A stretch of 64,000 bases of DNA, taken from contig JBMNIF010000002.1 of assembly GCA_050950765.1 (NCBI GenBank), forward strand, positions 192,001-256,000, given 5' to 3'. Positions within the stretch are counted from its first letter, which is position 1. Each line of letters begins with the position of its first letter. The translations under genes and the position numbers were made by a program. Below are positions 1-64,000 of this stretch, in pieces. Under the pieces are notes generated by a model, which saw only the letters and a program-made list of their open reading frames with translations, did no database searches and was not told the origin of the DNA. The DNA comes from Bdellovibrionota bacterium (lineage in GTDB: Bacteria; Bdellovibrionota_C; UBA2361; JAAYZI01).

Positions 1-736
1 ACGGAGCAGAAGGGGAGGCAAACGTTATCTGCAATTGAGCGGAGTCGCTTTCAATATGATGATACGCCCCTTTAGCAGGTGTACCGAACGGGATCTTTTG
101 TACACAACTTCCCTGCCAAGCACCGAAATAACGGTGTACCAACGTTTCAACTTCCGCACACTTAACATTACCTACTATTGATAAGACAGCACCGCGCGGA
201 TGATATTTTTCCTGCCATTCAGCCTTAAGTATTTCAAGTGTAGTATTTTTCAAACCTGTTAAGGTGCCGAGAGTAGACCTGCCGTACGGTGTAGGATAAT
301 ATTTCTCTCTAAGCTTTATCATCGCCTTATTAGCAGGATTATCTTCAAGAGAACGGATATCTTGAGAAAAGAGATCTGCGATACTTTCTATTTCATCTAC
401 TGGTAAGCGCGGCTCTAACACCATAAGAGAGACGAGCTCTAAAACTTCCGACAACTCATCTGCTAAAAGAAAGCCACTATATAAAAAGCTATCACTACCT
501 ATTGTTTCACTATGCCGCACCCCTAAAGCATCAAAACGTTCGGAAAGCGCTCTGGAATCGTACCCCCCTGCTCCTCTCGAAGTTAGTTCAGCCAGAATTA
601 GACTAGCACCGAGAGTTTCTTCTGCATCATGAACGACTCCTCCAGGGATCATCAAACTATACGCCACTGAAGAGACGTGCGGCACCTCTTCAACTATTAA
701 CGTCAATCCGTTAGGCAGTTCAGAAATTCTTACCAT
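1..736 (-). CDS. M16 (pitrilysin/insulinase) family peptidase-like subunit, runs off the window's left edge; probably non-catalytic
   Basis: Not in ORF track; translated by hand from ATG at 736: MVRISELPNGLTLIVEEVPHVSSVAYSLMIPGG...GASLILAELTSRGAGGYDS. LPNGL start and G-x5-E-x3-RG segment are typical of M16, but HxxEH is absent. AAGGAG lies upstream on the minus strand. Confidence 0.8.
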   Translation of the reverse strand, partial: MVRISELPNGLTLIVEEVPHVSSVAYSLMIPGGVVHDAEETLGASLILAELTSRGAGGYDSRALSERFDALGVRHSETIGSDSFLYSGFLLADELSEVLELVSLMVLEPRLPVDEIESIADLFSQDIRSLEDNPANKAMIKLREKYYPTPYGRSTLGTLTGLKNTTLEILKAEWQEKYHPRGAVLSIVGNVKCAEVETLVHRYFGAWQGSCVQKIPFGTPAKGAYHHIESDSAQLQITFASPSAP

Positions 737-849
737 TATACTTTTTTACTCCTTAGTTTACTCCTTGGGGAAATTCATTGTGTATTTAAAATAACACCCA
801 ACAACGTTTAGAAATTCTTACCATTACACCTATCTACTCTCTCTCATTT

Positions 850-2151
850 TTAATTTTTAGCAAAGACTATATCTTGCAACGTCACATCCTTTTCTGTCTT
901 TCCTGCAAAAGCGTAAAACGCTGATCCGATTTCGACAGGATAACGCATAGCTGCGCCCTCGCCAAAAAGGATAGTTTTAATCTCACTAAGTAATATCTTC
1001 TCTGGATTACGCATTAAGGTGATGCGTTTATCGCCGATATCACTGCAAGAGATAATTCCAGCATGTTCTAACTTATAAAAAGTCGGCTTCAACATAAGCG
1101 AACTACACCCCAACTTATCTGAAATCTCTACGTAATTGGGCATTTTTTCACCGTTTAAGAAACTTCTACAAATAATCACCAGCGCTTGCATAGCGAGCAC
1201 GATCTGACCATCACCCATGCTATAAATAGACCTCTTCCACGCTTTACCTTTTAACGGCAGATATTGCGCTTGATACGTCACCTCCGCCCCAAGTAAGACG
1301 ATAGTCCAAAAGATATATAGCCAGAATAAAAAGATGGGGATGGCGGCTATTGCGCCGTACAACTTTTCATAGGAAGCGTTTTTCTCAATATAGATAGCGA
1401 AAGCCCAATAGGCACAGACAAAGACAAGCGATGTAAAGAGTGCTCCGAACACGACTGCGCTAAACTTAACTGAAGCTTTCGGGATCATATAATACAAGCA
1501 AGCAAACGCTGCAAACATCAATAAAAACGGCACTAAATAGTTATAAAGGGGGTGTACAATGGAGTGCAACGATTGTGCTCCGAATTTTTCAAGTAGCGGC
1601 TCAATCCTGAGTGTGACAAAAACATAAACGGAAAGGATTAAAATCGGAGTAATTAAGATTATTGAGCTGAACGCTCCTATCTTATGAGACCATGAACGTG
1701 CTTCAAAAACCTGCCATGTTTCATTGATGGCGTTTTCGATGGTGTTAATTAACAAGATCGAAGAAACTATAAAAAATACCAACATCGGTAGATTGAGGGC
1801 AGAAACGTTAACCCTGACATTTTGCAAAAACTCATTTAATTGTATACCCACTCCGTCAGCGGGTACAAAATTTCTAATAATAAACTCTTCTACAACCGCC
1901 ACATACTCCTCAGATAAGGCAAAAGAGGCTAAAATTCCGAAAATCAACGTTATAAAAGGGACTAAGGAAAATAACGAGGTATAGGCAAGTGAGGCTGCCT
2001 TAGAAAAACCGTTATCCCAATAGAACCTATCAGCGGCTGAAGATATAACTCTAAAGACCCAGCGCATACCGGTCACAGCTCGTGAAAACACCGTATCTTC
2101 ACCACTTTTATCCTCTTTTTTTGGCGTTTTAGTAACTTTCTTAAATAACAT
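850..2151 (-). CDS. YihY/virulence factor BrkB family inner membrane protein with C-terminal winged-helix-like extension
   Basis: AASLAYTSLFSLVP and YGAIAAIPIFLFWLY...LLGAE motifs; start placed at ATG 2151 behind AAGGAGG. Confidence 0.85.
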   Translation of the reverse strand: MLFKKVTKTPKKEDKSGEDTVFSRAVTGMRWVFRVISSAADRFYWDNGFSKAASLAYTSLFSLVPFITLIFGILASFALSEEYVAVVEEFIIRNFVPADGVGIQLNEFLQNVRVNVSALNLPMLVFFIVSSILLINTIENAINETWQVFEARSWSHKIGAFSSIILITPILILSVYVFVTLRIEPLLEKFGAQSLHSIVHPLYNYLVPFLLMFAAFACLYYMIPKASVKFSAVVFGALFTSLVFVCAYWAFAIYIEKNASYEKLYGAIAAIPIFLFWLYIFWTIVLLGAEVTYQAQYLPLKGKAWKRSIYSMGDGQIVLAMQALVIICRSFLNGEKMPNYVEISDKLGCSSLMLKPTFYKLEHAGIISCSDIGDKRITLMRNPEKILLSEIKTILFGEGAAMRYPVEIGSAFYAFAGKTEKDVTLQDIVFAKN

Positions 2152-2361
2152 CTCGGTGTTCCTCCTTTTAATTTTACCTGCGGTGTTAGACTTACATGCG
2201 ATACGGGTAATAGCACACTTTTTTAGATCACGACCATGCACATTCTCAGATATGTTAAAAATATACCTATCCCCCTAAATTAAATAATTTTTCTATTTTT
2301 TTTGAAAAAAATAAAAAAATCCTTTGTCTATTACAGCATCATACATATAATGGTGGGTGCT

Positions 2362-2658
2362 ATGGAAATTACATGTAAGAGCTGCGGCAAATCATTCAGT
2401 ATAAAGGATTCAGGAGTTTCAATGCGTGAAGAGTGTCCGCATTGTGGTGCTGACATTCACGCCTGTATTTACTGTAAATTTTATAGTGAGTCTGCCTATA
2501 ATAAGTGTAGAGAGCCGCAAGCAGAACGTGTTGTTGATAAATCGCGTAACAACTACTGTGATTACTTCGAGTTTTCTAACGATTCCGACACCATCGGTTT
2601 GGGAAGCAAGATAAATAAAGCAGACTACCTAAAGCAACTCGACAGCCTCTTTAAATAA
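2362..2658 (+). CDS. Small Cys-rich (zinc-finger-like) hypothetical protein
   Basis: CKSC, CPHC, CIYC, C and NYCDYF motifs; TATAAT at 2346 supports ATG 2362 over TTG 2302. Confidence 0.75.
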   Translation: MEITCKSCGKSFSIKDSGVSMREECPHCGADIHACIYCKFYSESAYNKCREPQAERVVDKSRNNYCDYFEFSNDSDTIGLGSKINKADYLKQLDSLFK

Positions 2659-2672
2659 TAGAAAATCTAAAT

Positions 2673-2830
2673 CTAGTGCCACCCTTTAGGAACGATTGAA
2701 CGGGCTGATACTACAGAACGAAGTCAGCTAGGTTTTTACGGAGGTAAAAAAACCGCCCTTTAGGGACAACAGAACGGGCTGCAACTGCAGAACGAAGTCG
2801 GCTAGGTTTCTACGGAGGTAAAAAATTTGG
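2673..2830 (+). repeat. Modular GGTGCCACCC repeat array, locus 1 left (2 copies of the ~75-79 bp A module)
   Basis: Two copies of ...CCCTTTAGG-AC-A--GAACGGGCTG--ACT-CAGAACGAAGTC-GCTAGGTTT-TACGGAGGTAAAAAA. Confidence 0.9.
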
Positions 2831-2939
2831 ATTAAATATTATAAAAGGAGTGAGTGGCGATAGTATCGCAGTAAAACCATTCTAGGATTAACCTCGTGGG
2901 TAGTAGTAGGTTTCATTCACTCATCCTTAAAGAGCCTTA

Positions 2940-2968
2940 CTCGGGCAGATTTGTAAAACCTGCCCGAG
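2940..2968. terminator. GC-rich hairpin downstream of the orphan ORF
   Basis: CTCGGGCAG...CTGCCCGAG inverted repeat about 35 bp past the stop at 3002; no U-tract. Confidence 0.5.
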
Positions 2969-3001
2969 ATTGACGGCGCTTAATCCTTAAGACACCTAAA
3001 T

Positions 3002-3382
3002 CTAAGGTAGGCTCAGGATCTGTCTCACTGTCGTCAAGGTCGTATCCTTGACGAAAAGAGAATACGCCTTGCGAAGTTCAGGCAAAATGTCTTCGGAGCA
3101 CCAGGGGTCCCATAATTTCAATTCAAGAACAATGCCGCCAAGTCCATTGTAGAAATCGATCGTTTTATTCTCTTTATCGAAGATAAACTTGCTCGCGGGG
3201 ATCGAGTCAATCCATACTTTTTCCTGGCTCCAGCAGTGCAGACGGATTTGAAGGATACCATCCTTACGATAGAAAACTTCCCTGAATTCGAATTCGACGT
3301 TTGGGTTCCACTTTTTCAGTCGAGCCAACTCCATCTCCAGTAAGTCCCAAAGGAACTGTCTGAACGCGCAGAATAACGACAT
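3002..3382 (-). CDS. Orphan hypothetical protein (126 aa) bracketed by repeat arrays
   Basis: Strong RBS AAGGAG before ATG 3382 (MSLFCAFRQF...); downstream hairpin; no recognisable family. Confidence 0.7.
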   Translation of the reverse strand: MSLFCAFRQFLWDLLEMELARLKKWNPNVEFEFREVFYRKDGILQIRLHCWSQEKVWIDSIPASKFIFDKENKTIDFYNGLGGIVLELKLWDPWCSEDILPELRKAYSLFVKDTTLTTVRQILSLP

Positions 3383-3586
3383 AGCTATTCTCCTTATAGT
3401 AAGGAAGTGATATGAAAATCTACTACAATAGATTTCCAAAGAAACCTGCTACTTATAATAGATTTTCAAAGAACGTTGGTGCGAGATAAGCTGCACAAAT
3501 TGTGCGGCACCGATTATCATCGCCACTCGTATAACGAATCGTAAAGTGATTATATTTTGATTCAGATAAGATTAGGAGGAACGATT

Positions 3587-3999
3587 GCCCTTCAGGTAAA
3601 AAATTTGGTGCCACCCTTTAGGGCTGCTAATGCCCTAAAATTAGAATAGCTAATAATATTAAGATGTTAGTAAGAGTTAGTATTTGGCAGCTTTAGTGCC
3701 GCCCACTAAGGACAACAGAACGGGCTGCAACTACAGAACGAAGTCAGCTAGGTTTTGACGGAGGTTAAAAAAACCACCCTTTAGGGACAACAGAACGGGC
3801 TGCAACTACAGAACGAAGTCAGCTAGGTTTTGACGGAGGTAAAAAAACCACCCTTTAGGGATGATTGAGCGGGCACAACTAAAAAACAAAATCAGCTAGA
3901 TCTCTACGGAGGTAAAAAATTTGGTGCCACCCTTCAGGGCTGATTGAGCGGGCTGATACTAAAAAGTGGAATTAGCTAGATCTTTACGGAGGTTAAAAA
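3587..3999 (+). repeat. Modular repeat array, locus 1 right (B/IHF module plus 4 A modules)
   Basis: Full cores at 3605 and 3921, variant cores near 3696, 3774 and 3848; near-identical ~75 bp units starting 3711 and 3786. Confidence 0.9.
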
Positions 4000-4011
4000 G
4001 TGCAACTTTAC

Positions 4012-5322
4012 TTAGTCACCCTTCTCTGTTTTACTTCCACGCCAGTAGCGTAAGCGCTCGCCGATCATCTTTTCGTATCCGCGATCTGTCGGCTCATAAA
4101 AACGCAACTTGGCAAACTTTTCCGGAAGATATGTAACACCCCTAGCATAGCCGTCCTTTTCATCGTGCGGATACTGATACCCTTCTGAATACCCGATCTC
4201 TTTCATCAGTTTTGTCGGTGCATTTCTAAGATGAAGTGGCACATCTATCTTTGATTCATGCTTAATCACGTCACAAACTTTAATCATCGCTAGATAGCTG
4301 CGATTAGATTTAGGGGCACAAGCTAGATACGTTACGCATTGCGCAATAACCTCACGCCCCTCCGGCATACCCAACTTTTCAAAAGCATCAAACGTAGCCA
4401 CCGCCACCTGCAACGCCCTTGGATCGGCATTACCGATATCCTCACTGGCAAAAACCACCATCCTGCGAATCAGAAAACGCGGGTCTTCTCCAGCTTGCAA
4501 CATCCAGAAAGCATAAAAAAGCGCCGCATCAGGGTCTGAACCACGCAAACTCTTAATAAATGCCGAGATAGTGTTGTAGTGTTCTTCACCTGCACGATCG
4601 TAAAATTTACTTCCAGCTTCATGTAAAAACTTTCGTATTATTTCAGCGGATACAACACCTTTAATTTTCGGATTAGCCTCTTTAAAGCCCTCTATAAAGT
4701 TCAGCAACCTTCTGGCATCACCACCAACAACAGTGCTGAAGATGTTTAGAGCCTCTTCTGAAAATTGGATCTGCACCTCTCTTGCTGCATTAAGGGCGAT
4801 CCGTTTTAAAGATTCCTCTGTAAGTGCGGGGAACGTCAAAACCTTCATGCGTGAACGTAGCGCCCCTGTCAGATAAAACGACGGATTTTCAGTAGTAGCA
4901 CCGATTAAGATTATTGTGCCTTTTTCAATATGCGGTAAAAACGCATCTTGCTGCCCTTTATTAAAGCGATGAATTTCATCAACAAAGAGGATGGTTCGTT
5001 TTTTTGATGATTGCGCCGTTGCTACAATTTCACGCACCTCTTTAACACCACCAAGAACGGCAGAGAACTCAACGAAATTACAGTCGTAAGACCTCCCTAC
5101 CAACTTAGCGAAGGTGGTTTTACCACACCCAGGGGGACCCCATAAGACCAAAGAAGGCGGATTCCCTCGTCCTGACTTTAACTGCGTAAGTAAATTTCTA
5201 TCGATCCCCTCCAACCCCTGAAAATCATCCCATGTATGCGGACGCAACTTATCGGCTAAAGGTTGATACACCCTCGATTCCGATTGATTATCGTCAGTAA
5301 AAAGGCTTAACGTTTCAGTCAT
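4012..5322 (-). CDS. rarA: Replication-associated recombination protein A (RarA/MgsA AAA+ ATPase)
   Basis: PLADKLRP, GPPGCGKTT, FVDEIHRFNKGQQDAFLP, SAFIKSLRGSDPDAA, VPLHLRNAPT. Confidence 0.97.
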   Translation of the reverse strand: MTETLSLFTDDNQSESRVYQPLADKLRPHTWDDFQGLEGIDRNLLTQLKSGRGNPPSLVLWGPPGCGKTTFAKLVGRSYDCNFVEFSAVLGGVKEVREIVATAQSSKKRTILFVDEIHRFNKGQQDAFLPHIEKGTIILIGATTENPSFYLTGALRSRMKVLTFPALTEESLKRIALNAAREVQIQFSEEALNIFSTVVGGDARRLLNFIEGFKEANPKIKGVVSAEIIRKFLHEAGSKFYDRAGEEHYNTISAFIKSLRGSDPDAALFYAFWMLQAGEDPRFLIRRMVVFASEDIGNADPRALQVAVATFDAFEKLGMPEGREVIAQCVTYLACAPKSNRSYLAMIKVCDVIKHESKIDVPLHLRNAPTKLMKEIGYSEGYQYPHDEKDGYARGVTYLPEKFAKLRFYEPTDRGYEKMIGERLRYWRGSKTEKGD

Positions 5323-5343
5323 GATCGTTTTTCACTAAAAGTC

Positions 5344-6720
5344 CTACACCGTCGGTTCTGAAAATCGTGATAAGATCCTCACAGAGTACTCAAACCCCCA
5401 GCGTAACTGTCTTAAAGAGAAAGATTCATTAGGCGCATGAATATTATCTTCCTCCAAACCAAAACCAACCAATAAAGGCACGGCACCCGTAGTCTGTACC
5501 AAATCCGTGATAATTGGAATGCTGGCTCCTTCCCACTCTGCAACGGGCTCTCTACCGAAGATCTCTTCTAAGATCTCCCACGCATCTTGCACTACTTTTG
5601 CGTCCTGCAAGCACTGCACAGCTTTACTGCCGTGCTCAAACTGTTTAACACTTAAAGTAAAACCTTCCGGAGTGTGATCCTTTAAATACTTCTCAATGCA
5701 GCTGAACACCGCCGCTGGATCTTGCTGCGGCACCAAACGCGCACTTAACTTCGCCTTTGCAGCAGCCGGAATGATCGTTTTTATCCCTTCACCTTGATAG
5801 CCAGCACTAATCCCAACGATATCTAAACTCGGACGCACACCGTTACGAACTTTCGGTGGAAACCTAAGCTCCCCACCAAGTGGCGGAAGACCCGTCTCTT
5901 TTTGATACTCTTCAGCATCAAACGGACTTTTTGCAATCATATCAAGTAGTTCCTGAGTCGGCTCTTCAACATCAGCATAAAATCCAGGCACAGCGATACT
6001 ACCATCTGCATTAAATAATCTCGCTAAAAGCTTAGCTAACTCTGTTGCAGGATTTTTTACAATTCCACCGTGAACCCCCGAATGCAGATCTCTTTTTAAG
6101 CCACCAAGATTCACCTCAAAAGCGATAAGTCCACGCAGCCCCACTACAACAGCAGGCACCTCTTCAGAAGCTAAACTTGTATCCATCGCCATTAACACAT
6201 CTGCTTGCAACCACTCCTTCCACTCTGGAAGAGAGGTCTGCAATCCGCCGCTACCACTCTCTTCTTCGCCTTCTAATAAAATAGTCAACGAGCATTTCAG
6301 TTTTTCAGCGGCGATCATCGCTCCCACTGCATGAATAAATGCGGTAACCTGCCCCTTATCATCATGAGCACCCCGTGCATAGATCCTATCCCCTCTCTGA
6401 ATCGGTTCAAACGGATCACTATGCCACTCTTCCAATGGATCGGCAGGTTGCACATCGTAATGTCCGTAAAATATAACGTGCGGTCTATCAGGCTCTCCTT
6501 TAAAAGTGCCGCAAGCAACAGGATGACCTGAAGTTTCAAGGAGACTCGTTGTTAACCCTATCTCCTGCAACCTTTTGCAAAGCCATTCTGCACACGCTCT
6601 ACAATCCTCAGCGTGTTCCGGCTGTACCCCGATAGTTGGAAAACGCAAAAACTCATTCAAAAATTGCACCAACTGATCCTCTGTCTCAGAAAAAGTCAAC
6701 TCAATCTCTTCTTTCTTCAT
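5344..6720 (-). CDS. M20 family metallopeptidase (dipeptidase/ArgE/DapE-like)
   Basis: YGHYDVQP, ARGAHDDKGQ, EGEEESGS, DLHSG, IHAPNE. Confidence 0.92.
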   Translation of the reverse strand: MKKEEIELTFSETEDQLVQFLNEFLRFPTIGVQPEHAEDCRACAEWLCKRLQEIGLTTSLLETSGHPVACGTFKGEPDRPHVIFYGHYDVQPADPLEEWHSDPFEPIQRGDRIYARGAHDDKGQVTAFIHAVGAMIAAEKLKCSLTILLEGEEESGSGGLQTSLPEWKEWLQADVLMAMDTSLASEEVPAVVVGLRGLIAFEVNLGGLKRDLHSGVHGGIVKNPATELAKLLARLFNADGSIAVPGFYADVEEPTQELLDMIAKSPFDAEEYQKETGLPPLGGELRFPPKVRNGVRPSLDIVGISAGYQGEGIKTIIPAAAKAKLSARLVPQQDPAAVFSCIEKYLKDHTPEGFTLSVKQFEHGSKAVQCLQDAKVVQDAWEILEEIFGREPVAEWEGASIPIITDLVQTTGAVPLLVGFGLEEDNIHAPNESFSLRQLRWGFEYSVRILSRFSEPTV

Positions 6721-7086
6721 AGCTCTCCATCAAGTACACAATATTTCTGCTTTATCCTCCGATTAGGAACAAAAAACACCTTTTGCGCAAGCCTTTTTTA
6801 ATATGACTCCTTGCACTCTTAACTTTAGCAAGCGATACTATACCCACTTCAAAGCTTGTTTTTACGTCAGAATCAAAAGGATCTCTCCTTTACTCTCCGT
6901 CGTGCACAATAAGGATGCTTCAACAGGGGGTAAAAAAGATGAGTTGTGAACGACGTAAGAATAGTGATGAGATGTTTTTTATGTTGCAAAACAACAGCTG
7001 CGTTGTAACAATTTTTCCTCTCGAATGAGAGACGATAAATTGTTACAGTGGGAAAAATAGTTTTATAATCAACGGAATCGATAACA

Positions 7087-7623
7087 ATGAAGAGATATTT
7101 TCCATCAATTAAAACCTTACTTTTAGTCTTAAGCACAGTTTGCTTTTTAGCAGCCTGTTCTTCAACAGATAGTGGTAAAGCCACAGATGAGTTCGGGAAT
7201 CCGCTCTCAGAATCAAATCTTAATGCAGAGCGTGAAGGACGTTATGCAGGTGGCGCTATTCCATTAGCTGAAGATGGTGGCATGTTCAGAGATATAAATT
7301 TCGGATATGACTCCTCAGCCATTGATGATTTAGGACGTCAAAATCTTGAGCAAAACGTTCAAGTATTGCAATCAAATCCTAATATTCGGGTGCAGCTTGA
7401 AGGTCATTGCGATGAGCGTGGGACAGCAGAATACAATTTAGCTTTAGGCTCTCGCCGTGCGCAAGCAGTTTATGACCTTTTAATTTCTTACGGAATTCCT
7501 GCTTCCAGACTTGAAACCATCAGTTACGGTGAAGAAGTTCCGTTAGATCCTGCCTCTAACGAAATGGCATGGGCAAGAAACAGACGTGTCCATTTCTCAG
7601 CATTTACAACACCCCAAAGGTAG
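7087..7623 (+). CDS. pal: Peptidoglycan-associated lipoprotein Pal (OmpA-like domain)
   Basis: Lipobox LAAC; EGHCDERGTAEYNLALGSRRA; ISYGEE; NRRV. Confidence 0.93.
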   Translation: MKRYFPSIKTLLLVLSTVCFLAACSSTDSGKATDEFGNPLSESNLNAEREGRYAGGAIPLAEDGGMFRDINFGYDSSAIDDLGRQNLEQNVQVLQSNPNIRVQLEGHCDERGTAEYNLALGSRRAQAVYDLLISYGIPASRLETISYGEEVPLDPASNEMAWARNRRVHFSAFTTPQR

Positions 7624-7631
7624 TTGCTAAC

Positions 7632-7663
7632 AGTATGGCTGGTGCGCTAGCACCAGCCATACT
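7632..7663. terminator. Perfect 14-bp stem hairpin between convergent genes
   Basis: AGTATGGCTGGTGC-GCTA-GCACCAGCCATACT. Confidence 0.65.
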
Positions 7664-7686
7664 AACTCCAGATCAATCTCCCCCCC

Positions 7687-8424
7687 CTACAAATATAAAT
7701 TCCCTACTGGCCACGTCTCGACTGAATCAATTAGGTAGATATGCTCATTGTAAAATTGATGTAATGAAAAGTTTGCCATGCGGGGGCAGCGTGGAGGGAG
7801 ACCGTGCTGCGTTACATTCACAACAGAAAGTTGCTTAACCCTTAAACGATAAAAGGTTGCAGTGCTTGCTTTCTTACGGGGCAATTTATCCTTAAGATCT
7901 TTTAAAACTTTATTATCATCACTCCATAAACAAACACTTTTCACAAAACGGTTTATCCCTCTAATCTTTTCCAGCGAAGTCGACTGAAACGAAAGGTCTC
8001 CCCCACTCATACTATTTACAAGTAAACGGTACTCATCAAAAGTAATTGCACCCCCCACAAAATCACAACCCCCTCTACTAAATTTTCCTTGCGGGAGGAA
8101 CATAAGATCAAGATCGAAGGAGTCACTACTTAGAACTGCATGATGCTCGTAAGATCCATCTTTATGGAGATATTCCGTAAAATCTTCAGATAAGTGCGTC
8201 GCTGTTTTAGGAGAAGAAAAAGAAGATATAAAAACACCGAGCGCAACAAGCGCAAGTCCTACAACGGAAACGATATAAACTTGATAGAGCGTCCCTGAAG
8301 TGGCTGCCGAACTATTCCTTCTTAACCGTATTGAATCACTTGAGGGTGTAAGCTTTTCCTCTATACAGGCGGGACATAAGCGCGTCGCACTTCCTCGCTT
8401 AGACCCGCAATTATAACATCCCAT
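7687..8424 (-). CDS. Hypothetical membrane-anchored protein with N-terminal CxxC..CxxC ribbon
   Basis: CYNC and CPAC, then one hydrophobic helix; RBS AAGGAAG. Confidence 0.7.
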   Translation of the reverse strand: MGCYNCGSKRGSATRLCPACIEEKLTPSSDSIRLRRNSSAATSGTLYQVYIVSVVGLALVALGVFISSFSSPKTATHLSEDFTEYLHKDGSYEHHAVLSSDSFDLDLMFLPQGKFSRGGCDFVGGAITFDEYRLLVNSMSGGDLSFQSTSLEKIRGINRFVKSVCLWSDDNKVLKDLKDKLPRKKASTATFYRLRVKQLSVVNVTQHGLPPRCPRMANFSLHQFYNEHIYLIDSVETWPVGNLYL

Positions 8425-8511
8425 CTGTTCTTCCTTTAATAACCGTACCTACACCGTTAAGAGAAAAATTTTTCGCTCCCCTTCTCTTACTCCTAAACAC
8501 TTCTAAGCACA

Positions 8512-9669
8512 TTAAACGATCTCTATCTCTTCTAACGGCAAGGTGAATAAAAACTTCGTGCCCTTAGCGATCTGACTACTTACTGTAATAGTTCCGTAAT
8601 GCAGCTCCACAATCTGTTTTACAACAGATAAGCCGATACCCGTGCCTTCACATTTTTTTTCAGCATCTTGTCCTCTTCTAAACATAACGAAGAGGTCGTT
8701 TAATTCCTCTTTCGGAATTCCTGGCCCGTTATCCTCAACATAGAACTCACAGAAATGCCCCAAGCTACGCAGCAACGCTTCCCCTTGCCCGATATTAATT
8801 ACAATGGTCTCTTTATCATTATATTTAACAGCATTATTGATTAAATTAATAAAAACCTTACGCAAAAGTGGCGCATTACCCCAGACCTGTGACAAGTTTG
8901 AAATATTGATCTGTATATCTAGATCAGATTGGAAATTAAGATCTTGTACTACTTCATCAACAAGCTGCCCTAAATCAAGCATCTCCATCTTGGCAGCCTT
9001 AGCACCGATCTTGGCAAACTCATACATCGATTGCACAACACTAAGTAATCGTTTTGAAGCTTCAAAAGTGCTTGTTAATAACTTGGCAAGCCTCTCATCA
9101 ACATCATCTTTATAAACGTCACAGATATACTCCAACTTCATATTAATACCGCCGAGAGGGCCGCGAATGTCGTGCGCTACCGTTCCGCTAAAATCATCAA
9201 GACGTTTATTTTGATCGGAAAGTAAACAATTAGCCTCCGTCAATTTTGCTATCAATTTAGCATTTTCTCTTTCAAGTCTACGAATCCGTAAAAGATGACG
9301 CACAGCCGGAGCAAGCTCATCCAGCCAACGACCTTCTTTTACAATACAACGGTGACACCCTGCATTATAAACAGTAGCTAAAACATACGGATCAACAGAG
9401 CGTGAAGTGACTAAAACAGAAGGCTCTGTATCCTTTAATTTCATCTCTACAAGAAGTTCAACACCACTAATAGATCTTAAAGTTTGTTCTAAAATGACAA
9501 CATCGTAATCTGTGATATCAACGGCTTTTCTAAAATCGACAAGGGAGCGCACCGCTTCAACATCAGCAAACGGCAGCTGCTTAGTTAAAACCGCCTGACT
9601 TTGAACAATCTCATCTCCATCATCAAAGATTAAGATCTTAGGTCGTTCTATCTGTTCCTGCGCTTCCAT
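8512..9669 (-). CDS. Receiver-domain / histidine kinase hybrid (REC-HisKA-HATPase)
   Basis: ILIFDD receiver start; VAHDIRGPL H-box; NLINNAVKY, DNGPGI, GTGIGL. Confidence 0.9.
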   Translation of the reverse strand: MEAQEQIERPKILIFDDGDEIVQSQAVLTKQLPFADVEAVRSLVDFRKAVDITDYDVVILEQTLRSISGVELLVEMKLKDTEPSVLVTSRSVDPYVLATVYNAGCHRCIVKEGRWLDELAPAVRHLLRIRRLERENAKLIAKLTEANCLLSDQNKRLDDFSGTVAHDIRGPLGGINMKLEYICDVYKDDVDERLAKLLTSTFEASKRLLSVVQSMYEFAKIGAKAAKMEMLDLGQLVDEVVQDLNFQSDLDIQINISNLSQVWGNAPLLRKVFINLINNAVKYNDKETIVINIGQGEALLRSLGHFCEFYVEDNGPGIPKEELNDLFVMFRRGQDAEKKCEGTGIGLSVVKQIVELHYGTITVSSQIAKGTKFLFTLPLEEIEIV

Positions 9670-9697
9670 TTTTTGATTTTTTTATCTTATGCTGTTT

Positions 9698-10450
9698 TTA
9701 TCTCATGGCATTGCGCAGATAGTTCTTCAAACGAATCAAAGCTCTGGATCTAATCTGTGAAGCTCTTGATTCCGTAACCCCTAAAATTTCTCCGATCTCT
9801 TTGAGGTTTAATTCTTCATAGAAATATAAGCTGATAACCAGCCTCTCCTTTTCCGGCAACCTATCAAGCGCTCTGGCAATCAAACTGACTTTTTCACTAC
9901 TTAAGAGATTTTTTAACGGATCTTGCGACGTTGAGGCTAATGTTTCATGCGCTTTAAACCGTTCTTCACCGTGACCAAACCCCAACTCTTCAAAACTCAA
10001 CATCACGATAGAACCAACTTCACCAAGCAATTTGCGCAACTCTTCGAGCTCCATACCGAGCTCTTCCGCCACCTCATCATCCGTAGCGGGGCGACCTAGC
10101 TTCTGTTCGATCACTTGATAAGCCTCTTCTAACTTATGCGATTTAAAGCGCAAAGAGCGTGGCATCCAATCTTGAGAGCGAAAACTGTCCAAAATTGCAC
10201 CACGTATGCGAAATTGTGCATAGGTAGAGAAGTTAGTTTCATGCTTCGGATCGTACTTCTGCAGAGCATCCACCAAGCCGATAATGCCTGAATTTAGCAT
10301 CTCTTTTAGATCAATATCCTTCGGCAACCGTCCTGACAGACGATGAACAACCTTTCTAACAAGAGGTAAATAACTTTTGATGAGATCTTCTTTCTCATGA
10401 TCGTCAATACTCTTGTATGCTTCAACCGCACTGCGTTTAATTTTGCCCAC
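9698..10450 (-). CDS. fliA: Flagellar sigma factor sigma28 (FliA/WhiG)
   Basis: FSTYAQFRIRGAILD..R..DWMPRS; EELNLKEIGEILGVTESRASQI. Confidence 0.95.
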   Translation of the reverse strand: MGKIKRSAVEAYKSIDDHEKEDLIKSYLPLVRKVVHRLSGRLPKDIDLKEMLNSGIIGLVDALQKYDPKHETNFSTYAQFRIRGAILDSFRSQDWMPRSLRFKSHKLEEAYQVIEQKLGRPATDDEVAEELGMELEELRKLLGEVGSIVMLSFEELGFGHGEERFKAHETLASTSQDPLKNLLSSEKVSLIARALDRLPEKERLVISLYFYEELNLKEIGEILGVTESRASQIRSRALIRLKNYLRNAMR

Positions 10451-10703
10451 TCTCCATCTCCTCGTAAACTGTCAAAACTTTGGTTGCAATCCACTGGAAG
10501 ATGCGTACTACAACGTACACAATCAATGAATCAAACGTGATATATAAAATCTGATATTCCATGGCAGCTTCGGTACTTAAGACACAAACTGTTATCACAA
10601 GAAAAGAAAGTACTATCAGCGCTGCCGCCAACTTATTGACGTAAATCTCAGCTAAGTTTTTCTTTTTTATCACGCTCGTTCTAACAGCCATATTCCGCCG
10701 CAT
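10437..10703 (-). CDS. Small two-TM hypothetical protein coupled between flhG and fliA
   Basis: Overlaps both neighbours; two hydrophobic segments; start may be ATG about 5 codons downstream. Confidence 0.6.
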   Translation of the reverse strand: MRRNMAVRTSVIKKKNLAEIYVNKLAAALIVLSFLVITVCVLSTEAAMEYQILYITFDSLIVYVVVRIFQWIATKVLTVYEEMESGQN

Positions 10704-11553
10704 CCATTAATTCTCTAAAGAAGAATTGCATTCCTCCTTTGACTCGTCTGGTATAAAAATCCAGATCCAACTTCTCCGCTACCTTTACAAACCCCATTGA
10801 AGCTTGACTACTTGGAAAAAGATCCAACAAAGCACGTTGTTCTGAAATAGCAGTCGGAATAGCAGAATCCGTCAATACAGCTCCGAGATAACACAACTTT
10901 ACATGCAAGAATCGTTCAACAGCTCTAGCAAGACGCAAATAAGCACCTTTTCCAACGCTTTCGCTCTGTACATTATTTGCCACAATTGAGATCTCTTTCT
11001 CCCCGTACTCCTGTGCCAAGACCTTTATCAAGGCATAAGCATCCGTTAATGAAGTCGGTTCAGCCGTGATCACACAGATAATTTCAGAAGCAGCGCTATT
11101 AAAATACATTACGTCGGGACCAATACCGGCTTGCGTATCAACAAGTAAGTAATCAAAGCAGGCGGTTGCTTCTTCAATCCTATCTATTAGTAATAAACGT
11201 TGTTCTGGTGTAAGTCCGGCTGCTAAAGGAGTCCCGCTGGTCGCTGGTATAATAACGATCCCATCTGGGCCATCAAGCATAGTATCTTCGAGAGTAAGCC
11301 GCCCATCTACAACATCTTGTAATGTTGCTTTAGGTTTAAGCCCTAACATCACGTTGATATTAGCTAAACTCAGATCAGCATCTAAGATAGCAACGCTCCG
11401 TCCCATCCGTGCCAAAGCTAAACCGCAATTAACACTGATATGAGTTTTACCGACACCACCTTTGCCACTAGTAATGCTAACAACACGTGTTACGCCTTGT
11501 TTGTGTCTCTGGTCTTTTTTTATGTTTAAGCTCGTTCCGTACATATAAAACAC
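10681..11553 (-). CDS. flhG: FlhG/FleN MinD-family ATPase
   Basis: ITSGKGGVGKT deviant Walker A, DADLSLANI, EPTSLTDAYALIK; flagellar context. Confidence 0.92.
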   Translation of the reverse strand: MFYMYGTSLNIKKDQRHKQGVTRVVSITSGKGGVGKTHISVNCGLALARMGRSVAILDADLSLANINVMLGLKPKATLQDVVDGRLTLEDTMLDGPDGIVIIPATSGTPLAAGLTPEQRLLLIDRIEEATACFDYLLVDTQAGIGPDVMYFNSAASEIICVITAEPTSLTDAYALIKVLAQEYGEKEISIVANNVQSESVGKGAYLRLARAVERFLHVKLCYLGAVLTDSAIPTAISEQRALLDLFPSSQASMGFVKVAEKLDLDFYTRRVKGGMQFFFRELMDAAEYGC

Positions 11554-11685
11554 CCAAAAGTTTAGATTACATAAGAGCTAATAAGTTCCATAAAATTTTC
11601 ACTTATTAGAGATAAAATTTTTAAAAATCACTTTTTCTTTAGCGCCACCTCTCTCAACTCTTCAAAATCACTCTAAAAAACCTTA

Positions 11686-13782
11686 TTATTGCGCTTCCAG
11701 CGCCAACACTCCCATTGACTTAACCTTTGTCCCTGCAGCTATCTCTTGATGACTAATAACCGCATAACCAGGAACAAATCGATCAACAAAATTAAACAAA
11801 GCCGCACGCAAATTTGCCGACACAAGTAGTAGCGGTGTTTGCCCCAACTCTGAAAAACGCTCCATCATCTTATTTAACTTTGAAATCAGAACTTGTGCGC
11901 GTGCTGGATCTAAGGCTAAAAATGAACCTTCATCACTCTGCTGCAAATTATCATTCAGGTACCGTTCAACACTGGGATTAAGACTAGCTAGAGGTAGCAC
12001 CCCCTCGTCACTAACGTATTTAGCTGTAATGGAACGCGCTAAACGGCGTCTTACTAACTCCGCCAAACGCTCCGGTTGTTTTATGGTCGGTGCCCAATCA
12101 GCCAAAGTTTCTAAAATAGTTCTTAAATCTTTGATACTGATCTGTTCACGTAATAAACGGCATAAAACGTGTTGTACCTGCCCGAGTGTCATCAAGTTAG
12201 GAATAAGCTCTTCAATAACTTTCGGGAATTGTCCGCCTAAAGTATCTAACAGGTGTTGCACCTCCTGCCGCCCTAACAGTTCGTGCATATTATTTTTGAT
12301 TAATTCTGTAACGTGCGTGGTAACTATCGTTGAAGGATCAACTACCGTATAACCAGAAAATTGAGCACGCTCTTTTTCAGATTCATGAATCCACAACGCA
12401 TCCAACCCAAAAGCAGGCTCCTTAGTTGGAATACCTTGAATCGGTGCCGTAACACTACCTGGATCCATAGCTAAAAGATAATGCGGCTTTAATTCACCTT
12501 CTCCGATAGCAGCACCTTTTAACATAAAGCGATATTCACTCGGTGAAAGTCTGACATTATCTCTGATATGAATAGCTGGTAAAATAAAGCCGTAATCCAA
12601 AGCAAATTGCCGCCTGATAGAACGAATTCTATCAACCAATCCGCCCGTTTCAACTAATGAAACCAACTCATAACCGACCTCTAATTCTAAAGTGTCAACA
12701 CCAAGTAGTCCGCTCACCTCTTCAGTGCTACCTGGTTTCGGTGTATTATCTGCTTCCTGAGCTCTTTCAAGCTCCTGCATCTTCTTATCTGTTACCGCTT
12801 TTACTTCAGCACGTCGTCTGAAAAGCGCTATCGCACCCGTAGCAGCACTTAAAGTAATAAAGGGCAGGAACGGCAAGCCTGGTACGATCGCCAAACCGGC
12901 ACATGTTGCTGCTGCAATCCAAAGTGGTCTAGAAGATGATGTTAATTGAGAGATCACTTCAGTACCAAGGTCATCTCCACTTGAAGCAGCACGTGCTACA
13001 ATCATACCGGCTGCAGTAGAAACAACGATTGAAGGGATCTGCGCCACTAAACCATCACCGATAGTGAGCAAGGTGTATGTTTCTGCGGCGATCTTCCAAT
13101 CCATTCCTTTAAAAACGATACCGATTATCAAACCACCAACGATATTGATTCCTGTTAAGATCAACCCCGCTATGGCATCACCGGAAACGAATTTAGCAGC
13201 ACCATCCATTGATCCGTAAAACTCCGATTCCATCTGTAATTCTTTGCGCTTCTGCTTAGCTTCTGCTTCGTTAATAAGCCCTGCATTTAAATCGGAATCT
13301 ATCGCCATCTGTTTTCCTGGCATCGCATCCAAAGTGAATCTAGCAGCGACCTCTGCAATACGGGTAGCACCTTTTGTAATAACTTTTAAATTAACGATAT
13401 TAATTGCGATGAATACAACGATACCGACTACAAAACTTCCACCGACTACGAAATTCGCAAAGGCTTGAATAACAGTACCAGCTGCCGCCGTTCCCGTATC
13501 TCCGTAGAGTAAGATCAATCTCGTAGTGGCAACGTTCATACCCAATCGGAAAAGGGTTGTAACCAATAAGATGGCAGGAAATGAAGAGAACTCTGAAACT
13601 CTATTTTTAAAAAGGGCGGCAAACAAGATAACCAGAGAGATCGTTAAGTTTAAGGCGATACAGATATCTAATAACGGTGTCGGAACAGGTAGCAATAAGA
13701 TAGTCAAGATAAAGACTATTAAGATAGGAACAGATGCGCTAACCCAAAAATTACCTTTTGTTTTAATCTTAACAGCCATCAA
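11686..13782 (-). CDS. flhA: Flagellar export gate protein FlhA
   Basis: RIAEVAARFTLDAMPGKQMAIDSDL, FYGSMDGAAKFV, LTIGDGLV, EPAFGL. Confidence 0.97.
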   Translation of the reverse strand: MMAVKIKTKGNFWVSASVPILIVFILTILLLPVPTPLLDICIALNLTISLVILFAALFKNRVSEFSSFPAILLVTTLFRLGMNVATTRLILLYGDTGTAAAGTVIQAFANFVVGGSFVVGIVVFIAINIVNLKVITKGATRIAEVAARFTLDAMPGKQMAIDSDLNAGLINEAEAKQKRKELQMESEFYGSMDGAAKFVSGDAIAGLILTGINIVGGLIIGIVFKGMDWKIAAETYTLLTIGDGLVAQIPSIVVSTAAGMIVARAASSGDDLGTEVISQLTSSSRPLWIAAATCAGLAIVPGLPFLPFITLSAATGAIALFRRRAEVKAVTDKKMQELERAQEADNTPKPGSTEEVSGLLGVDTLELEVGYELVSLVETGGLVDRIRSIRRQFALDYGFILPAIHIRDNVRLSPSEYRFMLKGAAIGEGELKPHYLLAMDPGSVTAPIQGIPTKEPAFGLDALWIHESEKERAQFSGYTVVDPSTIVTTHVTELIKNNMHELLGRQEVQHLLDTLGGQFPKVIEELIPNLMTLGQVQHVLCRLLREQISIKDLRTILETLADWAPTIKQPERLAELVRRRLARSITAKYVSDEGVLPLASLNPSVERYLNDNLQQSDEGSFLALDPARAQVLISKLNKMMERFSELGQTPLLLVSANLRAALFNFVDRFVPGYAVISHQEIAAGTKVKSMGVLALEAQ

Positions 13783-13817
13783 AACCTCTTAAAAAATCAA
13801 CACCATCCCAAAACACT

Positions 13818-14918
13818 TTAACGTCCCTGCCCCTGTTGCAGATAACGATACGGATTGCGCAACTTGTAAACATAAGCCAGAACTTCTGCTACCGCCTTAA
13901 AGAGTTCGTGTGGAATTTCACGCCCCACCTCAACAGAAGCGTATAAAGCACGCGCTAGCGGTTTCCTCTCTAAAACAGGAACTCCTGCTTTTCGCGCTAG
14001 CTCTCTTATCCTTAACGCCATAAAGCCACGTCCTTTGGCAACTACCGTCGGTGCACGCATAACGGCGCGATCGTATTTCAGTGCTACTGCATAATGAGTC
14101 GGGTTCGTCACAACGACATCAGCTTGCGGTACACTTCGCGCAATACGATTCATAATTCTTTGCAAGCCTTTCCTACGCATCAACTGTTTTGTGCGCTCAT
14201 CACCCTCTACTGATTTACGCTCATCTTTAACTTCATCTTTTGTCATACGGTTTTTTTTGAGCCACTGTCTTTTTGTCCAGACAAAATCCCAAACAGCCAG
14301 TACGATCATGACGTACAGCACTTTCCAGAAGATATCTGACATGGCAGTGCCGATAAATTTTAGAACTGCGCTGACACTAAGATGAATCAATGCCACCATA
14401 TCGGGAGCGTATGAAACTAAAGCGTAATATCCGATAGGCAAAATGATAGCGATCTTTAAAACTCCAGTTAAAACATTCATCATAGAGGTAGCAGAAAAGA
14501 TCCTTTTTATGCCGTTAATCGGATTCAGATACAGCATCTTAAATTTTATTAAGCCCTCTTTGACGTTAAATTTCGTTTGAATTAAAACGGCAAAACTCGC
14601 TACAAAAGCTACTGCTAAAAAAAGTATAAGGAGGATCCAACCTATCTCCTTAATTATCATTGAAAGAATTTGTATTATCCCCTGCACTTCAAGAGCTTCA
14701 GAAGTCATAGAGATCATACCGTAGACTCGGATTATAATATTTTGAAAACCGGCGAAGAGGTTGCCACACAACATAGCCAAGATCCAAAACCCCACAAAGA
14801 GAGAGCTAACCTTTGCAACCTCTTGTGAAACGTGGATCGCCCCTTCCTTACGTAATTCTTCGATACGCTTACTGGTAGGGTCTTCAGTTTTTTCTGCGTC
14901 GTCTCTATCTCCTGCCAT
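13818..14918 (-). CDS. flhB: Flagellar export protein FlhB
   Basis: EKTEDPT N-terminus; NPTH autocleavage motif; PLARALY; AVAEVLAYVY. Confidence 0.96.
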   Translation of the reverse strand: MAGDRDDAEKTEDPTSKRIEELRKEGAIHVSQEVAKVSSLFVGFWILAMLCGNLFAGFQNIIIRVYGMISMTSEALEVQGIIQILSMIIKEIGWILLILFLAVAFVASFAVLIQTKFNVKEGLIKFKMLYLNPINGIKRIFSATSMMNVLTGVLKIAIILPIGYYALVSYAPDMVALIHLSVSAVLKFIGTAMSDIFWKVLYVMIVLAVWDFVWTKRQWLKKNRMTKDEVKDERKSVEGDERTKQLMRRKGLQRIMNRIARSVPQADVVVTNPTHYAVALKYDRAVMRAPTVVAKGRGFMALRIRELARKAGVPVLERKPLARALYASVEVGREIPHELFKAVAEVLAYVYKLRNPYRYLQQGQGR

Positions 14919-15011
14919 TTCCGAGAAGCTCTAGTAATAATCTCTAAACAAGCCGTTTAGTAATTTAAACGACTATCAAAAAAGGGATCCTTCCCCTTCG
15001 CTTAAAGGTTG

Positions 15012-15029
15012 AAGCAAAAGTCAGACCAA
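15012..15029 (-). promoter_or_regulatory. sigma54 (-24/-12) promoter of the flhB operon
   Basis: Minus strand TTGGTCTGACTTTTGCTT = GG-N10-GC, about 95 bp upstream of flhB. Confidence 0.65.
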
Positions 15030-15112
15030 CCCAAAAACTTCTCTTTGCATTGATAACATCTTGGAATAACTAGCTAATTCTAGGCAGTAGAAATGACTAC
15101 TAAGGGCGATCA

Positions 15113-15130
15113 GTGTCAAAAAGTAGACAC
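15113..15130. promoter_or_regulatory. Candidate enhancer (FleQ/FlrA-type activator) site
   Basis: GTGTCAAAAAGTAGACAC palindrome (GTC-N8-GAC); the same form occurs upstream of motA. Confidence 0.5.
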
Positions 15131-15776
15131 CTTTAAATCTTCTCACTTCTTTTATAAAAATTAAGAGAGGTTAACGGCGTAACGAACGCCGTATTACAAA
15201 GTGCATTAAGGATACTTCTATTTTTCCTTGTAGCCATATTTTAAGAGTTGAAATAATAAATTGTTTGCGAAGCAACTTTAGAAACACCTTTGTTAAAAGA
15301 ACAAATACTCACGAAGCAATCTTAGAAACGGCTCTGTTAAAAGAAAAAATGCTTATGAAAGGTATTCTCACCCCTTTTTCAATCAGAATATGAACGGGGA
15401 GTATTGATCGCTTACACTTAAAACCTTATAAGCACCAAACCTAGCGCACAACGGGCACGATAAAAGTTTTTTCGTTTTCATATTTTGAGGAGTTTCAACC
15501 TCAACAATAGAAATAGAAGTTTTAGCTCTGTTAAGCGTGGTCGTAGATATAACCGCACGGTTCAGGTTCAGGTCAAAACCTTAATAATAGAAGCAAAAGT
15601 TTTAAGGGTATTTTTCGGACATTTTTTGTTACATAAAAAAGGATAATTCTTTACGTATAGGTTCATAAGTATTTTTCAGACATTTTTCGTTACATAAAAA
15701 AGGCTTAATTTATGTATTTTTGTTTTTTTTGCAGCAACATAATAGAATATGTGGAGTTGTATTTTTAAGGATTTTT

Positions 15777-16895
15777 ATGAATCGTTATAAACTTATCAAG
15801 GCTGATTCCAATGCCCGCTGTGGAGAATTTACCACAAAGAGCGGCTCGTTTGAAACGCCTAACTTTATGCCTGTTGCCACACGAGGATCTGTTAAAGGGG
15901 TTGATACAGATCGCTTAAAGGAGTGCGGGGCGCAAATTATGCTCGTTAATACGTATCACCTCTGGCTCCGTCCGAGTAGTGAGACTATCAACAGAGTCGG
16001 TGGAATTCACCGTTTTACAGATTGGGATGGCCCGATTTTAAGTGACAGTGGTGGATTTCAAGTTTACAGTTTAAAGGATATCCGTTCTCTTTCAGATGAG
16101 GGTGTTGAGTTCCGTTCACACCTTGACGGTTCAAAATATTTTCTCACTCCAGAAAAATCGATTCAAATTCAGGAGGAGCTAGGCGTTGATATTGCGATGG
16201 TACTAGATGAGTGTCCAGCAGGTGATATGCCCTTAGAGCAACTTTCAAAATCGTTAGACATGACACTCCGTTGGGCAAAGAGGTCTTTAGAAGCTAGGCG
16301 TAATCCACAAACTGCCATCTTTGGAATTACACAAGGTGGCGGGAATAGAGAGCTACGAACGAAAGCTGCCGCCACACTTTCTGAACTTGATTTTGACGGC
16401 ATGGCGATCGGTGGCTTAAGTGTTGGAGAGTCAAAAGAGATTATGTATGATGTTTTGAGTTATCACGTTAACCAACTTCCTCAACATAAGATTCGTTATC
16501 TCATGGGCGTTGGCACAACAGAAGATATCGTTGAAGGGGTAAGGAACGGAGTAGATCTCTTTGATTGCGTTATGCCGACGCGCGCGGGACGTTTTGGACG
16601 TGCTTATGTTAATGGAGAGAAACCGTATATTAATATGCGTAATTCCGTCCACAAATTAGATCCGAATCCCGTCGATTCGACCTGCAACTGTTTGTGTTGC
16701 AAGAAATATTCGCGTGCCTATCTACACCATCTTTTTCATGTAGGTGAGATGCTTGGACCTCAACTTTTAAGTATCCACAACCTTACGCACTACCTCTCTT
16801 TAATGAAGAGGATTAGAGAAGCCATTCAGGAACAACGCTTTGAAGACCTCTACAACGCTGAAAAAAACAGATGGCAGGGGGTCTCTAACAGATGA
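15777..16895 (+). CDS. tgt: tRNA-guanine transglycosylase
   Basis: TPNFMPVAT, NTYHL, DSGGFQV, RYLMGVG, DLFDCVMPTR, CNCLCC zinc site. Confidence 0.97.
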   Translation: MNRYKLIKADSNARCGEFTTKSGSFETPNFMPVATRGSVKGVDTDRLKECGAQIMLVNTYHLWLRPSSETINRVGGIHRFTDWDGPILSDSGGFQVYSLKDIRSLSDEGVEFRSHLDGSKYFLTPEKSIQIQEELGVDIAMVLDECPAGDMPLEQLSKSLDMTLRWAKRSLEARRNPQTAIFGITQGGGNRELRTKAAATLSELDFDGMAIGGLSVGESKEIMYDVLSYHVNQLPQHKIRYLMGVGTTEDIVEGVRNGVDLFDCVMPTRAGRFGRAYVNGEKPYINMRNSVHKLDPNPVDSTCNCLCCKKYSRAYLHHLFHVGEMLGPQLLSIHNLTHYLSLMKRIREAIQEQRFEDLYNAEKNRWQGVSNR

Positions 16896-17407
16896 AGAAG
16901 GTACTACTCTTTTTTATGTTTTTCTTCTGTCTCTCTTCTGCGGCAGCAGAAGAACACCCTGTAACACTCAAAATAATCTCTGACTACACAACAGATTCAG
17001 AAGAGTGTCGTTTAGGAGTTCTTTTTGAGATAAAGGATGGTTGGTATATCTACTGGAAGGAGCCAGGTGAGACGGGGCTTCCGACAAAGATTGATATTAA
17101 ACTTAAAAACGGTTCTGCTTCCGCTCTACACTATCCGATTCCTAAAACATTTAAACAGGCAGGAATTTTTACCTCGTACGGCTATGAAAAAAGAGTTTTA
17201 CTGTGGTTCGATTTAAAAGGTGTTTCTAAAAACAGTGAAGTTAGTCTACTTGTTGATTGGCTAGCCTGCGGCACGGATCTCTGTATACCTGGAAAGCAGC
17301 TACTAAAAACAGAGCTTTCCCCCACCCTTTCAGAGACATCTTCAAAAGATCTCTTTAACCTTTGGGAGAAGAAGCTACCAAAAGATCCCCTTAGATATCA
17401 TCCGTAA
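16892..17407 (+). CDS. Stand-alone DsbD N-terminal-type thiol:disulfide domain protein (exported)
   Basis: Signal peptide; GWYIYWKEPGETGLPT; WLACGTDLCIP. Confidence 0.85.
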   Translation: MKKVLLFFMFFFCLSSAAAEEHPVTLKIISDYTTDSEECRLGVLFEIKDGWYIYWKEPGETGLPTKIDIKLKNGSASALHYPIPKTFKQAGIFTSYGYEKRVLLWFDLKGVSKNSEVSLLVDWLACGTDLCIPGKQLLKTELSPTLSETSSKDLFNLWEKKLPKDPLRYHP

Positions 17408-17428
17408 AATTGGTTGCAGTGCTATTCT

Positions 17429-17821
17429 ACTAGTGACGATTGGGCACCTTTCGGGGACAACTAAACGGGCTACTACTAAAAAACGGATCAGCTAGCTGTT
17501 TACGGTGACGATCGAGCGGGCTGAAACAGAAAAAGGGATCAGCTAGATGTTTACGAAGGTAAAAAATTTGGTGCCACCCACTAGGGACAACTGAACGGGC
17601 TGCAACTACAAAACGGATCAGCTAGATGTTTACGAAGGTTAAAAAATTGGTGCCACCCACTAGGGACAACTGAACGGGCTGCTACTAAAAAACGGATCAG
17701 CTAGATCTCTACGGAGGTCAAAAATTTGGTGCCACCCACTAGTGACGATTGAACGGGCTGCTACTAAAAAACGGATCAGCTAGATTTTTACGGAGGTAAA
17801 AAATTTGGTGCCACTCACTAG
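17429..17821 (+). repeat. Modular repeat array, locus 2 left (79-bp period A modules)
   Basis: TTGGTGCCAC cores at 17568, 17647, 17726 and 17805 (exactly 79 bp apart) plus two degenerate upstream units. Confidence 0.95.
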
Positions 17822-17855
17822 AGTTAGAAAAGTATTCCTAAGATAGTGAGTGGCA
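17809..17855. terminator. Hairpin formed by the last repeat core and its inverted copy
   Basis: TGCCACTCACTA ... TAGTGAGTGGCA, 12-bp perfect stem just downstream of the minus-strand ORF. Confidence 0.5.
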
Positions 17856-17882
17856 ACAAAAAAAGTGTTCTACACTAAGCCG

Positions 17883-18089
17883 TTATAAAGACTTTGAAAA
17901 AAAGTTATCATCATCGCTTACAGTCGGCTCTGTTGCTTTTTTAGAGGGTAACGTAACTCCTTCATAAATATCTCCTTTCTTTCCCGCTGTTACATTATTT
18001 CCCTTAACGGCGGCTCCTGCTCCTGCTGTCTGTGCTGCTGTACGTGGAACTCCTGTTTTCACTGGATCTTGAGCAATCCCTGTTCCCAT
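17883..18089 (-). CDS. Orphan 68-aa Ala/Gly/Thr/Lys-rich protein bracketed by repeat arrays
   Basis: RBS-like AGGTAGGGA before ATG; AT-rich upstream region; downstream hairpin. Confidence 0.6.
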   Translation of the reverse strand: MGTGIAQDPVKTGVPRTAAQTAGAGAAVKGNNVTAGKKGDIYEGVTLPSKKATEPTVSDDDNFFSKSL

Positions 18090-18289
18090 ATTTCCCTACC
18101 TTTTTTATCTATAAAATTAATTAAAACTAGCAAAGTATTATTAAAAATACGCTAAGACTAAATAATATAATTAGCACGGCTAACGGCAGTTAACTATAAA
18201 GTGCTTACCGACCGCGCTTTGCGCACCTGTTATAATATAGTGCGTGCCCGTGATTCTGCTAAAAATTTCAAAACTAAGCAAATTTTAGT

Positions 18290-18668
18290 AGTGCCACCCT
18301 CCTGTAAGACGGTTTAAGTGGTAAAAATTTAGCCCTTCAGGGAGAGCAGAACGGGGTGTAACTAAAAATCGAGCGGAAATTTGGTGCCACCCACCAACGC
18401 TAAAAGCCAATGCTAAAAAACTTTAAAATTACGATAGCTAATAATATCAATATATTAGCAAAAGCTTAAAATCTGGCAGTTTTGGTGCCACCCTTCTTTT
18501 TTGCCGCTTTGACGGCTTGGGCGACTGGATGAATTTGGTGCCACCCACCAGTTTGGGCAGATCTAGCAGATTTAGCTGGGCTTGGATCTGGTGCCACCCA
18601 CTAGGGACGATTGAACGGGCTGCAACTACAAATCGAATCAGTTAGGTCTGGACGAAGGTAAAAAATTT
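18290..18668 (+). repeat. Modular repeat array, locus 2 right (mixed A, B/IHF, C, D modules)
   Basis: Cores at 18291, 18381, 18482, 18535 and 18589; inter-core modules recur at 62726-63730. Confidence 0.9.
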
Positions 18669-18836
18669 GAAATTACGGCAAGATACCGAAAAAAGGGGTG
18701 TATCCCAACAAGATCGCTAGCACTAAATTAAATTTAATATTTTTTAGCCGTTTCAATTGGTCTTAAACCTTTTTAATGTTAAAAGCCCCTTTACGTAGTT
18801 ACACCTGATGTATCTAATAATTAAGGAGTAAATAAA

Positions 18837-19262
18837 GTGAGTCTTATCAAGAAGATATATTTTAATATATTGTTTTTATTGCTAAATACCGCCCCTGCAT
18901 TAGCTCAAGAGATCGTTCCACCAGCAGCCGCAGGCGATGCAACAGCTACACCTCAAGCGCCAAGCCTACTTCAGGGGATGGCTGAGGTGCTGCCGATGTT
19001 TGCTACGATATTTTTAATATTTTACTTTTTAGTAATCAGACCTCAAGCTAAACAACTTAAAGACCACGAAACGATGCTAAACACTTTAAGTAAAGGCGAT
19101 GAAGTTATTAGTAGCGGTGGCATTATTGGACGGGTTGCCGGAATTGAAAAAGATTATATACTCCTCGAAGTTGCCAGCGGTGTAAAAATTAAATTATTAA
19201 CATCAAATCTGGTACGCAAATTTGAAAAATCAAAAAAGTCAGGGGACACAGAAAAAAAGTAG
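18837..19262 (+). CDS. yajC: Preprotein translocase subunit YajC
   Basis: IFYFLVIRPQ, L.KGDEVISSGGIIG; upstream of secD. Confidence 0.93.
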   Translation: MSLIKKIYFNILFLLLNTAPALAQEIVPPAAAGDATATPQAPSLLQGMAEVLPMFATIFLIFYFLVIRPQAKQLKDHETMLNTLSKGDEVISSGGIIGRVAGIEKDYILLEVASGVKIKLLTSNLVRKFEKSKKSGDTEKK

Positions 19263-19370
19263 TTATGCCTTCTACTCTTTTTGAATCAGATTTTTTTATT
19301 ATTACTCCTGCTACACGGCATTAAAATAGTAAGATGCTAGGTAGCAGCAAGCGATGGGAATCATTGAGCT

Positions 19371-20942
19371 ATGCAGTGGGATCTAAAAAAACGACTTATT
19401 ATCTTAGGCGTTGTGGTGTTAGGAGCGTTTTTACTCTTAGTACCAACAATCAATATATCTTATAAAAGTTTAAAAGGGCTAGAGGTCACTCCCCAAGAAA
19501 GGCTTGGAGAGAACTGGATCTCCAAACCGATTGCACTCGGACTTGATCTAAGTGGTGGTGTACAACTCATTTACAGAGTTGAAGTAGAGGAAGCTGTACT
19601 CGGAAAGTTACAAGCTAAAGCAACAGCCATTAGATCCTTTTTACGTGATGAGAAAGTTGCTGTTAGGAGAGCAGTTGCCACAAAAGACAAAAGAGTTGAA
19701 ATAACCTTAATGAGTGACCGCGCTTTAGAAAAAGCTAAAGCTAAAATCGCCGAAAATGATCCGACTTTAACTTTTGTTGATGAGAGACGTGACGGGACAT
19801 CAATTATTTTAAGTTATAAGATCTCAGAGAGAGAAGAGTTCAGGATTCGTACAGATGCAGTTGATCAGGCTGTCGAAAACTTAAGAGTCCGCGTTGATCG
19901 CTTCGGTGTAGCAGAACCATTAATTCAGAAGGTAAACGCTGACAGGATCTTATTGCAGATGCCGGGGGTAAAAGATATCGAATCTGTTAAAAAGATCGTC
20001 GGACGGGTAGCAAAACTCGAATTCCGTTTCCTTCCAAAAAATACGACAGATCCAACCGTTACCATGAAAGATAAAGAAGGTAACCCCATCGCCGTAGAAG
20101 AAGATGTGCAGATGAGTGGCGATATGGTTGAAGGAGCAAACATTAATTTTGGAGAGTACGGAGAAGTTATAGTCTCTCTTAAGATGACACCAGAAGGTGC
20201 TCGTACCTTTGCCAGAGTCTCGAGCTCCGGGATCGGGCGTGAATTGGCGATAATCCTTGACGGCGTTGTCGTCTCACACCCTGTTATTAAAGATAGGATT
20301 ACACAAGGAGAGGCCAGCATTACAGGTCAATTCTCTATGCAGGAAGCCCGAGAATTAGCCTTAGTTTTAAAAGCAGGTGCCCTTCCTGCTCCACTTACCA
20401 TTATGGAGGAGCAACTTGTCGGCCCCACCTTAGGTCGTGAATCAATTAAGGATGGTACAATAGCTATCATCGTTGGATTCTTAGCTATCTTCATATTTAT
20501 GGTTGTTTATTATAGGAAATCAGGTCTTATAGCAGCAGCTACTTTGGGATTAAACTTAATATTTATCTGTGCACTATTATCCTTATTTGGAGCAACGTTA
20601 ACACTACCCGGTATCGCCGGACTGGCTTTAACTATCGGTATGGCTGTTGATGCCAACGTCATTATCTTTGAACGTATCAGAGATGAGATTAAAAATAATG
20701 CCACTCGAGATGTTGCTGTCGCTGCTGGTTTTGACAAAGCCCTTAGCGCCATTGTTGATTCAAACCTGACGACCTTAGTTACCGCAATATTGTTATACTA
20801 CTTCGGTACCGGTCCTGTTAGAGGTTTCGCAGTGACTTTAGGAATCGGTGTTATCACAACTATGTTTTGTGCGACATTTGTTGCACGCATCTTTTTTGAC
20901 GCTTTGCCTTTAAAAGCAAAGGACTCAGTACTGTCAATCTAG
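19371..20942 (+). CDS. secD: Protein translocase subunit SecD
   Basis: LGLDLSGG, RVDRFGVAEP, LKAGALPAP, TLPGIAGLALTIGMAVDANVIIFERI. Confidence 0.97.
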   Translation: MQWDLKKRLIILGVVVLGAFLLLVPTINISYKSLKGLEVTPQERLGENWISKPIALGLDLSGGVQLIYRVEVEEAVLGKLQAKATAIRSFLRDEKVAVRRAVATKDKRVEITLMSDRALEKAKAKIAENDPTLTFVDERRDGTSIILSYKISEREEFRIRTDAVDQAVENLRVRVDRFGVAEPLIQKVNADRILLQMPGVKDIESVKKIVGRVAKLEFRFLPKNTTDPTVTMKDKEGNPIAVEEDVQMSGDMVEGANINFGEYGEVIVSLKMTPEGARTFARVSSSGIGRELAIILDGVVVSHPVIKDRITQGEASITGQFSMQEARELALVLKAGALPAPLTIMEEQLVGPTLGRESIKDGTIAIIVGFLAIFIFMVVYYRKSGLIAAATLGLNLIFICALLSLFGATLTLPGIAGLALTIGMAVDANVIIFERIRDEIKNNATRDVAVAAGFDKALSAIVDSNLTTLVTAILLYYFGTGPVRGFAVTLGIGVITTMFCATFVARIFFDALPLKAKDSVLSI

Positions 20943-20966
20943 CTTTATTACGTAGGAATTTTTAAA

Positions 20967-21938
20967 ATGAAGATATTTGCAGAAAAAACCAATTTCGATT
21001 TTATGGGTAAAAGCAAGATTGCCATAACCCTCTCTACCTTACTAATCCTTGCTACCTTTTATACTTGGTTTGCTAGAGGTGATTCAAAATACGGGACCGA
21101 CTATATCGGCGGATTTGAGTTCGTTGTAGAACTCGATCAATCAGTCGATAGTGATGCCACTGTCAAATTGAGGGAAGCTTTTCAAGAGGGAGGATTCTCT
21201 GATGTCGTCGTGCAATCTTATCAGATAGGAAGTGGTAAATACGCCATTAGACTTCCAGGTGATGTTGCAAAGGTAGACACCACTGAAGTAAAAGATTCCA
21301 AAGATGAGAATGCCCATACGGCGGAAATAGCAAAGAAAGTTAAAGCGGTTCTGCAGGAAGCTTTCGCAGATAAGTACACCATGTTAAGCAATTCCTATAT
21401 CGGACCAACCATCGGTAACGAGTTACGCTGGAAGGCTTTAACAGCGTTTATCTTCGGATTGCTCGGCATTACCGCTTATATTACGTACCGCTTTGAATTT
21501 GCATTTGCACTTGGTGCTGTATTAGCTGTTTTCCACGATGCCATCGTAACCTTAGGTATCTACCTTGCACTAGGTCACGATTTAAATATGACCGTCCTAG
21601 CCGCAGTCTTAACAATTGTGGGTTATTCTGTAAACGATACGATCGTTATCTTTGATAGGGTCAGAGAAGAAGTTTTTAAACGTAAAGATTACGAACTGGT
21701 TCCTCTTTTTAATGAGTGCATTAACATCACCTTGTCACGTACCGTTATCACCAGTCTACTTACGTTATTTGCAGCGGTATCGCTATTAGTTTTAGGCGGC
21801 GGTGCTATCGAAGATTTAAGTCTCTTCATGGTGATCGGTATTCTTGTCGGTGCATATTCAACTATCTTTATCGCTTCACCTATCGTTGTTGCTTGGGAGT
21901 CTTTTATGACTCGTAAAAAAAGAGCTGCCACTGCTTAA
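20967..21938 (+). CDS. secF: Protein translocase subunit SecF
   Basis: GPTIG.EL, YRFE, FHDA, GYSVNDTIVIFDRVRE, TLSRT, YSTIFIASP. Confidence 0.97.
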   Translation: MKIFAEKTNFDFMGKSKIAITLSTLLILATFYTWFARGDSKYGTDYIGGFEFVVELDQSVDSDATVKLREAFQEGGFSDVVVQSYQIGSGKYAIRLPGDVAKVDTTEVKDSKDENAHTAEIAKKVKAVLQEAFADKYTMLSNSYIGPTIGNELRWKALTAFIFGLLGITAYITYRFEFAFALGAVLAVFHDAIVTLGIYLALGHDLNMTVLAAVLTIVGYSVNDTIVIFDRVREEVFKRKDYELVPLFNECINITLSRTVITSLLTLFAAVSLLVLGGGAIEDLSLFMVIGILVGAYSTIFIASPIVVAWESFMTRKKRAATA

Positions 21939-21970
21939 TTAACATATAAAAAAACGATCTGTTTTTAAGT

Positions 21971-22002
21971 AAAAGGCGTTCAGAGATGAACGCCTTTTTT
22001 TT
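21971..22002. terminator. Rho-independent terminator after secF
   Basis: AAAAGGCGTTCA-GAGA-TGAACGCCTTTTTTT. Confidence 0.9.
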
Positions 22003-22118
22003 ATACCTTCCTAGTTAGTGCCACCAGTCTAACATCCTGATTACATTTAGATTCACCTTTTTCCTTAAGAATGCCGATAACTCTCCCCATAGCATCATCT
22101 ATAAAAAACGGTTTATTT

Positions 22119-23915
22119 ATGGTTACAGGGGTTAATAACAATATAAATACGCAGCAGCCTTTACTAATAAGGCAAGCCTCAAACCCACCCCTTAAAATAA
22201 CCTCTCCCCTCTTTGACTCAATCCCAGTTGGCACGACACTCCCTGCGAAGATAGTAGAAGATGTTACAGGGGAGCGCGGAATAAATATAGCGGGAGTCTT
22301 TATCAAAACAGAACTTCCTGATCACTTACAGAACGGATCTAATGTAACGCTACAAGTTATAGGAAAAGGTCAAGCTATTATCTGTTACACCACTTCAGAA
22401 GGGACACTTAAAAATTCTCCACCACTTCTTTCGCAAGAAAGTGTAGCACAAGCGATCTTAAAGATTCTCGGGATAACAGAGGCACCGATCGCTGCAAGCT
22501 TTACGCAGATAACAGATCTTGAAACGGTGTTAAATGAAAGATCTTTAGGAGACCGTGATCTACTATTAAAAGCTCTTCTGAAGTTAGCCCTACCGGAGAT
22601 AAGTCAAACTCCAGAAGAAGAGATCAACACCACAACTTCATTCGAAAAGTCACTCCAATCATTAACTCGTTTAAGAGCTATCTTTCAGATAATCAACAAC
22701 AGTGATTTTAAAGACTTTAAAGCCTCATTTAGAGAGGTGGTTTTACAACAAGGACAAGCCTTATATGAACTTTGCGAAAGACTCCCCCTTTTAGTAGGTA
22801 ACGGAAGCGATATCTCACCCCTACAAGCCGTGCAAGATATCCTTAAGATCCCTCTTAAGCCTTCAGAAGAAGCCCTTTCAAAACTCTTTCAAAATGTTCA
22901 AGAGAAACTCTTTGATAGTAGTGGTGCTTTAAAAGTAGAACGCATCCCAGAAGTATTATCAGATATTACAAAAAGTATCGCAGACACTCCGCGCCAAGCA
23001 CGTCCCCTCTTAAGGATGCTCGAAAGCCGCTTGCAGCTCTTACTACTTGATGAAAGCCCTCCCCTATTTTCTAAAACCTCCCCTACGGCTATGAATGAAG
23101 ACAGGCAACTTCTGCAAAACACCCCTGCGGAACAGAGTGCTACTATTACGACCCCACCCCAAACACTTTTTTTGCAAAACATTAAAAGCGATCTACTTTC
23201 TGAAATTATCAAAGGCACAATCTCAAAGCTTAGTAGCGAGGAGTTGGATTACTTTCATTCAGTTGAATCATTATTACAGATCGGAGTAGCTGAATTTGCT
23301 AAACCGTTAGAAAAGTTTTTAGCAGAGGTGCGTTCACAACCACACAATAAACACTTTAATAAAAATGGTGCAGATTTTCTAAAAGAAAACTTAACTAATA
23401 GTAACACCTTCTTCGTACTTCCCGACAATCAAGATCACAGAAACGGAACAGAAAGAACGTGGAGCGGTGCAAAATCAGAGCTTTTAAAAACGCTTTCCCC
23501 GATCTTTAGCGCCTTAGGAGAACCTTCGTTTTTAATTTTTCCAATTCTATTAGGAGGCTTCTTCAGCAACTTAGAGATAATTCACTATCCGCAACAAGAG
23601 ATAACAGAGGAAGAAGATACTCAAAACGATAAGCCCCAACCATTTACACGACTCTCTTTTAAAACAGAGCTGCCTACACTTGGCACGATTGAAGCGCACC
23701 TAGCCTATCGTAGCAAAGAGGTGCTGCTTAATCTTGGAGTAGTTAAAAAAGAGAGCATCCCTCTACTTGAAAACGCCCTGCCACTACTAAAAGCGCAACT
23801 TTCAAAACGGGGCTATGAAAAGATAGAGGTATCACTTCAACAATCAACAAACACCTCTATCAGGCCAGATTGGGTTAATGATGTAATGTTCACTAGAGAC
23901 GGTATCTTCGCTTAA
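22119..23915 (+). CDS. FliK-like (flagellar hook-length control) protein
   Basis: Long divergent body; C-terminal FTRLSFKTELPTLGTIEAHL...LLKAQLSKRGY resembles the FliK C-terminal domain; start uncertain (22071 or 22119). Confidence 0.6.
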   Translation: MVTGVNNNINTQQPLLIRQASNPPLKITSPLFDSIPVGTTLPAKIVEDVTGERGINIAGVFIKTELPDHLQNGSNVTLQVIGKGQAIICYTTSEGTLKNSPPLLSQESVAQAILKILGITEAPIAASFTQITDLETVLNERSLGDRDLLLKALLKLALPEISQTPEEEINTTTSFEKSLQSLTRLRAIFQIINNSDFKDFKASFREVVLQQGQALYELCERLPLLVGNGSDISPLQAVQDILKIPLKPSEEALSKLFQNVQEKLFDSSGALKVERIPEVLSDITKSIADTPRQARPLLRMLESRLQLLLLDESPPLFSKTSPTAMNEDRQLLQNTPAEQSATITTPPQTLFLQNIKSDLLSEIIKGTISKLSSEELDYFHSVESLLQIGVAEFAKPLEKFLAEVRSQPHNKHFNKNGADFLKENLTNSNTFFVLPDNQDHRNGTERTWSGAKSELLKTLSPIFSALGEPSFLIFPILLGGFFSNLEIIHYPQQEITEEEDTQNDKPQPFTRLSFKTELPTLGTIEAHLAYRSKEVLLNLGVVKKESIPLLENALPLLKAQLSKRGYEKIEVSLQQSTNTSIRPDWVNDVMFTRDGIFA

Positions 23916-24287
23916 AACATCCTCCCTTCAGTAAAGTCTCCTTTTGAAGTTAAGTTTATTTAAGAGAAAGCCCCCGCTTTACAAAAATAAAATCTTGCAC
24001 TTTTCTAATAAAATTAAATGGTTAAGACAAAAACTCCGCGCGAAACTTCACTTCTTAACTATGAGTATTTACTAAATTTTTCTCCTTTTATTTGACAATT
24101 AGAGGGCAACTAGTATTATGTTAAGTTCTGGTCTGATTCTCCCTAAAAGGTTCTCAAAAATTTTATATATTTTTGCTTTAAGCGTGTAAAAGGCAAAGCC
24201 CTTAAAGGTTAAGGTGTCAGTTCAGCTAGAGTTAATTTTTCTTGGAAAACAGCTGTGGTAATTGTTTAGATTTTAGGAGGCTGCAAA

Positions 24288-25574
24288 ATGCCGTCAGTTT
24301 GTTGTTATTTACAGGTACATCAACCACTTCAGTTACGTCGTTTTTCGTATCTCGATACAATAAACAACGCCGATTATTTTGATACCCTCCAAAGCCAACA
24401 GATCTTAAAAAAGATCGCCGCAAAAAGTTACATCCCTACTACCAAGCTACTCCTTGAAATGATTGAAAAGCATCAAGGACGTTTTCGTTTAGCCTTATCT
24501 TTTTCCGGAATCGTTATAGAACAACTAAGAGAGTATGCACCGGAAGCTTTAACACTTTTTCAAAAGCTCGTTAAAACTGGGTGCGTCGAGGTCTTAGCAG
24601 AAACGTACTACCATTCCTTAGCAGTTCTTTTTAATGAAGAGGAGTATGTTCAGCAACTGAAGCAACACGCTGCTTTAATTCAAGAGACCTTTAACGTTAC
24701 TCCTCGCGTATTGCGTAACAGCGAATTACTTTATAGCGATCGGATCGGACAACTTGTTTCTAAACTCGGCTATCAAGGTATCCTAACAGGTATCGGGCAC
24801 TACCAATTAGGTTGGCGTAGTCCGAACTATCTCTATCAATGTCGTGGCAATGATCTAGTCCTTTTTATTAAAAATTATCAACTTTCTGATGATATCGCTT
24901 TTAGGTTTTCTCGTCATGATTGGCAAGAATTTCCACTAACAGCTGATAAGTTCGCCTCTTGGATCCACAAGATTAACGGCGCAGGAGATATCGTCAACCT
25001 CTTTATGGACTTCGAAACTTTCGGTGAACATCATTGGGATACTTCCGGTATCTTTCATTTTTTGGAGTTCTTGCCGCAACACATTTTAAGTGATGATGCG
25101 TGGCAATTCGTCACCCCTTCTGAGGCAATTACAAAACACAAAGCAGTAGGAGAGCTGTTGTGTGCACCTGTAACAAGTTGGGGGTCTGTTGGAACCGACT
25201 TAGCTGCTTGGTTAGGTGGTAGCTTACAAGGGAACGCTTTAAGCACCCTTTACGGGATGGAACCCCTTATTCGGAATTGCGGAAATGATGAGTTATTGGA
25301 AGCTTGGCGCAGACTGCAATCATCAGACAACTTTTACTATATGTTACCAAGTGGTTTTAACGTTGATGATAATAAACTCTTCAACCCTTATGGCAACCAA
25401 TCAGATGCGTATATAAATTACATGAATGTTTTACGTGATCTTGAAAAGAAAGCACAATCAGCTGGAGCAATTACTAAAATCACAGCAGAGACACAAGAAA
25501 CAACACCGTCTTTAGATACCTTGCTGCAACGCACCCTCCTTTTAAACCCTTTAGATCGTATTCATGAACAATAA
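24288..25574 (+). CDS. Glycoside hydrolase family 57 (alpha-amylase-like)
   Basis: QVHQP, AETYYHSL, RNSEL (nucleophile Glu), FMDFETFGEH, WRRLQSSD. Confidence 0.92.
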   Translation: MPSVCCYLQVHQPLQLRRFSYLDTINNADYFDTLQSQQILKKIAAKSYIPTTKLLLEMIEKHQGRFRLALSFSGIVIEQLREYAPEALTLFQKLVKTGCVEVLAETYYHSLAVLFNEEEYVQQLKQHAALIQETFNVTPRVLRNSELLYSDRIGQLVSKLGYQGILTGIGHYQLGWRSPNYLYQCRGNDLVLFIKNYQLSDDIAFRFSRHDWQEFPLTADKFASWIHKINGAGDIVNLFMDFETFGEHHWDTSGIFHFLEFLPQHILSDDAWQFVTPSEAITKHKAVGELLCAPVTSWGSVGTDLAAWLGGSLQGNALSTLYGMEPLIRNCGNDELLEAWRRLQSSDNFYYMLPSGFNVDDNKLFNPYGNQSDAYINYMNVLRDLEKKAQSAGAITKITAETQETTPSLDTLLQRTLLLNPLDRIHEQ

Positions 25575-25639
25575 GAGAACGAAGAAGCACCCCCTTACAT
25601 TACATAACCTCTCAAATAGCAACGCACCCTTTCCGTATC

Positions 25640-26935
25640 TTATTTATACTGGCAGACCGCCCTTGCAAGCTCAACAATCCCCGTTTTTTCTCCCTGTCTA
25701 GCTAATACCACCCTAAAAAGTCTGGCACTTAATTTAACGGAGAGGTAAATAGTCATCCCGAGTAAAAGTAGTGACAATAAAATTTCATAAATAGGTACTT
25801 CATTTTGCATAGCTAATCTGGTAGGCATGCCGATCGGTGAAAAAAACGGTACCTGCGAAACCACTTGAGCTAAAAAGGAGGACGGATCTCTCACTATCTG
25901 TGGGATAGCTAAAACTGGTAAGCCACTAATTGTTAATAAAATTAACATCGGGAACTTTACTCCCTGTTCACTATCGATCAAAAACGCCGCACCAGCGCAC
26001 AAAGCTCCATATAAAAGGATACCGCCAGCAGCAAACAAAATAGAGAATAAGATCGTTGAAATGCCAAGTTGATAATTAATACTATCAGTCGAAATAAACG
26101 TTATAATATATGGCACTATTAAAAACATCCCTCCCCATAAAAACATCTTTAGTAGTGTTGCTCCCAAAACTCCTATGACTTTACCGAATAAGAGCGTATC
26201 CGCAGAAATAGATCCTAATAGAATTTCAATTAACTTACTCCGTTTTTCACGGGTGACTGCTAAAATAATACCGTCATAAGAGGTTGAGATGGTCATAGAA
26301 AATAGCAAAACCAACACTACGGGGATTACAACTTGTAAGCTCAAAGTTGCATTTGAAACCTTAGTTGTATCGGTGGGATTTATATCGTACACATCAAACT
26401 TCGGACGACGGATAAGATCTCTAAACTCTTTATCGGAGATATTTAACGTTGAAGCATTAAGCGCAATAAAAAAATCATCGAATTTAGTATATGAACTGAG
26501 GTTAAGACCTGTCGCATCTTTTTTTACAGTATAGATCGCTACACTTTTATCAGGATCTTTTTTGTAATCACTGGGAATAACAAAAAAATCAGAAAACTTT
26601 TTATCTTCAATAAGTTTCTTCCCCTCTTCAAAAGAATCCAGCCTTTTAACTATAATATCACGCTCCTCAATAGCACCACCTTCTTTTCTGAACCTACCCC
26701 AACACGGAACCTGATATGTATGTTGCTTCTGCTTATATGGTAAGATATCGGCGTAATCAAGGATTGCGATACGCTCTGCCTCGATCTCTCCCTTTTCGTA
26801 CTTCAATCCTTGAGAAGAGATAAGCAACATCACAATCGGCAAAAATGCCAACAACGGAACAATAAATAAACTTATCAGATAAGTTTTTGAACGGACAATT
26901 CTCAAAAACTCATAAAGCGCTACTGTTTTTAACAT
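25640..26935 (-). CDS. ABC-2 type transporter permease (NatB/YhaP-like)
   Basis: EKRSKLIEILL, GKVIG, PFFSPIGMPTR; multiple TM segments. Confidence 0.88.
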   Translation of the reverse strand: MLKTVALYEFLRIVRSKTYLISLFIVPLLAFLPIVMLLISSQGLKYEKGEIEAERIAILDYADILPYKQKQHTYQVPCWGRFRKEGGAIEERDIIVKRLDSFEEGKKLIEDKKFSDFFVIPSDYKKDPDKSVAIYTVKKDATGLNLSSYTKFDDFFIALNASTLNISDKEFRDLIRRPKFDVYDINPTDTTKVSNATLSLQVVIPVVLVLLFSMTISTSYDGIILAVTREKRSKLIEILLGSISADTLLFGKVIGVLGATLLKMFLWGGMFLIVPYIITFISTDSINYQLGISTILFSILFAAGGILLYGALCAGAAFLIDSEQGVKFPMLILLTISGLPVLAIPQIVRDPSSFLAQVVSQVPFFSPIGMPTRLAMQNEVPIYEILLSLLLLGMTIYLSVKLSARLFRVVLARQGEKTGIVELARAVCQYK

Positions 26936-27848
26936 CTACCTCTCCGTTTCGTTTCACGATATCAACAAAAACATCTTCTAATGGCATTAACGCTTCTTGA
27001 AGCATTGTAATATTAATCTGATTATCAACTATGGTACGCATTAAGTCGTATAGAGTTTTCCCCTCTCTTAATTTAATGCGCTTTTCATGATCCGTATTAT
27101 CTATACCTACAACAAACGGAATTTCTTCAAGACACGCTTCTTTATTAACAATAATACAATCCCCGCCGTACTTTCTTTGTATTTCAGAAACTGCGCCTTC
27201 AACAACGATCCTGCCGCGATACATCATCACGATCTTGTCACACAACTTCTCTACCTCATTCATCATATGAGTTGAAAGCAGAACCAGACTACCACTGGAT
27301 CGCAACTCACAGATAACACTCCGCACTAACCTGATATTAACAGGATCTAAGCCATAAAACGGCTCGTCCAAGATAACCACTTGCGGTGTATGTACAAGAC
27401 AGGCGATTAACTGAACCTTAAACGACATCCCTTTGGAAAGAGCTGCTATCTTAGCGTTAGTCCAATCCGATAATTCGAAACGTTCCAGAAGATCAAGGCT
27501 ACGCTTTTTTGATTCTTTATGAGTTAGCCCTTTCAACATCCCCAAATATACCAGTTGTCTAAGAACAGTTTCATCTTGATAGAGACCACGTTCTTCAGGC
27601 ATATAACCTACAACACTGCGCAACTTAGCCGTCAACTCGGATAACGGCTTGTCATTAACCAAAACTCGTCCTGCATTTGGTCGAACGATACCGAGAAATA
27701 CCTTGAGCATCGTACTTTTCCCAGCGCCGTTTGGTCCTAAAATTCCAAAAACCTCTCCAGATTGTGCGCTCCACGAAACGTTATCTAATGCCTTAATTAA
27801 ATCAGGAGTATGATACTCCTTACAAACACCCTCAAAAGATATCTTCAT
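26910..27848 (-). CDS. ABC transporter ATP-binding protein
   Basis: GPNGAGKST, LSKGM, ILDEPF, STH. Confidence 0.93.
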   Translation of the reverse strand: MKISFEGVCKEYHTPDLIKALDNVSWSAQSGEVFGILGPNGAGKSTMLKVFLGIVRPNAGRVLVNDKPLSELTAKLRSVVGYMPEERGLYQDETVLRQLVYLGMLKGLTHKESKKRSLDLLERFELSDWTNAKIAALSKGMSFKVQLIACLVHTPQVVILDEPFYGLDPVNIRLVRSVICELRSSGSLVLLSTHMMNEVEKLCDKIVMMYRGRIVVEGAVSEIQRKYGGDCIIVNKEACLEEIPFVVGIDNTDHEKRIKLREGKTLYDLMRTIVDNQINITMLQEALMPLEDVFVDIVKRNGEVDVKNSSAL

Positions 27849-28010
27849 GCCATCTCTATCTCAAAACCGTACCAATTCAGGCAGATAGATCTCTGCCTAG
27901 AAATACAACAACTACCCTTAAGATGTAGATACGGGAGTAAGGTGTTTATAAAAAATCACTAAATGCCTCTATTTAACAGAAAAAACCTGATAAATAATTT
28001 AGATTATTTT

Positions 28011-28026
28011 CGGTTCGGAATTTGCA
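28011..28026 (+). promoter_or_regulatory. Candidate sigma54 promoter for the 28131 gene
   Basis: CGGTTCGGAATTTGCA = GG-N10-GC with TTGCA; near-match enhancer GACAAATATTTGAC at 28095-28108. Confidence 0.4.
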
Positions 28027-28130
28027 TAGATCATTAACGGGAGAGTTTATACGGCAAATTTTGGCAACTTTTACCTTAAATCAAAGGTATCGGAGACAAA
28101 TATTTGACACTTTTTACCTAGTGAGTACCT

Positions 28131-28883
28131 ATGCGGCGAATAAATAGTGATGAAGCTTGGCGTTTTATACCGCCTGAAGAAAAGATTGAAATTATGACAA
28201 AAGCTCATGCCAAAGGGGTTATGTCATCACTTATAGTAATTTTACTAGGTGCAACCTGTGCAGCAGCGCTTAAAATACCGTGGCTGTTATGGAGTGTTTT
28301 AATCTGCTCACCTCTAGTCTTTCAATTTTCATCAGGAAAAGCGTGGCGTAATTTAAAACCTGCTACTACACTACGCTACCTTGCAGCACGTTCAGCTGCT
28401 CGTCGTTATGCCTATTCAGCAGAAGCAGAAGATCTATCTCCACGACTGATGTTACGCGGTACCATTGAACAGATCCCTGATGATGAAAAAGACAAGTTGG
28501 TACTCTCTATGCTTGGAGAAAGAGCTACCGATGTTTGGATAACTCTATTTAGCGATACTATCGTTATCCTTTCAGAACAGCTAGGCGGCGCTACCTTAGA
28601 ATTATCGCATCCGATTAACCAATTTTTAGAGGTAACTTTAAATCCCGACACCCCCTCCCACATCGGAGAAGCCTTCTTACATATCAAAGACAACGAGAAT
28701 GTACGTAAATTTAAACTAACCACTCCGTTTCCTGCTGCCTTAGTTGCTTTTGTACAGAAATATCAGATATTTCTTGAAGAGAACAAAGATGATATGCAAC
28801 GTAGAGGACGCACTATGGGGCTGCAACTTGGTGAAGATGAAGAGGTAGATCCGCTTTTACGTCTTGATAATTTACAGATGTAA
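28131..28883 (+). CDS. Hypothetical membrane protein (2 TM plus cytoplasmic domain)
   Basis: 250-aa ORF with two N-terminal hydrophobic segments. Confidence 0.75.
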   Translation: MRRINSDEAWRFIPPEEKIEIMTKAHAKGVMSSLIVILLGATCAAALKIPWLLWSVLICSPLVFQFSSGKAWRNLKPATTLRYLAARSAARRYAYSAEAEDLSPRLMLRGTIEQIPDDEKDKLVLSMLGERATDVWITLFSDTIVILSEQLGGATLELSHPINQFLEVTLNPDTPSHIGEAFLHIKDNENVRKFKLTTPFPAALVAFVQKYQIFLEENKDDMQRRGRTMGLQLGEDEEVDPLLRLDNLQM

Positions 28884-29066
28884 GTTAAGTGTCTACTATT
28901 TTACTATATATCCCTACGAAACAACTCTTATAGCAAAAGAAGCTTTTTCCCCTTACACACAGAACGACTCTTATAATAAAAGAGATTTTTTTTCACCCCC
29001 CTTAACTTTACAGATACCTACATTTTGTTTAAAGTTTTAAAAAGGTGTTAAGGAGGAAGCTTTATA

Positions 29067-30212
29067 ATGATTAAACGGAAAAATCGTGTTTTTATCTCAC
29101 TTCTATCCTCTTTTTATATTATATTCTTCCCACTATTAACTAAAGCAGAGGAGCCACTTGTAGTAGAAAATAGAGGGATCTCCATAGCGATCTCTACTGC
29201 AAAGAATCAAGATTTCACGATTCAACTAACCTCTCCTAAGATAACGTTAAAGAAGGTCTTTAATATCGATAAACCGTCGCGTATCGTAATTGATATTACG
29301 GGAGTTGCTTTTGATAAAACAGATCCTATTAAGATTAACTCTGACCTGATAAAAAAGATTAGACTTGGTAATCACAAACTTTTTTCGCGTCTAGTCTTAG
29401 ATCTAAAGGATACACACACACCTCAGTACACATATACAGAAGAGGAATCATCTTTAACTATAACCGTTATAGCTAACAAAAAAAATAAGACTGTAACGCC
29501 CTCGCCCACTGCTACAACACCTCTATTAGAAGTAACCCCCACACAGAAACCAGAAACCTCTCCAATTACTACACCATCAGAAACACCTACTAAAACACCC
29601 TCTCCTTCACCCTCCGTAACACCTACCTACGGATCTGATAAAACTTTTTCCGCTACCCCCTCAACACCTACTAAAACACCTTCTCCTTCACCCTCCGTAA
29701 CATCTACACAAACACCTGATGTGTCTCTTTCCGCTACCCCCTCAACACCTACTAAAACACCCTCTCCTTCGCCCTCCGTAACGCCTACCTACGGATCTGA
29801 TAAAACTTTTTCCGCTACCCCCTCTGCAAGACCTGAGCCACAGATAACAGAGACTTTAAAAGAGAAACCTTCCCCCACCTCATCCTCAAAAATTGCTCTT
29901 AATGCAATTCTCTTTAATCATGATGCAAACGGAGCTCCCCTTTTAGCATTTAACTTAACTGCAAAAAGTCGTTTTTCACTAAATAAAACTGGAGAAAAAG
30001 AATACACTTTATCAATTCAAAACTGCACAGTTGAAAAAGAACACCTAAAACTCCCTTACTTCCCTCCACAAGATTTTAAAGGACTTACCCTTATTCAAGT
30101 AACAGATACAGAAAATGAGGCAAAACTTAATATAAAAATACATACAGAGGTTAATACAAAGATAACTGCGTTACCTTCTGGAACAGAGATTTTAATTAAA
30201 GTGTTAGAATAA
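29067..30212 (+). CDS. Exported AMIN-domain protein with Pro/Ser/Thr-rich linker
   Basis: Signal peptide; FNIDKPSRIVIDI...IKKIRLG...SRLVLDL AMIN signature. Confidence 0.8.
   Translation: MIKRKNRVFISLLSSFYIIFFPLLTKAEEPLVVENRGISIAISTAKNQDFTIQLTSPKITLKKVFNIDKPSRIVIDITGVAFDKTDPIKINSDLIKKIRLGNHKLFSRLVLDLKDTHTPQYTYTEEESSLTITVIANKKNKTVTPSPTATTPLLEVTPTQKPETSPITTPSETPTKTPSPSPSVTPTYGSDKTFSATPSTPTKTPSPSPSVTSTQTPDVSLSATPSTPTKTPSPSPSVTPTYGSDKTFSATPSARPEPQITETLKEKPSPTSSSKIALNAILFNHDANGAPLLAFNLTAKSRFSLNKTGEKEYTLSIQNCTVEKEHLKLPYFPPQDFKGLTLIQVTDTENEAKLNIKIHTEVNTKITALPSGTEILIKVLE
29582..29824 (+). repeat. Intragenic tandem repeat, 3 x 81 bp (27 aa)
   Basis: Units start at 29582, 29663 and 29744; encode TPTKTPSPSPSVT...SATPS. 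Confidence 0.9.
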
Positions 30213-30392
30213 TAGAAAAGCTCTCTCCCTCCTGCTAATTCTACTATTCTCTATGCCAACTAATAAAAACAATCTATTCTATCTATTTTTTAATTATCTC
30301 CTTTTCCACCTTTCATAAAATAAGGTATGAATAGGATAGTAATAATTTACTAAAGAAAATTATCACCTTAATTTCTTATTTTTCGAGGTGTT

Positions 30393-33140
30393 ATGACCTA
30401 CACAAAAACATTTCTCGGATGGGACGAACCGTGCTTAGAAAAAGCAGCTCAATTTTTAATCGAAAAATACAGTAACGATTCGAATTTTATCGACATGAGT
30501 ACAACCCTCGTCATCCTTCCCGGAAAACGATCGGGAAGACGCTTACAAGAGCTACTCACTTTTTTTGCAGATAAGGCAGACTTAGCCCTTATCCCCCCTG
30601 CTTTCACAACGATCGGATCATTATTAGAGATATTTTTTGTTCACGAGCAAAAGATAGCTCCAAAAATGACGAAACTACTAAGTTGGGTGAAAGCTCTCTT
30701 AACTTTTGAAAAAGAAGAGCTGCGCCCTATCTTACCCTTTCCACCTAAAGATGACGATATCTCGGGATGGTTAACAGTAGCAGAGCTATATAACAAGATC
30801 TATCAAGAGTTATCAGCGGCAGGGCTTTCATATCAAAGTGTGGTTAATAAGTTAAATGGATATGATGGATACAATGATGATGAAAGGTGGTCAGTTTTAG
30901 AAAAAGTTTGCCTAAGATATATAGATATCCTTAAACAACACGATCTCGTTGATGAATACACCTTACAAGGGGAATATCAAAAGCTACAACCATTAACACC
31001 ATCTCCGTATCAAGAGCTCTTTCTGGTGGCTGTTACTGATTTAAATACTGTTACAAAAGAGCTTTTAAAAGCTCTTCCTATTCCAATAAATATCTTAATC
31101 CACGCTCCACAAAGTTTAGCTGCAGGCTTTGATGATTTCGGCTCAATCAAACAGGAGTATTGGGAGAACTATCCGATTCAAATATCAGATCAAAAAATCA
31201 TTATCACTGATAAACCGGCGGATCAGGCTAAAATCATCACTGAATTATTAACAGACGTATCACCTGAAGATGCAACCATCGGAGTTATAAATCCGGAAAT
31301 CGAGCCCTATATTATCCAAACCTTACGGCAAAAGAAGATGCCTGCTAATACCGTTTCTGGAGTCGCTATAATATCAACACCCCCCGTAGCATTCTTAAAA
31401 AGTTGCAAAGAATACCTACAAAAAAATAGATTTAACGAACTTTCCAACTTAATACGACACTTAGATATTCAACTATTCTTATCTGCAAATGATACTTCCG
31501 AAAGTTACTTAGACTTAACAGCTTTAGATAATTATCAAGCTTCTCACTTACAAGGTTTCTTATCGAACAAACTTCCTGATAGTACTGATAAGGATCACGC
31601 TGCCACAAGCGCACAGAGAGAAAAAATCGATCAACTCCTCGCTCCCTTTAAGAAAGATCATTTACTACTGGCTGAGTGGTGCCCTTTAATCGCACACTTA
31701 ATTATTGATGTTTTTGGCAGCACCTCTTTTGATCAATCCTTGCCGGAAGATTCAATCATTATTCACGTCTGCACTGCTATCAAAGATACTTTAGATCAAT
31801 GCTCTTTTGCTCCGAAAGATCTACTAAAGCCGATCTCGGGCGCTAACGCAATTGATATCGTACTCCGTTTTTTAGAGAGTATGACGATTCCGATTGAAGG
31901 TGATACAACAGATCTAGAGATCTTAAGGTGGCTAGAAATCTTACTTGATGATGCACCGTTTCTCATTTTAAGTGGATTTAATGAAGTTTTTATCCCTGAG
32001 AGTTTAAACGCAGATCCGTTTCTTCCAAATACCTTACGTCAACTCTTGGGCTTAACAGATAACAAAAAACGGTATGCCCGAGATGCCTATACCCTTTCAG
32101 CTGCCTTATCAAATCGAGAGGTTTACTTTATTGTAGGCAAGCACTCCGCAAATAATGAACCTTATATGCCTAGTCGTTTATTATTCGCCACAGATAATCT
32201 CACCATAGCAAAACGAACCGCACGTTTTTATTCAGATACGCCAACTCTGCCATCTCAAACAGATTTTACACCTACACAAAATGATTCTCAGCTCTGGGCA
32301 CCACAACCTCCACAAGCTACAAATATTGTCCTCCCCGACACACTTAGTGTTTCAGCCTTTAAAAGTTATTTAACGTGTCCCTACCGCTTTTATCTTACCC
32401 ACATTCTTCATTTAAAAACGTTAGAAGATCGTTTTAGTGAATTAGACCCCGCTAACATCGGAACGATCTTACACCGTATTATGCAAATTTTTGCGATGTC
32501 GTCTGCAGCAAACTCCACCGATGAAAAAGAGATTGAAGAAAAATTACTCTCCATCTTTAACGACTACTGTCAGAAAAACTTCGCTACCTCTCCACTCCCT
32601 GCCGTACAGGTTCAACTGGAATTATTAAAAGCAAGGCTCGCTCCTTTTGCACGCCTACAAGCTGCACAGGCAAAAGATGGCTGGCAAATAAAATACTTTG
32701 AGAAAGACCTAGAAGCTGAACTAGATCTTGCAGATGGATCTTCAATCCGCATAAAAGCAAGGATCGATCGAATTGATCACAAACCACAGGATAACACTTG
32801 GCGTATTCTAGATTATAAAGCGGGAGATTCCGCAAAAAAACCTGAGAGCACTTTCCGTACAAGAGCGCAAGAATGGAGCGATCTACAATTACCGTTATAC
32901 AAATACATCGTCGAAAAAAATAACATCTGTCAAAATCCGCAATTAGGCTACATCTCACTCCCTGCAAAGCTTGAAGAGATCGGTTTTGACATACTTGATC
33001 CAAACAAAGTAGACCTTGATAGCGGCGTGCAAGAAGCACGTGAAATTGTAAAGAAGATTAAAGCTTTTGAATTCTGGCCACCTTCAGAGAAGGTTAATCC
33101 GCTCTATGATCCGTTTGCCGATCTTTGTAATGGATTTTAG
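30393..33140 (+). CDS. addB: AddB-like subunit with C-terminal PD-(D/E)XK nuclease
   Basis: LSVSAFKSYLTCPYRFY, ARIDRID, ILDYK, LQLPLY; directly upstream of the AddA-like helicase. Confidence 0.8.
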   Translation: MTYTKTFLGWDEPCLEKAAQFLIEKYSNDSNFIDMSTTLVILPGKRSGRRLQELLTFFADKADLALIPPAFTTIGSLLEIFFVHEQKIAPKMTKLLSWVKALLTFEKEELRPILPFPPKDDDISGWLTVAELYNKIYQELSAAGLSYQSVVNKLNGYDGYNDDERWSVLEKVCLRYIDILKQHDLVDEYTLQGEYQKLQPLTPSPYQELFLVAVTDLNTVTKELLKALPIPINILIHAPQSLAAGFDDFGSIKQEYWENYPIQISDQKIIITDKPADQAKIITELLTDVSPEDATIGVINPEIEPYIIQTLRQKKMPANTVSGVAIISTPPVAFLKSCKEYLQKNRFNELSNLIRHLDIQLFLSANDTSESYLDLTALDNYQASHLQGFLSNKLPDSTDKDHAATSAQREKIDQLLAPFKKDHLLLAEWCPLIAHLIIDVFGSTSFDQSLPEDSIIIHVCTAIKDTLDQCSFAPKDLLKPISGANAIDIVLRFLESMTIPIEGDTTDLEILRWLEILLDDAPFLILSGFNEVFIPESLNADPFLPNTLRQLLGLTDNKKRYARDAYTLSAALSNREVYFIVGKHSANNEPYMPSRLLFATDNLTIAKRTARFYSDTPTLPSQTDFTPTQNDSQLWAPQPPQATNIVLPDTLSVSAFKSYLTCPYRFYLTHILHLKTLEDRFSELDPANIGTILHRIMQIFAMSSAANSTDEKEIEEKLLSIFNDYCQKNFATSPLPAVQVQLELLKARLAPFARLQAAQAKDGWQIKYFEKDLEAELDLADGSSIRIKARIDRIDHKPQDNTWRILDYKAGDSAKKPESTFRTRAQEWSDLQLPLYKYIVEKNNICQNPQLGYISLPAKLEEIGFDILDPNKVDLDSGVQEAREIVKKIKAFEFWPPSEKVNPLYDPFADLCNGF

Positions 33141-33174
33141 TTTATGGCACCACCTAGCGAGGAGAATATTTCAG

Positions 33175-36100
33175 ATGAACGATAGTTTTCCAGCAACTCT
33201 TATCAAAGCCAGTGCAGGCACTGGTAAAACTTTTGAACTTTCAGGTCGTTTTATTGCGCTCCTAATTGCAGGTGAAAGTGCTGATAATATTTTGGCCACC
33301 ACCTTTACTAAAAAAGCTGCTGGAGAGATTAGAGAGCGTGTTTTTCAACGTCTGGCTGAAGCTGCTATCTCTGAAAAGGGTGCCGCCAAGCTCGCAGGAG
33401 AGCTCAAACGCACAATAAGCACGCCACGATCTCAAGAGATCTTAAAAGAGATGGTTCTTAAGCAGCACCGTTTGAATATTACTACCTTAGACGCTTTTTT
33501 TCATAAAATTGCGAGTAGCTTTGCACTGGAGCTGGGGCTAACTCCAACTTGGACCTTGCGAGATGCAGCTGCTGATAACGCTTTTTATGAAAGTGTCATT
33601 ACTAATCTCTGTGGTTCAGGACATCTTCAAGAATTAACCGCATTACTAAAAAACGAGTTTAATAATATCTCAAGTGTCTTTACAAATATCACCACTGCAG
33701 CGAGGAATCTTTACGATATTTTTAGACAAACAGAGCGAGAAGCTTGGCACTGGATTGAAACAGAAGAGGAACTTACGGAAAAAGAATTAAGTGTTGTTTA
33801 TAAAAAGCTATCTCAAGTGGAGCTACCAAAAACTGCAAAAGGTACAGAAGATCAGAGGTGGCGTAAAGCTATTGATAAAACCATAGAGAGTATTCAACGT
33901 AAAGATTGGCGTAATGTTATTGATGCAGGTATCGGAGGGAAAATTCTTACTGAAGAACCGTTTTACGGTACACCGATTCCAGATGAGATTGTAACTGCCT
34001 ATGAACCACTCTTACGCCATATTAAAGCCGTCACTCTTAATAAGTTAAAACAAAAAAATGAATCAACTTATAAATTATTAACTTTATTCAACGAAGAATA
34101 TGAAAAACTACATGCTTTAACTGATTCACTTAATTTTGATGATGTAAAATACAAATTACTACACGCAAAATTTAGAACAGATCTCGATCACATCTATTAT
34201 AGGTTGGATAGCCGCATTCGACACCTCTTACTAGATGAATTTCAAGACACCTCTTTCCCTCAATGGGGAATTATTGAACCGATTGCAGACGAAATATTAT
34301 CCCAGAGCGGAGAAGAGCGTTCTTTTTTCTGCGTTGGTGATGTAAAGCAAGCTATTTATGGTTGGCGTGGTGGAGTTTCAGCCATCTTTGATACCTTAGA
34401 AGAGAAATGGGAGGTTCTAAAGCAGCCTGAATCACGTCATAAAAGTCGCCGTTGTTCACAACCGATCCTTGATGTTGTTAATAAGGTTTTTGAAGCGCTT
34501 CAGCAGGTACCCGAGATAACTACACCGAAATATCCAGAGAGGCTAGAAGCTACTAAAAAGTGGCGAAAAGGTTTTGAGGGACACACCTCTGCTGTTAACA
34601 ACAATGAAGGGTTTGTTTCTTTTCAGATCTTACCAGAAGACTCTGATGAATCGTTGATTTACGAAACGGCTGTCAATTTAGCCTTAGAGATTAAACAGCG
34701 CCGCCCTGATTTCAAAATCGCTCTCTTAACAAGAACTAATCAATCAGTTGCAAAGATTATCAATCACTTCACGCAAAGGCAAAGTGAAGGAGGGCCGATA
34801 GCAAGTGAAGAAGGTGGTAATCCACTCACCGACTCCCCTGCCGTTAGAGCGTGTCTTGCCCTCCTGCATTTAATTGATCACCCCCATGATACACAAGCGG
34901 CTTTTCACGTTGCAGAGTCCCCGCTCGGCAAAGTTTTAAATTTTACTGATTGGCGATCTGCAAAAGTTGAGGAGTTGTGTAAAAATTTACGGCGTAAAAT
35001 TTCTCAACACGGGTTCGGACACTTTTTTATCGATCTCATCGAGAACTTAAAGGGGTTCTGTTGTGAACGTGATCTAAAGCGACTAACGCAGCTAGCTGAG
35101 ATCGGTCTTACTTTCCCTGAATGGTCAAATCCACGTCTGGAAGAGTTCGCTGATTTTGTAAGAGAGCAACGAGTTGAAGATGCTTCTTCAGCAGATATCA
35201 GAGTGATGACGATCCACGCCTCAAAAGGGTTAGAGTTTGATGCCGTAATTTTGCCGGAATTAAACGCCAACCTCTTCGGGAAACGCGATCCAGTTTTGAC
35301 GTTCTCTCCCAAACCGTCAGAGCCCCCAACTAGGGTTTCACATTCGGTAAGAGGATCAGAAACTTATTTAGATCCACGTCTTAAGGAGATGCGTAGATAC
35401 AATAACGACATCCTGCTTCAGGAAGCCTTAAGTGTTTTATACGTTGCCATGACAAGAGCAAAAAGTGAGCTCTATATGTTGAGTGAATATCTACCTGATA
35501 GATCGAGTGGTGACTCCCTCTCTTACGCTCTTATCTTAAAAAGAACCTTACTTGATAGTGGCTGTGATGAGTATCAACACGGAAAACAGTTAGAAACGTT
35601 ATCAGATCATAAAAAGCCAGCGCCCCTTTCGCAATTGCAGAAGGTAGCGAGTGTCACCATTCCCCAACATCGACGAGTCCCGCGCCTGCGCCGACGCAGC
35701 CCCTCTGAATTGGAAGGTGGCGACAAAACTCTCTTATCTGATCTTTTTTCATCTAACAGATACGCAGCAGAGCTTGGCACTATAACACACGCTCTTTTTG
35801 AGTTAGTAAATTGGATAGACGAAGGCTTACCAACAAGGTCTGAACTTCTAGAAAAAGCACATCTCCTTACACAGAAAACAGGCGATGAAGGTGTTATCAC
35901 GGAAGCGATTGAGATCTTTGAAAAAGCTCTTTCAAAGCCGAATATTGTAGATATCTTTCAGAAAAATCGGTATCAAGTAGAAGGATCTCACTTAGAACTC
36001 TTTAAAGAACAACGTTTCTCCATTTATGACAAAAATATCGTTCTTGCAGGGGCTTTTGATAGATTAGTGGCTGTCTCCGTTGGCAATAAAGTAGTAAAAG

Positions 36101-36291
36101 CAGAGATTATTGACTTTAAAACAGATAGAATTTTAGAGAACTCTCCGGAAGCATTACAGAAAAAAATAGATTTCTACCGTCCGCAACTCTTGGCATATCA
36201 ACGTGCTGCTGCTAAATTCTTAAGTTTGGAAGTGCAAGACATCTCTTTAAGTCTAGCCTTTGTCAGAAGCGGAGATGTTGTTGCTATATAA
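33175..36291 (+). CDS. addA: AddA/RecB-like UvrD helicase-nuclease
   Basis: ASAGTGKT, LDEFQDT, VGDVKQAIYGWRG, MTIHASKGLEF, YVAMTRAK, C-terminal IIDFKTD...QL..Y. Confidence 0.88.
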   Translation: MNDSFPATLIKASAGTGKTFELSGRFIALLIAGESADNILATTFTKKAAGEIRERVFQRLAEAAISEKGAAKLAGELKRTISTPRSQEILKEMVLKQHRLNITTLDAFFHKIASSFALELGLTPTWTLRDAAADNAFYESVITNLCGSGHLQELTALLKNEFNNISSVFTNITTAARNLYDIFRQTEREAWHWIETEEELTEKELSVVYKKLSQVELPKTAKGTEDQRWRKAIDKTIESIQRKDWRNVIDAGIGGKILTEEPFYGTPIPDEIVTAYEPLLRHIKAVTLNKLKQKNESTYKLLTLFNEEYEKLHALTDSLNFDDVKYKLLHAKFRTDLDHIYYRLDSRIRHLLLDEFQDTSFPQWGIIEPIADEILSQSGEERSFFCVGDVKQAIYGWRGGVSAIFDTLEEKWEVLKQPESRHKSRRCSQPILDVVNKVFEALQQVPEITTPKYPERLEATKKWRKGFEGHTSAVNNNEGFVSFQILPEDSDESLIYETAVNLALEIKQRRPDFKIALLTRTNQSVAKIINHFTQRQSEGGPIASEEGGNPLTDSPAVRACLALLHLIDHPHDTQAAFHVAESPLGKVLNFTDWRSAKVEELCKNLRRKISQHGFGHFFIDLIENLKGFCCERDLKRLTQLAEIGLTFPEWSNPRLEEFADFVREQRVEDASSADIRVMTIHASKGLEFDAVILPELNANLFGKRDPVLTFSPKPSEPPTRVSHSVRGSETYLDPRLKEMRRYNNDILLQEALSVLYVAMTRAKSELYMLSEYLPDRSSGDSLSYALILKRTLLDSGCDEYQHGKQLETLSDHKKPAPLSQLQKVASVTIPQHRRVPRLRRRSPSELEGGDKTLLSDLFSSNRYAAELGTITHALFELVNWIDEGLPTRSELLEKAHLLTQKTGDEGVITEAIEIFEKALSKPNIVDIFQKNRYQVEGSHLELFKEQRFSIYDKNIVLAGAFDRLVAVSVGNKVVKAEIIDFKTDRILENSPEALQKKIDFYRPQLLAYQRAAAKFLSLEVQDISLSLAFVRSGDVVAI

Positions 36292-36309
36292 TTTTACTTT
36301 AGTGATTTC

Positions 36310-36558
36310 ATGAAAGATACAGAAGTAACCGAAGATGATATTATCGTCATCCCCATTGAGAGACTTCAGGAAGATGTTCTTAATGGAATTATAGATGAAT
36401 TCGTTTTGCAAGAAGGAACTGACTACGGACAGGAAGAATACTCCCTCTTAGAAAAGAGAGAGCAGGTGCGTCGTCAGATCTTAGATGGTCGCGCACAGAT
36501 AGTTTTTAATCAGAAGACTGATTCATGCAGTATAATCCCTTCTGCAAATAGGAGATAA
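36310..36558 (+). CDS. YheU/UPF0270 family protein
   Basis: IIDEFVLQEGTDYG.E.SL.EK..QV..Q...G.A.IVF. Confidence 0.85.
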   Translation: MKDTEVTEDDIIVIPIERLQEDVLNGIIDEFVLQEGTDYGQEEYSLLEKREQVRRQILDGRAQIVFNQKTDSCSIIPSANRR

Positions 36559-36563
36559 GAGAC

Positions 36564-37520
36564 ATGATACTTGTAACAGGTGCAGCAGGTTTTATCGGAA
36601 GTAGCGTTGCAGCTGCGTTATTACAACGTGGCGCAGATGTGATCGGGATAGATAATTTTAATGATTATTACAGTCCGCTACGCAAGAGACACAACATCGC
36701 TCCCCTCTTAGACAACTCTCGCTTTTCCATGATTGAGATGGATTTTAGAGACCGTGAAAAGGTTAACACTCTTTTTACAAAACGTGAGATTGAATCCGTT
36801 ATCCACTTAGGAGCAATGGCGAACGTGCGACGCTCGGTTGAAGATCCCTTTAGTTACGTTGACACTAATATTATGGGAACAACGAACCTATTAGAAGCTG
36901 CCGCAAAAGCTCCTGTAAAACATTTCGTTTTTGCTTCAACCAGCTCTGTCTATGGCCGTCGTACAGCAGTGCCTTTTTATGAAAGTGATAATACTGATCT
37001 TCCTCTAGCGCCCTACCCTGCTTCTAAAAAAGCTTGCGAGTGTTTAGGACACGCCTATTTTAATATGCACCAATTAAACTTTACAGCCTTACGATTTTTT
37101 AATGTCTACGGTCCGAAAGGTAGGCCAGATATGATGCCTTATAAAGTTTTGCAAGCTATCCTCCGAGATGAAGAGATTACACTTTATGCTGCGGGCACTC
37201 TCTCCAGAGATTGGACATTTATTGATGATACAGTAGCTGGGGTTATAGCAGCACTAGATCATCCAGATGGCTTTCAGATCTATAATCTTGGTCGCGGTGA
37301 GCCTGTTATGATGACACAATTTGTTAAGCTAGCAGAGCAACTTCTTAATAAAAAAGCAAAGATAGTAGACACCCCCACCCCTATTAGTGAACCGTTAATT
37401 ACTTATGCTTGTGTAGATAAAGCGCATAAAGCGTTCAGCTATACTCCAAAGGTTTCTCTTCCGGAAGGTATGGCGAAATTTTTAGAGTGGTTTTCTGAAG
37501 AAGTCCTTCCTCTTTCTTAA
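36564..37520 (+). CDS. NAD-dependent epimerase/dehydratase (UDP-glucuronate 4-epimerase-like)
   Basis: TGAAGFIG, ASTSSVYG, YPASK, LRFFNVYGPKGRPDM. Confidence 0.9.
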   Translation: MILVTGAAGFIGSSVAAALLQRGADVIGIDNFNDYYSPLRKRHNIAPLLDNSRFSMIEMDFRDREKVNTLFTKREIESVIHLGAMANVRRSVEDPFSYVDTNIMGTTNLLEAAAKAPVKHFVFASTSSVYGRRTAVPFYESDNTDLPLAPYPASKKACECLGHAYFNMHQLNFTALRFFNVYGPKGRPDMMPYKVLQAILRDEEITLYAAGTLSRDWTFIDDTVAGVIAALDHPDGFQIYNLGRGEPVMMTQFVKLAEQLLNKKAKIVDTPTPISEPLITYACVDKAHKAFSYTPKVSLPEGMAKFLEWFSEEVLPLS

Positions 37521-37598
37521 AAAAGGACAATAAAAATTATCTTCTAATGCCTTCTCTCATTATAATGATAAAAATCCCCAAAAGATCTTACTTTTATT

Positions 37599-38648
37599 AT
37601 GTTAAATGAAGTTTTTTCTTATAATCTACCGCAAGACGTGATCGCACAGAGACCGTTACATCCGTATCATGCTGCTAAGATGATGGTTATCAACCGTCAG
37701 CAAAAAACGATCACTGACGAAACATTTTTTGATATTACAAAATATTTAAAGGCGGGAGATCTATTGATCCTCAACAACTCTCGGGTAATTCCTGCTAGAC
37801 TACTTGGTCGTGTTGAAAGCGGTGGTGGGGTAGAGTTGCTTTGCATTAAAAAGGTGACTCCTCTTAGTTTTCGTTGTTTAGCGAAACCGATGCGTAAATT
37901 ACAACTTGGTAGAGAGGTTTTTTTCAATAAAGGGTTAAAAGCAACTGTACAGGCACGACTTTCAGAATGTGAAGTATTGGTGGAGTTCTCTTCAGATACA
38001 GACACGGCTGAACTTATAAAAGAGGTTGGAATTATGCCGATTCCGCCGTATATCCGTTCCGGAAAAAGTGATGCTGAAGATTTTATAGATTATCAAACTT
38101 TTTTTGCGCAAGAAGAAGGTTCCGTAGCAGCACCAACGGCGGGGCTTCACTTTACCCCTGAGTTAATAAACAAGATCAAAGGTATCGGATGTACAGTATC
38201 GTTTATTACGTTACACGTTGGAACTGCCAGCTTTCTTCCAATAGAAACGGAAGACGGTAAAGATTTAAGACGACCAGGTGTGGAATCGTACCTTTTTTCT
38301 AAAAACATCTTAGAGAAGATAAACACTACCCGCACTCAAGGCGGATGCGTTGTTGCAGTAGGAACAACTACGGTTAGAGCTTTAGAGAGTATGGTGCAAG
38401 AAGTGCAAGACGGAGTAGATGTAGATACGGAAGATGGTAACCTGCACACAACAGAGATCTTTATTACACCTGGCTATTCCTATAAAGCCATCGACGCTTT
38501 AGTCACTAATTTTCACCAACCACGCACCACGCACCTTCTACTTGTAGAAGCCTTTATGGGAAAAGCACTTCTCTCCGAATCGTATACTTACGCCCTTACA
38601 CACGAATATCGTTTCCTAAGTTATGGTGATGGAATGTTAATTCTCTAG
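37599..38648 (+). CDS. queA: S-adenosylmethionine:tRNA ribosyltransferase-isomerase
   Basis: IAQRP, PIPPYI, GSVAAPTAGLHFT, VGTTTVRALES, TNFHQP, YRFLSYGDGMLI. Confidence 0.97.
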   Translation: MLNEVFSYNLPQDVIAQRPLHPYHAAKMMVINRQQKTITDETFFDITKYLKAGDLLILNNSRVIPARLLGRVESGGGVELLCIKKVTPLSFRCLAKPMRKLQLGREVFFNKGLKATVQARLSECEVLVEFSSDTDTAELIKEVGIMPIPPYIRSGKSDAEDFIDYQTFFAQEEGSVAAPTAGLHFTPELINKIKGIGCTVSFITLHVGTASFLPIETEDGKDLRRPGVESYLFSKNILEKINTTRTQGGCVVAVGTTTVRALESMVQEVQDGVDVDTEDGNLHTTEIFITPGYSYKAIDALVTNFHQPRTTHLLLVEAFMGKALLSESYTYALTHEYRFLSYGDGMLIL

Positions 38649-38845
38649 CCTCCTTTAAAAAGATACACCACCTTTTATAAGATCCCTCCTATTATTAACC
38701 TATTGATTCTACACATAAAAAACATCTTTTTAATTTTATAGGTGTCTTTAGTGAAGAAAGATCCTTTCCAAGAAGTCTAAGAGTTCATAAGAAGATCTTC
38801 ATGCAAGATTTTTATAACATGAACACTCTCTAATTGGAGGACACT

Positions 38846-41800
38846 ATGAAATTACCCCTCACCATTCTATTGGGTCTTTTAATAAGCACAAACACAGTTG
38901 TGCTAAACGATCACCTGCACAAAACACTTCAATCAATTACAACACTACTAAAGAGAGATCGAAGTGTTCTAATAAATAACACCTCTCCTACAACGAATCC
39001 GCAAGGAAGTGCCTCTGATAAAGGCGATCTCCCCCGTCAATTACCTCCAAAAGATGTGCCGTTAAAACCGTTCGATCCGATCTTGCGAGATCCAGCTATT
39101 CCTCCATTACCACCCGTACCACATATTGTCGTAAGCGATAAATTTAAACCTATTATCCCTCAAGATGTAGCTATCACTATTGATGTTATCGGTAACATAG
39201 CTACAACTACTTATGACATCACCTTTTTTAATCCTAACTATAAACAGCTGGAAGGCGAATTTATCATCCCATTATCAGAGAATCAGAACGTTTCTGCTCT
39301 AGCTTTAGATATTAACGGCAAGATGCGTGACGGTGTTGTCGTCGAAAAACAGAAGGCGCGTCAAACATTTGAAGCCATTGTAAATAGAAGAGTTGACCCC
39401 GCCTTAGCAGAAAAAACAGCAGGCAATCAATTTAAATTACGCATCTATCCATTTGCAGGAAACGGCACTCGACGTATTAAGGTCACCCTTGAAGAGCAAC
39501 TAAGAGTTAAAAACGGTGCCTTTTATTATGCACTGCCCTTAAACTTTAATCAGACTTTAAAATCTTTTTCGCTAAACGTTCAATCTTATGCTGCCGCACA
39601 ACCTCAAGTGACGACAGATCTAAAAGATTTTACCTTCACAAAGCAGAATCAGATCTTTCTAGCGCAATTTAGTGCTCAAAATTATCTATCCGCCAACAAT
39701 TTTTCATTCCTAGTTCCGAACTCTAAGGAGGAAACACTTTTCACCCATAGTGCAGGAGATACAACTTACTTTTACTCAAATATTGCAGCTCCTGTTTCAG
39801 AAAAAAATAAGGTTCTTCCCGCTAAAATTACAGTTTTCTGGGACTCTTCTCTTTCGGGATCAAAGAGAGATATTGCAGCAGAAAAAGCTTTATTAAAAGC
39901 CTATCTGGAAAGGATTAAAAACCTTAAAGTGGAGTTTATCACCTTTAATTTAGATATTATTCAGAAGAAAGAATTTGAGATCTCGGCAGGAGATCTCTCC
40001 GCTCTTGAAAAAGAGATCGATAGCATCGTTTATGATGGTGCAACAAAGTTTGATACTCTCGATATCGGCAGCACCTCTTCTGATGAGATATTGATCTTCA
40101 CAGACGGCATTAGCTCTTTCGGTGACAGTAAAATAGCACTTGGAGATGTTCCTATTTATACGATTAACTCATCTCCTGAGTTTGAACGTGGTCTGCTGCA
40201 AGGCACACCTCAAAAAAGCTTAGGAAGTTTTATTAATTTAACCACCTTAGATACAGCAGAAGCTCTACATAAACTTACTACTAAAAGTGTTAGAGTGTTA
40301 AGTTATGTTCATGACTCTAAAATCTCAGAAGTTTATCCACCTATCGGTACGGAAGTAACAGGGGTACTCTCCTTTGCTGGTCTTATGCACGGCTCAAGTG
40401 CAGAGCTAACCGTTAACTTCGGTTTTAATGATGATGAAATTATACGTAAGAAAACTATTAAAATTACTTCGGGCACAAATAACGCCGCAGTTGAAAGGCT
40501 TTGGGCTAAACAGAAGATCAATTTCTTAGAGCTCGATCCGAAAGTAAATAAAGATGAGATCTTAAAGCTCGGTCAGACCTACTCTATCGTAACAGCCGAG
40601 ACCTCTTTACTTGTACTTGAAAATGTTAGCGATTATGTCCAATATCAGATTACACCACCTGCTGAATTGTTGGATGAATATAACCGCTTACTCACTATAA
40701 AAAATAATAACCTAGCATCCACTCAACAATCAGCTTTAGAAGATGCTGTCAATCAAGCCAAGTTAGTTAAAGAATGGTGGGAGAAGGAATTCACCACTAT
40801 TCCTACAAAATCAAAGCCTTTTCAACCCTTAAAACCTTTAACAGGCACTCCTAACCTAAGAAACGATAGCGACGACGAGGCTATGCAGAGAGGCAGAGAA
40901 CAGATGCCGAGAGACGAAGGAGGAGCAAGAGCGAATTCAATGTCTATCCTACAAGAACGGCAAGATAATTCTAGAATGGAGATGACAAAAATGGCTGCAC
41001 CGCTGGACTTTGTTTCGGGTAATATGGCTGCACCTGCTGGAAACAACAAAGGAGATACTCCGTTAGCACGAGTAGCCTCTAACGCTACAATACAGATAAA
41101 AGGTTGGAATCCCGATACTCCATATCTAAAGATCTTAAGAAAATCATCAGATGCAGAGTTATATAAGGATTATTTAAAGTTGAAAAACGGCTTTGACGAT
41201 CAACCCTCTTTTTATTTTGATGTTAGCGATGAATTTATTCGTCGTAAGCAACCGAAAAACGCTCTCATTGTTATCTCAAACATAGCTGAAATGAAGCTCG
41301 ACAATGTTGAACTACTTCGAATTGCTGCTAATAAATTATTAGGCATGGGATACACCCAATACAGTGTAGAACTATTCAAAAAAATTCTTGAATTACGTGG
41401 AGAAGATCCTCAGTCTTACAGAGATTTAGCCTTAGCTTATCAGCAAAACGATCAAGCACAGGAAGCTCTTGAGATGTTTTACACAGTTCTTTCAAAACAA
41501 TGGACCCGTTTTAATAATATTAAGCAGGTCGTTTTTGTTGAGATGAATAGATTAATCGCTAAAAATCCGAAACTTAATTTAGAGAATATCGATCAAAGAG
41601 TGATCTTTGCGATGCCTGTGGATATCCGTATCTCACTAAGTTGGAGCACGGACAACACAGATATCGATCTGCACGTAAAAGATCCGTACGATGAGAACTG
41701 TTTCTATGGTCGTAGATTAACCACCATCGGTGGTCGTTATACCAACGATTTTACCGACGGTTTTGGACCGGAAGAGTTTATGCTGAAGAAAGCAGCTAAG

Positions 41801-41983
41801 GGTACCTATCAGATTAAAACCAACAACTTTGGAGACCGTCGTCAGAGCATCTCCGGACCAACTACACTTTATCTTGATATCTTCACCTATTACGGAACTG
41901 CAGAAGAAACCCATCAAAGGATCCTTGTGCGTACAGAAAACATTAAAGAAGATAATGTTATAGGAGAGATAAACTTTAATTAA
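38846..41983 (+). CDS. Large exported VIT-domain protein with vWA-like, TPR and YfaP/DUF2135-type C-terminus
   Basis: LEGEFIIPL...ALDINGKMRDGVVVEK.KAR..FE (VIT); WDSSLSG; RGEDPQSYRDLAL; LSWSTDNTDIDLHV.DP, DFTDGFGPEEF. Confidence 0.85.
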   Translation: MKLPLTILLGLLISTNTVVLNDHLHKTLQSITTLLKRDRSVLINNTSPTTNPQGSASDKGDLPRQLPPKDVPLKPFDPILRDPAIPPLPPVPHIVVSDKFKPIIPQDVAITIDVIGNIATTTYDITFFNPNYKQLEGEFIIPLSENQNVSALALDINGKMRDGVVVEKQKARQTFEAIVNRRVDPALAEKTAGNQFKLRIYPFAGNGTRRIKVTLEEQLRVKNGAFYYALPLNFNQTLKSFSLNVQSYAAAQPQVTTDLKDFTFTKQNQIFLAQFSAQNYLSANNFSFLVPNSKEETLFTHSAGDTTYFYSNIAAPVSEKNKVLPAKITVFWDSSLSGSKRDIAAEKALLKAYLERIKNLKVEFITFNLDIIQKKEFEISAGDLSALEKEIDSIVYDGATKFDTLDIGSTSSDEILIFTDGISSFGDSKIALGDVPIYTINSSPEFERGLLQGTPQKSLGSFINLTTLDTAEALHKLTTKSVRVLSYVHDSKISEVYPPIGTEVTGVLSFAGLMHGSSAELTVNFGFNDDEIIRKKTIKITSGTNNAAVERLWAKQKINFLELDPKVNKDEILKLGQTYSIVTAETSLLVLENVSDYVQYQITPPAELLDEYNRLLTIKNNNLASTQQSALEDAVNQAKLVKEWWEKEFTTIPTKSKPFQPLKPLTGTPNLRNDSDDEAMQRGREQMPRDEGGARANSMSILQERQDNSRMEMTKMAAPLDFVSGNMAAPAGNNKGDTPLARVASNATIQIKGWNPDTPYLKILRKSSDAELYKDYLKLKNGFDDQPSFYFDVSDEFIRRKQPKNALIVISNIAEMKLDNVELLRIAANKLLGMGYTQYSVELFKKILELRGEDPQSYRDLALAYQQNDQAQEALEMFYTVLSKQWTRFNNIKQVVFVEMNRLIAKNPKLNLENIDQRVIFAMPVDIRISLSWSTDNTDIDLHVKDPYDENCFYGRRLTTIGGRYTNDFTDGFGPEEFMLKKAAKGTYQIKTNNFGDRRQSISGPTTLYLDIFTYYGTAEETHQRILVRTENIKEDNVIGEINFN

Positions 41984-41994
41984 AGGAGATTATG

Positions 41995-42021
41995 GGCAGA
42001 GAAAATTTAATTTTCTCTGCC
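41995..42021. terminator. Hairpin between convergent VIT gene and fliR
   Basis: GGCAGAGAAAA-TTTAA-TTTTCTCTGCC followed by TTCTTT. Confidence 0.7.
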
Positions 42022-42107
42022 TTCTTTGTCTACTAGCACATTTACAAAAAGCTTTAATTAAAGTTAAGGATCAGTAACTTCACTAAGATTAAACCGCTTA
42101 AAATATA

Positions 42108-42923
42108 TCACTTATCTACCTGCTTAATCTGTTTAGTTTCATTTGATAAAACAAGGATCTCCTGCTCACTACGTTTAAAATCTCTTTCAACGTATTCAGC
42201 GATCTCTGGTATAGACAAAGCTGTTAAGATCAATCCGATCCCGATGGTAAGGGGGAAAGCGATAATAAAGATATTAACTTGCGGAACAGCTCTTGAGATT
42301 AACCCCATTACAAACTTAGTAAGTAAAATTGCTACAATAGCAGGTGCTGAAACCATAACTCCTGCTTCAAAAATCAGAGCACTTCTATCTATTAATAATT
42401 TTATCCCTGTTTCTGTAATTAAAAAGCTCCCAGGAACTATCACTCCACCTAAGCCTGAAGCAGCATAAATAACATAATGGTGTCCACCGAATAACAAGAA
42501 GAAACAGATCGTCAGATCTCCAACAAATCTACTTAATGGTGTTATACTGATCCCCATCGTCGGATCGTACATCTGCCCTGCTGAAAGTCCCATCGCCGTA
42601 GATGATAACTGCATACCCGTTTGCACACCAGCTATCACCATAGCCGGAATTGCACCCAACATCAGTCCAAATAATAGCTCAGAAAAGATCCCTGCTATCA
42701 CTGCTCCCCAATCCGCAGGCATCTCGGCATAAGCACCATTTATAGTAGCAGCATACGTCATAAATAGAATAGCAGGGATACGAATGGTCATCCCCCTTAT
42801 ACCGCCCCCCACTCCAGGAACGATCGTCATCATTGCAGCAAAACGTGTAAAAACCAGAAGAAAGCTCCAGATTACATCATAACGTTCCAGCAAATTGATT
42901 GGGAAAAAGAGAGTTGTATCCAT
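42108..42923 (-). CDS. fliR: Flagellar export protein FliR
   Basis: Hydrophobic; GLISRAVPQVNIFIIAFPL; downstream of fliQ. Confidence 0.92.
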   Translation of the reverse strand: MDTTLFFPINLLERYDVIWSFLLVFTRFAAMMTIVPGVGGGIRGMTIRIPAILFMTYAATINGAYAEMPADWGAVIAGIFSELLFGLMLGAIPAMVIAGVQTGMQLSSTAMGLSAGQMYDPTMGISITPLSRFVGDLTICFFLLFGGHHYVIYAASGLGGVIVPGSFLITETGIKLLIDRSALIFEAGVMVSAPAIVAILLTKFVMGLISRAVPQVNIFIIAFPLTIGIGLILTALSIPEIAEYVERDFKRSEQEILVLSNETKQIKQVDK

Positions 42924-42934
42924 ATTTTTTCACG

Positions 42935-43204
42935 TTATGGTCCGAGATATGGAATCTGTTCATAAACCCAGATCGTAAAACTTGAAATACGACCGATCAT
43001 AAAGTGTCCGAAAAGCAACAATGCTATAATCATAGCAGCGATTTTTGGGATAAAAGCTAAAGCTGCATCATTAATCTGCGTAGCTGCTTGGAAGATACTA
43101 ACTATTAAACCTGCCACAAGCGCCAGTAGCAACATCGGTGTAGAAACGATTACGGCTGTTTGCAAGCCAACCTGCCCCAAACGCATAAAATCATCGATAT
43201 TCAT
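42935..43204 (-). CDS. fliQ: Flagellar export protein FliQ
   Basis: GLIVSIFQAATQIND..L.FIPK. Confidence 0.95.
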   Translation of the reverse strand: MNIDDFMRLGQVGLQTAVIVSTPMLLLALVAGLIVSIFQAATQINDAALAFIPKIAAMIIALLLFGHFMIGRISSFTIWVYEQIPYLGP

Positions 43205-43223
43205 CGCGCTCTACCTCCCACTT

Positions 43224-43991
43224 TTAAACATGATACGTTTGTACCACTGAACTGATTATTAAATGCCAGCCATCAACGATTACAAAAAGCATTAATTTTA
43301 AAGGTAACGAAATGACTGTTGGCGGCAGTGTAATCATACTCATCGAGGTCAAGACCGAAGAGACCACCATGTCCAAGACTAAAAATGGCAAAGCTATTAA
43401 GAATCCGATCTGAAAAGCAGTAAAGAGTTCACTTAGAACAAAGGCTGGCACAGCAACAACGAATGAAACATTCTCAACATCTTCCGGCATTTCAGAACCG
43501 GTAATATCAAGAAAAAGTGCGATATCTTTCTCTCGGCTGTGCCCCACTAAAAATTCTTTCATCGGCTTAGAAGCTTTCTTCATAGCTTCTTCATAACCCA
43601 TAATGCCATCCATATACGGCTTAATTCCCCCCGTATACATATCGCTAAAAACAGGGTTCATCACAGCAAAAGTTAAAAAAAGTGCCAGTCCCGTCAAAAT
43701 TGTACTTGGTGGCAATTGTTGCGTTCCTAAAGCCTGCCTCGTCATACCTAAGACTACTGCAATCCTAGTAAAGGATGTCATCGTAAGGCAGATTGAGGGC
43801 AAAAACGCTATAACCGTAAAGATCGCTACAATTTTTAAAGTTGAAGCTATCGTTCCACCAGTTGCAATATTCGTATCGCCAATTTTTAAGGCTATCTCTG
43901 GTAGCTCCAACTCTTCACAAAAGCCGAGAGTAGGAACTAAAAGAGCACCCAAAGCAACTAAAAATAAAGATGGCTTTAAGTAAGTTTTCAT
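43224..43991 (-). CDS. fliP: Flagellar export protein FliP
   Basis: MTSFTRI, RQALGTQQLPP, PAFVLSEL..AFQIGF, LPLKLMLFVIVDGW. Confidence 0.96.
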   Translation of the reverse strand: MKTYLKPSLFLVALGALLVPTLGFCEELELPEIALKIGDTNIATGGTIASTLKIVAIFTVIAFLPSICLTMTSFTRIAVVLGMTRQALGTQQLPPSTILTGLALFLTFAVMNPVFSDMYTGGIKPYMDGIMGYEEAMKKASKPMKEFLVGHSREKDIALFLDITGSEMPEDVENVSFVVAVPAFVLSELFTAFQIGFLIALPFLVLDMVVSSVLTSMSMITLPPTVISLPLKLMLFVIVDGWHLIISSVVQTYHV

Positions 43992-44542
43992 GCTGAGAGC
44001 CTCACATTCTCATCATCAAAGATCTCGGAAAAGGTATCTGCACTACCAACTCCGAGAACCTCTGTGCGTTCCGGTGTTTTTTCAGGACAAAATGAAACCT
44101 GTTCATTTCCGACAGTAAATAAGATCTCTCGACCAGCATATTCAGCTAAAACTAAGGTGGTTTTTGTTGTCACCTGCGTTTTTTCAATAATACGCACCTT
44201 GCGGGCAGCACCCTTTAAACCCCCGCCTTTATCATGAATTTTTCGGAGAATAGAGATGCCGATTAAAAATACTCCAAGACAGAGGCTCAACCCTTTAAGC
44301 ATAGTGAATCCGTTAGGTTGAGTGTCAGCAGTATCCGCTGCTAAACTCCAATCCGTAACACCCTTTGAAACTTTTACAGGTGTTGAAGCACGTTCTTGTT
44401 TAATTGATTCTTTAAGCTTAGCCACAGAATTGCGTAAAGCTACCTCTTTGGAGGAAGTAGCATCCTCTGCAAAAACAACTTGCGGCAAAAGAAAAACAGA
44501 AAGAAATAATATTATCCTAAGCATTTTTATAAGCCTCCTCAC
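43988..44542 (-). CDS. fliO: FliO-like flagellar protein
   Basis: Position between fliN and fliP; TM followed by VRIIEK...LVLAEY.GREIL. Confidence 0.75.
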   Translation of the reverse strand: MRRLIKMLRIILFLSVFLLPQVVFAEDATSSKEVALRNSVAKLKESIKQERASTPVKVSKGVTDWSLAADTADTQPNGFTMLKGLSLCLGVFLIGISILRKIHDKGGGLKGAARKVRIIEKTQVTTKTTLVLAEYAGREILFTVGNEQVSFCPEKTPERTEVLGVGSADTFSEIFDDENVRLSA

Positions 44543-44592
44543 CTCTTCGTATAACTTCTGTACACGAGCTCACACACAGAGAAGCGTTAGCC

Positions 44593-44946
44593 TCATCCCA
44601 ATCCTTCAACACGCTCATCAGGTGAGATGATATCGGTTAGACGAACACCGAATTTTTCATTAACAATCACCGCCTCACCTCTAGCGACTTGACGACCGTT
44701 AACATAGATATCCAACGGCTCTCCGGCTAGCTTTTCAAGCTCCATCACAGAACCTTGCCCGAGCTGTAACAGATCTTGAATAGTCATACGGGCTCTTCCA
44801 ACTTCAACACTAATCTGCAGTGTCACATCCAGTAAGAAATCAAGAGTCTGTGATTTTTTAGAAGTTATCGCTGTTACTGATTGAGAAACCTCTTCTGCGG
44901 CTCCAGCAACTTGCTCTAAACCTTCATTAATTCCTTCATTCTCCAT
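44593..44946 (-). CDS. fliN: Flagellar motor switch protein FliN
   Basis: LLDVTLQISVEVGR, LGQGSVMELEKLAGEPLDIYVNG, GEAVIVNEKFGVRLTDI. Confidence 0.96.
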   Translation of the reverse strand: MENEGINEGLEQVAGAAEEVSQSVTAITSKKSQTLDFLLDVTLQISVEVGRARMTIQDLLQLGQGSVMELEKLAGEPLDIYVNGRQVARGEAVIVNEKFGVRLTDIISPDERVEGLG

Positions 44947-45967
44947 TTTGTAATAACTCCTGTTTATTTCGATAAGCAATTAAATCTGCTGCCGGTATCG
45001 GACGTGTAATCCTAACCGCACGATTCCCTCGATAACTCCCCACATACCCATAAAATTTCGGCTCACCTTCAACCATAACCAACGCTTCATCAGAGGGATT
45101 AGTATCTAATGTCACAATGTCGTTTACTTTGAGGTTAAGGAAATCTTTTGTTGAAATAGTTCCCTGCGCTAACTGTACACTTGTTTTAGCAGTCGTCTGG
45201 CGAATATTGCGATCCATTCTTTGTATTAAGCCTGAATCGACCTCCAATCTTGTACTTTGAAAGCCCGTAGCAAGTTTGCTGCGTAACGGTTCAATCGTTG
45301 AATACGGCGTGCATAAGGTTAAGGTTGTGCTTTCAGACTCCAACTCCACTTCAATCGTAACAACGATTACAACATCAGTCGGAGGAACGATAGCAACAGC
45401 TAACGGATTAAACTCGGAACGAACATAGACAAAATCAACTGGATGTATCGGTGCCCAAGCATCTTTTAAAACATCAAGCGCAACCATCACTATTTTACCG
45501 ATCAATCTATTTTCAATCGGCGTAAATTCACGACCTTCAATTTTAACACGACCCTGTCCACCACCTCCAAAAAGGCTATCTACAATGCCAAACACTAACG
45601 GTGAAGAAACAACCATCAAGGCATAACCTGATAACGGCGGCATTCTAAAAATATGTAGCGATGACGGTAGCGGCAGCTTTTTCATGAAGAGACCGAACTT
45701 TATCATCTCTATTCCGCCAACATTGGCAAAACAGGTTCGTCCGAGAAATTTAGCTAAATTTGTTCGAAATTGACGGGCAAAACGATCGTGTATTAACTCC
45801 ATAGTCGGCATACGACCACGGATAATTCTCTCCTGATTAGCAAGATCGAACTTCTTCACATCCATGTGAATATCTTGACGTGATTCAATAGAATCTGTTT
45901 CAACGTCCCCTTCGGAGAGACCTCTTAACAAAGAGTTTATTTCATCCTGAGTTAAAACCTGATTCAT
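44936..45967 (-). CDS. fliM: Flagellar motor switch protein FliM
   Basis: VLTQDEINSLL CheY-binding motif, QERIIRGRMPT, GREFT.IE. Confidence 0.96.
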   Translation of the reverse strand: MNQVLTQDEINSLLRGLSEGDVETDSIESRQDIHMDVKKFDLANQERIIRGRMPTMELIHDRFARQFRTNLAKFLGRTCFANVGGIEMIKFGLFMKKLPLPSSLHIFRMPPLSGYALMVVSSPLVFGIVDSLFGGGGQGRVKIEGREFTPIENRLIGKIVMVALDVLKDAWAPIHPVDFVYVRSEFNPLAVAIVPPTDVVIVVTIEVELESESTTLTLCTPYSTIEPLRSKLATGFQSTRLEVDSGLIQRMDRNIRQTTAKTSVQLAQGTISTKDFLNLKVNDIVTLDTNPSDEALVMVEGEPKFYGYVGSYRGNRAVRITRPIPAADLIAYRNKQELLQNGE

Positions 45968-45993
45968 ACTACCTCACAAAAGTACACATCACC

Positions 45994-46605
45994 TCAAACA
46001 TTCGCTTTAACTTCCAGAGCGGCAACATTAAAACCACCATCTACATTTAATTTTATGCAGTTGCCTCCTAATAGCTCCACCTGCAACCTCTTACGTTCAA
46101 GATCTCCTTTAAAAAGCTCTTTTCGTAATACTAAGGCGTATTGCAACGCTCCATGCCAAGCATCTTCAGAACAAGATCTGACGAGAACCTGCCCCGTCTC
46201 CCTTGTTGCTAAAAAATCAGCCAGCTGCGCCTTTGCCTTAGGCGTTAACTCACCATTTTCAGAAAAATCAGTAGCAACAAAAAACAATTTTTCTGAAAAT
46301 TGCTTCTCCTTTGGCTCTTGCTCCTTATTTAATGCAAGGGCGGTGCCAACTTTATGGCTTTGTATATGATTACTTTTTGCAACAGAAGGGTTCTTTATTT
46401 TGCTATCATTTAAAGGAGTTAAGTCATTATTTGGGATCGGCTTAATATGCCCGTAGCAAACTAAGGAAAGTATAAAACATAACAAGAGTGTCAAAAGATC
46501 GCCAAAACTGACCAACCACTCTGTTCTTTTTTTGCCAGAGGCATTACCACCTGCTTTTATGGTGTTTTTTCTAAAATCAAAATCCTGCACCATCTTTTTC
46601 ACCAT
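45994..46605 (-). CDS. MotB-like stator subunit (TM Asp retained, degenerate periplasmic domain)
   Basis: EWLVSFGDLLTLLLCF matches the MotB TM motif; no GHTD/N..LS..RA peptidoglycan-binding motif. Confidence 0.75.
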   Translation of the reverse strand: MVKKMVQDFDFRKNTIKAGGNASGKKRTEWLVSFGDLLTLLLCFILSLVCYGHIKPIPNNDLTPLNDSKIKNPSVAKSNHIQSHKVGTALALNKEQEPKEKQFSEKLFFVATDFSENGELTPKAKAQLADFLATRETGQVLVRSCSEDAWHGALQYALVLRKELFKGDLERKRLQVELLGGNCIKLNVDGGFNVAALEVKANV

Positions 46606-47074
46606 TTAACTTAATAAACTTAACCTTAGCCTGTGTTCCAAGTGGTAGCTCCGCTGTAAGAATCCTCCAACTATCTTGTGGAATATTTTGACCTTCAAGG
46701 TATTTTGCAAGGGTAATTGCACGTCCCAAAGTAGTATTGTAATCAAGCTCAGAAGGAGAGGCGGGGCTGAGTAAGATCTCCATATCGATATCGTGATTCT
46801 CTAAAAGCATCACCAAAGCAGTTACGATATCTGCATTTAGATCGTGTGTAGCTTCTTTAAATAGATCATTATAAGTGACTTCACTTAAATCCGTAGCCTT
46901 TACAAAATTTCTTATCTCAACTTGATCTTCTGGTGTTTTTTTAGGTTGCGGTCCTCTTAAAAACGCTCCAATTGTAAAAACAAGGATGATTAAAATCAGT
47001 GAAAGGTATTGCACAAAAAAGGTGTTCTTTACACCCTTTCTCCCTTTCATCTGTTCAATAAAGTTGAGCATCAA
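46577..47074 (-). CDS. Second MotB-like single-pass protein lacking the TM Asp
   Basis: FVQYLSLILIILVF TM; C-terminal LGRAITLAKYLEGQNIP resembles the end of an OmpA-like domain; follows motA. Confidence 0.55.
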   Translation of the reverse strand: MMLNFIEQMKGRKGVKNTFFVQYLSLILIILVFTIGAFLRGPQPKKTPEDQVEIRNFVKATDLSEVTYNDLFKEATHDLNADIVTALVMLLENHDIDMEILLSPASPSELDYNTTLGRAITLAKYLEGQNIPQDSWRILTAELPLGTQAKVKFIKLNGEKDGAGF

Positions 47075-47100
47075 AACCCTCGTAACCTCTCGCTATCACA

Positions 47101-47883
47101 CTACGCAGCCGGTGCTAGTGGTAGAAAGCTTTGTAGCCTCTGCTCTACAACTATTGCATTTTCCTGATTACCTAAACTTAAAACACCTTCTATCGTAATA
47201 GCCTTTACAATAGCATCCTCTTCACTTCTAGCTTTTAACTTCCCTGCCACAGGCAGAAACAACATATTTGATAAAACAGCACCATAAAACGTTGTAACCA
47301 TCGCAACAGACATGGCTGGACCCACAGTTGCAGGATCGTTAAGTTTCCCCAGCATACTGATTAAACCTAAAAGCGTGCCGATTAACCCCATAGCAGGCGC
47401 ATAACTCCCCATTGCTTCAAAAACATTTATAGCATGTGAGGCTTTTTCCACTGATGCTCTAAGCTCTGTCTCTAATATATTACGAATATCGGGAGCATTT
47501 TGCGCATCCACAGAGAGCCTTAACGCTGTTGTCAAAAATTTGTCATCCACCTCTTCGGCAGCCTGCTCAAGGACGAGCAGCCCTTCTCGACGAACCAACC
47601 CTGCTAACCTGACCAGAAACTTAATCCTATCTTGCGGGTGATAATCTTTGGTAATAAGAACGTCACAAAAAGCGCTCCAAGCGTGTTTAATATCGTAAAA
47701 AGAAAAATTGATAAGGGTGGCACCAATAGTACCGCCAACAACGATTAATGCACTCATCGGACTGACAAAATTTCCGAAATCGCCACTAAAAACCATTCCT
47801 GCCAGTAGTAAAAAGATACACAGTGCCAGCCCTGCAACGACACCACGATCTAAATTTTGAAGATCACCTTGCCAATATTTCAC
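47101..47883 (-). CDS. motA: Flagellar stator protein MotA/PomA
   Basis: IVVGGT, RREGLLVLE, APAMGLIGTLLGLI, AMVTTFYG, FLPVAGKL. Confidence 0.93.
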   Translation of the reverse strand: MKYWQGDLQNLDRGVVAGLALCIFLLLAGMVFSGDFGNFVSPMSALIVVGGTIGATLINFSFYDIKHAWSAFCDVLITKDYHPQDRIKFLVRLAGLVRREGLLVLEQAAEEVDDKFLTTALRLSVDAQNAPDIRNILETELRASVEKASHAINVFEAMGSYAPAMGLIGTLLGLISMLGKLNDPATVGPAMSVAMVTTFYGAVLSNMLFLPVAGKLKARSEEDAIVKAITIEGVLSLGNQENAIVVEQRLQSFLPLAPAA

Positions 47884-47959
47884 TTTTCCAATCCTCTAAG
47901 TATTCATAAGAAAAGCTCTATTCAGATAAAAATAGATACTTTCGCCTACCCCTTATAGG

Positions 47960-47975
47960 GCAAGCTGCATGCCAA
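47960..47975 (-). promoter_or_regulatory. sigma54 (-24/-12) promoter of the motA-fliR operon
   Basis: Minus strand TTGGCATGCAGCTTGC, near-consensus GG-N10-GC. Confidence 0.8.
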
Positions 47976-48026
47976 AGATGTTCTTAATTAAAACAATATG
48001 TTATGATATTTTCTGAAGGAAAAAGC

Positions 48027-48040
48027 GTCTAATATTTGAC
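48027..48040. promoter_or_regulatory. Candidate enhancer (FleQ/FlrA-type activator) site
   Basis: GTCTAATATTTGAC (GTC-N8-GAC), about 50 bp upstream of the sigma54 site. Confidence 0.5.
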
Positions 48041-48157
48041 ATAGGGGTGATAGAGTCATTTTATTCTCTTTTTTTACTGTTTATGAAAAGATTCGGCAAA
48101 AAAGCCTGAAAGAGGATAAGTATCGGACGGTGTTTAGACACGAGGGGCATTTGTAAA

Positions 48158-48937
48158 ATGGCAGCACAAAGCAACAATCAAAATATAGATTTAAAATCAC
48201 AAAAGACTCAACAAGATCTGTTACTCGAGAAGATTCAACATTTACTAGATCGTACAGATCCGAATGATTGGCGTAAAGGTGGCGCACCATTAAATCCAGA
48301 TGATCGTTTTAAAAAACCACAACAGACTTGGGAAGAGTTATATACATTACCGATCCCTGCTGGTGTACTCGCCATGCGCAAATCTACACCTGTAAGGAGT
48401 GACTTCCTCGGTAGAGGCTTTATGCTAATTCCCGCAGCACCACCGCAATTTACGGTAGAGCTACGTCCACACGGTTGGCATCACAGCGATTTAACCGATC
48501 CATATAAAAGAACGCAGTCCGCTGATCGGAGTTGTCGTGTTCTTTGCGAAGGGGATATCGCTATCAAGATCTATAAACAGATAGAAAAAGCTTACAACAA
48601 CTTTCATGATGCTCAACAAAGTTCGTTCGATAAAGAGGTTTATGATTTTGCATGTAGACTCCCTGCTCTACTTAGAGAAGAAACTACCTCTCTCTGGGAG
48701 AGGATTGAAGAGACGGCAGGTGATGTGCGTTTTGTAACAGAAATGAAGGAGATGCGAATTGAAGTTGTCCATAACTTCATAGGGCAACGTGAAAATTACG
48801 AGCTTAATGTAACTAAGTTACGCCTCCGCTCAAATATTAAAGACCGTGCCTTAGCAAAAGAAATTTTTGAAGCTGTGGAACAGTTAGGAACAACTTCTCG
48901 TTTGCACACTCTATCACAAGCCTTAGAAGAGCTTTAA
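48158..48937 (+). CDS. Hypothetical cytoplasmic protein
   Basis: 259-aa ORF with RBS GAGGGG; no recognised motif. Confidence 0.75.
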   Translation: MAAQSNNQNIDLKSQKTQQDLLLEKIQHLLDRTDPNDWRKGGAPLNPDDRFKKPQQTWEELYTLPIPAGVLAMRKSTPVRSDFLGRGFMLIPAAPPQFTVELRPHGWHHSDLTDPYKRTQSADRSCRVLCEGDIAIKIYKQIEKAYNNFHDAQQSSFDKEVYDFACRLPALLREETTSLWERIEETAGDVRFVTEMKEMRIEVVHNFIGQRENYELNVTKLRLRSNIKDRALAKEIFEAVEQLGTTSRLHTLSQALEEL

Positions 48938-49109
48938 AAATTAACTTTATTAAAAAATTTTATTCTTCATCACAGCAAGCGAGATGACCCGTTCGGTCTT
49001 TCTCTAAAAGTTCTCACCTTTACGCTAGCAGCATGAATTATAACCCCTATTATAATAGTAGATGTATCTAGCCACTTAAGATATGAAGGGTTAAAGAGCG
49101 TGATAAGTG

Positions 49110-49670
49110 TTATTTTTCCGATATTTCACATAAAATATGAACTATCGTGATATGCGATTCCTGAATCCTCGCCGTATTCTCTGCAGGAACGATGATAGCG
49201 ATATCCGCCACATCTTTAATTTTGCCACCGTCCTTTCCTGTTAAAGCAATGGTAAAACACCCCTTTTCTTTAGCTACTTGAACGGCTTCAATAACATTTT
49301 TTGAATTACCAGAAGTCGAAAAACCGATTAACACATCTTTAGCCGAACAGAACGTTGCTGCATATCGAGCAAAGGCAGATCGATAGTCGTAATCATTTGA
49401 CCAACACGTCAGTCCACCAGGATCGGAGAAGGAAAGCGCTTTAAATCCTTTTCTTTCCTCTTCATAACGGGCAACTAACTCTTGTGTTAAGTGCATAGAA
49501 TCACAACAAGAGCCGCCATTACCGCAAGAGTAGACCACTCCACCTTCTGCTATAACATCTTTAACCTTCTTAGCTGCTAAAGCTATCTGAGAAACTATCT
49601 CATCACTATCAACAATACTTCGCTTTATATTAGCAGATTCTGAAAAACGATTTTTGATAAGATCTTTCAT
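49110..49670 (-). CDS. gmhA: Phosphoheptose isomerase (SIS domain)
   Basis: CGNGGS..D..H, NDY, FSTSGNS.NV, LTGKDGG, TARIQESH. Confidence 0.92.
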   Translation of the reverse strand: MKDLIKNRFSESANIKRSIVDSDEIVSQIALAAKKVKDVIAEGGVVYSCGNGGSCCDSMHLTQELVARYEEERKGFKALSFSDPGGLTCWSNDYDYRSAFARYAATFCSAKDVLIGFSTSGNSKNVIEAVQVAKEKGCFTIALTGKDGGKIKDVADIAIIVPAENTARIQESHITIVHILCEISEK

Positions 49671-49693
49671 ATAGTCACACCATACTTGAATAT

Positions 49694-49933
49694 TTAATAC
49701 TTAACAGTATACCCACCAGGCTTTCTGTCTACTACACGACTTGTTGGAGCTTTCGGCTTTTTTGCTTCCCGCATTGCGGCATTACGTCGTTTTTTTTCAC
49801 TGTGATTATCTCTGATGGAATCGAAAATAAACATCATTACAAACCACAAGCCTCCTACAATCAGTGCGCCTATTAGCACACCTAGCATGGCATTACCACC
49901 TTCTAGAGCTCTTTTCCGACCATTTTTCATCAT
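49694..49933 (-). CDS. Small single-TM protein with basic tail
   Basis: 79 aa; architecture parallels the neighbour at 49956-50189. Confidence 0.6.
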   Translation of the reverse strand: MMKNGRKRALEGGNAMLGVLIGALIVGGLWFVMMFIFDSIRDNHSEKKRRNAAMREAKKPKAPTSRVVDRKPGGYTVKY

Positions 49934-49955
49934 AGTAAATCACCGTGTCCTTCAA

Positions 49956-50189
49956 TTAATACCTGATAGTAGTACCTTTTGGTGCTCTCTCTTTTTTCGG
50001 CTCACTTTTAAATTGCTCCAAATGGTGTTGCCTACGCCTTTTGACCTTATCTTCTTTATAATTAAAAATCCAAGATTGCAACATAAAGAAGAGGGCCACA
50101 ATAACTGAAGCAATAAGAGCAACAGCGATTAGTGCGAATTGAGACTCCCCCCGTTCAGAAGATGAATTAGCAATATTTTTCCTCACCAT
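49956..50189 (-). CDS. Small single-TM protein with basic tail
   Basis: 77 aa; RBS AAGGGGTG; prepilin-like ERG followed by a hydrophobic run. Confidence 0.6.
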   Translation of the reverse strand: MVRKNIANSSSERGESQFALIAVALIASVIVALFFMLQSWIFNYKEDKVKRRRQHHLEQFKSEPKKERAPKGTTIRY

Positions 50190-50261
50190 ATCACCCTTTC
50201 TACAACTAAAAGATACTACTTCAAGAGAAGTACTATCACGGTTACCTTTTTAATAAATCAA

Positions 50262-51035
50262 CTACTCCTCAATCTCCTCTTCGTCCTCTTCAAGCAACCA
50301 ATCATCCTCAATCTCTGCCGAATCTTGCTTTGATTCATATTTATCCTTAACCAATCCGTTCCTGTATTGATAGTAAGCAGATTGCGTGAACAGGTAGTAA
50401 TCAACTGAACTTTCCTTAGCTGCCTTCATAGCTTCCAGCAAACCGTATCTGGTATCGATAAGATCTAAAGCAGTAGCACTTGAAGAGATGGTCCAATCCC
50501 ATTCCCAAGAGAGATCCGACCAATCATCAATCCAATACCAAGGAGAGATAAAAAACTCTACGCACTTGCCTATCCCATCACGCACCGTCGTTGGACCTAA
50601 AAATGGTAGCATAATATAAGGTCCCGCTGGTATCCCTTGATAAGCAAACGCTACACCGATATCTTCATAATGGTGCTCTAAACCGATTTCAGAAGCAACT
50701 TCAATAAATCCTGCCACACCGACAGTTGAATTTACAATAAAACGCCCCGTATGTTTTAAAGCTTGAGTAAACTTAAGTTGAATCAGATCACTAAGTAAAT
50801 ATTTAGGATAGGAGAGGTTTTTAAAGAAATTATTTACCCCTTTTTTAACGAATTCAGGCATCACATCACCATACCCACGTGCGATAGGCTCTGCTACATA
50901 CACATCCAAAGTATCATTAAACTCAAAAACAGCCCTATTGAATGATTCAAAAGGATCACTGATTTCATCCTCTGCAAACACCACACCGTTTACTAAGACA
51001 CCGCACATTAGAAAGACGTAGAATAATCTTTTCAC
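50262..51035 (-). CDS. mlaA: MlaA/VacJ family phospholipid transport protein
   Basis: DPFESFNRAVFEFND, RFIVNSTVG, GPYIMLPFLGPTTVRD. Confidence 0.92.
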   Translation of the reverse strand: MKRLFYVFLMCGVLVNGVVFAEDEISDPFESFNRAVFEFNDTLDVYVAEPIARGYGDVMPEFVKKGVNNFFKNLSYPKYLLSDLIQLKFTQALKHTGRFIVNSTVGVAGFIEVASEIGLEHHYEDIGVAFAYQGIPAGPYIMLPFLGPTTVRDGIGKCVEFFISPWYWIDDWSDLSWEWDWTISSSATALDLIDTRYGLLEAMKAAKESSVDYYLFTQSAYYQYRNGLVKDKYESKQDSAEIEDDWLLEEDEEEIEE

Positions 51036-51053
51036 AAGCCTACTCCTTTACTT

Positions 51054-51941
51054 TTAATTCAAAACCTCTGGCGTTAAAGGATCCGATCCTAACTGAATTT
51101 CTTTACCGTCAAGAATTCCATCACGATCAGTATCAACATCTAGTGGCGATGTGCCTAATGCCAACTCGACATCATCCCGTACTCCATCACCATCACTATC
51201 GGCACTTCTCCAATTAAGTCCTTTTCTTTTTTCAAAAGAATCGCTTAAACCATCACCATCACTATCTTGTGGCACACTTGCACTATCCAAAGGATCACTC
51301 CCTGAAAGAACCTCCGCACCATCACTTATGCCATCACCATCCGTGTCCGGATTTTTAGGATCCGTCCCGAGTAGAGCCTCTTCCTCGTTTGACAGACCAT
51401 CCAGATCATCATCAACCCCTCGATATCTCGCCGTGAACGAAGTGCGGGGTGCCACAGCGGGAACAGAGTTGGGATCTCTCGGATCGCTTCCAAAATCATT
51501 TTCAAGAGCATCCGAAAAACCGTCTCCATCACTATCAACAGTGTTATCATCATAAATACGCCCCAACCAATTTTCAGGGCTAGGCGCTGTTGCCGTTTTA
51601 GTTGTACCCTCTTTTTTTAACAAATCCGCAAACATAAACAGAGAAAAACTTTCATCTGCAACTTCATCACCATCCGAATCATCACCTTCCTCATCGTCAT
51701 CAGGTGTAGCACTTGCAGAAGGTGTCGGGGTTTCTGTTTCTGTTTCAGTTTCAGTCTCTGTCGGTGTCTCGCTTTCACTCTCTGTTTCAGATGGAGAAAC
51801 TTGTACCTGTGCCCCAAAATAATAATCTTCCTGACAAGCGTTCGTTCCACTCACTATAAAAGCGATGCCTATTATAACAGTCGACACAACTGAACGTTTA
51901 AGTTCACAACATTCTCTCTTAAGCATATTATTATCCGTCAT
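51054..51941 (-). CDS. Probable lipoprotein with bacterial thrombospondin-type-3-like Ca-binding repeats
   Basis: Repeated D(S/T)DGDG(L/I/F)SD..E...G(S/T)DP units; ET-rich linker; Cys after the hydrophobic leader. Confidence 0.8.
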
Positions 51942-52438
51942 AAATTATCTTCCACCATCAAGAAAAGTACGGCGCCATAGAAAAAATACACTCCCCATAT
52001 TCTCCAAATAAATGCTGCTTCACTATAATCAATAAAAAGAAGATGCAAAACACCCTCTTATTAAAACTTTAACACGGCATAAAGAGACTTTTTAGAAGCC
52101 CCCCACAACACTCAACAGGATGATTTTATTAAATATAATATAGATTTTTTTAAAATAAAACATTGTGCCGATGATTTTAGATAAGTTTGAAAGTGTCAAG
52201 AGCTTTTAATGCCCCTCAATACTTCACTCCAAACAACCCCACCCTTCGGAACTTCACGAGTTATTTCTGATGTTTTTAAATGTACGTATCTGAAAAAAAT
52301 CTTAAGAATATACGAATATATGCGATAAAGTTCCTTGAACTCATTAGCAAAATCTCTTTATATAAATTACAGTGGATTCCCTTAATGAATAAGTTTATAT
52401 TCCTCAGACGAAGTTTATTATTAGAATAAAAAACGATT

Positions 52439-53263
52439 GTGTTAAAAGTTATTGATAAATATCAAAATATCTGCAAATTGTTTTTGCGAGGGTGTTATAT
52501 CGTCTCTTGTACACTATTTTTAACCTCCCCTACTTTTGCTGCACCAAATTGGGAACACTTTGCTGATGATATAGAGATAACTCGAATTGCTATCTGGCCG
52601 CAGTCCGTTATCTCACCGGAGCTGTTTTTCGTCAGAACAGGGTTAAAAAGCCACCGCCTCGGAGTTATACGCGCTAGCGACTTCGGGCTACGTAATGATA
52701 ATGTTAAAAACTTAAGCATTCGTGCCAAGAGTGTCTTTGCCATTAATGCAAATTTTTTTGATGAGCACGGCAGAGCCTTAGGTCTAACATTAAGTCGCGG
52801 TATTAAACATAAAAATATCCATTTTGGTGGCGGCACATTAACAGGCATCCTTCAGGTAACACAAAACGGAGTATCTATTATAAACCGTTCTGATTTTAAT
52901 CAGCACCTCGTTCTTGAAGCTCTACAAGCAGGTCCACGTTTAATCGTAAATGGTGCTGCTGTACAAAAGATAAAAGACCTCACCACCTACTCTCGGCGTT
53001 CTGGAGTTTGCATAGATCGGGAGCAACGAGTAGTTTTTTATATCTCATCAGGGTTAATGGGGATATCACTGCAACAGGTACAAGATACTCTATTATCAAA
53101 AGAGATCGGTTGTGTTGATGCGCTTAATTTGGATGGCGGCGGATCTGCTCAATTGTACCTTTCAAAACATCCATCATCAGATAGTGTCGGGAAAATTGAG
53201 GAGGTTTCAATCCAAGGGAGAGACAATATCCCAGTTGCTTTAGGACTCTTCAAAAAACAGTAA
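52439..53263 (+). CDS. Phosphodiester glycosidase (NAGPA-like) family protein
   Basis: AINANFF, QAGPRLI.NG, RSGV, ALNLDGGGS. Confidence 0.85.
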   Translation: MLKVIDKYQNICKLFLRGCYIVSCTLFLTSPTFAAPNWEHFADDIEITRIAIWPQSVISPELFFVRTGLKSHRLGVIRASDFGLRNDNVKNLSIRAKSVFAINANFFDEHGRALGLTLSRGIKHKNIHFGGGTLTGILQVTQNGVSIINRSDFNQHLVLEALQAGPRLIVNGAAVQKIKDLTTYSRRSGVCIDREQRVVFYISSGLMGISLQQVQDTLLSKEIGCVDALNLDGGGSAQLYLSKHPSSDSVGKIEEVSIQGRDNIPVALGLFKKQ

Positions 53264-53369
53264 CGGCGCAACACCTCTCCCACTTTGAGCAAAAATTGTT
53301 ACGACTGAACAAGCCATTCAGATTTTGTCAAGATATTCTTTTTTAGTTTAACCAAGTTAAAAAACTACA

Positions 53370-53398
53370 TTGACATAAGCAATCGCTATCGTTAGATT
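53370..53398 (+). promoter_or_regulatory. sigma70-type promoter
   Basis: TTGACA-17 bp-TAGATT, 40 bp upstream of the 53439 ATG. Confidence 0.55.
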
Positions 53399-53438
53399 TT
53401 GAACAGTTTAAAGATATATTTAAAAAGAAGGGCGTCTA

Positions 53439-53921
53439 ATGTCTGAAGAAATACAGCGCGAGTTCACTGCTAAAGAGGTTCAGTCCATCCTGCGAGCATT
53501 AACAGGCGGAACCGAAAAGATCGGTCTTGCGCTTCTTAATTACTACGCTCGTACGAACCTTGTTCCAGCCTCTGGCAAGCAGCTGCATCGCGGAAGGAAT
53601 AAGTATTCCTACTCTGATTTAATACTCCTCTGCTGGCTTTTTCGAATGAAGCGTGAAGGGCTCCCCGTCAATCGCTTTAGGCGTGGTATAGATTATCTGC
53701 GCAAACGTTTACCCAAGTTATATAAAAGCCCAAAGGATATGGTTTTGCTTACAGACGGGCGGCAATTATTTATCAAGCACCGCATAGAAGACAAAAACCA
53801 AATTGCCGAAGTGTTAACAGGTAAAAAAGCCGGTCAATACGTTTGGGCTTATGCCATAGGATCTCTGATTGAAGAGGTTGATAAGATCATCGACAATCAG
53901 TATGAGAAACATGTAGCATAG
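53439..53921 (+). CDS. MerR-like helix-turn-helix protein
   Basis: FTAKEV...LNYY.RTNLV.AS.....GRNKYSYSDL...L.R....G. Confidence 0.7.
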   Translation: MSEEIQREFTAKEVQSILRALTGGTEKIGLALLNYYARTNLVPASGKQLHRGRNKYSYSDLILLCWLFRMKREGLPVNRFRRGIDYLRKRLPKLYKSPKDMVLLTDGRQLFIKHRIEDKNQIAEVLTGKKAGQYVWAYAIGSLIEEVDKIIDNQYEKHVA

Positions 53922-54079
53922 CCTGATCAATTTTTTATAAAAAACTTATAAAATATTTTATCTCGTCTTGTGCTCTTCTCAGACAAGCTACCCCTCGTGC
54001 TTAGATCCGTTGAGGGCTACATATTCACACTGGAGAGGGGTTATGTTTTTTGCCAGCATGCTCATTTGGAGATTACGAT

Positions 54080-55810
54080 ATGAGTACCATAATTTCACAC
54101 CTTAGACAGGCTTTTACAAAAGCTATCCAAGATACCTTTCATATTGAGATTGACCCGCAAGTAGTACCTGCACAAAAGGTACAATTCGGTGACTATCAAG
54201 CAAACTTCGCTATGAGTTTGGCAAAAGACCTCTCACAAAAAACAGGAGAAAAAAAGAACCCCCGTGAATTAGCAAGTGCTGTTATAAACTCATTAGATCT
54301 GTCGGGAGTTGCTGAAAGTGTAGAGGTTGCCGGTGCTGGATTTATTAACATCAGGCTATTACCGAGTTTTGTAAGTAATGCTTTACAAAGTATGCGGGCT
54401 GATGAGCGTTTAAATGTTGAATCCATCACGGCTTCAACACCGACTATTATCGATTATTCCGGCCCCAACACAGCAAAAGAGATGCACGTAGGGCACTTAC
54501 GTTCAACGAACATCGGAGATGCTATCTCGCGAGTATTGGAGTTCTTAGGTGATAATATTATCAGACAGAATCACGTCGGAGATTGGGGCACTCAATTCGG
54601 AATGTTGCTACAACTGATGCAAGAAGAGTCTGCCAATCCGTCACTATTAAAGGATTTAGAAAGCTTTTATCAAGCGGCAAAGAAACGTTTTGATTCAGAC
54701 CCTGCCTTTGCTGATCGTGCTCGTGCTATGGTTGTTAAGTTACAAAGTAATGACGAAACCGCCAATAATTTGTGGCGTAAAATTGTTGAAGTAAGTAGAG
54801 AGCATTATGAAAGTGTCTATGCGCGCATGGATATAAAACTTTCTCCTGAAGATGAGCGTGGTGAATCTTTTTATAACAATATGTTGGGTAGAGTTGCTTC
54901 TGAACTGCAAGAAAAAGAGATTGCCTTTGAAGATGCAGGAGCTTTAATTGCTAAAGTTGAAGCGTTTGAAGCTCCACTTATTATCAGAAAGAGTGACGGC
55001 GGTTACGGCTATGATACAACTGATTTAGCCGCTATAAAGTTTAGGACCAATTTCTTAAAAGCAAAGCGCATTATCTATCTTTCCGATGCTAGACAAACTC
55101 AACATTTTCAAAGTGTTTTTGATATCGCTAAACGTGCCGGTTGGGCTGATAACACCCAGTTGGATCACGTACCATTCGGGATGGTCATGGGGAAAGATGG
55201 CACTCCTTTTAAAACCAGAGATGGCGGTACGGTAAAACTTAATGCATTATTGAATGAAGCTGAAGAGCGTGCTTTAAAAGTACTTCAAGCTAAGATGCAG
55301 GAACGTGGTGCTACGATGAACGCCGAAGATCAAAAAGAGATCACAACTGCCGTCGGCATCGGCGCTATAAAATATCAAGACCTGAACAGGACTCCGATTG
55401 CAAACTATGTTTTTGACTTTGATCAGATGCTTTCTTTTGAGGGCAACACAGCTCCCTATCTGCAATATGCTTTTGCACGTATCTGTTCAATCTTTGATAA
55501 AAATCAAGTTGAAGCTCCCACCCCTGAAACGTCTTTTATCTTGGAGACACCGCAAGAAAAGGAGTTGGCGCGTCATTTATTATTATTTAGCGATACCCTT
55601 TTAGCGGTAGCAAAGGATTTAAAACCACACATTCTCTGCACTTATCTTTATGATTTGGCTGTAAAGTTTAGCTCTTTCTATGAACATTGTCCGGTATTAA
55701 GATCAGAAGGAGGTTTAAGGGATAGTCGTTTGGCGTTAAGCGATCTGAGTGCACGTGTTTTGGCGCAAGGGTTAGACCTGTTAGGGATAAAGCATCCGAG
55801 ACAGTTATAA
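54080..55810 (+). CDS. argS: Arginine--tRNA ligase
   Basis: FGDYQAN, DYSGPNTAKEMHVGHLRST, NHVGDWGTQFG, FKTRDG, FEGNTAPYLQY. Confidence 0.98.
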   Translation: MSTIISHLRQAFTKAIQDTFHIEIDPQVVPAQKVQFGDYQANFAMSLAKDLSQKTGEKKNPRELASAVINSLDLSGVAESVEVAGAGFINIRLLPSFVSNALQSMRADERLNVESITASTPTIIDYSGPNTAKEMHVGHLRSTNIGDAISRVLEFLGDNIIRQNHVGDWGTQFGMLLQLMQEESANPSLLKDLESFYQAAKKRFDSDPAFADRARAMVVKLQSNDETANNLWRKIVEVSREHYESVYARMDIKLSPEDERGESFYNNMLGRVASELQEKEIAFEDAGALIAKVEAFEAPLIIRKSDGGYGYDTTDLAAIKFRTNFLKAKRIIYLSDARQTQHFQSVFDIAKRAGWADNTQLDHVPFGMVMGKDGTPFKTRDGGTVKLNALLNEAEERALKVLQAKMQERGATMNAEDQKEITTAVGIGAIKYQDLNRTPIANYVFDFDQMLSFEGNTAPYLQYAFARICSIFDKNQVEAPTPETSFILETPQEKELARHLLLFSDTLLAVAKDLKPHILCTYLYDLAVKFSSFYEHCPVLRSEGGLRDSRLALSDLSARVLAQGLDLLGIKHPRQL

Positions 55811-55833
55811 AGTTTTAGAGTTGAATAAAGGCT

Positions 55834-56583
55834 ATGAGAGAACATTTTGAGACAGTAGGTTTTATCGGGTACGGTAAATTTACAAAGCTTTTGATAAGCC
55901 TATTTACTAAATATATGCCGAAAGCAACTCTTAGAGTCTCTTCAAGGTCGAATGAGAGTGACGGTGTGTTATTTTTTGACAAACCCACCGTCTGTTCATC
56001 AGAACTTATCATTCCGTGTGTGCCGATTCGTAATTTTGAAACTACCATTAAAGAGATCTCACCACTACTAAAATCAGGGCAAACGATTCTTGATGTCTGT
56101 TCCGTTAAGGTGCATCCGAAAGAAGTTTTACTTAATAACATTACAGAAGGGGTTAATCTGATCGGCTCTCACCCCATGTTCGGCCCGGCTTCTTATGAGA
56201 AGTTAGCGGGAGATCTACGTGGTTGTTGTGTTATTATAGAAAAGATCCGCTCTCAAGTAGAGCCATTTGCGATTATTAAAGGGTTTTTTACAGCACTGAA
56301 CTTAACCTTAGTTGAAATGACGGCAGAAGAACACGATAAAAAAGCTGCTAAATTTCAATTTATTACCCTTTCCGCAGCAACTATCTTAAAAAAGTTAAAC
56401 ATCCAACGAGAATCTATCGATACCCCTTCAGCCTTGAAGATGTTGGATTTTTTAGACATGATTTCAGTTGATGCAGATCTGGTTTTAGATCTATATAAAT
56501 ATAATCCGTACTGTCATGAAGAGTTCAAACGCTTTGAAGACGCTTTTGAACAATTACGCACGGAGTTATATAATGTAGCGTAA
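55834..56583 (+). CDS. tyrA: Prephenate/arogenate dehydrogenase
   Basis: GFIGYG Rossmann fold, DVCSVK, HPMFGP, EEHD. Confidence 0.85.
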   Translation: MREHFETVGFIGYGKFTKLLISLFTKYMPKATLRVSSRSNESDGVLFFDKPTVCSSELIIPCVPIRNFETTIKEISPLLKSGQTILDVCSVKVHPKEVLLNNITEGVNLIGSHPMFGPASYEKLAGDLRGCCVIIEKIRSQVEPFAIIKGFFTALNLTLVEMTAEEHDKKAAKFQFITLSAATILKKLNIQRESIDTPSALKMLDFLDMISVDADLVLDLYKYNPYCHEEFKRFEDAFEQLRTELYNVA

Positions 56584-56607
56584 ACATATTATTACAGGAG
56601 GAGAGAG

Positions 56608-57783
56608 ATGCAACGCCATCCACTAGCAGCAACAAGAACAGAAATGATGAACCCAAGTGCCGTTCGAGAAATTTTAAAATCTCTTTCGACTCTAGGGATG
56701 ATTGCTTTTGCTGCTGGAGCTCCTGATCCGGAAAGCTTCCCACTTAAAATAATTGACACTCTAATAACATCAATTTTACAGAAACAGGGTGCTGAAGTTT
56801 TAAAGTACGGTATCACCGAAGGCTACCCTCCACTAAGAGAAGCATTAGCAAAATACGTAGCAGCGCGCGGGATACTCTGCACCGCTGCAGATGTTTGTAT
56901 ATCTACAGGCGCTCAAGGAGCAATTGATGCTGCCACTAAGATCCTTACCAACAAAGGAGATACTATTGCAGTAGAAGCTCCGACATACCTCTCTGCCATT
57001 AATACTTTTAAGTGTTACGAAGCAAATATCTTAGGCATGGCTAGTGACGATCACGGCTTAATGCCTAGTGAATTAGAGAAAGCTTTTTCAGATCATAATG
57101 CAAAATTTGCTTATGTAATTCCGAATTTTCAGAACCCATCTGGCAAAACGCTTTCACTACAACGCCGTCAAGAGATCGCAGAGATACTCAAAAAATATGA
57201 CCGTCTTTTAATTGAAGATGACCCATATTATGAACTCCGCTACTTTGGAGAGCACCTCCCTACAATTAAGAGCCTCGCTCCTGATCACGTTATCTATCTC
57301 GGATCTTTTTCTAAAATTCTTTCACCAGGAATGCGTATCGGATATTACATTGCGCCACGCACCGTAGCAGATCTTATGACTACTAGTAGGCAGATGGTTG
57401 ATGTTCACGCCAACTTACTGTGTCAAGCGGTTGCAGCAGAATATATTAACGGTGGCTATCTGGAGAAGCACCTTCCATTTATTATCAATCTCTACAAACC
57501 AAAATTACAGGCGATAAAAGACTCTCTAAAAGAATTTATGCCTAAAGATTTTTCTTGGAGCGATCCTCTCGGTGGAATGTTTATCTGGGTAACAGGGCCA
57601 CAATCTTTTGATGCCGCAGATCTTGCCCAAAAAGCGTTGATACAAAAGGTAGCTGTTGTTCCTGGAAGTAGTTTCTTTTCAAATCCTTCAGACGGCACAA
57701 ACACCATGCGCTTAAATTTCACTTCACTAAGTGAAGAACAGATTCGACAAGGTATAAAAGTTTTAGGCGATCTTTTAAAGTAA
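56608..57783 (+). CDS. PLP-dependent aminotransferase class I/II (LysN/ARO8-like)
   Basis: PNFQNPSG, EDDPY, GSFSKILSPGMRIG, MRLNF. Confidence 0.92.
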   Translation: MQRHPLAATRTEMMNPSAVREILKSLSTLGMIAFAAGAPDPESFPLKIIDTLITSILQKQGAEVLKYGITEGYPPLREALAKYVAARGILCTAADVCISTGAQGAIDAATKILTNKGDTIAVEAPTYLSAINTFKCYEANILGMASDDHGLMPSELEKAFSDHNAKFAYVIPNFQNPSGKTLSLQRRQEIAEILKKYDRLLIEDDPYYELRYFGEHLPTIKSLAPDHVIYLGSFSKILSPGMRIGYYIAPRTVADLMTTSRQMVDVHANLLCQAVAAEYINGGYLEKHLPFIINLYKPKLQAIKDSLKEFMPKDFSWSDPLGGMFIWVTGPQSFDAADLAQKALIQKVAVVPGSSFFSNPSDGTNTMRLNFTSLSEEQIRQGIKVLGDLLK

Positions 57784-57852
57784 AAAGAACCTAACTCCCG
57801 AGTTTAAATATAAGAAGTTTAAAAGCGTTTTTAAAAAGAAGCGGCACACCTT

Positions 57853-58071
57853 TTAGTTAGAAGCTTTCCTCTTCTTACTTGGGATAAAACCATCCTCTTC
57901 TGTAATTCGTCCAAGTAATTTACCGGTAACTTTCACGCTCCTTTTTCTCTCGGGGTCATACCTATAACTGTAACCGTATAGGTAATATCTCCCGTTGATA
58001 AGACGCAACTCTTTTCCCTTCTCTCGATATTTTGTTGCTCAATCAGGGTGTATTTTTGTTTTCTTCTTCAT
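57853..58071 (-). pseudogene. Transposase N-terminal-like remnant with in-frame TGA
   Basis: Hand translation MKKKTKIHPD*ATKYREKGKELRLINGRYYLYGYSYRYDPERKRSVKVTGKLLGRITEEDGFIPSKKRKASN*; from memory resembles IS1634/IS4-superfamily N-termini. Confidence 0.65.
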
Positions 58072-58105
58072 CTTTATATACACACGTTACGGCAGTAAAA
58101 AGCCA

Positions 58106-59302
58106 CTATAACTTTGCGATACTTTCTGCAACGTAAGCGATATTACGCTCATTCATCGCCGCCACACAGATTCGACCGTTTAGGAGGGCATAAATAGCAT
58201 AATCATCTCTTAAAGTTTCAACCTCTTTTTTACTCAAACCTGAAAATGAAAACATACCTCTCTGATTTAAGAGGTGTTTAAAACGCTCCCCTACCCCTTT
58301 AGCTACTAAAGCATCTACAAACTTTTGACGCATATTAGTAATGCGATCACGCATAACAGAAACCTCCTGCTCCCATTTTAATTTTAAAGCAGCATCATTT
58401 AAAACAGTAGCAACGATAGCAGCACCATCAATCGGCGGATTGGAATTATTAGTTCGCACATCAGTTCTAATCTGCGTTAAAACACGTTTAGCCTGTTCGG
58501 CATCAGCACAAACCAAACTTAAAGCACCGATACGTCTACGATAGAGAGAGAGGTTCTTTGAAAAAGAGTTCGCTACTAAAAACTGCACTCCAGCTGCTGC
58601 GAACTCCCTAAGTGGTAGAGCATCTTCTTCAATTCCGTTAGCGAAGCCTTGATAAGCAAAATCTAAAAACGGAATAAAGGAACGATCTTTTGCGATCTGA
58701 ACAACCTCACGCCACTCCTCCGTAGAAAGATCAACTCCACTTGGATTGTGGCAACAGGCATGAAAGATAACTATATCTCCGGCGTTAATTTCAGAAAGTT
58801 TTCTCCGTAAAACTTCAAAATTAAGCCCTTTAATTTCAGAATCATAATACGGATATGTGTCAACAACGAAGCCTACTCTTTCAAAGATAGATCGATGATT
58901 ATTCCATGTCGGATTACTAATATAGACGGTGGAATTAGGGAAATAACGTTTTAAGAAGTCAGCTCCGTATCTTAACGCCCCTGTACCTCCACTGGATTGC
59001 ACTGTTACAACACGTTTTTCCTGTAAAACAGAAGCGTTGTCACCAAAAAGCAAGCTTTGCACACCGCTTAAATATTCAGGCAGCCCTTCAATCGGCAGAT
59101 ATCCACCCTTTAATAACGTTGGCGGAATCCGTTTAATACCTTCCTGCACAACCTCTAAGGCAGGAACATCACCGTTATCATCTTGATAGACACCGATACT
59201 GAGATCTACTTTTTGAGGTCTTGGATCTCCTTTAAAAACCTGCTTAATTCCTAAAATAGCATCGGCAGGAGCCTCTTGAACATCTTTAAAAAGATCTATC
59301 AT
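58106..59302 (-). CDS. aspC: Aspartate/aromatic amino acid aminotransferase (AspC/TyrB)
   Basis: APADAILG, GGTGALR, SNPTW.NH, HACCHNPSG, DFAYQGF, NSFSKN, GMFSFSGL. Confidence 0.9.
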   Translation of the reverse strand: MIDLFKDVQEAPADAILGIKQVFKGDPRPQKVDLSIGVYQDDNGDVPALEVVQEGIKRIPPTLLKGGYLPIEGLPEYLSGVQSLLFGDNASVLQEKRVVTVQSSGGTGALRYGADFLKRYFPNSTVYISNPTWNNHRSIFERVGFVVDTYPYYDSEIKGLNFEVLRRKLSEINAGDIVIFHACCHNPSGVDLSTEEWREVVQIAKDRSFIPFLDFAYQGFANGIEEDALPLREFAAAGVQFLVANSFSKNLSLYRRRIGALSLVCADAEQAKRVLTQIRTDVRTNNSNPPIDGAAIVATVLNDAALKLKWEQEVSVMRDRITNMRQKFVDALVAKGVGERFKHLLNQRGMFSFSGLSKKEVETLRDDYAIYALLNGRICVAAMNERNIAYVAESIAKL

Positions 59303-59584
59303 ATTCTCACCATATAAGGGCGCTTAAGCCCTATCCTTTTTTAATTATTGAAGTGTTTTTACCATATTTATAGTGCGCAAAAAGCAGACAGCAAGGCTAC
59401 ACTCATTTTATTTATGCCGTGCCTATCTACGCAAAATAGCAAAATATCTCAATTGAAGGAATACTCTCCCAATATCTTGATAATATTATAAAAGCACCTC
59501 TCCCCTGCACGATTAGCTACTAAAGAATATCTTTAAAAAAGCCGACCTTTAAGTCGCTGCTTTAAAAAGTGAGGAGAGAAAAGA

Positions 59585-61735
59585 ATGATAACGAACGGCT
59601 CTTTTAATAAGAGCAAGAACATCTTTGCTGTTCATGAATATTTAAAAGGCGATAGCCCCACACAAGCCCTAGATAAGATCTACTGGCTTATTGAAAGTGG
59701 AGAAGAACCTTTTGCTATTTTTTCTGCCATTGCAAAAGCAGCCACAATCGTTAACACCGTAACTGGGAGTGCACTTTATCTCCCCACAGGAAAAGAGAGT
59801 ACAAAAGCAGAACTTTTAGTATCAGATGGAGATCTCCCTTTAGAGGAGAGAGAAGAAAGTTTAGCAGGTAGTTACGACATTGACATTATCTGTCTAGGAA
59901 CCACGATCGGCAAGCTCTCTGTAAAAAGCACTACTGAATTAAGTGATGAGATAAAATACTTCTTAAAAAATTTAGCACACTGCGCTTCCATTACCTTTGA
60001 AAAACAACGCATGCTAAGCACGCTTCAACACTTTCTAGATCGTCTGGAAACGCTAAATGAACTAAACCAACTAAACGGTGTTAAGCTTGGGCTACAACGC
60101 GTTATAAAAAGCTTGGCGCGTGAAGCTGCCTTTCGCTTTACAGCAGATATTGCACTAGCCTTTATCCTTAATGAAGACGGAACAAAGCTTGAGTTAAAGG
60201 GTGGATACGGTTGCACTCTTAACTTAATCCCTGAACATATTCAGATAGAGAGCGGACAACTCGGGCAGATCATGCGCACAGCGGGGCATTTTTCCATCGC
60301 TGGATTAAACGAAACCTCCAATCACGGTTTAAAATTCCTTGAAGATTTCGGCATTCAAGCCGTTAATGCCTGTTGCTTAGAGGTTCACGGATCTCCGCTT
60401 GGTGTAATTTTAATCGGCTACAAAAGAGCAACTCCTCTTAGTGGCACAGACCTGACTCGTTTTGAAGAGTTCTCTCAAGGAGCTGCTGTTGCTATTGCAA
60501 ATGCTAAAACCCAAGAAAAAATCAGCACCTATGCAGAACGTCTTGAAGAGTTGGTTGAAGAGAGAACCTCCGATCTAGCATTCCAAACAGCCAAAGCAGA
60601 AGAAGCAAACAAAGCTAAGTCTCAATTTTTAGCAAATATGAGTCATGAACTACGCACACCGTTAACTGCCATTATCGGATATTCAAGTGTTTTAAAAGAT
60701 GGCATATTCGGTCAATTAACAGATCAGCAGAATGAAGCTTTAGCAGCCATTGTCCGTTCTGGAGATCACCTAAAGCAGTTGATCGACGATGTTTTAAACT
60801 TAGCTCGCATTGAATCTGGAAGAGAAGAAACAAAGCCGGAAGAGATCCCTCTTAAAGAGTTGTTGCAACAAAGTTGTAAACTCATGCTACAACAAGCCTT
60901 AAATAAAGATATAAAGATCATTCAACCGGAATTGGATACAGAGCTTGCTTCAGCCGCCCTCTTTGCAGACCGTAAACATACACATCAGATCATTATAAAT
61001 CTGATCTCTAACGCCATAAAATACACACCTTCAGGGGGAAAAATCTGGCTAAAAACCGCTGTTATAGGCGATAAAATTAAGATCTCCGTCTGTGACAACG
61101 GTGTTGGAATATCTCCTACAAAATTAAAACAGTTATTTGAACGTTTTGAACGTGGGGATGATACTTATAGCAGGAAACAGGAAGGAACAGGGATCGGATT
61201 AAACCTAACTAAACACTTGGTAGAGATGAATGGCGGACGGATCGGAGTTGAAAGTGAGTTAGGTAAGGGCTCTACGTTTTGGATCCTATTACCTCTAGCA
61301 TCAAAAATAGATAAAGAAGAGCTCTTAGGCTTAGACACCTCAACAACGACAAGTAGACTTGACGGGGTATCTATTTTAATCGTTGATGATAACGAAGATA
61401 CCTGCATAGTTCTTAAGCACATCCTTAAATCCGCAGGTGCTAATCCGACTTATGTAACACGAGTTGCAAGCGCTATCGAAACATTAAAAAGCGGACATAC
61501 AACAGATCTAATTTTAACGGATCTAGCGATCCCCGAAAAAAGTGGTCTAGAACTGATCGAGTATATCAGAAACGGTTCTGAGAATATTAAAAAATTACCG
61601 ATCCTAGTTTTAAGTGCCTGTGCTTTTCAGCACGATAAGAAAGCGGCTTTAGAAGCTGGTGCTTCCCATTTTATGGCAAAGCCGTTTAAGCCTGAAGAGG
61701 TTATAGATACGATTCAAGAGCTAACCTCAAAGTAA
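59585..61735 (+). CDS. Hybrid sensor histidine kinase (GAF-HisKA-HATPase-REC)
   Basis: KSQFLANMSHELRTPL, NLISNAIKYT, DNGVGI, GTGIGL; receiver DLILTD...KP. Confidence 0.93.
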   Translation: MITNGSFNKSKNIFAVHEYLKGDSPTQALDKIYWLIESGEEPFAIFSAIAKAATIVNTVTGSALYLPTGKESTKAELLVSDGDLPLEEREESLAGSYDIDIICLGTTIGKLSVKSTTELSDEIKYFLKNLAHCASITFEKQRMLSTLQHFLDRLETLNELNQLNGVKLGLQRVIKSLAREAAFRFTADIALAFILNEDGTKLELKGGYGCTLNLIPEHIQIESGQLGQIMRTAGHFSIAGLNETSNHGLKFLEDFGIQAVNACCLEVHGSPLGVILIGYKRATPLSGTDLTRFEEFSQGAAVAIANAKTQEKISTYAERLEELVEERTSDLAFQTAKAEEANKAKSQFLANMSHELRTPLTAIIGYSSVLKDGIFGQLTDQQNEALAAIVRSGDHLKQLIDDVLNLARIESGREETKPEEIPLKELLQQSCKLMLQQALNKDIKIIQPELDTELASAALFADRKHTHQIIINLISNAIKYTPSGGKIWLKTAVIGDKIKISVCDNGVGISPTKLKQLFERFERGDDTYSRKQEGTGIGLNLTKHLVEMNGGRIGVESELGKGSTFWILLPLASKIDKEELLGLDTSTTTSRLDGVSILIVDDNEDTCIVLKHILKSAGANPTYVTRVASAIETLKSGHTTDLILTDLAIPEKSGLELIEYIRNGSENIKKLPILVLSACAFQHDKKAALEAGASHFMAKPFKPEEVIDTIQELTSK

Positions 61736-61850
61736 CATTAATTCTAAAACACCTTTTCCCCTCTCAACAAAACAGTACACTTTAAGAGAGTATGCCCTTT
61801 GTATGAAATTTGTTAAGCTCGCTTTGTAGGTTTGGGAGAGGAATACAGAT

Positions 61851-62231
61851 ATGCGCAAACGAATTCTTATAGTTGATGATGACCCTCTTATTAGGGGGCT
61901 ATTAAAGGTTATCCTTGAAGAGGCAACATTCGAAGTAGTTCAAGCGGAAGATGGTTTAATTGCGGCATCCTTTCTTGATGCAGAACCGCGACCACTTGAT
62001 TTTTGTTTATTGATCTTAGATGTTGTTATGCCCAATATGAACGGCTTGGAGCTGTTAACCCGTTTAAGATCACAATCGCACACAAAAGATATCCCTGTTC
62101 TCTTTTTAACAGGAGAAGAGAAAGCGGATGATATTATGGCGAGGTATTCTGTTGGGGCTGACTATTACATAACAAAGCCGTTTACACGCCAGCAACTACT
62201 GCACGGAATAAAACTTATTTTGGAGAAGTAA
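61851..62231 (+). CDS. Single-domain response regulator
   Basis: ILIVDDD, ILDVVMPNMNG, FLT, YITKPF. Confidence 0.92.
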   Translation: MRKRILIVDDDPLIRGLLKVILEEATFEVVQAEDGLIAASFLDAEPRPLDFCLLILDVVMPNMNGLELLTRLRSQSHTKDIPVLFLTGEEKADDIMARYSVGADYYITKPFTRQQLLHGIKLILEK

Positions 62232-62239
62232 TAATCATT

Positions 62240-62695
62240 ATGGATGTTGTATTAGTAGAGCCAAAGATTCCGCAAAATACAGGTTCCATAGCCAGAACTT
62301 GTGCTGCCGTTCAGATTCCGCTCCATTTAGTGGGTAAGCTTGGATTTGAGATAACGGAAAAACAGGTTCGTCGTGCTGGTCTAGATTATTGGTCTTATGT
62401 CTCGTTACATCAACATAAGACTTGGCAAGATTATTTTGATCTACAAAAGCCTCGTAAGGTGTGGCTCTGTACAAAATACGGCGAACGACCGTATTACGAC
62501 GCCGATTTTAATGAGGCTGATGCGATAGTATTCGGTGCTGAAACAACGGGGTTGGGGCAGGAGTTTCTCTCTCGTTTTCCTAAGGAGCAACACCTACTCA
62601 TTCCGATGTTGTGTAAAGGTGTTAGAAGTTTAAATCTCAGCAACTCCGTTTCGATTGTACTTTATGATGCGTTAAGACAGTTGAAAAAGATCTAG
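62240..62695 (+). CDS. trmL: tRNA (cytidine/uridine-34 2'-O)-methyltransferase TrmL (SpoU)
   Basis: PKIPQNTGSIARTC, RRAGLDYW, FGAETTGL, RSLNLSN. Confidence 0.95.
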   Translation: MDVVLVEPKIPQNTGSIARTCAAVQIPLHLVGKLGFEITEKQVRRAGLDYWSYVSLHQHKTWQDYFDLQKPRKVWLCTKYGERPYYDADFNEADAIVFGAETTGLGQEFLSRFPKEQHLLIPMLCKGVRSLNLSNSVSIVLYDALRQLKKI

Positions 62696-62725
62696 CCTCT
62701 TCCTCCCCTCCCCTCCGAGCTTTTT

Positions 62726-63236
62726 AGTGCCACCCTTCAGCTTTGCCGCTTTGACGGGCTTGGATCTGGTGCCACCCTTCAGCTAAAAGTGGGTGTCCTA
62801 ATTAGGATCTAATAATATCAAGACGTTAGCAAAAGCCTACATTTGGCGGTTTTGGTTTGGCGGTTTTGGTGCCACCCTTCAGTAAGACGGGATCTGACGG
62901 ATTTGGCTGGGGGTGGATCTGGTGCCACCCACTAGGGACAGTAGAACGGGCTTCCACTGCAAAGCGAATCGGTTAGGTTTGAATGAAGGTCAAAAACTAA
63001 TAATATCAAGACGTTAGCAAAAGCTTAGCATTTGGCGGTTTTGGTGCCACCCACCAGTCGGTTAGGTTTTCACGGAGGTTTGGCGGTTTTGGTGCCACCC
63101 TTCAGTAAGACCGGATCTGACGGATTTGGCTGGGGTTGGATCTGGTGCCACCCTTCAGTTACAGCAGGACGGGTACAACTGCAGAGCGAATCGGCTAGGT
63201 CTGGACGGAGGTTAGAAATTTGGTGCCACCCACCAG
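62726..63236 (+). repeat. Modular repeat array, locus 3 left
   Basis: Eight GTGCCACCC cores (near 62728, 62767, 62866, 62920, 63041, 63089, 63143, 63220) separated by D, B, C and A modules. Confidence 0.92.
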
Positions 63237-63423
63237 TAAGAAGACCCCTCCCCTTGTATAATTTCGGGGGAGTTTAGGTTTTAAAGCTTCGCTTTCGTGG
63301 TTGGTGGCGTTAATTTAGAGGGCTTAAAACCTTTTTAAAACGTCAAAGAACTAAAAATTTTATTTTTTTGGTTAAAACTTATATCAAATGTGTCAAGTTT
63401 GTTTTGCGAAAGCCTTTCTCCTG

Positions 63424-63730
63424 TGGCGGCGGTTTTGGTGCCACCCTTCAGCTAAAGGTGGGTGTCCTAATTGCTCTTCCACCCACTAGGGACAGCAGTA
63501 CAACAGCAGAGCGTATCGGCTAGGTCTGTATGGTCAAAAATTTGGTGCCACCCACCAGTGCTACAAGACTTTAAAATCAGGATAGCCAACAATATCAGGA
63601 CGTTAGTAAAAGCCAAGCATTTGGTGAATTTGGTGCTACCCACTAGGGACGATCGCCCACTAGGGACGATCGAACGGGTTAATACTAAAAAATGAATTAG
63701 CTAGGTTTTAACGGAGGTTAAAAATTTGGT
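63424..63730 (+). repeat. Modular repeat array, locus 3 right
   Basis: Cores at 63435, 63542, 63630 and a truncated core at 63726 abutting the rdgB stop. Confidence 0.9.
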
Positions 63731-63732
63731 GA

Positions 63733-64000
63733 CTATTTTATAAAATCTGAATTAAAGAACTCTTCAAGAGCTTGCACGCGGTGTGTTTTAACAGGAGAGC
63801 CTTTACCTTTTAATTGCGCTAGAGTTTCATTATAACCATCGACAAGAAAGATCGAGTCGTAGCCGAAGCCGCCGCTACCGTATTCTGCTGTAGTGATCGA
63901 TCCATTTAAGACACCATAAAAATACTTAACCTCTCCACCATTGGAGAAACAGATAACTGATCTGAATTGTGCCTTCCGATTTTTCTCTCCATCCAAAACA
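63733..64000 (-). CDS. rdgB: Non-canonical purine NTP pyrophosphatase (RdgB/Ham1), 3' part only
   Basis: RKAQF.SVI, G.GGFGYDSIF, TLAQL, THR..AL. Confidence 0.88.
   Translation of the reverse strand, partial: VLDGEKNRKAQFRSVICFSNGGEVKYFYGVLNGSITTAEYGSGGFGYDSIFLVDGYNETLAQLKGKGSPVKTHRVQALEEFFNSDFIK

Follow-up and report, generated by a model that had tools for sequence, protein, structure and literature searches.

Repeat arrays bracketing orphan genes in a Bdellovibrionota genome are built on the ends of a TIRtron-like transposase element and carry copied host DNA

In a 64,000-nucleotide stretch of the genome of a Bdellovibrionota bacterium (GenBank assembly GCA_050950765.1, contig JBMNIF010000002.1, positions 192,001 to 256,000; hereafter the window), directly repeated arrays enclose two small orphan genes and one insert devoid of ORFs. 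The question raised by these loci is whether the arrays capture, excise or exchange self-contained expression units in the manner of integron cassettes, as the initial annotation proposed. The three repeat-bracketed layouts on which that proposal was founded are indeed present:

2673–2830, + strand: first array of locus 1, made of TIR-headed units, with a near-exact core at 2674 and two 74-bp A-type units
2832–2975, no strand assigned: 3' frame element of the ORF1 cassette, with four homologues in the C2 cluster (see below)
3002–3382, − strand: ORF1, a 126-aa orphan with atypical codon use
3383–3586, − strand: leader of ORF1, with the RBS AAGGAG at 3395–3390
3587–3999, + strand: second array of locus 1, with cores at 3606, 3694 and 3922, an 88-bp IHF-like module and A-type units
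17429–17821, + strand: first array of locus 2, made of 79-bp A units, after a DsbD-N gene
17883–18089, − strand: ORF2, a 68-aa orphan with strongly host-like codon use
18290–18668, + strand: mosaic array of locus 2, combining IHF-like, 53-bp and A modules, between the divergent ORF2 and yajC
62725–63236, + strand: mosaic array of locus 3, after a SpoU/TrmL-type gene, with a second repeat motif, GGGTGTCC, at 62791
63237–63423, no strand assigned: ORF-less insert of locus 3, flanked by arrays
63424–63731, + strand: continuation of the locus 3 array, reaching a convergent gene that ends at 63733

When up to two mismatches are allowed, the core TGGTGCCACCC occurs on the + strand four times in locus 1, nine times in locus 2 and 11 times in locus 3. 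Both ORFs are minus-strand ORFs with a purine-rich upstream site each, as had been described; the gene preceding the locus 2 array, reported as tgt, is instead that of a DsbD-N protein, and tgt lies one gene further up.

The repeats are part of a genome-wide family comprising 922 copies of the core (consensus YTGGTGCCACCCWYYAG), or about 3% of the genome. The exact 13-mer core is found 922 times in this genome and 0 times in the control, and the 9-mer GTGCCACCC occurs 1,025 times against about 6 expected. Each unit consists of a core and a module; units are joined head to tail, and the arrays, mostly on one strand, are placed mainly after gene 3' ends. The 905 array units range from 19 to 237 bp, and common units are shared by as many as 36 arrays, which rules out a CRISPR array, where unique even-length spacers would be expected. 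Pairs of units that are at least 95% alike account for 24% within arrays and for 0.1% between arrays. Arrays less than 3 kb apart lie on the same strand in 26 cases against 9, a trend that is lost beyond 3 kb, and no bias towards the leading or lagging strand was observed (31 vs 39, p 0.40). The start of unique DNA at a core, singled out in the initial annotation, proved to be a common array end genome-wide (edges of 94 blocks), and the same is seen beside ordinary genes. Rfam gave no match in the window or in the C2 cluster. The core expansion is confined to this lineage, each of 40 genomes of relatives containing 26 cores at most.

The core is the 12-bp terminal inverted repeat (TIR) of a TIRtron-like HUH/Y1 transposase element, CTGGTGCCACCC ... 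GGGTGGCACCAG, which is 1,404–1,406 bp long and encodes a 322-aa HUH/Y1 tyrosine transposase. In this respect the capture idea held, as the arrays do have a cognate enzyme, encoded outside the window. Six copies of the element, 98–99% identical, are found at different loci, all six with a perfect 12-bp TIR, and the codons varying among them are 15 synonymous and 3 non-synonymous; the transposase is intact, recently copied and under purifying selection. It matches Pfam Y1_Tnp (PF01797; 29.8 vs a cut-off of 23) and scores 67.4 with NCBIfam NF047646, below the cut-off of 80. Residues H61, H63, Y121 and N125 are invariant across 128 sequences, and the best structural match of the model (pLDDT 94) is E. 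coli TnpA-REP (4ER8, TM 0.76 by target). Foldseek matches below E 0.001 span the transposase core only. The helical C-terminal tail is kept across the family, and Pfam gave no match to a C-terminal HTH (Bac_DnaA_C, HTH_23, HTH_28) at E up to 1. In two relatives an identical core flanks homologous transposase genes, as a TIR pair in G025 and as a left end in G040; the remaining homologues have inverted repeats of their own, often beginning with CTGG or TGG, and a metagenome scan with the transposase returned two distant loci. The 24 commonest module families all lack a match to the body of the element at E < 0.01.

TIRtrons, or TIRYTs (Di Nocera et al. 2013, PMC3733652), correspond to TnpA-Y1 subclass 2.1 (Quentin et al. 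2018, PMC6006769) and to RAYT group 1 (Bertels et al. 2017, PMC5581495). As given in the relevant passage, the signature of class 2 comprises Y---NP, NH[YF]H, an SS tail motif and a HuH-to-Y distance of 58–67 residues (PMC6006769). The transposase found here has MSNHFH, YIYINP and WEGCSS motifs and a HuH-to-Y distance of 60 residues, and by these motifs the element would fit the TIRtron, or TnpA-Y1 subclass 2.1, type. It also resembles the TIRtrons of those passages in having a Y1 HUH gene between TIRs, and in that the TIR is a repeat family elsewhere in the genome. There are differences, however. The motif GGGGWSAS, present in many but not all published TIRs, is absent from the consensus YTGGTGCCACCCWYYAG, and the C-terminal HTH, present in 20 of 20 published TIRYTs of the subclass, was undetected; since no HTH was found in the conserved helical tail, we file the transposase as a variant of subclass 2.1. 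Published TIR families are described as 'moderately abundant' singles, dimers and groups, in contrast to about 920 cores in one-directional mosaic arrays occupying 3% of the genome. The figures quoted for subclass 2.1 (a mean of 1.9 copies at 49%) and for group 1 (a duplication rate of 6.2%) compare with six copies at 98–99% here. The TIRtron passages of these papers (PMC3733652, PMC6006769, PMC5581495) make no mention of host DNA being captured, and no description of this for TIRtrons was found in the main texts of the mostly open-access literature searched.

In this genome, however, the arrays carry copied host DNA, both locally and at distant loci, and this part of the capture idea was borne out. 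Tandem copies of flanks inside arrays amount to seven events in six arrays, all from the side to which the core points, and one of them is 397 bp of a host gene start. Three of these six polar arrays copy the element's own right end, so that only three host flanks are involved. A looser flank-match test gave seven arrays with downstream matches and two with short upstream ones; an earlier polarity test was set aside, being confounded by partial units at array edges. At a distance, the 104-bp 3' end of a host gene that is conserved in 30 of 40 relatives adjoins cores at two loci (3 and 7 bp away), and only 3.1% of non-coding DNA lies as near an array. Both copies stem from one donor, and one of them sits between a right-end TIR and an inverted core. 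A polar co-mobilisation pattern is seen among the products, with one counter-example: the 3' end of lepA has a diverged copy beyond its array, with a polarity opposite to that of the flank copies. Host DNA capture does occur, rarely.

The case for a moved gene is to be sought at locus 1, whose first array begins 15 bp past the stop of the zinc-ribbon gene and whose second array stops 13 bp short of the rarA stop. ORF1 is an orphan, as the initial annotation had it: a search of 5.8 billion proteins matched ORF1 alone, and the 40 relatives gave a single match of 37 residues (E 9.5e-4). Its dicodon score (−0.07) is under the host 5th percentile, though still the top of the six frames, and its GC3 is 0.60 vs 0.27–0.42 for the host. 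The adjacency of the zinc-ribbon gene and rarA is absent at 11 rarA loci of relatives (about 1.5 kb of flank), the closest genome compared being of a different genus (RarA 66%). In a second strain, a joint skipping 2722–3894 is present in both runs; its short side is only 24 letters, all in repeats, and the joint is therefore no evidence of an empty site. The strain comparison used contigs from four of 24 runs and showed no circle or junction read. No variant or piece among those listed (40 of 389 and 32 of 2,063, respectively) falls within 2831–3586.

A four-gene cluster of fast-evolving orphans, 830 kb from locus 1 on contig C2, shares a leader and a 3' element with ORF1. The homologues of the 3' element lie at C2:1,025.5–1,028.9 kb, each following the 3' end of a small orphan ORF on the minus strand, and a profile of core-free DNA from the cluster leaders found a single non-training match, 3448–3581 in the ORF1 leader (E 1.1e-5). 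The cluster cassettes end in cores or near-cores, in the order near-core, antisense cassette, near-core, antisense cassette, core (C2:1,025.6–1,029.4 kb), with spacings of 757 and 788 bp vs 756 bp at locus 1. The locus 1 layout noticed at the outset (core, antisense cassette with its own leader, core) recurs, then, at an independent cluster sharing the non-coding frame of ORF1. Three of the four cluster cores are degenerate, two of these being a recent duplicate pair. Proteins of the cluster family are 72–91% identical in other assemblies, vs 96–99.8% for neighbouring genes. Their link with the ORF1 protein is weak (a shared YRKDG, shuffle p about 0.005 as the best of seven; hhalign not significant), and the ESM Atlas gave no usable feature match for ORF1 and cluster gene d, whose models are of low confidence. 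The hairpin annotated 3' of ORF1 exists as a strong 13-bp stem (2940–2968), but the terminator scan did not call it; it looks like what is left of the coding end of gene d, TNLPE*. A promoter-like stretch near 3565–3538 in the leader emerged by alignment only, the consensus scan not calling it. ORF1 appears to be a stray member of this fast-changing cluster, and locus 1 to hold an entire cassette from a family of fast-evolving orphans, complete with leader, ORF and 3' element. Of the possible carriers of the cassette, core-to-core copying ranks first, with about an even chance of being the right one, and the transposase may have moved it.

The situation at locus 2 is different. ORF2 is likewise an orphan, its protein search returning only ORF2 itself, and its codon score (0.47) is above the host 95th percentile, with a GC3 of 0.23. 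The second strain covers the region at single-copy depth, and ORF2 is best read as a resident gene. The hairpins reported 3' of it are present, though weak (−9.6 kcal over 64 nt), and its leader has no homologue. The DsbD-N/yajC gap is variable among relatives: of 29 yajC loci, none has a match to ORF2, one has the DsbD-N gene directly before yajC without ORF2, and one has a different gene in the gap. No relative emerged when metagenomes were scanned with YajC. At locus 3, 37 bp near the start of the insert are 97% identical to C3:464667–464702 and weakly resemble the ends of a DDE insertion sequence, and the insert may in part be an IS-end remnant.

The explanation that we regard as the most probable, and moderately so, is that the transposase drives polar copying from cores, that bracketing is mostly colonisation, and that locus 1 is a moved cassette. 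The enzyme would nick a core at its outer edge, on single-stranded DNA, and synthesis or strand transfer would proceed where the core points, halt at a loosely defined site and have its product joined to another core. The outcome would be a new unit next door (local growth, and nearby daughter arrays of the same orientation) or, more rarely, elsewhere, and a copy running past the array would take host DNA along. Most bracketing (locus 2, aspS, lepA) would reflect arrays that settled in the gaps on either side of a resident gene.

An alternative, the idea of the initial annotation, is a dedicated cassette system domesticated by the host, in which cores are attC-like and the enzyme excises, inserts and swaps orphan expression units. 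Single genes are bracketed 15 times vs 5.4 ± 2.3 by chance (IS genes removed), antisense genes make up three of the four bracketed ones that lack a Pfam family, the C2 cluster alternates cores or near-cores with antisense cassettes at a locus-1-like spacing, and its proteins diverge more between assemblies than those of neighbouring genes. However, the enrichment in antisense orphans expected between paired arrays did not materialize, since the 15 non-IS genes are 7 sense and 8 antisense and 10 of them have Pfam families; orientation relative to the sites is uniform only within the orphan cluster, where most cores are degenerate. In addition, lepA and aspS keep their ancestral upstream neighbours (in 26 and 14 of 29 relatives, respectively) and are therefore resident genes, so that for these two the counter-reading given in the initial annotation, repeats colonising both flanks, holds. 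Among the matches listed, no whole host gene is duplicated between arrays (intervals up to 2.6 kb). The best TIGR02249 score for an IntI integrase is 49.8 bits vs a cut-off of 265, and the three PF00589 genes of the genome (94% complete) all lie at least 30 kb from the three loci and the cluster. With known families, both orientations, no integron integrase and a native-looking ORF2, an integron-like system for antisense orphans was not upheld, and we consider the domesticated cassette system improbable. As a separate observation, the gene after lepA in relatives looks like a metallophosphoesterase by sequence motif.

Host recombination or slippage at abundant repeats, with the transposase only seeding cores, might also make the flank copies and displace ORF1. 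Local duplication without arrays is common (17 of 18 local rows), other frame families are dispersed here without cores, and the lepA remnant has the opposite polarity, all of which also count against transposase-driven copying; moreover, the left junction of one distant copy shows a few bases of core microhomology. Nevertheless, unrelated host sequence is joined within about 7–15 bp of a core with no long homology, polarity is seen in six of six arrays, and two of the three distant gene-to-non-coding copies end at cores, and we hold this origin to be rather unlikely. Far less probable still is that the arrays are kept mainly as regulatory or nucleoid elements of the host (3' UTR stabilisers, IHF sites), their link with the transposase being historical. 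Convergent gene pairs do hold 76 of 170 blocks (background 357 of 2,269 gene pairs), and the IHF consensus WATCAANNNNTTR occurs 134 times in 80 kb of array DNA and 94 times in 407 kb of other intergenic DNA, a 7-fold difference in density; in the window alone it does not exceed chance (7 vs 5.7). Yet the sites after gene 3' ends are also those at which insertions are tolerated, the expansion is confined to one lineage, and the transposase is intact, recently copied and under purifying selection.

Among HUH enzymes, Helitron gene capture offers a parallel to the flank copies. It is tempting, but no more than tentative, to see the TIR-flanked Y1 transposase as a Helitron-like gene-capture engine, in which any of about 1,000 cores may start a polar copy of host DNA, fast-evolving small genes would ride duplicated or moved core-bounded, self-expressing cassettes (locus 1 being one move), and the ends of two Y1 enzymes would be mixed in the arrays. 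Integron cassettes are single small orphan genes between directly repeated sites, as here; here, however, there is no integrase, the cassettes have their own long leaders, and the sites are transposon ends in arrays. The IS91 enzyme is a two-tyrosine one, whereas that described here is Y1. As outlined for IS91 and ISCR (PMC13181058), an HUH enzyme with a fixed start and a leaky stop co-mobilises adjacent DNA, and the flank copies resemble products of such a process; those elements have distinct oriIS and terIS ends and no TIRs, in contrast to the identical inverted ends found here, whose products pile up as arrays.

A further likeness is with the REP/BIME and REPIN clusters associated with TnpA-REP (Ton-Hoang et al. 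2012, PMC3333891; Bertels and Rainey 2011, PMC3116915). From the parts of this literature that describe them, shared features are intergenic mosaics of a conserved motif with variable linkers, more uniform within than between loci, a linker with an IHF site, targeting by other IS, tandem clusters that include flanking sequence, and a model of nick-primed local amplification. Unlike REPs, the present repeats have no GTAG- or GTGG-footed hairpin and no inverted doublets, their cores are mostly on one strand per array, and host coding DNA is copied to distant loci; the E. coli REPtron is immobile as a unit, in contrast to the present element with its six copies. A canonical REPtron (RAYT groups 2 and 3) was rejected on the copy number, the subthreshold NF047646 score and the lack of a REP foot. 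Finally, prochlorosin genes have been linked to subclass 2.1 TnpA-REP (Laurenceau et al., bioRxiv 10.1101/2020.03.09.984088), again with hypervariable small genes in conserved frames, the same enzyme subclass and a proposed diversifying mechanism. In that case the transposase gene faces the variable gene and no inverted repeats were found, whereas here TIR cores provide the link, far from any copy of the transposase; its authors later report no strong evidence for or against causation (bioRxiv 10.1101/2020.03.09.984088).

How a TIR-flanked Y1 transposase moves is not worked out in the portions of the TIRtron and RAYT literature cited above, and REP-type enzymes are thought to copy mainly their own repeats. 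An intact and recent enzyme, a 12-bp end, hundreds of junctions and datable host copies make the mechanism amenable to direct tests in vitro. Capture, should the enzyme drive it, would represent an integrase-free route to the shuffling of gene fragments and the spread of orphan families.

The three array layouts of the initial annotation were found in the window as described. The features discussed here, by window position, are:

3002-3382, minus strand: ORF1, between the arrays of locus 1
17883-18089, minus strand: ORF2, between the arrays of locus 2
29582-29824: three 81-bp in-frame coding repeats inside ORF 29067-30212
51106-51685: about six degenerate in-frame coding repeats, spaced 66 bp, inside ORF 51054-51941
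62791 and 63460: sequence of the motif flanking a second HUH/Y1 gene
63237-63423: insert of locus 3

The abundance of the repeat is far above chance: over the whole 2.64-Mb genome, the 9-mer core occurs 1,025 times and forms 135 clusters, against about 6 expected. After merging, the family covers 80 kb in 170 blocks, or 3.0% of the genome, and favours convergent gaps (76 of 170 blocks, compared with 357 of 2,269 gene pairs). Genome-wide, 905 units of 19-237 bp lie between successive same-strand cores and sort into recurring modules, mainly of 79-bp, 53-bp and 88-bp types. The 88-bp type carries an IHF-like consensus, whose density in arrays is 7 times that of the remaining intergenic DNA. The window itself gave no Rfam match and no tRNA. 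For the 79-bp module, 94 of 520 matches fall in arrays that lack an exact core close by (e.g. at 65,282 and 77,167 of contig C1 and 794,030 of contig C2); these are a core-less or degenerate sub-type resembling the 74-bp units at window 2743-2830. About 350 kb of C2 (~460,000-810,000) contain no array of at least two cores and surround a GC-skew switch, which likely marks the origin.

Through a 1,346-bp gap recurring between cores, we traced a small transposon whose 322-aa ORF the genome carries six times in full and once as a 3' fragment (DNA identity 98-99%), with 15 synonymous and 3 non-synonymous variable codons. The ORF matches Pfam Y1_Tnp above the cut-off and the NCBIfam REP-associated tyrosine transposase below it; H61, H63, Y121 and N125 are invariant in 128 sequences, and the structure model is confident, with E. 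coli TnpA-REP as best structural match. Judged by sequence and modelled fold, it is a Y1 HUH transposase. Every copy of the element runs from CTGGTGCCACCC to GGGTGGCACCAG over 1,404-1,406 bp, and the array core is therefore its terminal inverted repeat (TIR). The absence of a recombinase reported initially thus holds for the window only, an intact Y1 enzyme being present elsewhere in the genome. None of the 24 commonest module families matched the element body at E below 0.01.

Transposase homologues occur in 36 of 40 relatives, many with inverted repeats of their own, located some 50-290 bp ahead of the gene and 150-480 bp beyond it. The same core forms the TIR pair in one relative (G025) and the left end in another (G040), and no relative has more than 26 cores. 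The 26 copies in G019 (L103, L104, L106) lie in small one-directional groups, and this genome, 92% complete, gave no match to the transposase at E 1e-5. The transposase motifs fit subclass 2.1 of Quentin et al. (PMC6006769), which equals the TIRYT/TIRtron of Di Nocera et al. (PMC3733652). By its core motifs and ends the element is a TIRtron, but a C-terminal HTH was not detected here and copy number and array form differ, so that it represents a TIRtron variant.

A second HUH/Y1 gene, single-copy and encoding 350 aa (L191:740-1792, C1:418239-419291), has the motifs NHLH and YVDLNP and a HuH-to-Y distance of 113, like subclass 2.3, and is flanked by its own motif GGACACCC, also seen in the window. 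Of the 151 copies of TAGGACACCCA, 131 fall within the main arrays or close to them, for the most part in opposite orientation, so that the arrays mix the ends of two enzymes.

The initial annotation had proposed an integron-like capture of antisense orphan cassettes. Single genes flanked by an array on either side were in excess over genome-wide permutations that kept gene orientation and gap length matched (23 against 5.7 ± 2.2 expected). Four of them are the element itself, and another five are DDE insertion sequences located inside arrays; after removal of IS genes, 15 remained against 5.4 ± 2.3, under a slightly looser array definition that lets ORF1 in. An antisense bias is not seen among these 15 (7 sense, 8 antisense to the adjacent cores), nor are they typically orphans, 10 having Pfam families, including aspS, lepA, metE and flgM. 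The genome contains no integron integrase and, the bracketed genes not being antisense orphans, the proposal is unlikely as stated. One upstream neighbour of lepA is retained in 26 of 29 relatives and that of aspS in 14 of 29, which argues that the arrays entered gaps of resident genes. The excess is consistent with local spreading of arrays, because array pairs less than 3 kb apart are on the same strand in 26 cases versus 9, a trend absent at greater distance, and units are much more alike within than between arrays. The DDE insertion sequences, of three kinds, occupy five array sites (L119, L120, L121 and copies), and at least two kinds are also present away from arrays. The lepA array (L122, C2:1,178,762-1,179,500) begins 3 bp after the stop codon, and the gene following lepA in 25 of 29 relatives sits here at C3:212218, adjoining a transposase copy. 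Arrays may mark rearrangement breakpoints.

What stands of the capture idea are direct traces of copied host DNA. With repeats masked, near-exact copies of an array's own flanks were found in 7 events in 6 arrays, all deriving from the side toward which the core points, with junctions about 7-15 bp before the core. Three of these copies derive from the right end of the element (398, 233 and 61 bp). Three more are of host DNA, namely the 3' end of aspS, a piece of intergenic sequence, and 397 bp of a TPR gene (its upstream region and first codons, now a bracketed 91-aa ORF). Moreover, cores at two distant loci adjoin a 104-bp piece of a 331-aa gene, taken from its 3' end; this gene is the donor, since homologues in 30 of 40 relatives align to residue 316-329. 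One distant copy is accompanied by the donor's small array, its cores degraded, and the other is flanked by a right-end TIR on one side and an inverted core on the other. Three observations speak against a simple capture reading. A looser polarity test gave 7 arrays versus 2. Beyond the lepA array lies a diverged copy of lepA's final codons, a placement opposite to that expected from the polar rule. Among 23 rows of low-copy gene-to-non-coding duplicates, 17 local ones lie clear of arrays, 2 come from contig overlaps, and one further distant duplicate has no core at its site.

The genome thus shows that the core is a TIR, that an intact enzyme exists in several copies, that arrays amplify locally and hold copies of their flanks, and that a single host fragment lies beside cores at two distant loci. 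By analogy with nick-primed amplification, the model proposed for BIMEs (PMC3333891), and with the one-ended transposition of IS91 (PMC13181058), a cut would be made at the outer edge of the core, copying would proceed inward and end at a loose stop, and the product would be joined to another core. The system would work like BIME amplification and IS91-type capture combined. In the main texts of the literature searched, no description of host-DNA capture by TIRtrons was found.

Regarding the inserts themselves, ORF2 looks like a resident gene. Its dicodon use is above the 95th percentile of host genes, two runs of a second strain, which is about 1% diverged, cover its region at single-copy depth, and no homologue of its leader was found. 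The locus 3 insert has no ORF, and its start may be an IS-end remnant.

ORF1 has a composition atypical for the host. Four further copies of its 3' element lie at C2:1,025.5-1,028.9 kb, each following a small orphan ORF on the minus strand. These four small genes (L182:3000-7110, C2:1,025,500-1,029,600) stand in shared structured frames of leader and 3' element, and neither Pfam nor Rfam gave a match for the cluster; two of the leaders have almost the same sequence, while their ORFs differ. A DNA profile of the cluster leaders, built without ORF1 and without cores, matches the ORF1 leader (E 1.1e-5) as its sole match outside the cluster, and the hairpin 3' of ORF1 can be read as the end of the coding sequence of cluster gene d; at the protein level, ORF1 bears at most a weak resemblance to the family. 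Four cores lie upstream of the four leaders: one is exact, two carry one mismatch and form a recent duplicate pair, and one carries two mismatches. The corresponding background rates among 871 genes with free upstream space are 3.8%, 5.1% and 12.6%. The cluster cores share the strand of those at locus 1, at spacings of 757 and 788 bp versus 756 bp there. The family was not found in the 40 relatives searched, and variants from other assemblies are 72-91% identical, with neighbouring genes at 96-99.8%. As a control, other frame families of the genome are dispersed over distant loci without cores, and the displacement of ORF1 therefore need not involve the transposase. Core-free repeated non-coding frames lie between genes at C2:625-629 kb, C3:77-79 kb, C2:534-537 kb, and C1:50-52 kb with 346-351 kb.

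The prochlorosin genes offer the nearest precedent for a connection between such an element and hypervariable small genes: a preprint (bioRxiv 10.1101/2020.03.09.984088) links them to transposases of this kind, its authors leaving causation unresolved. The displaced ORF1 cassette and the direct traces of capture set this system above a routine repeat family.
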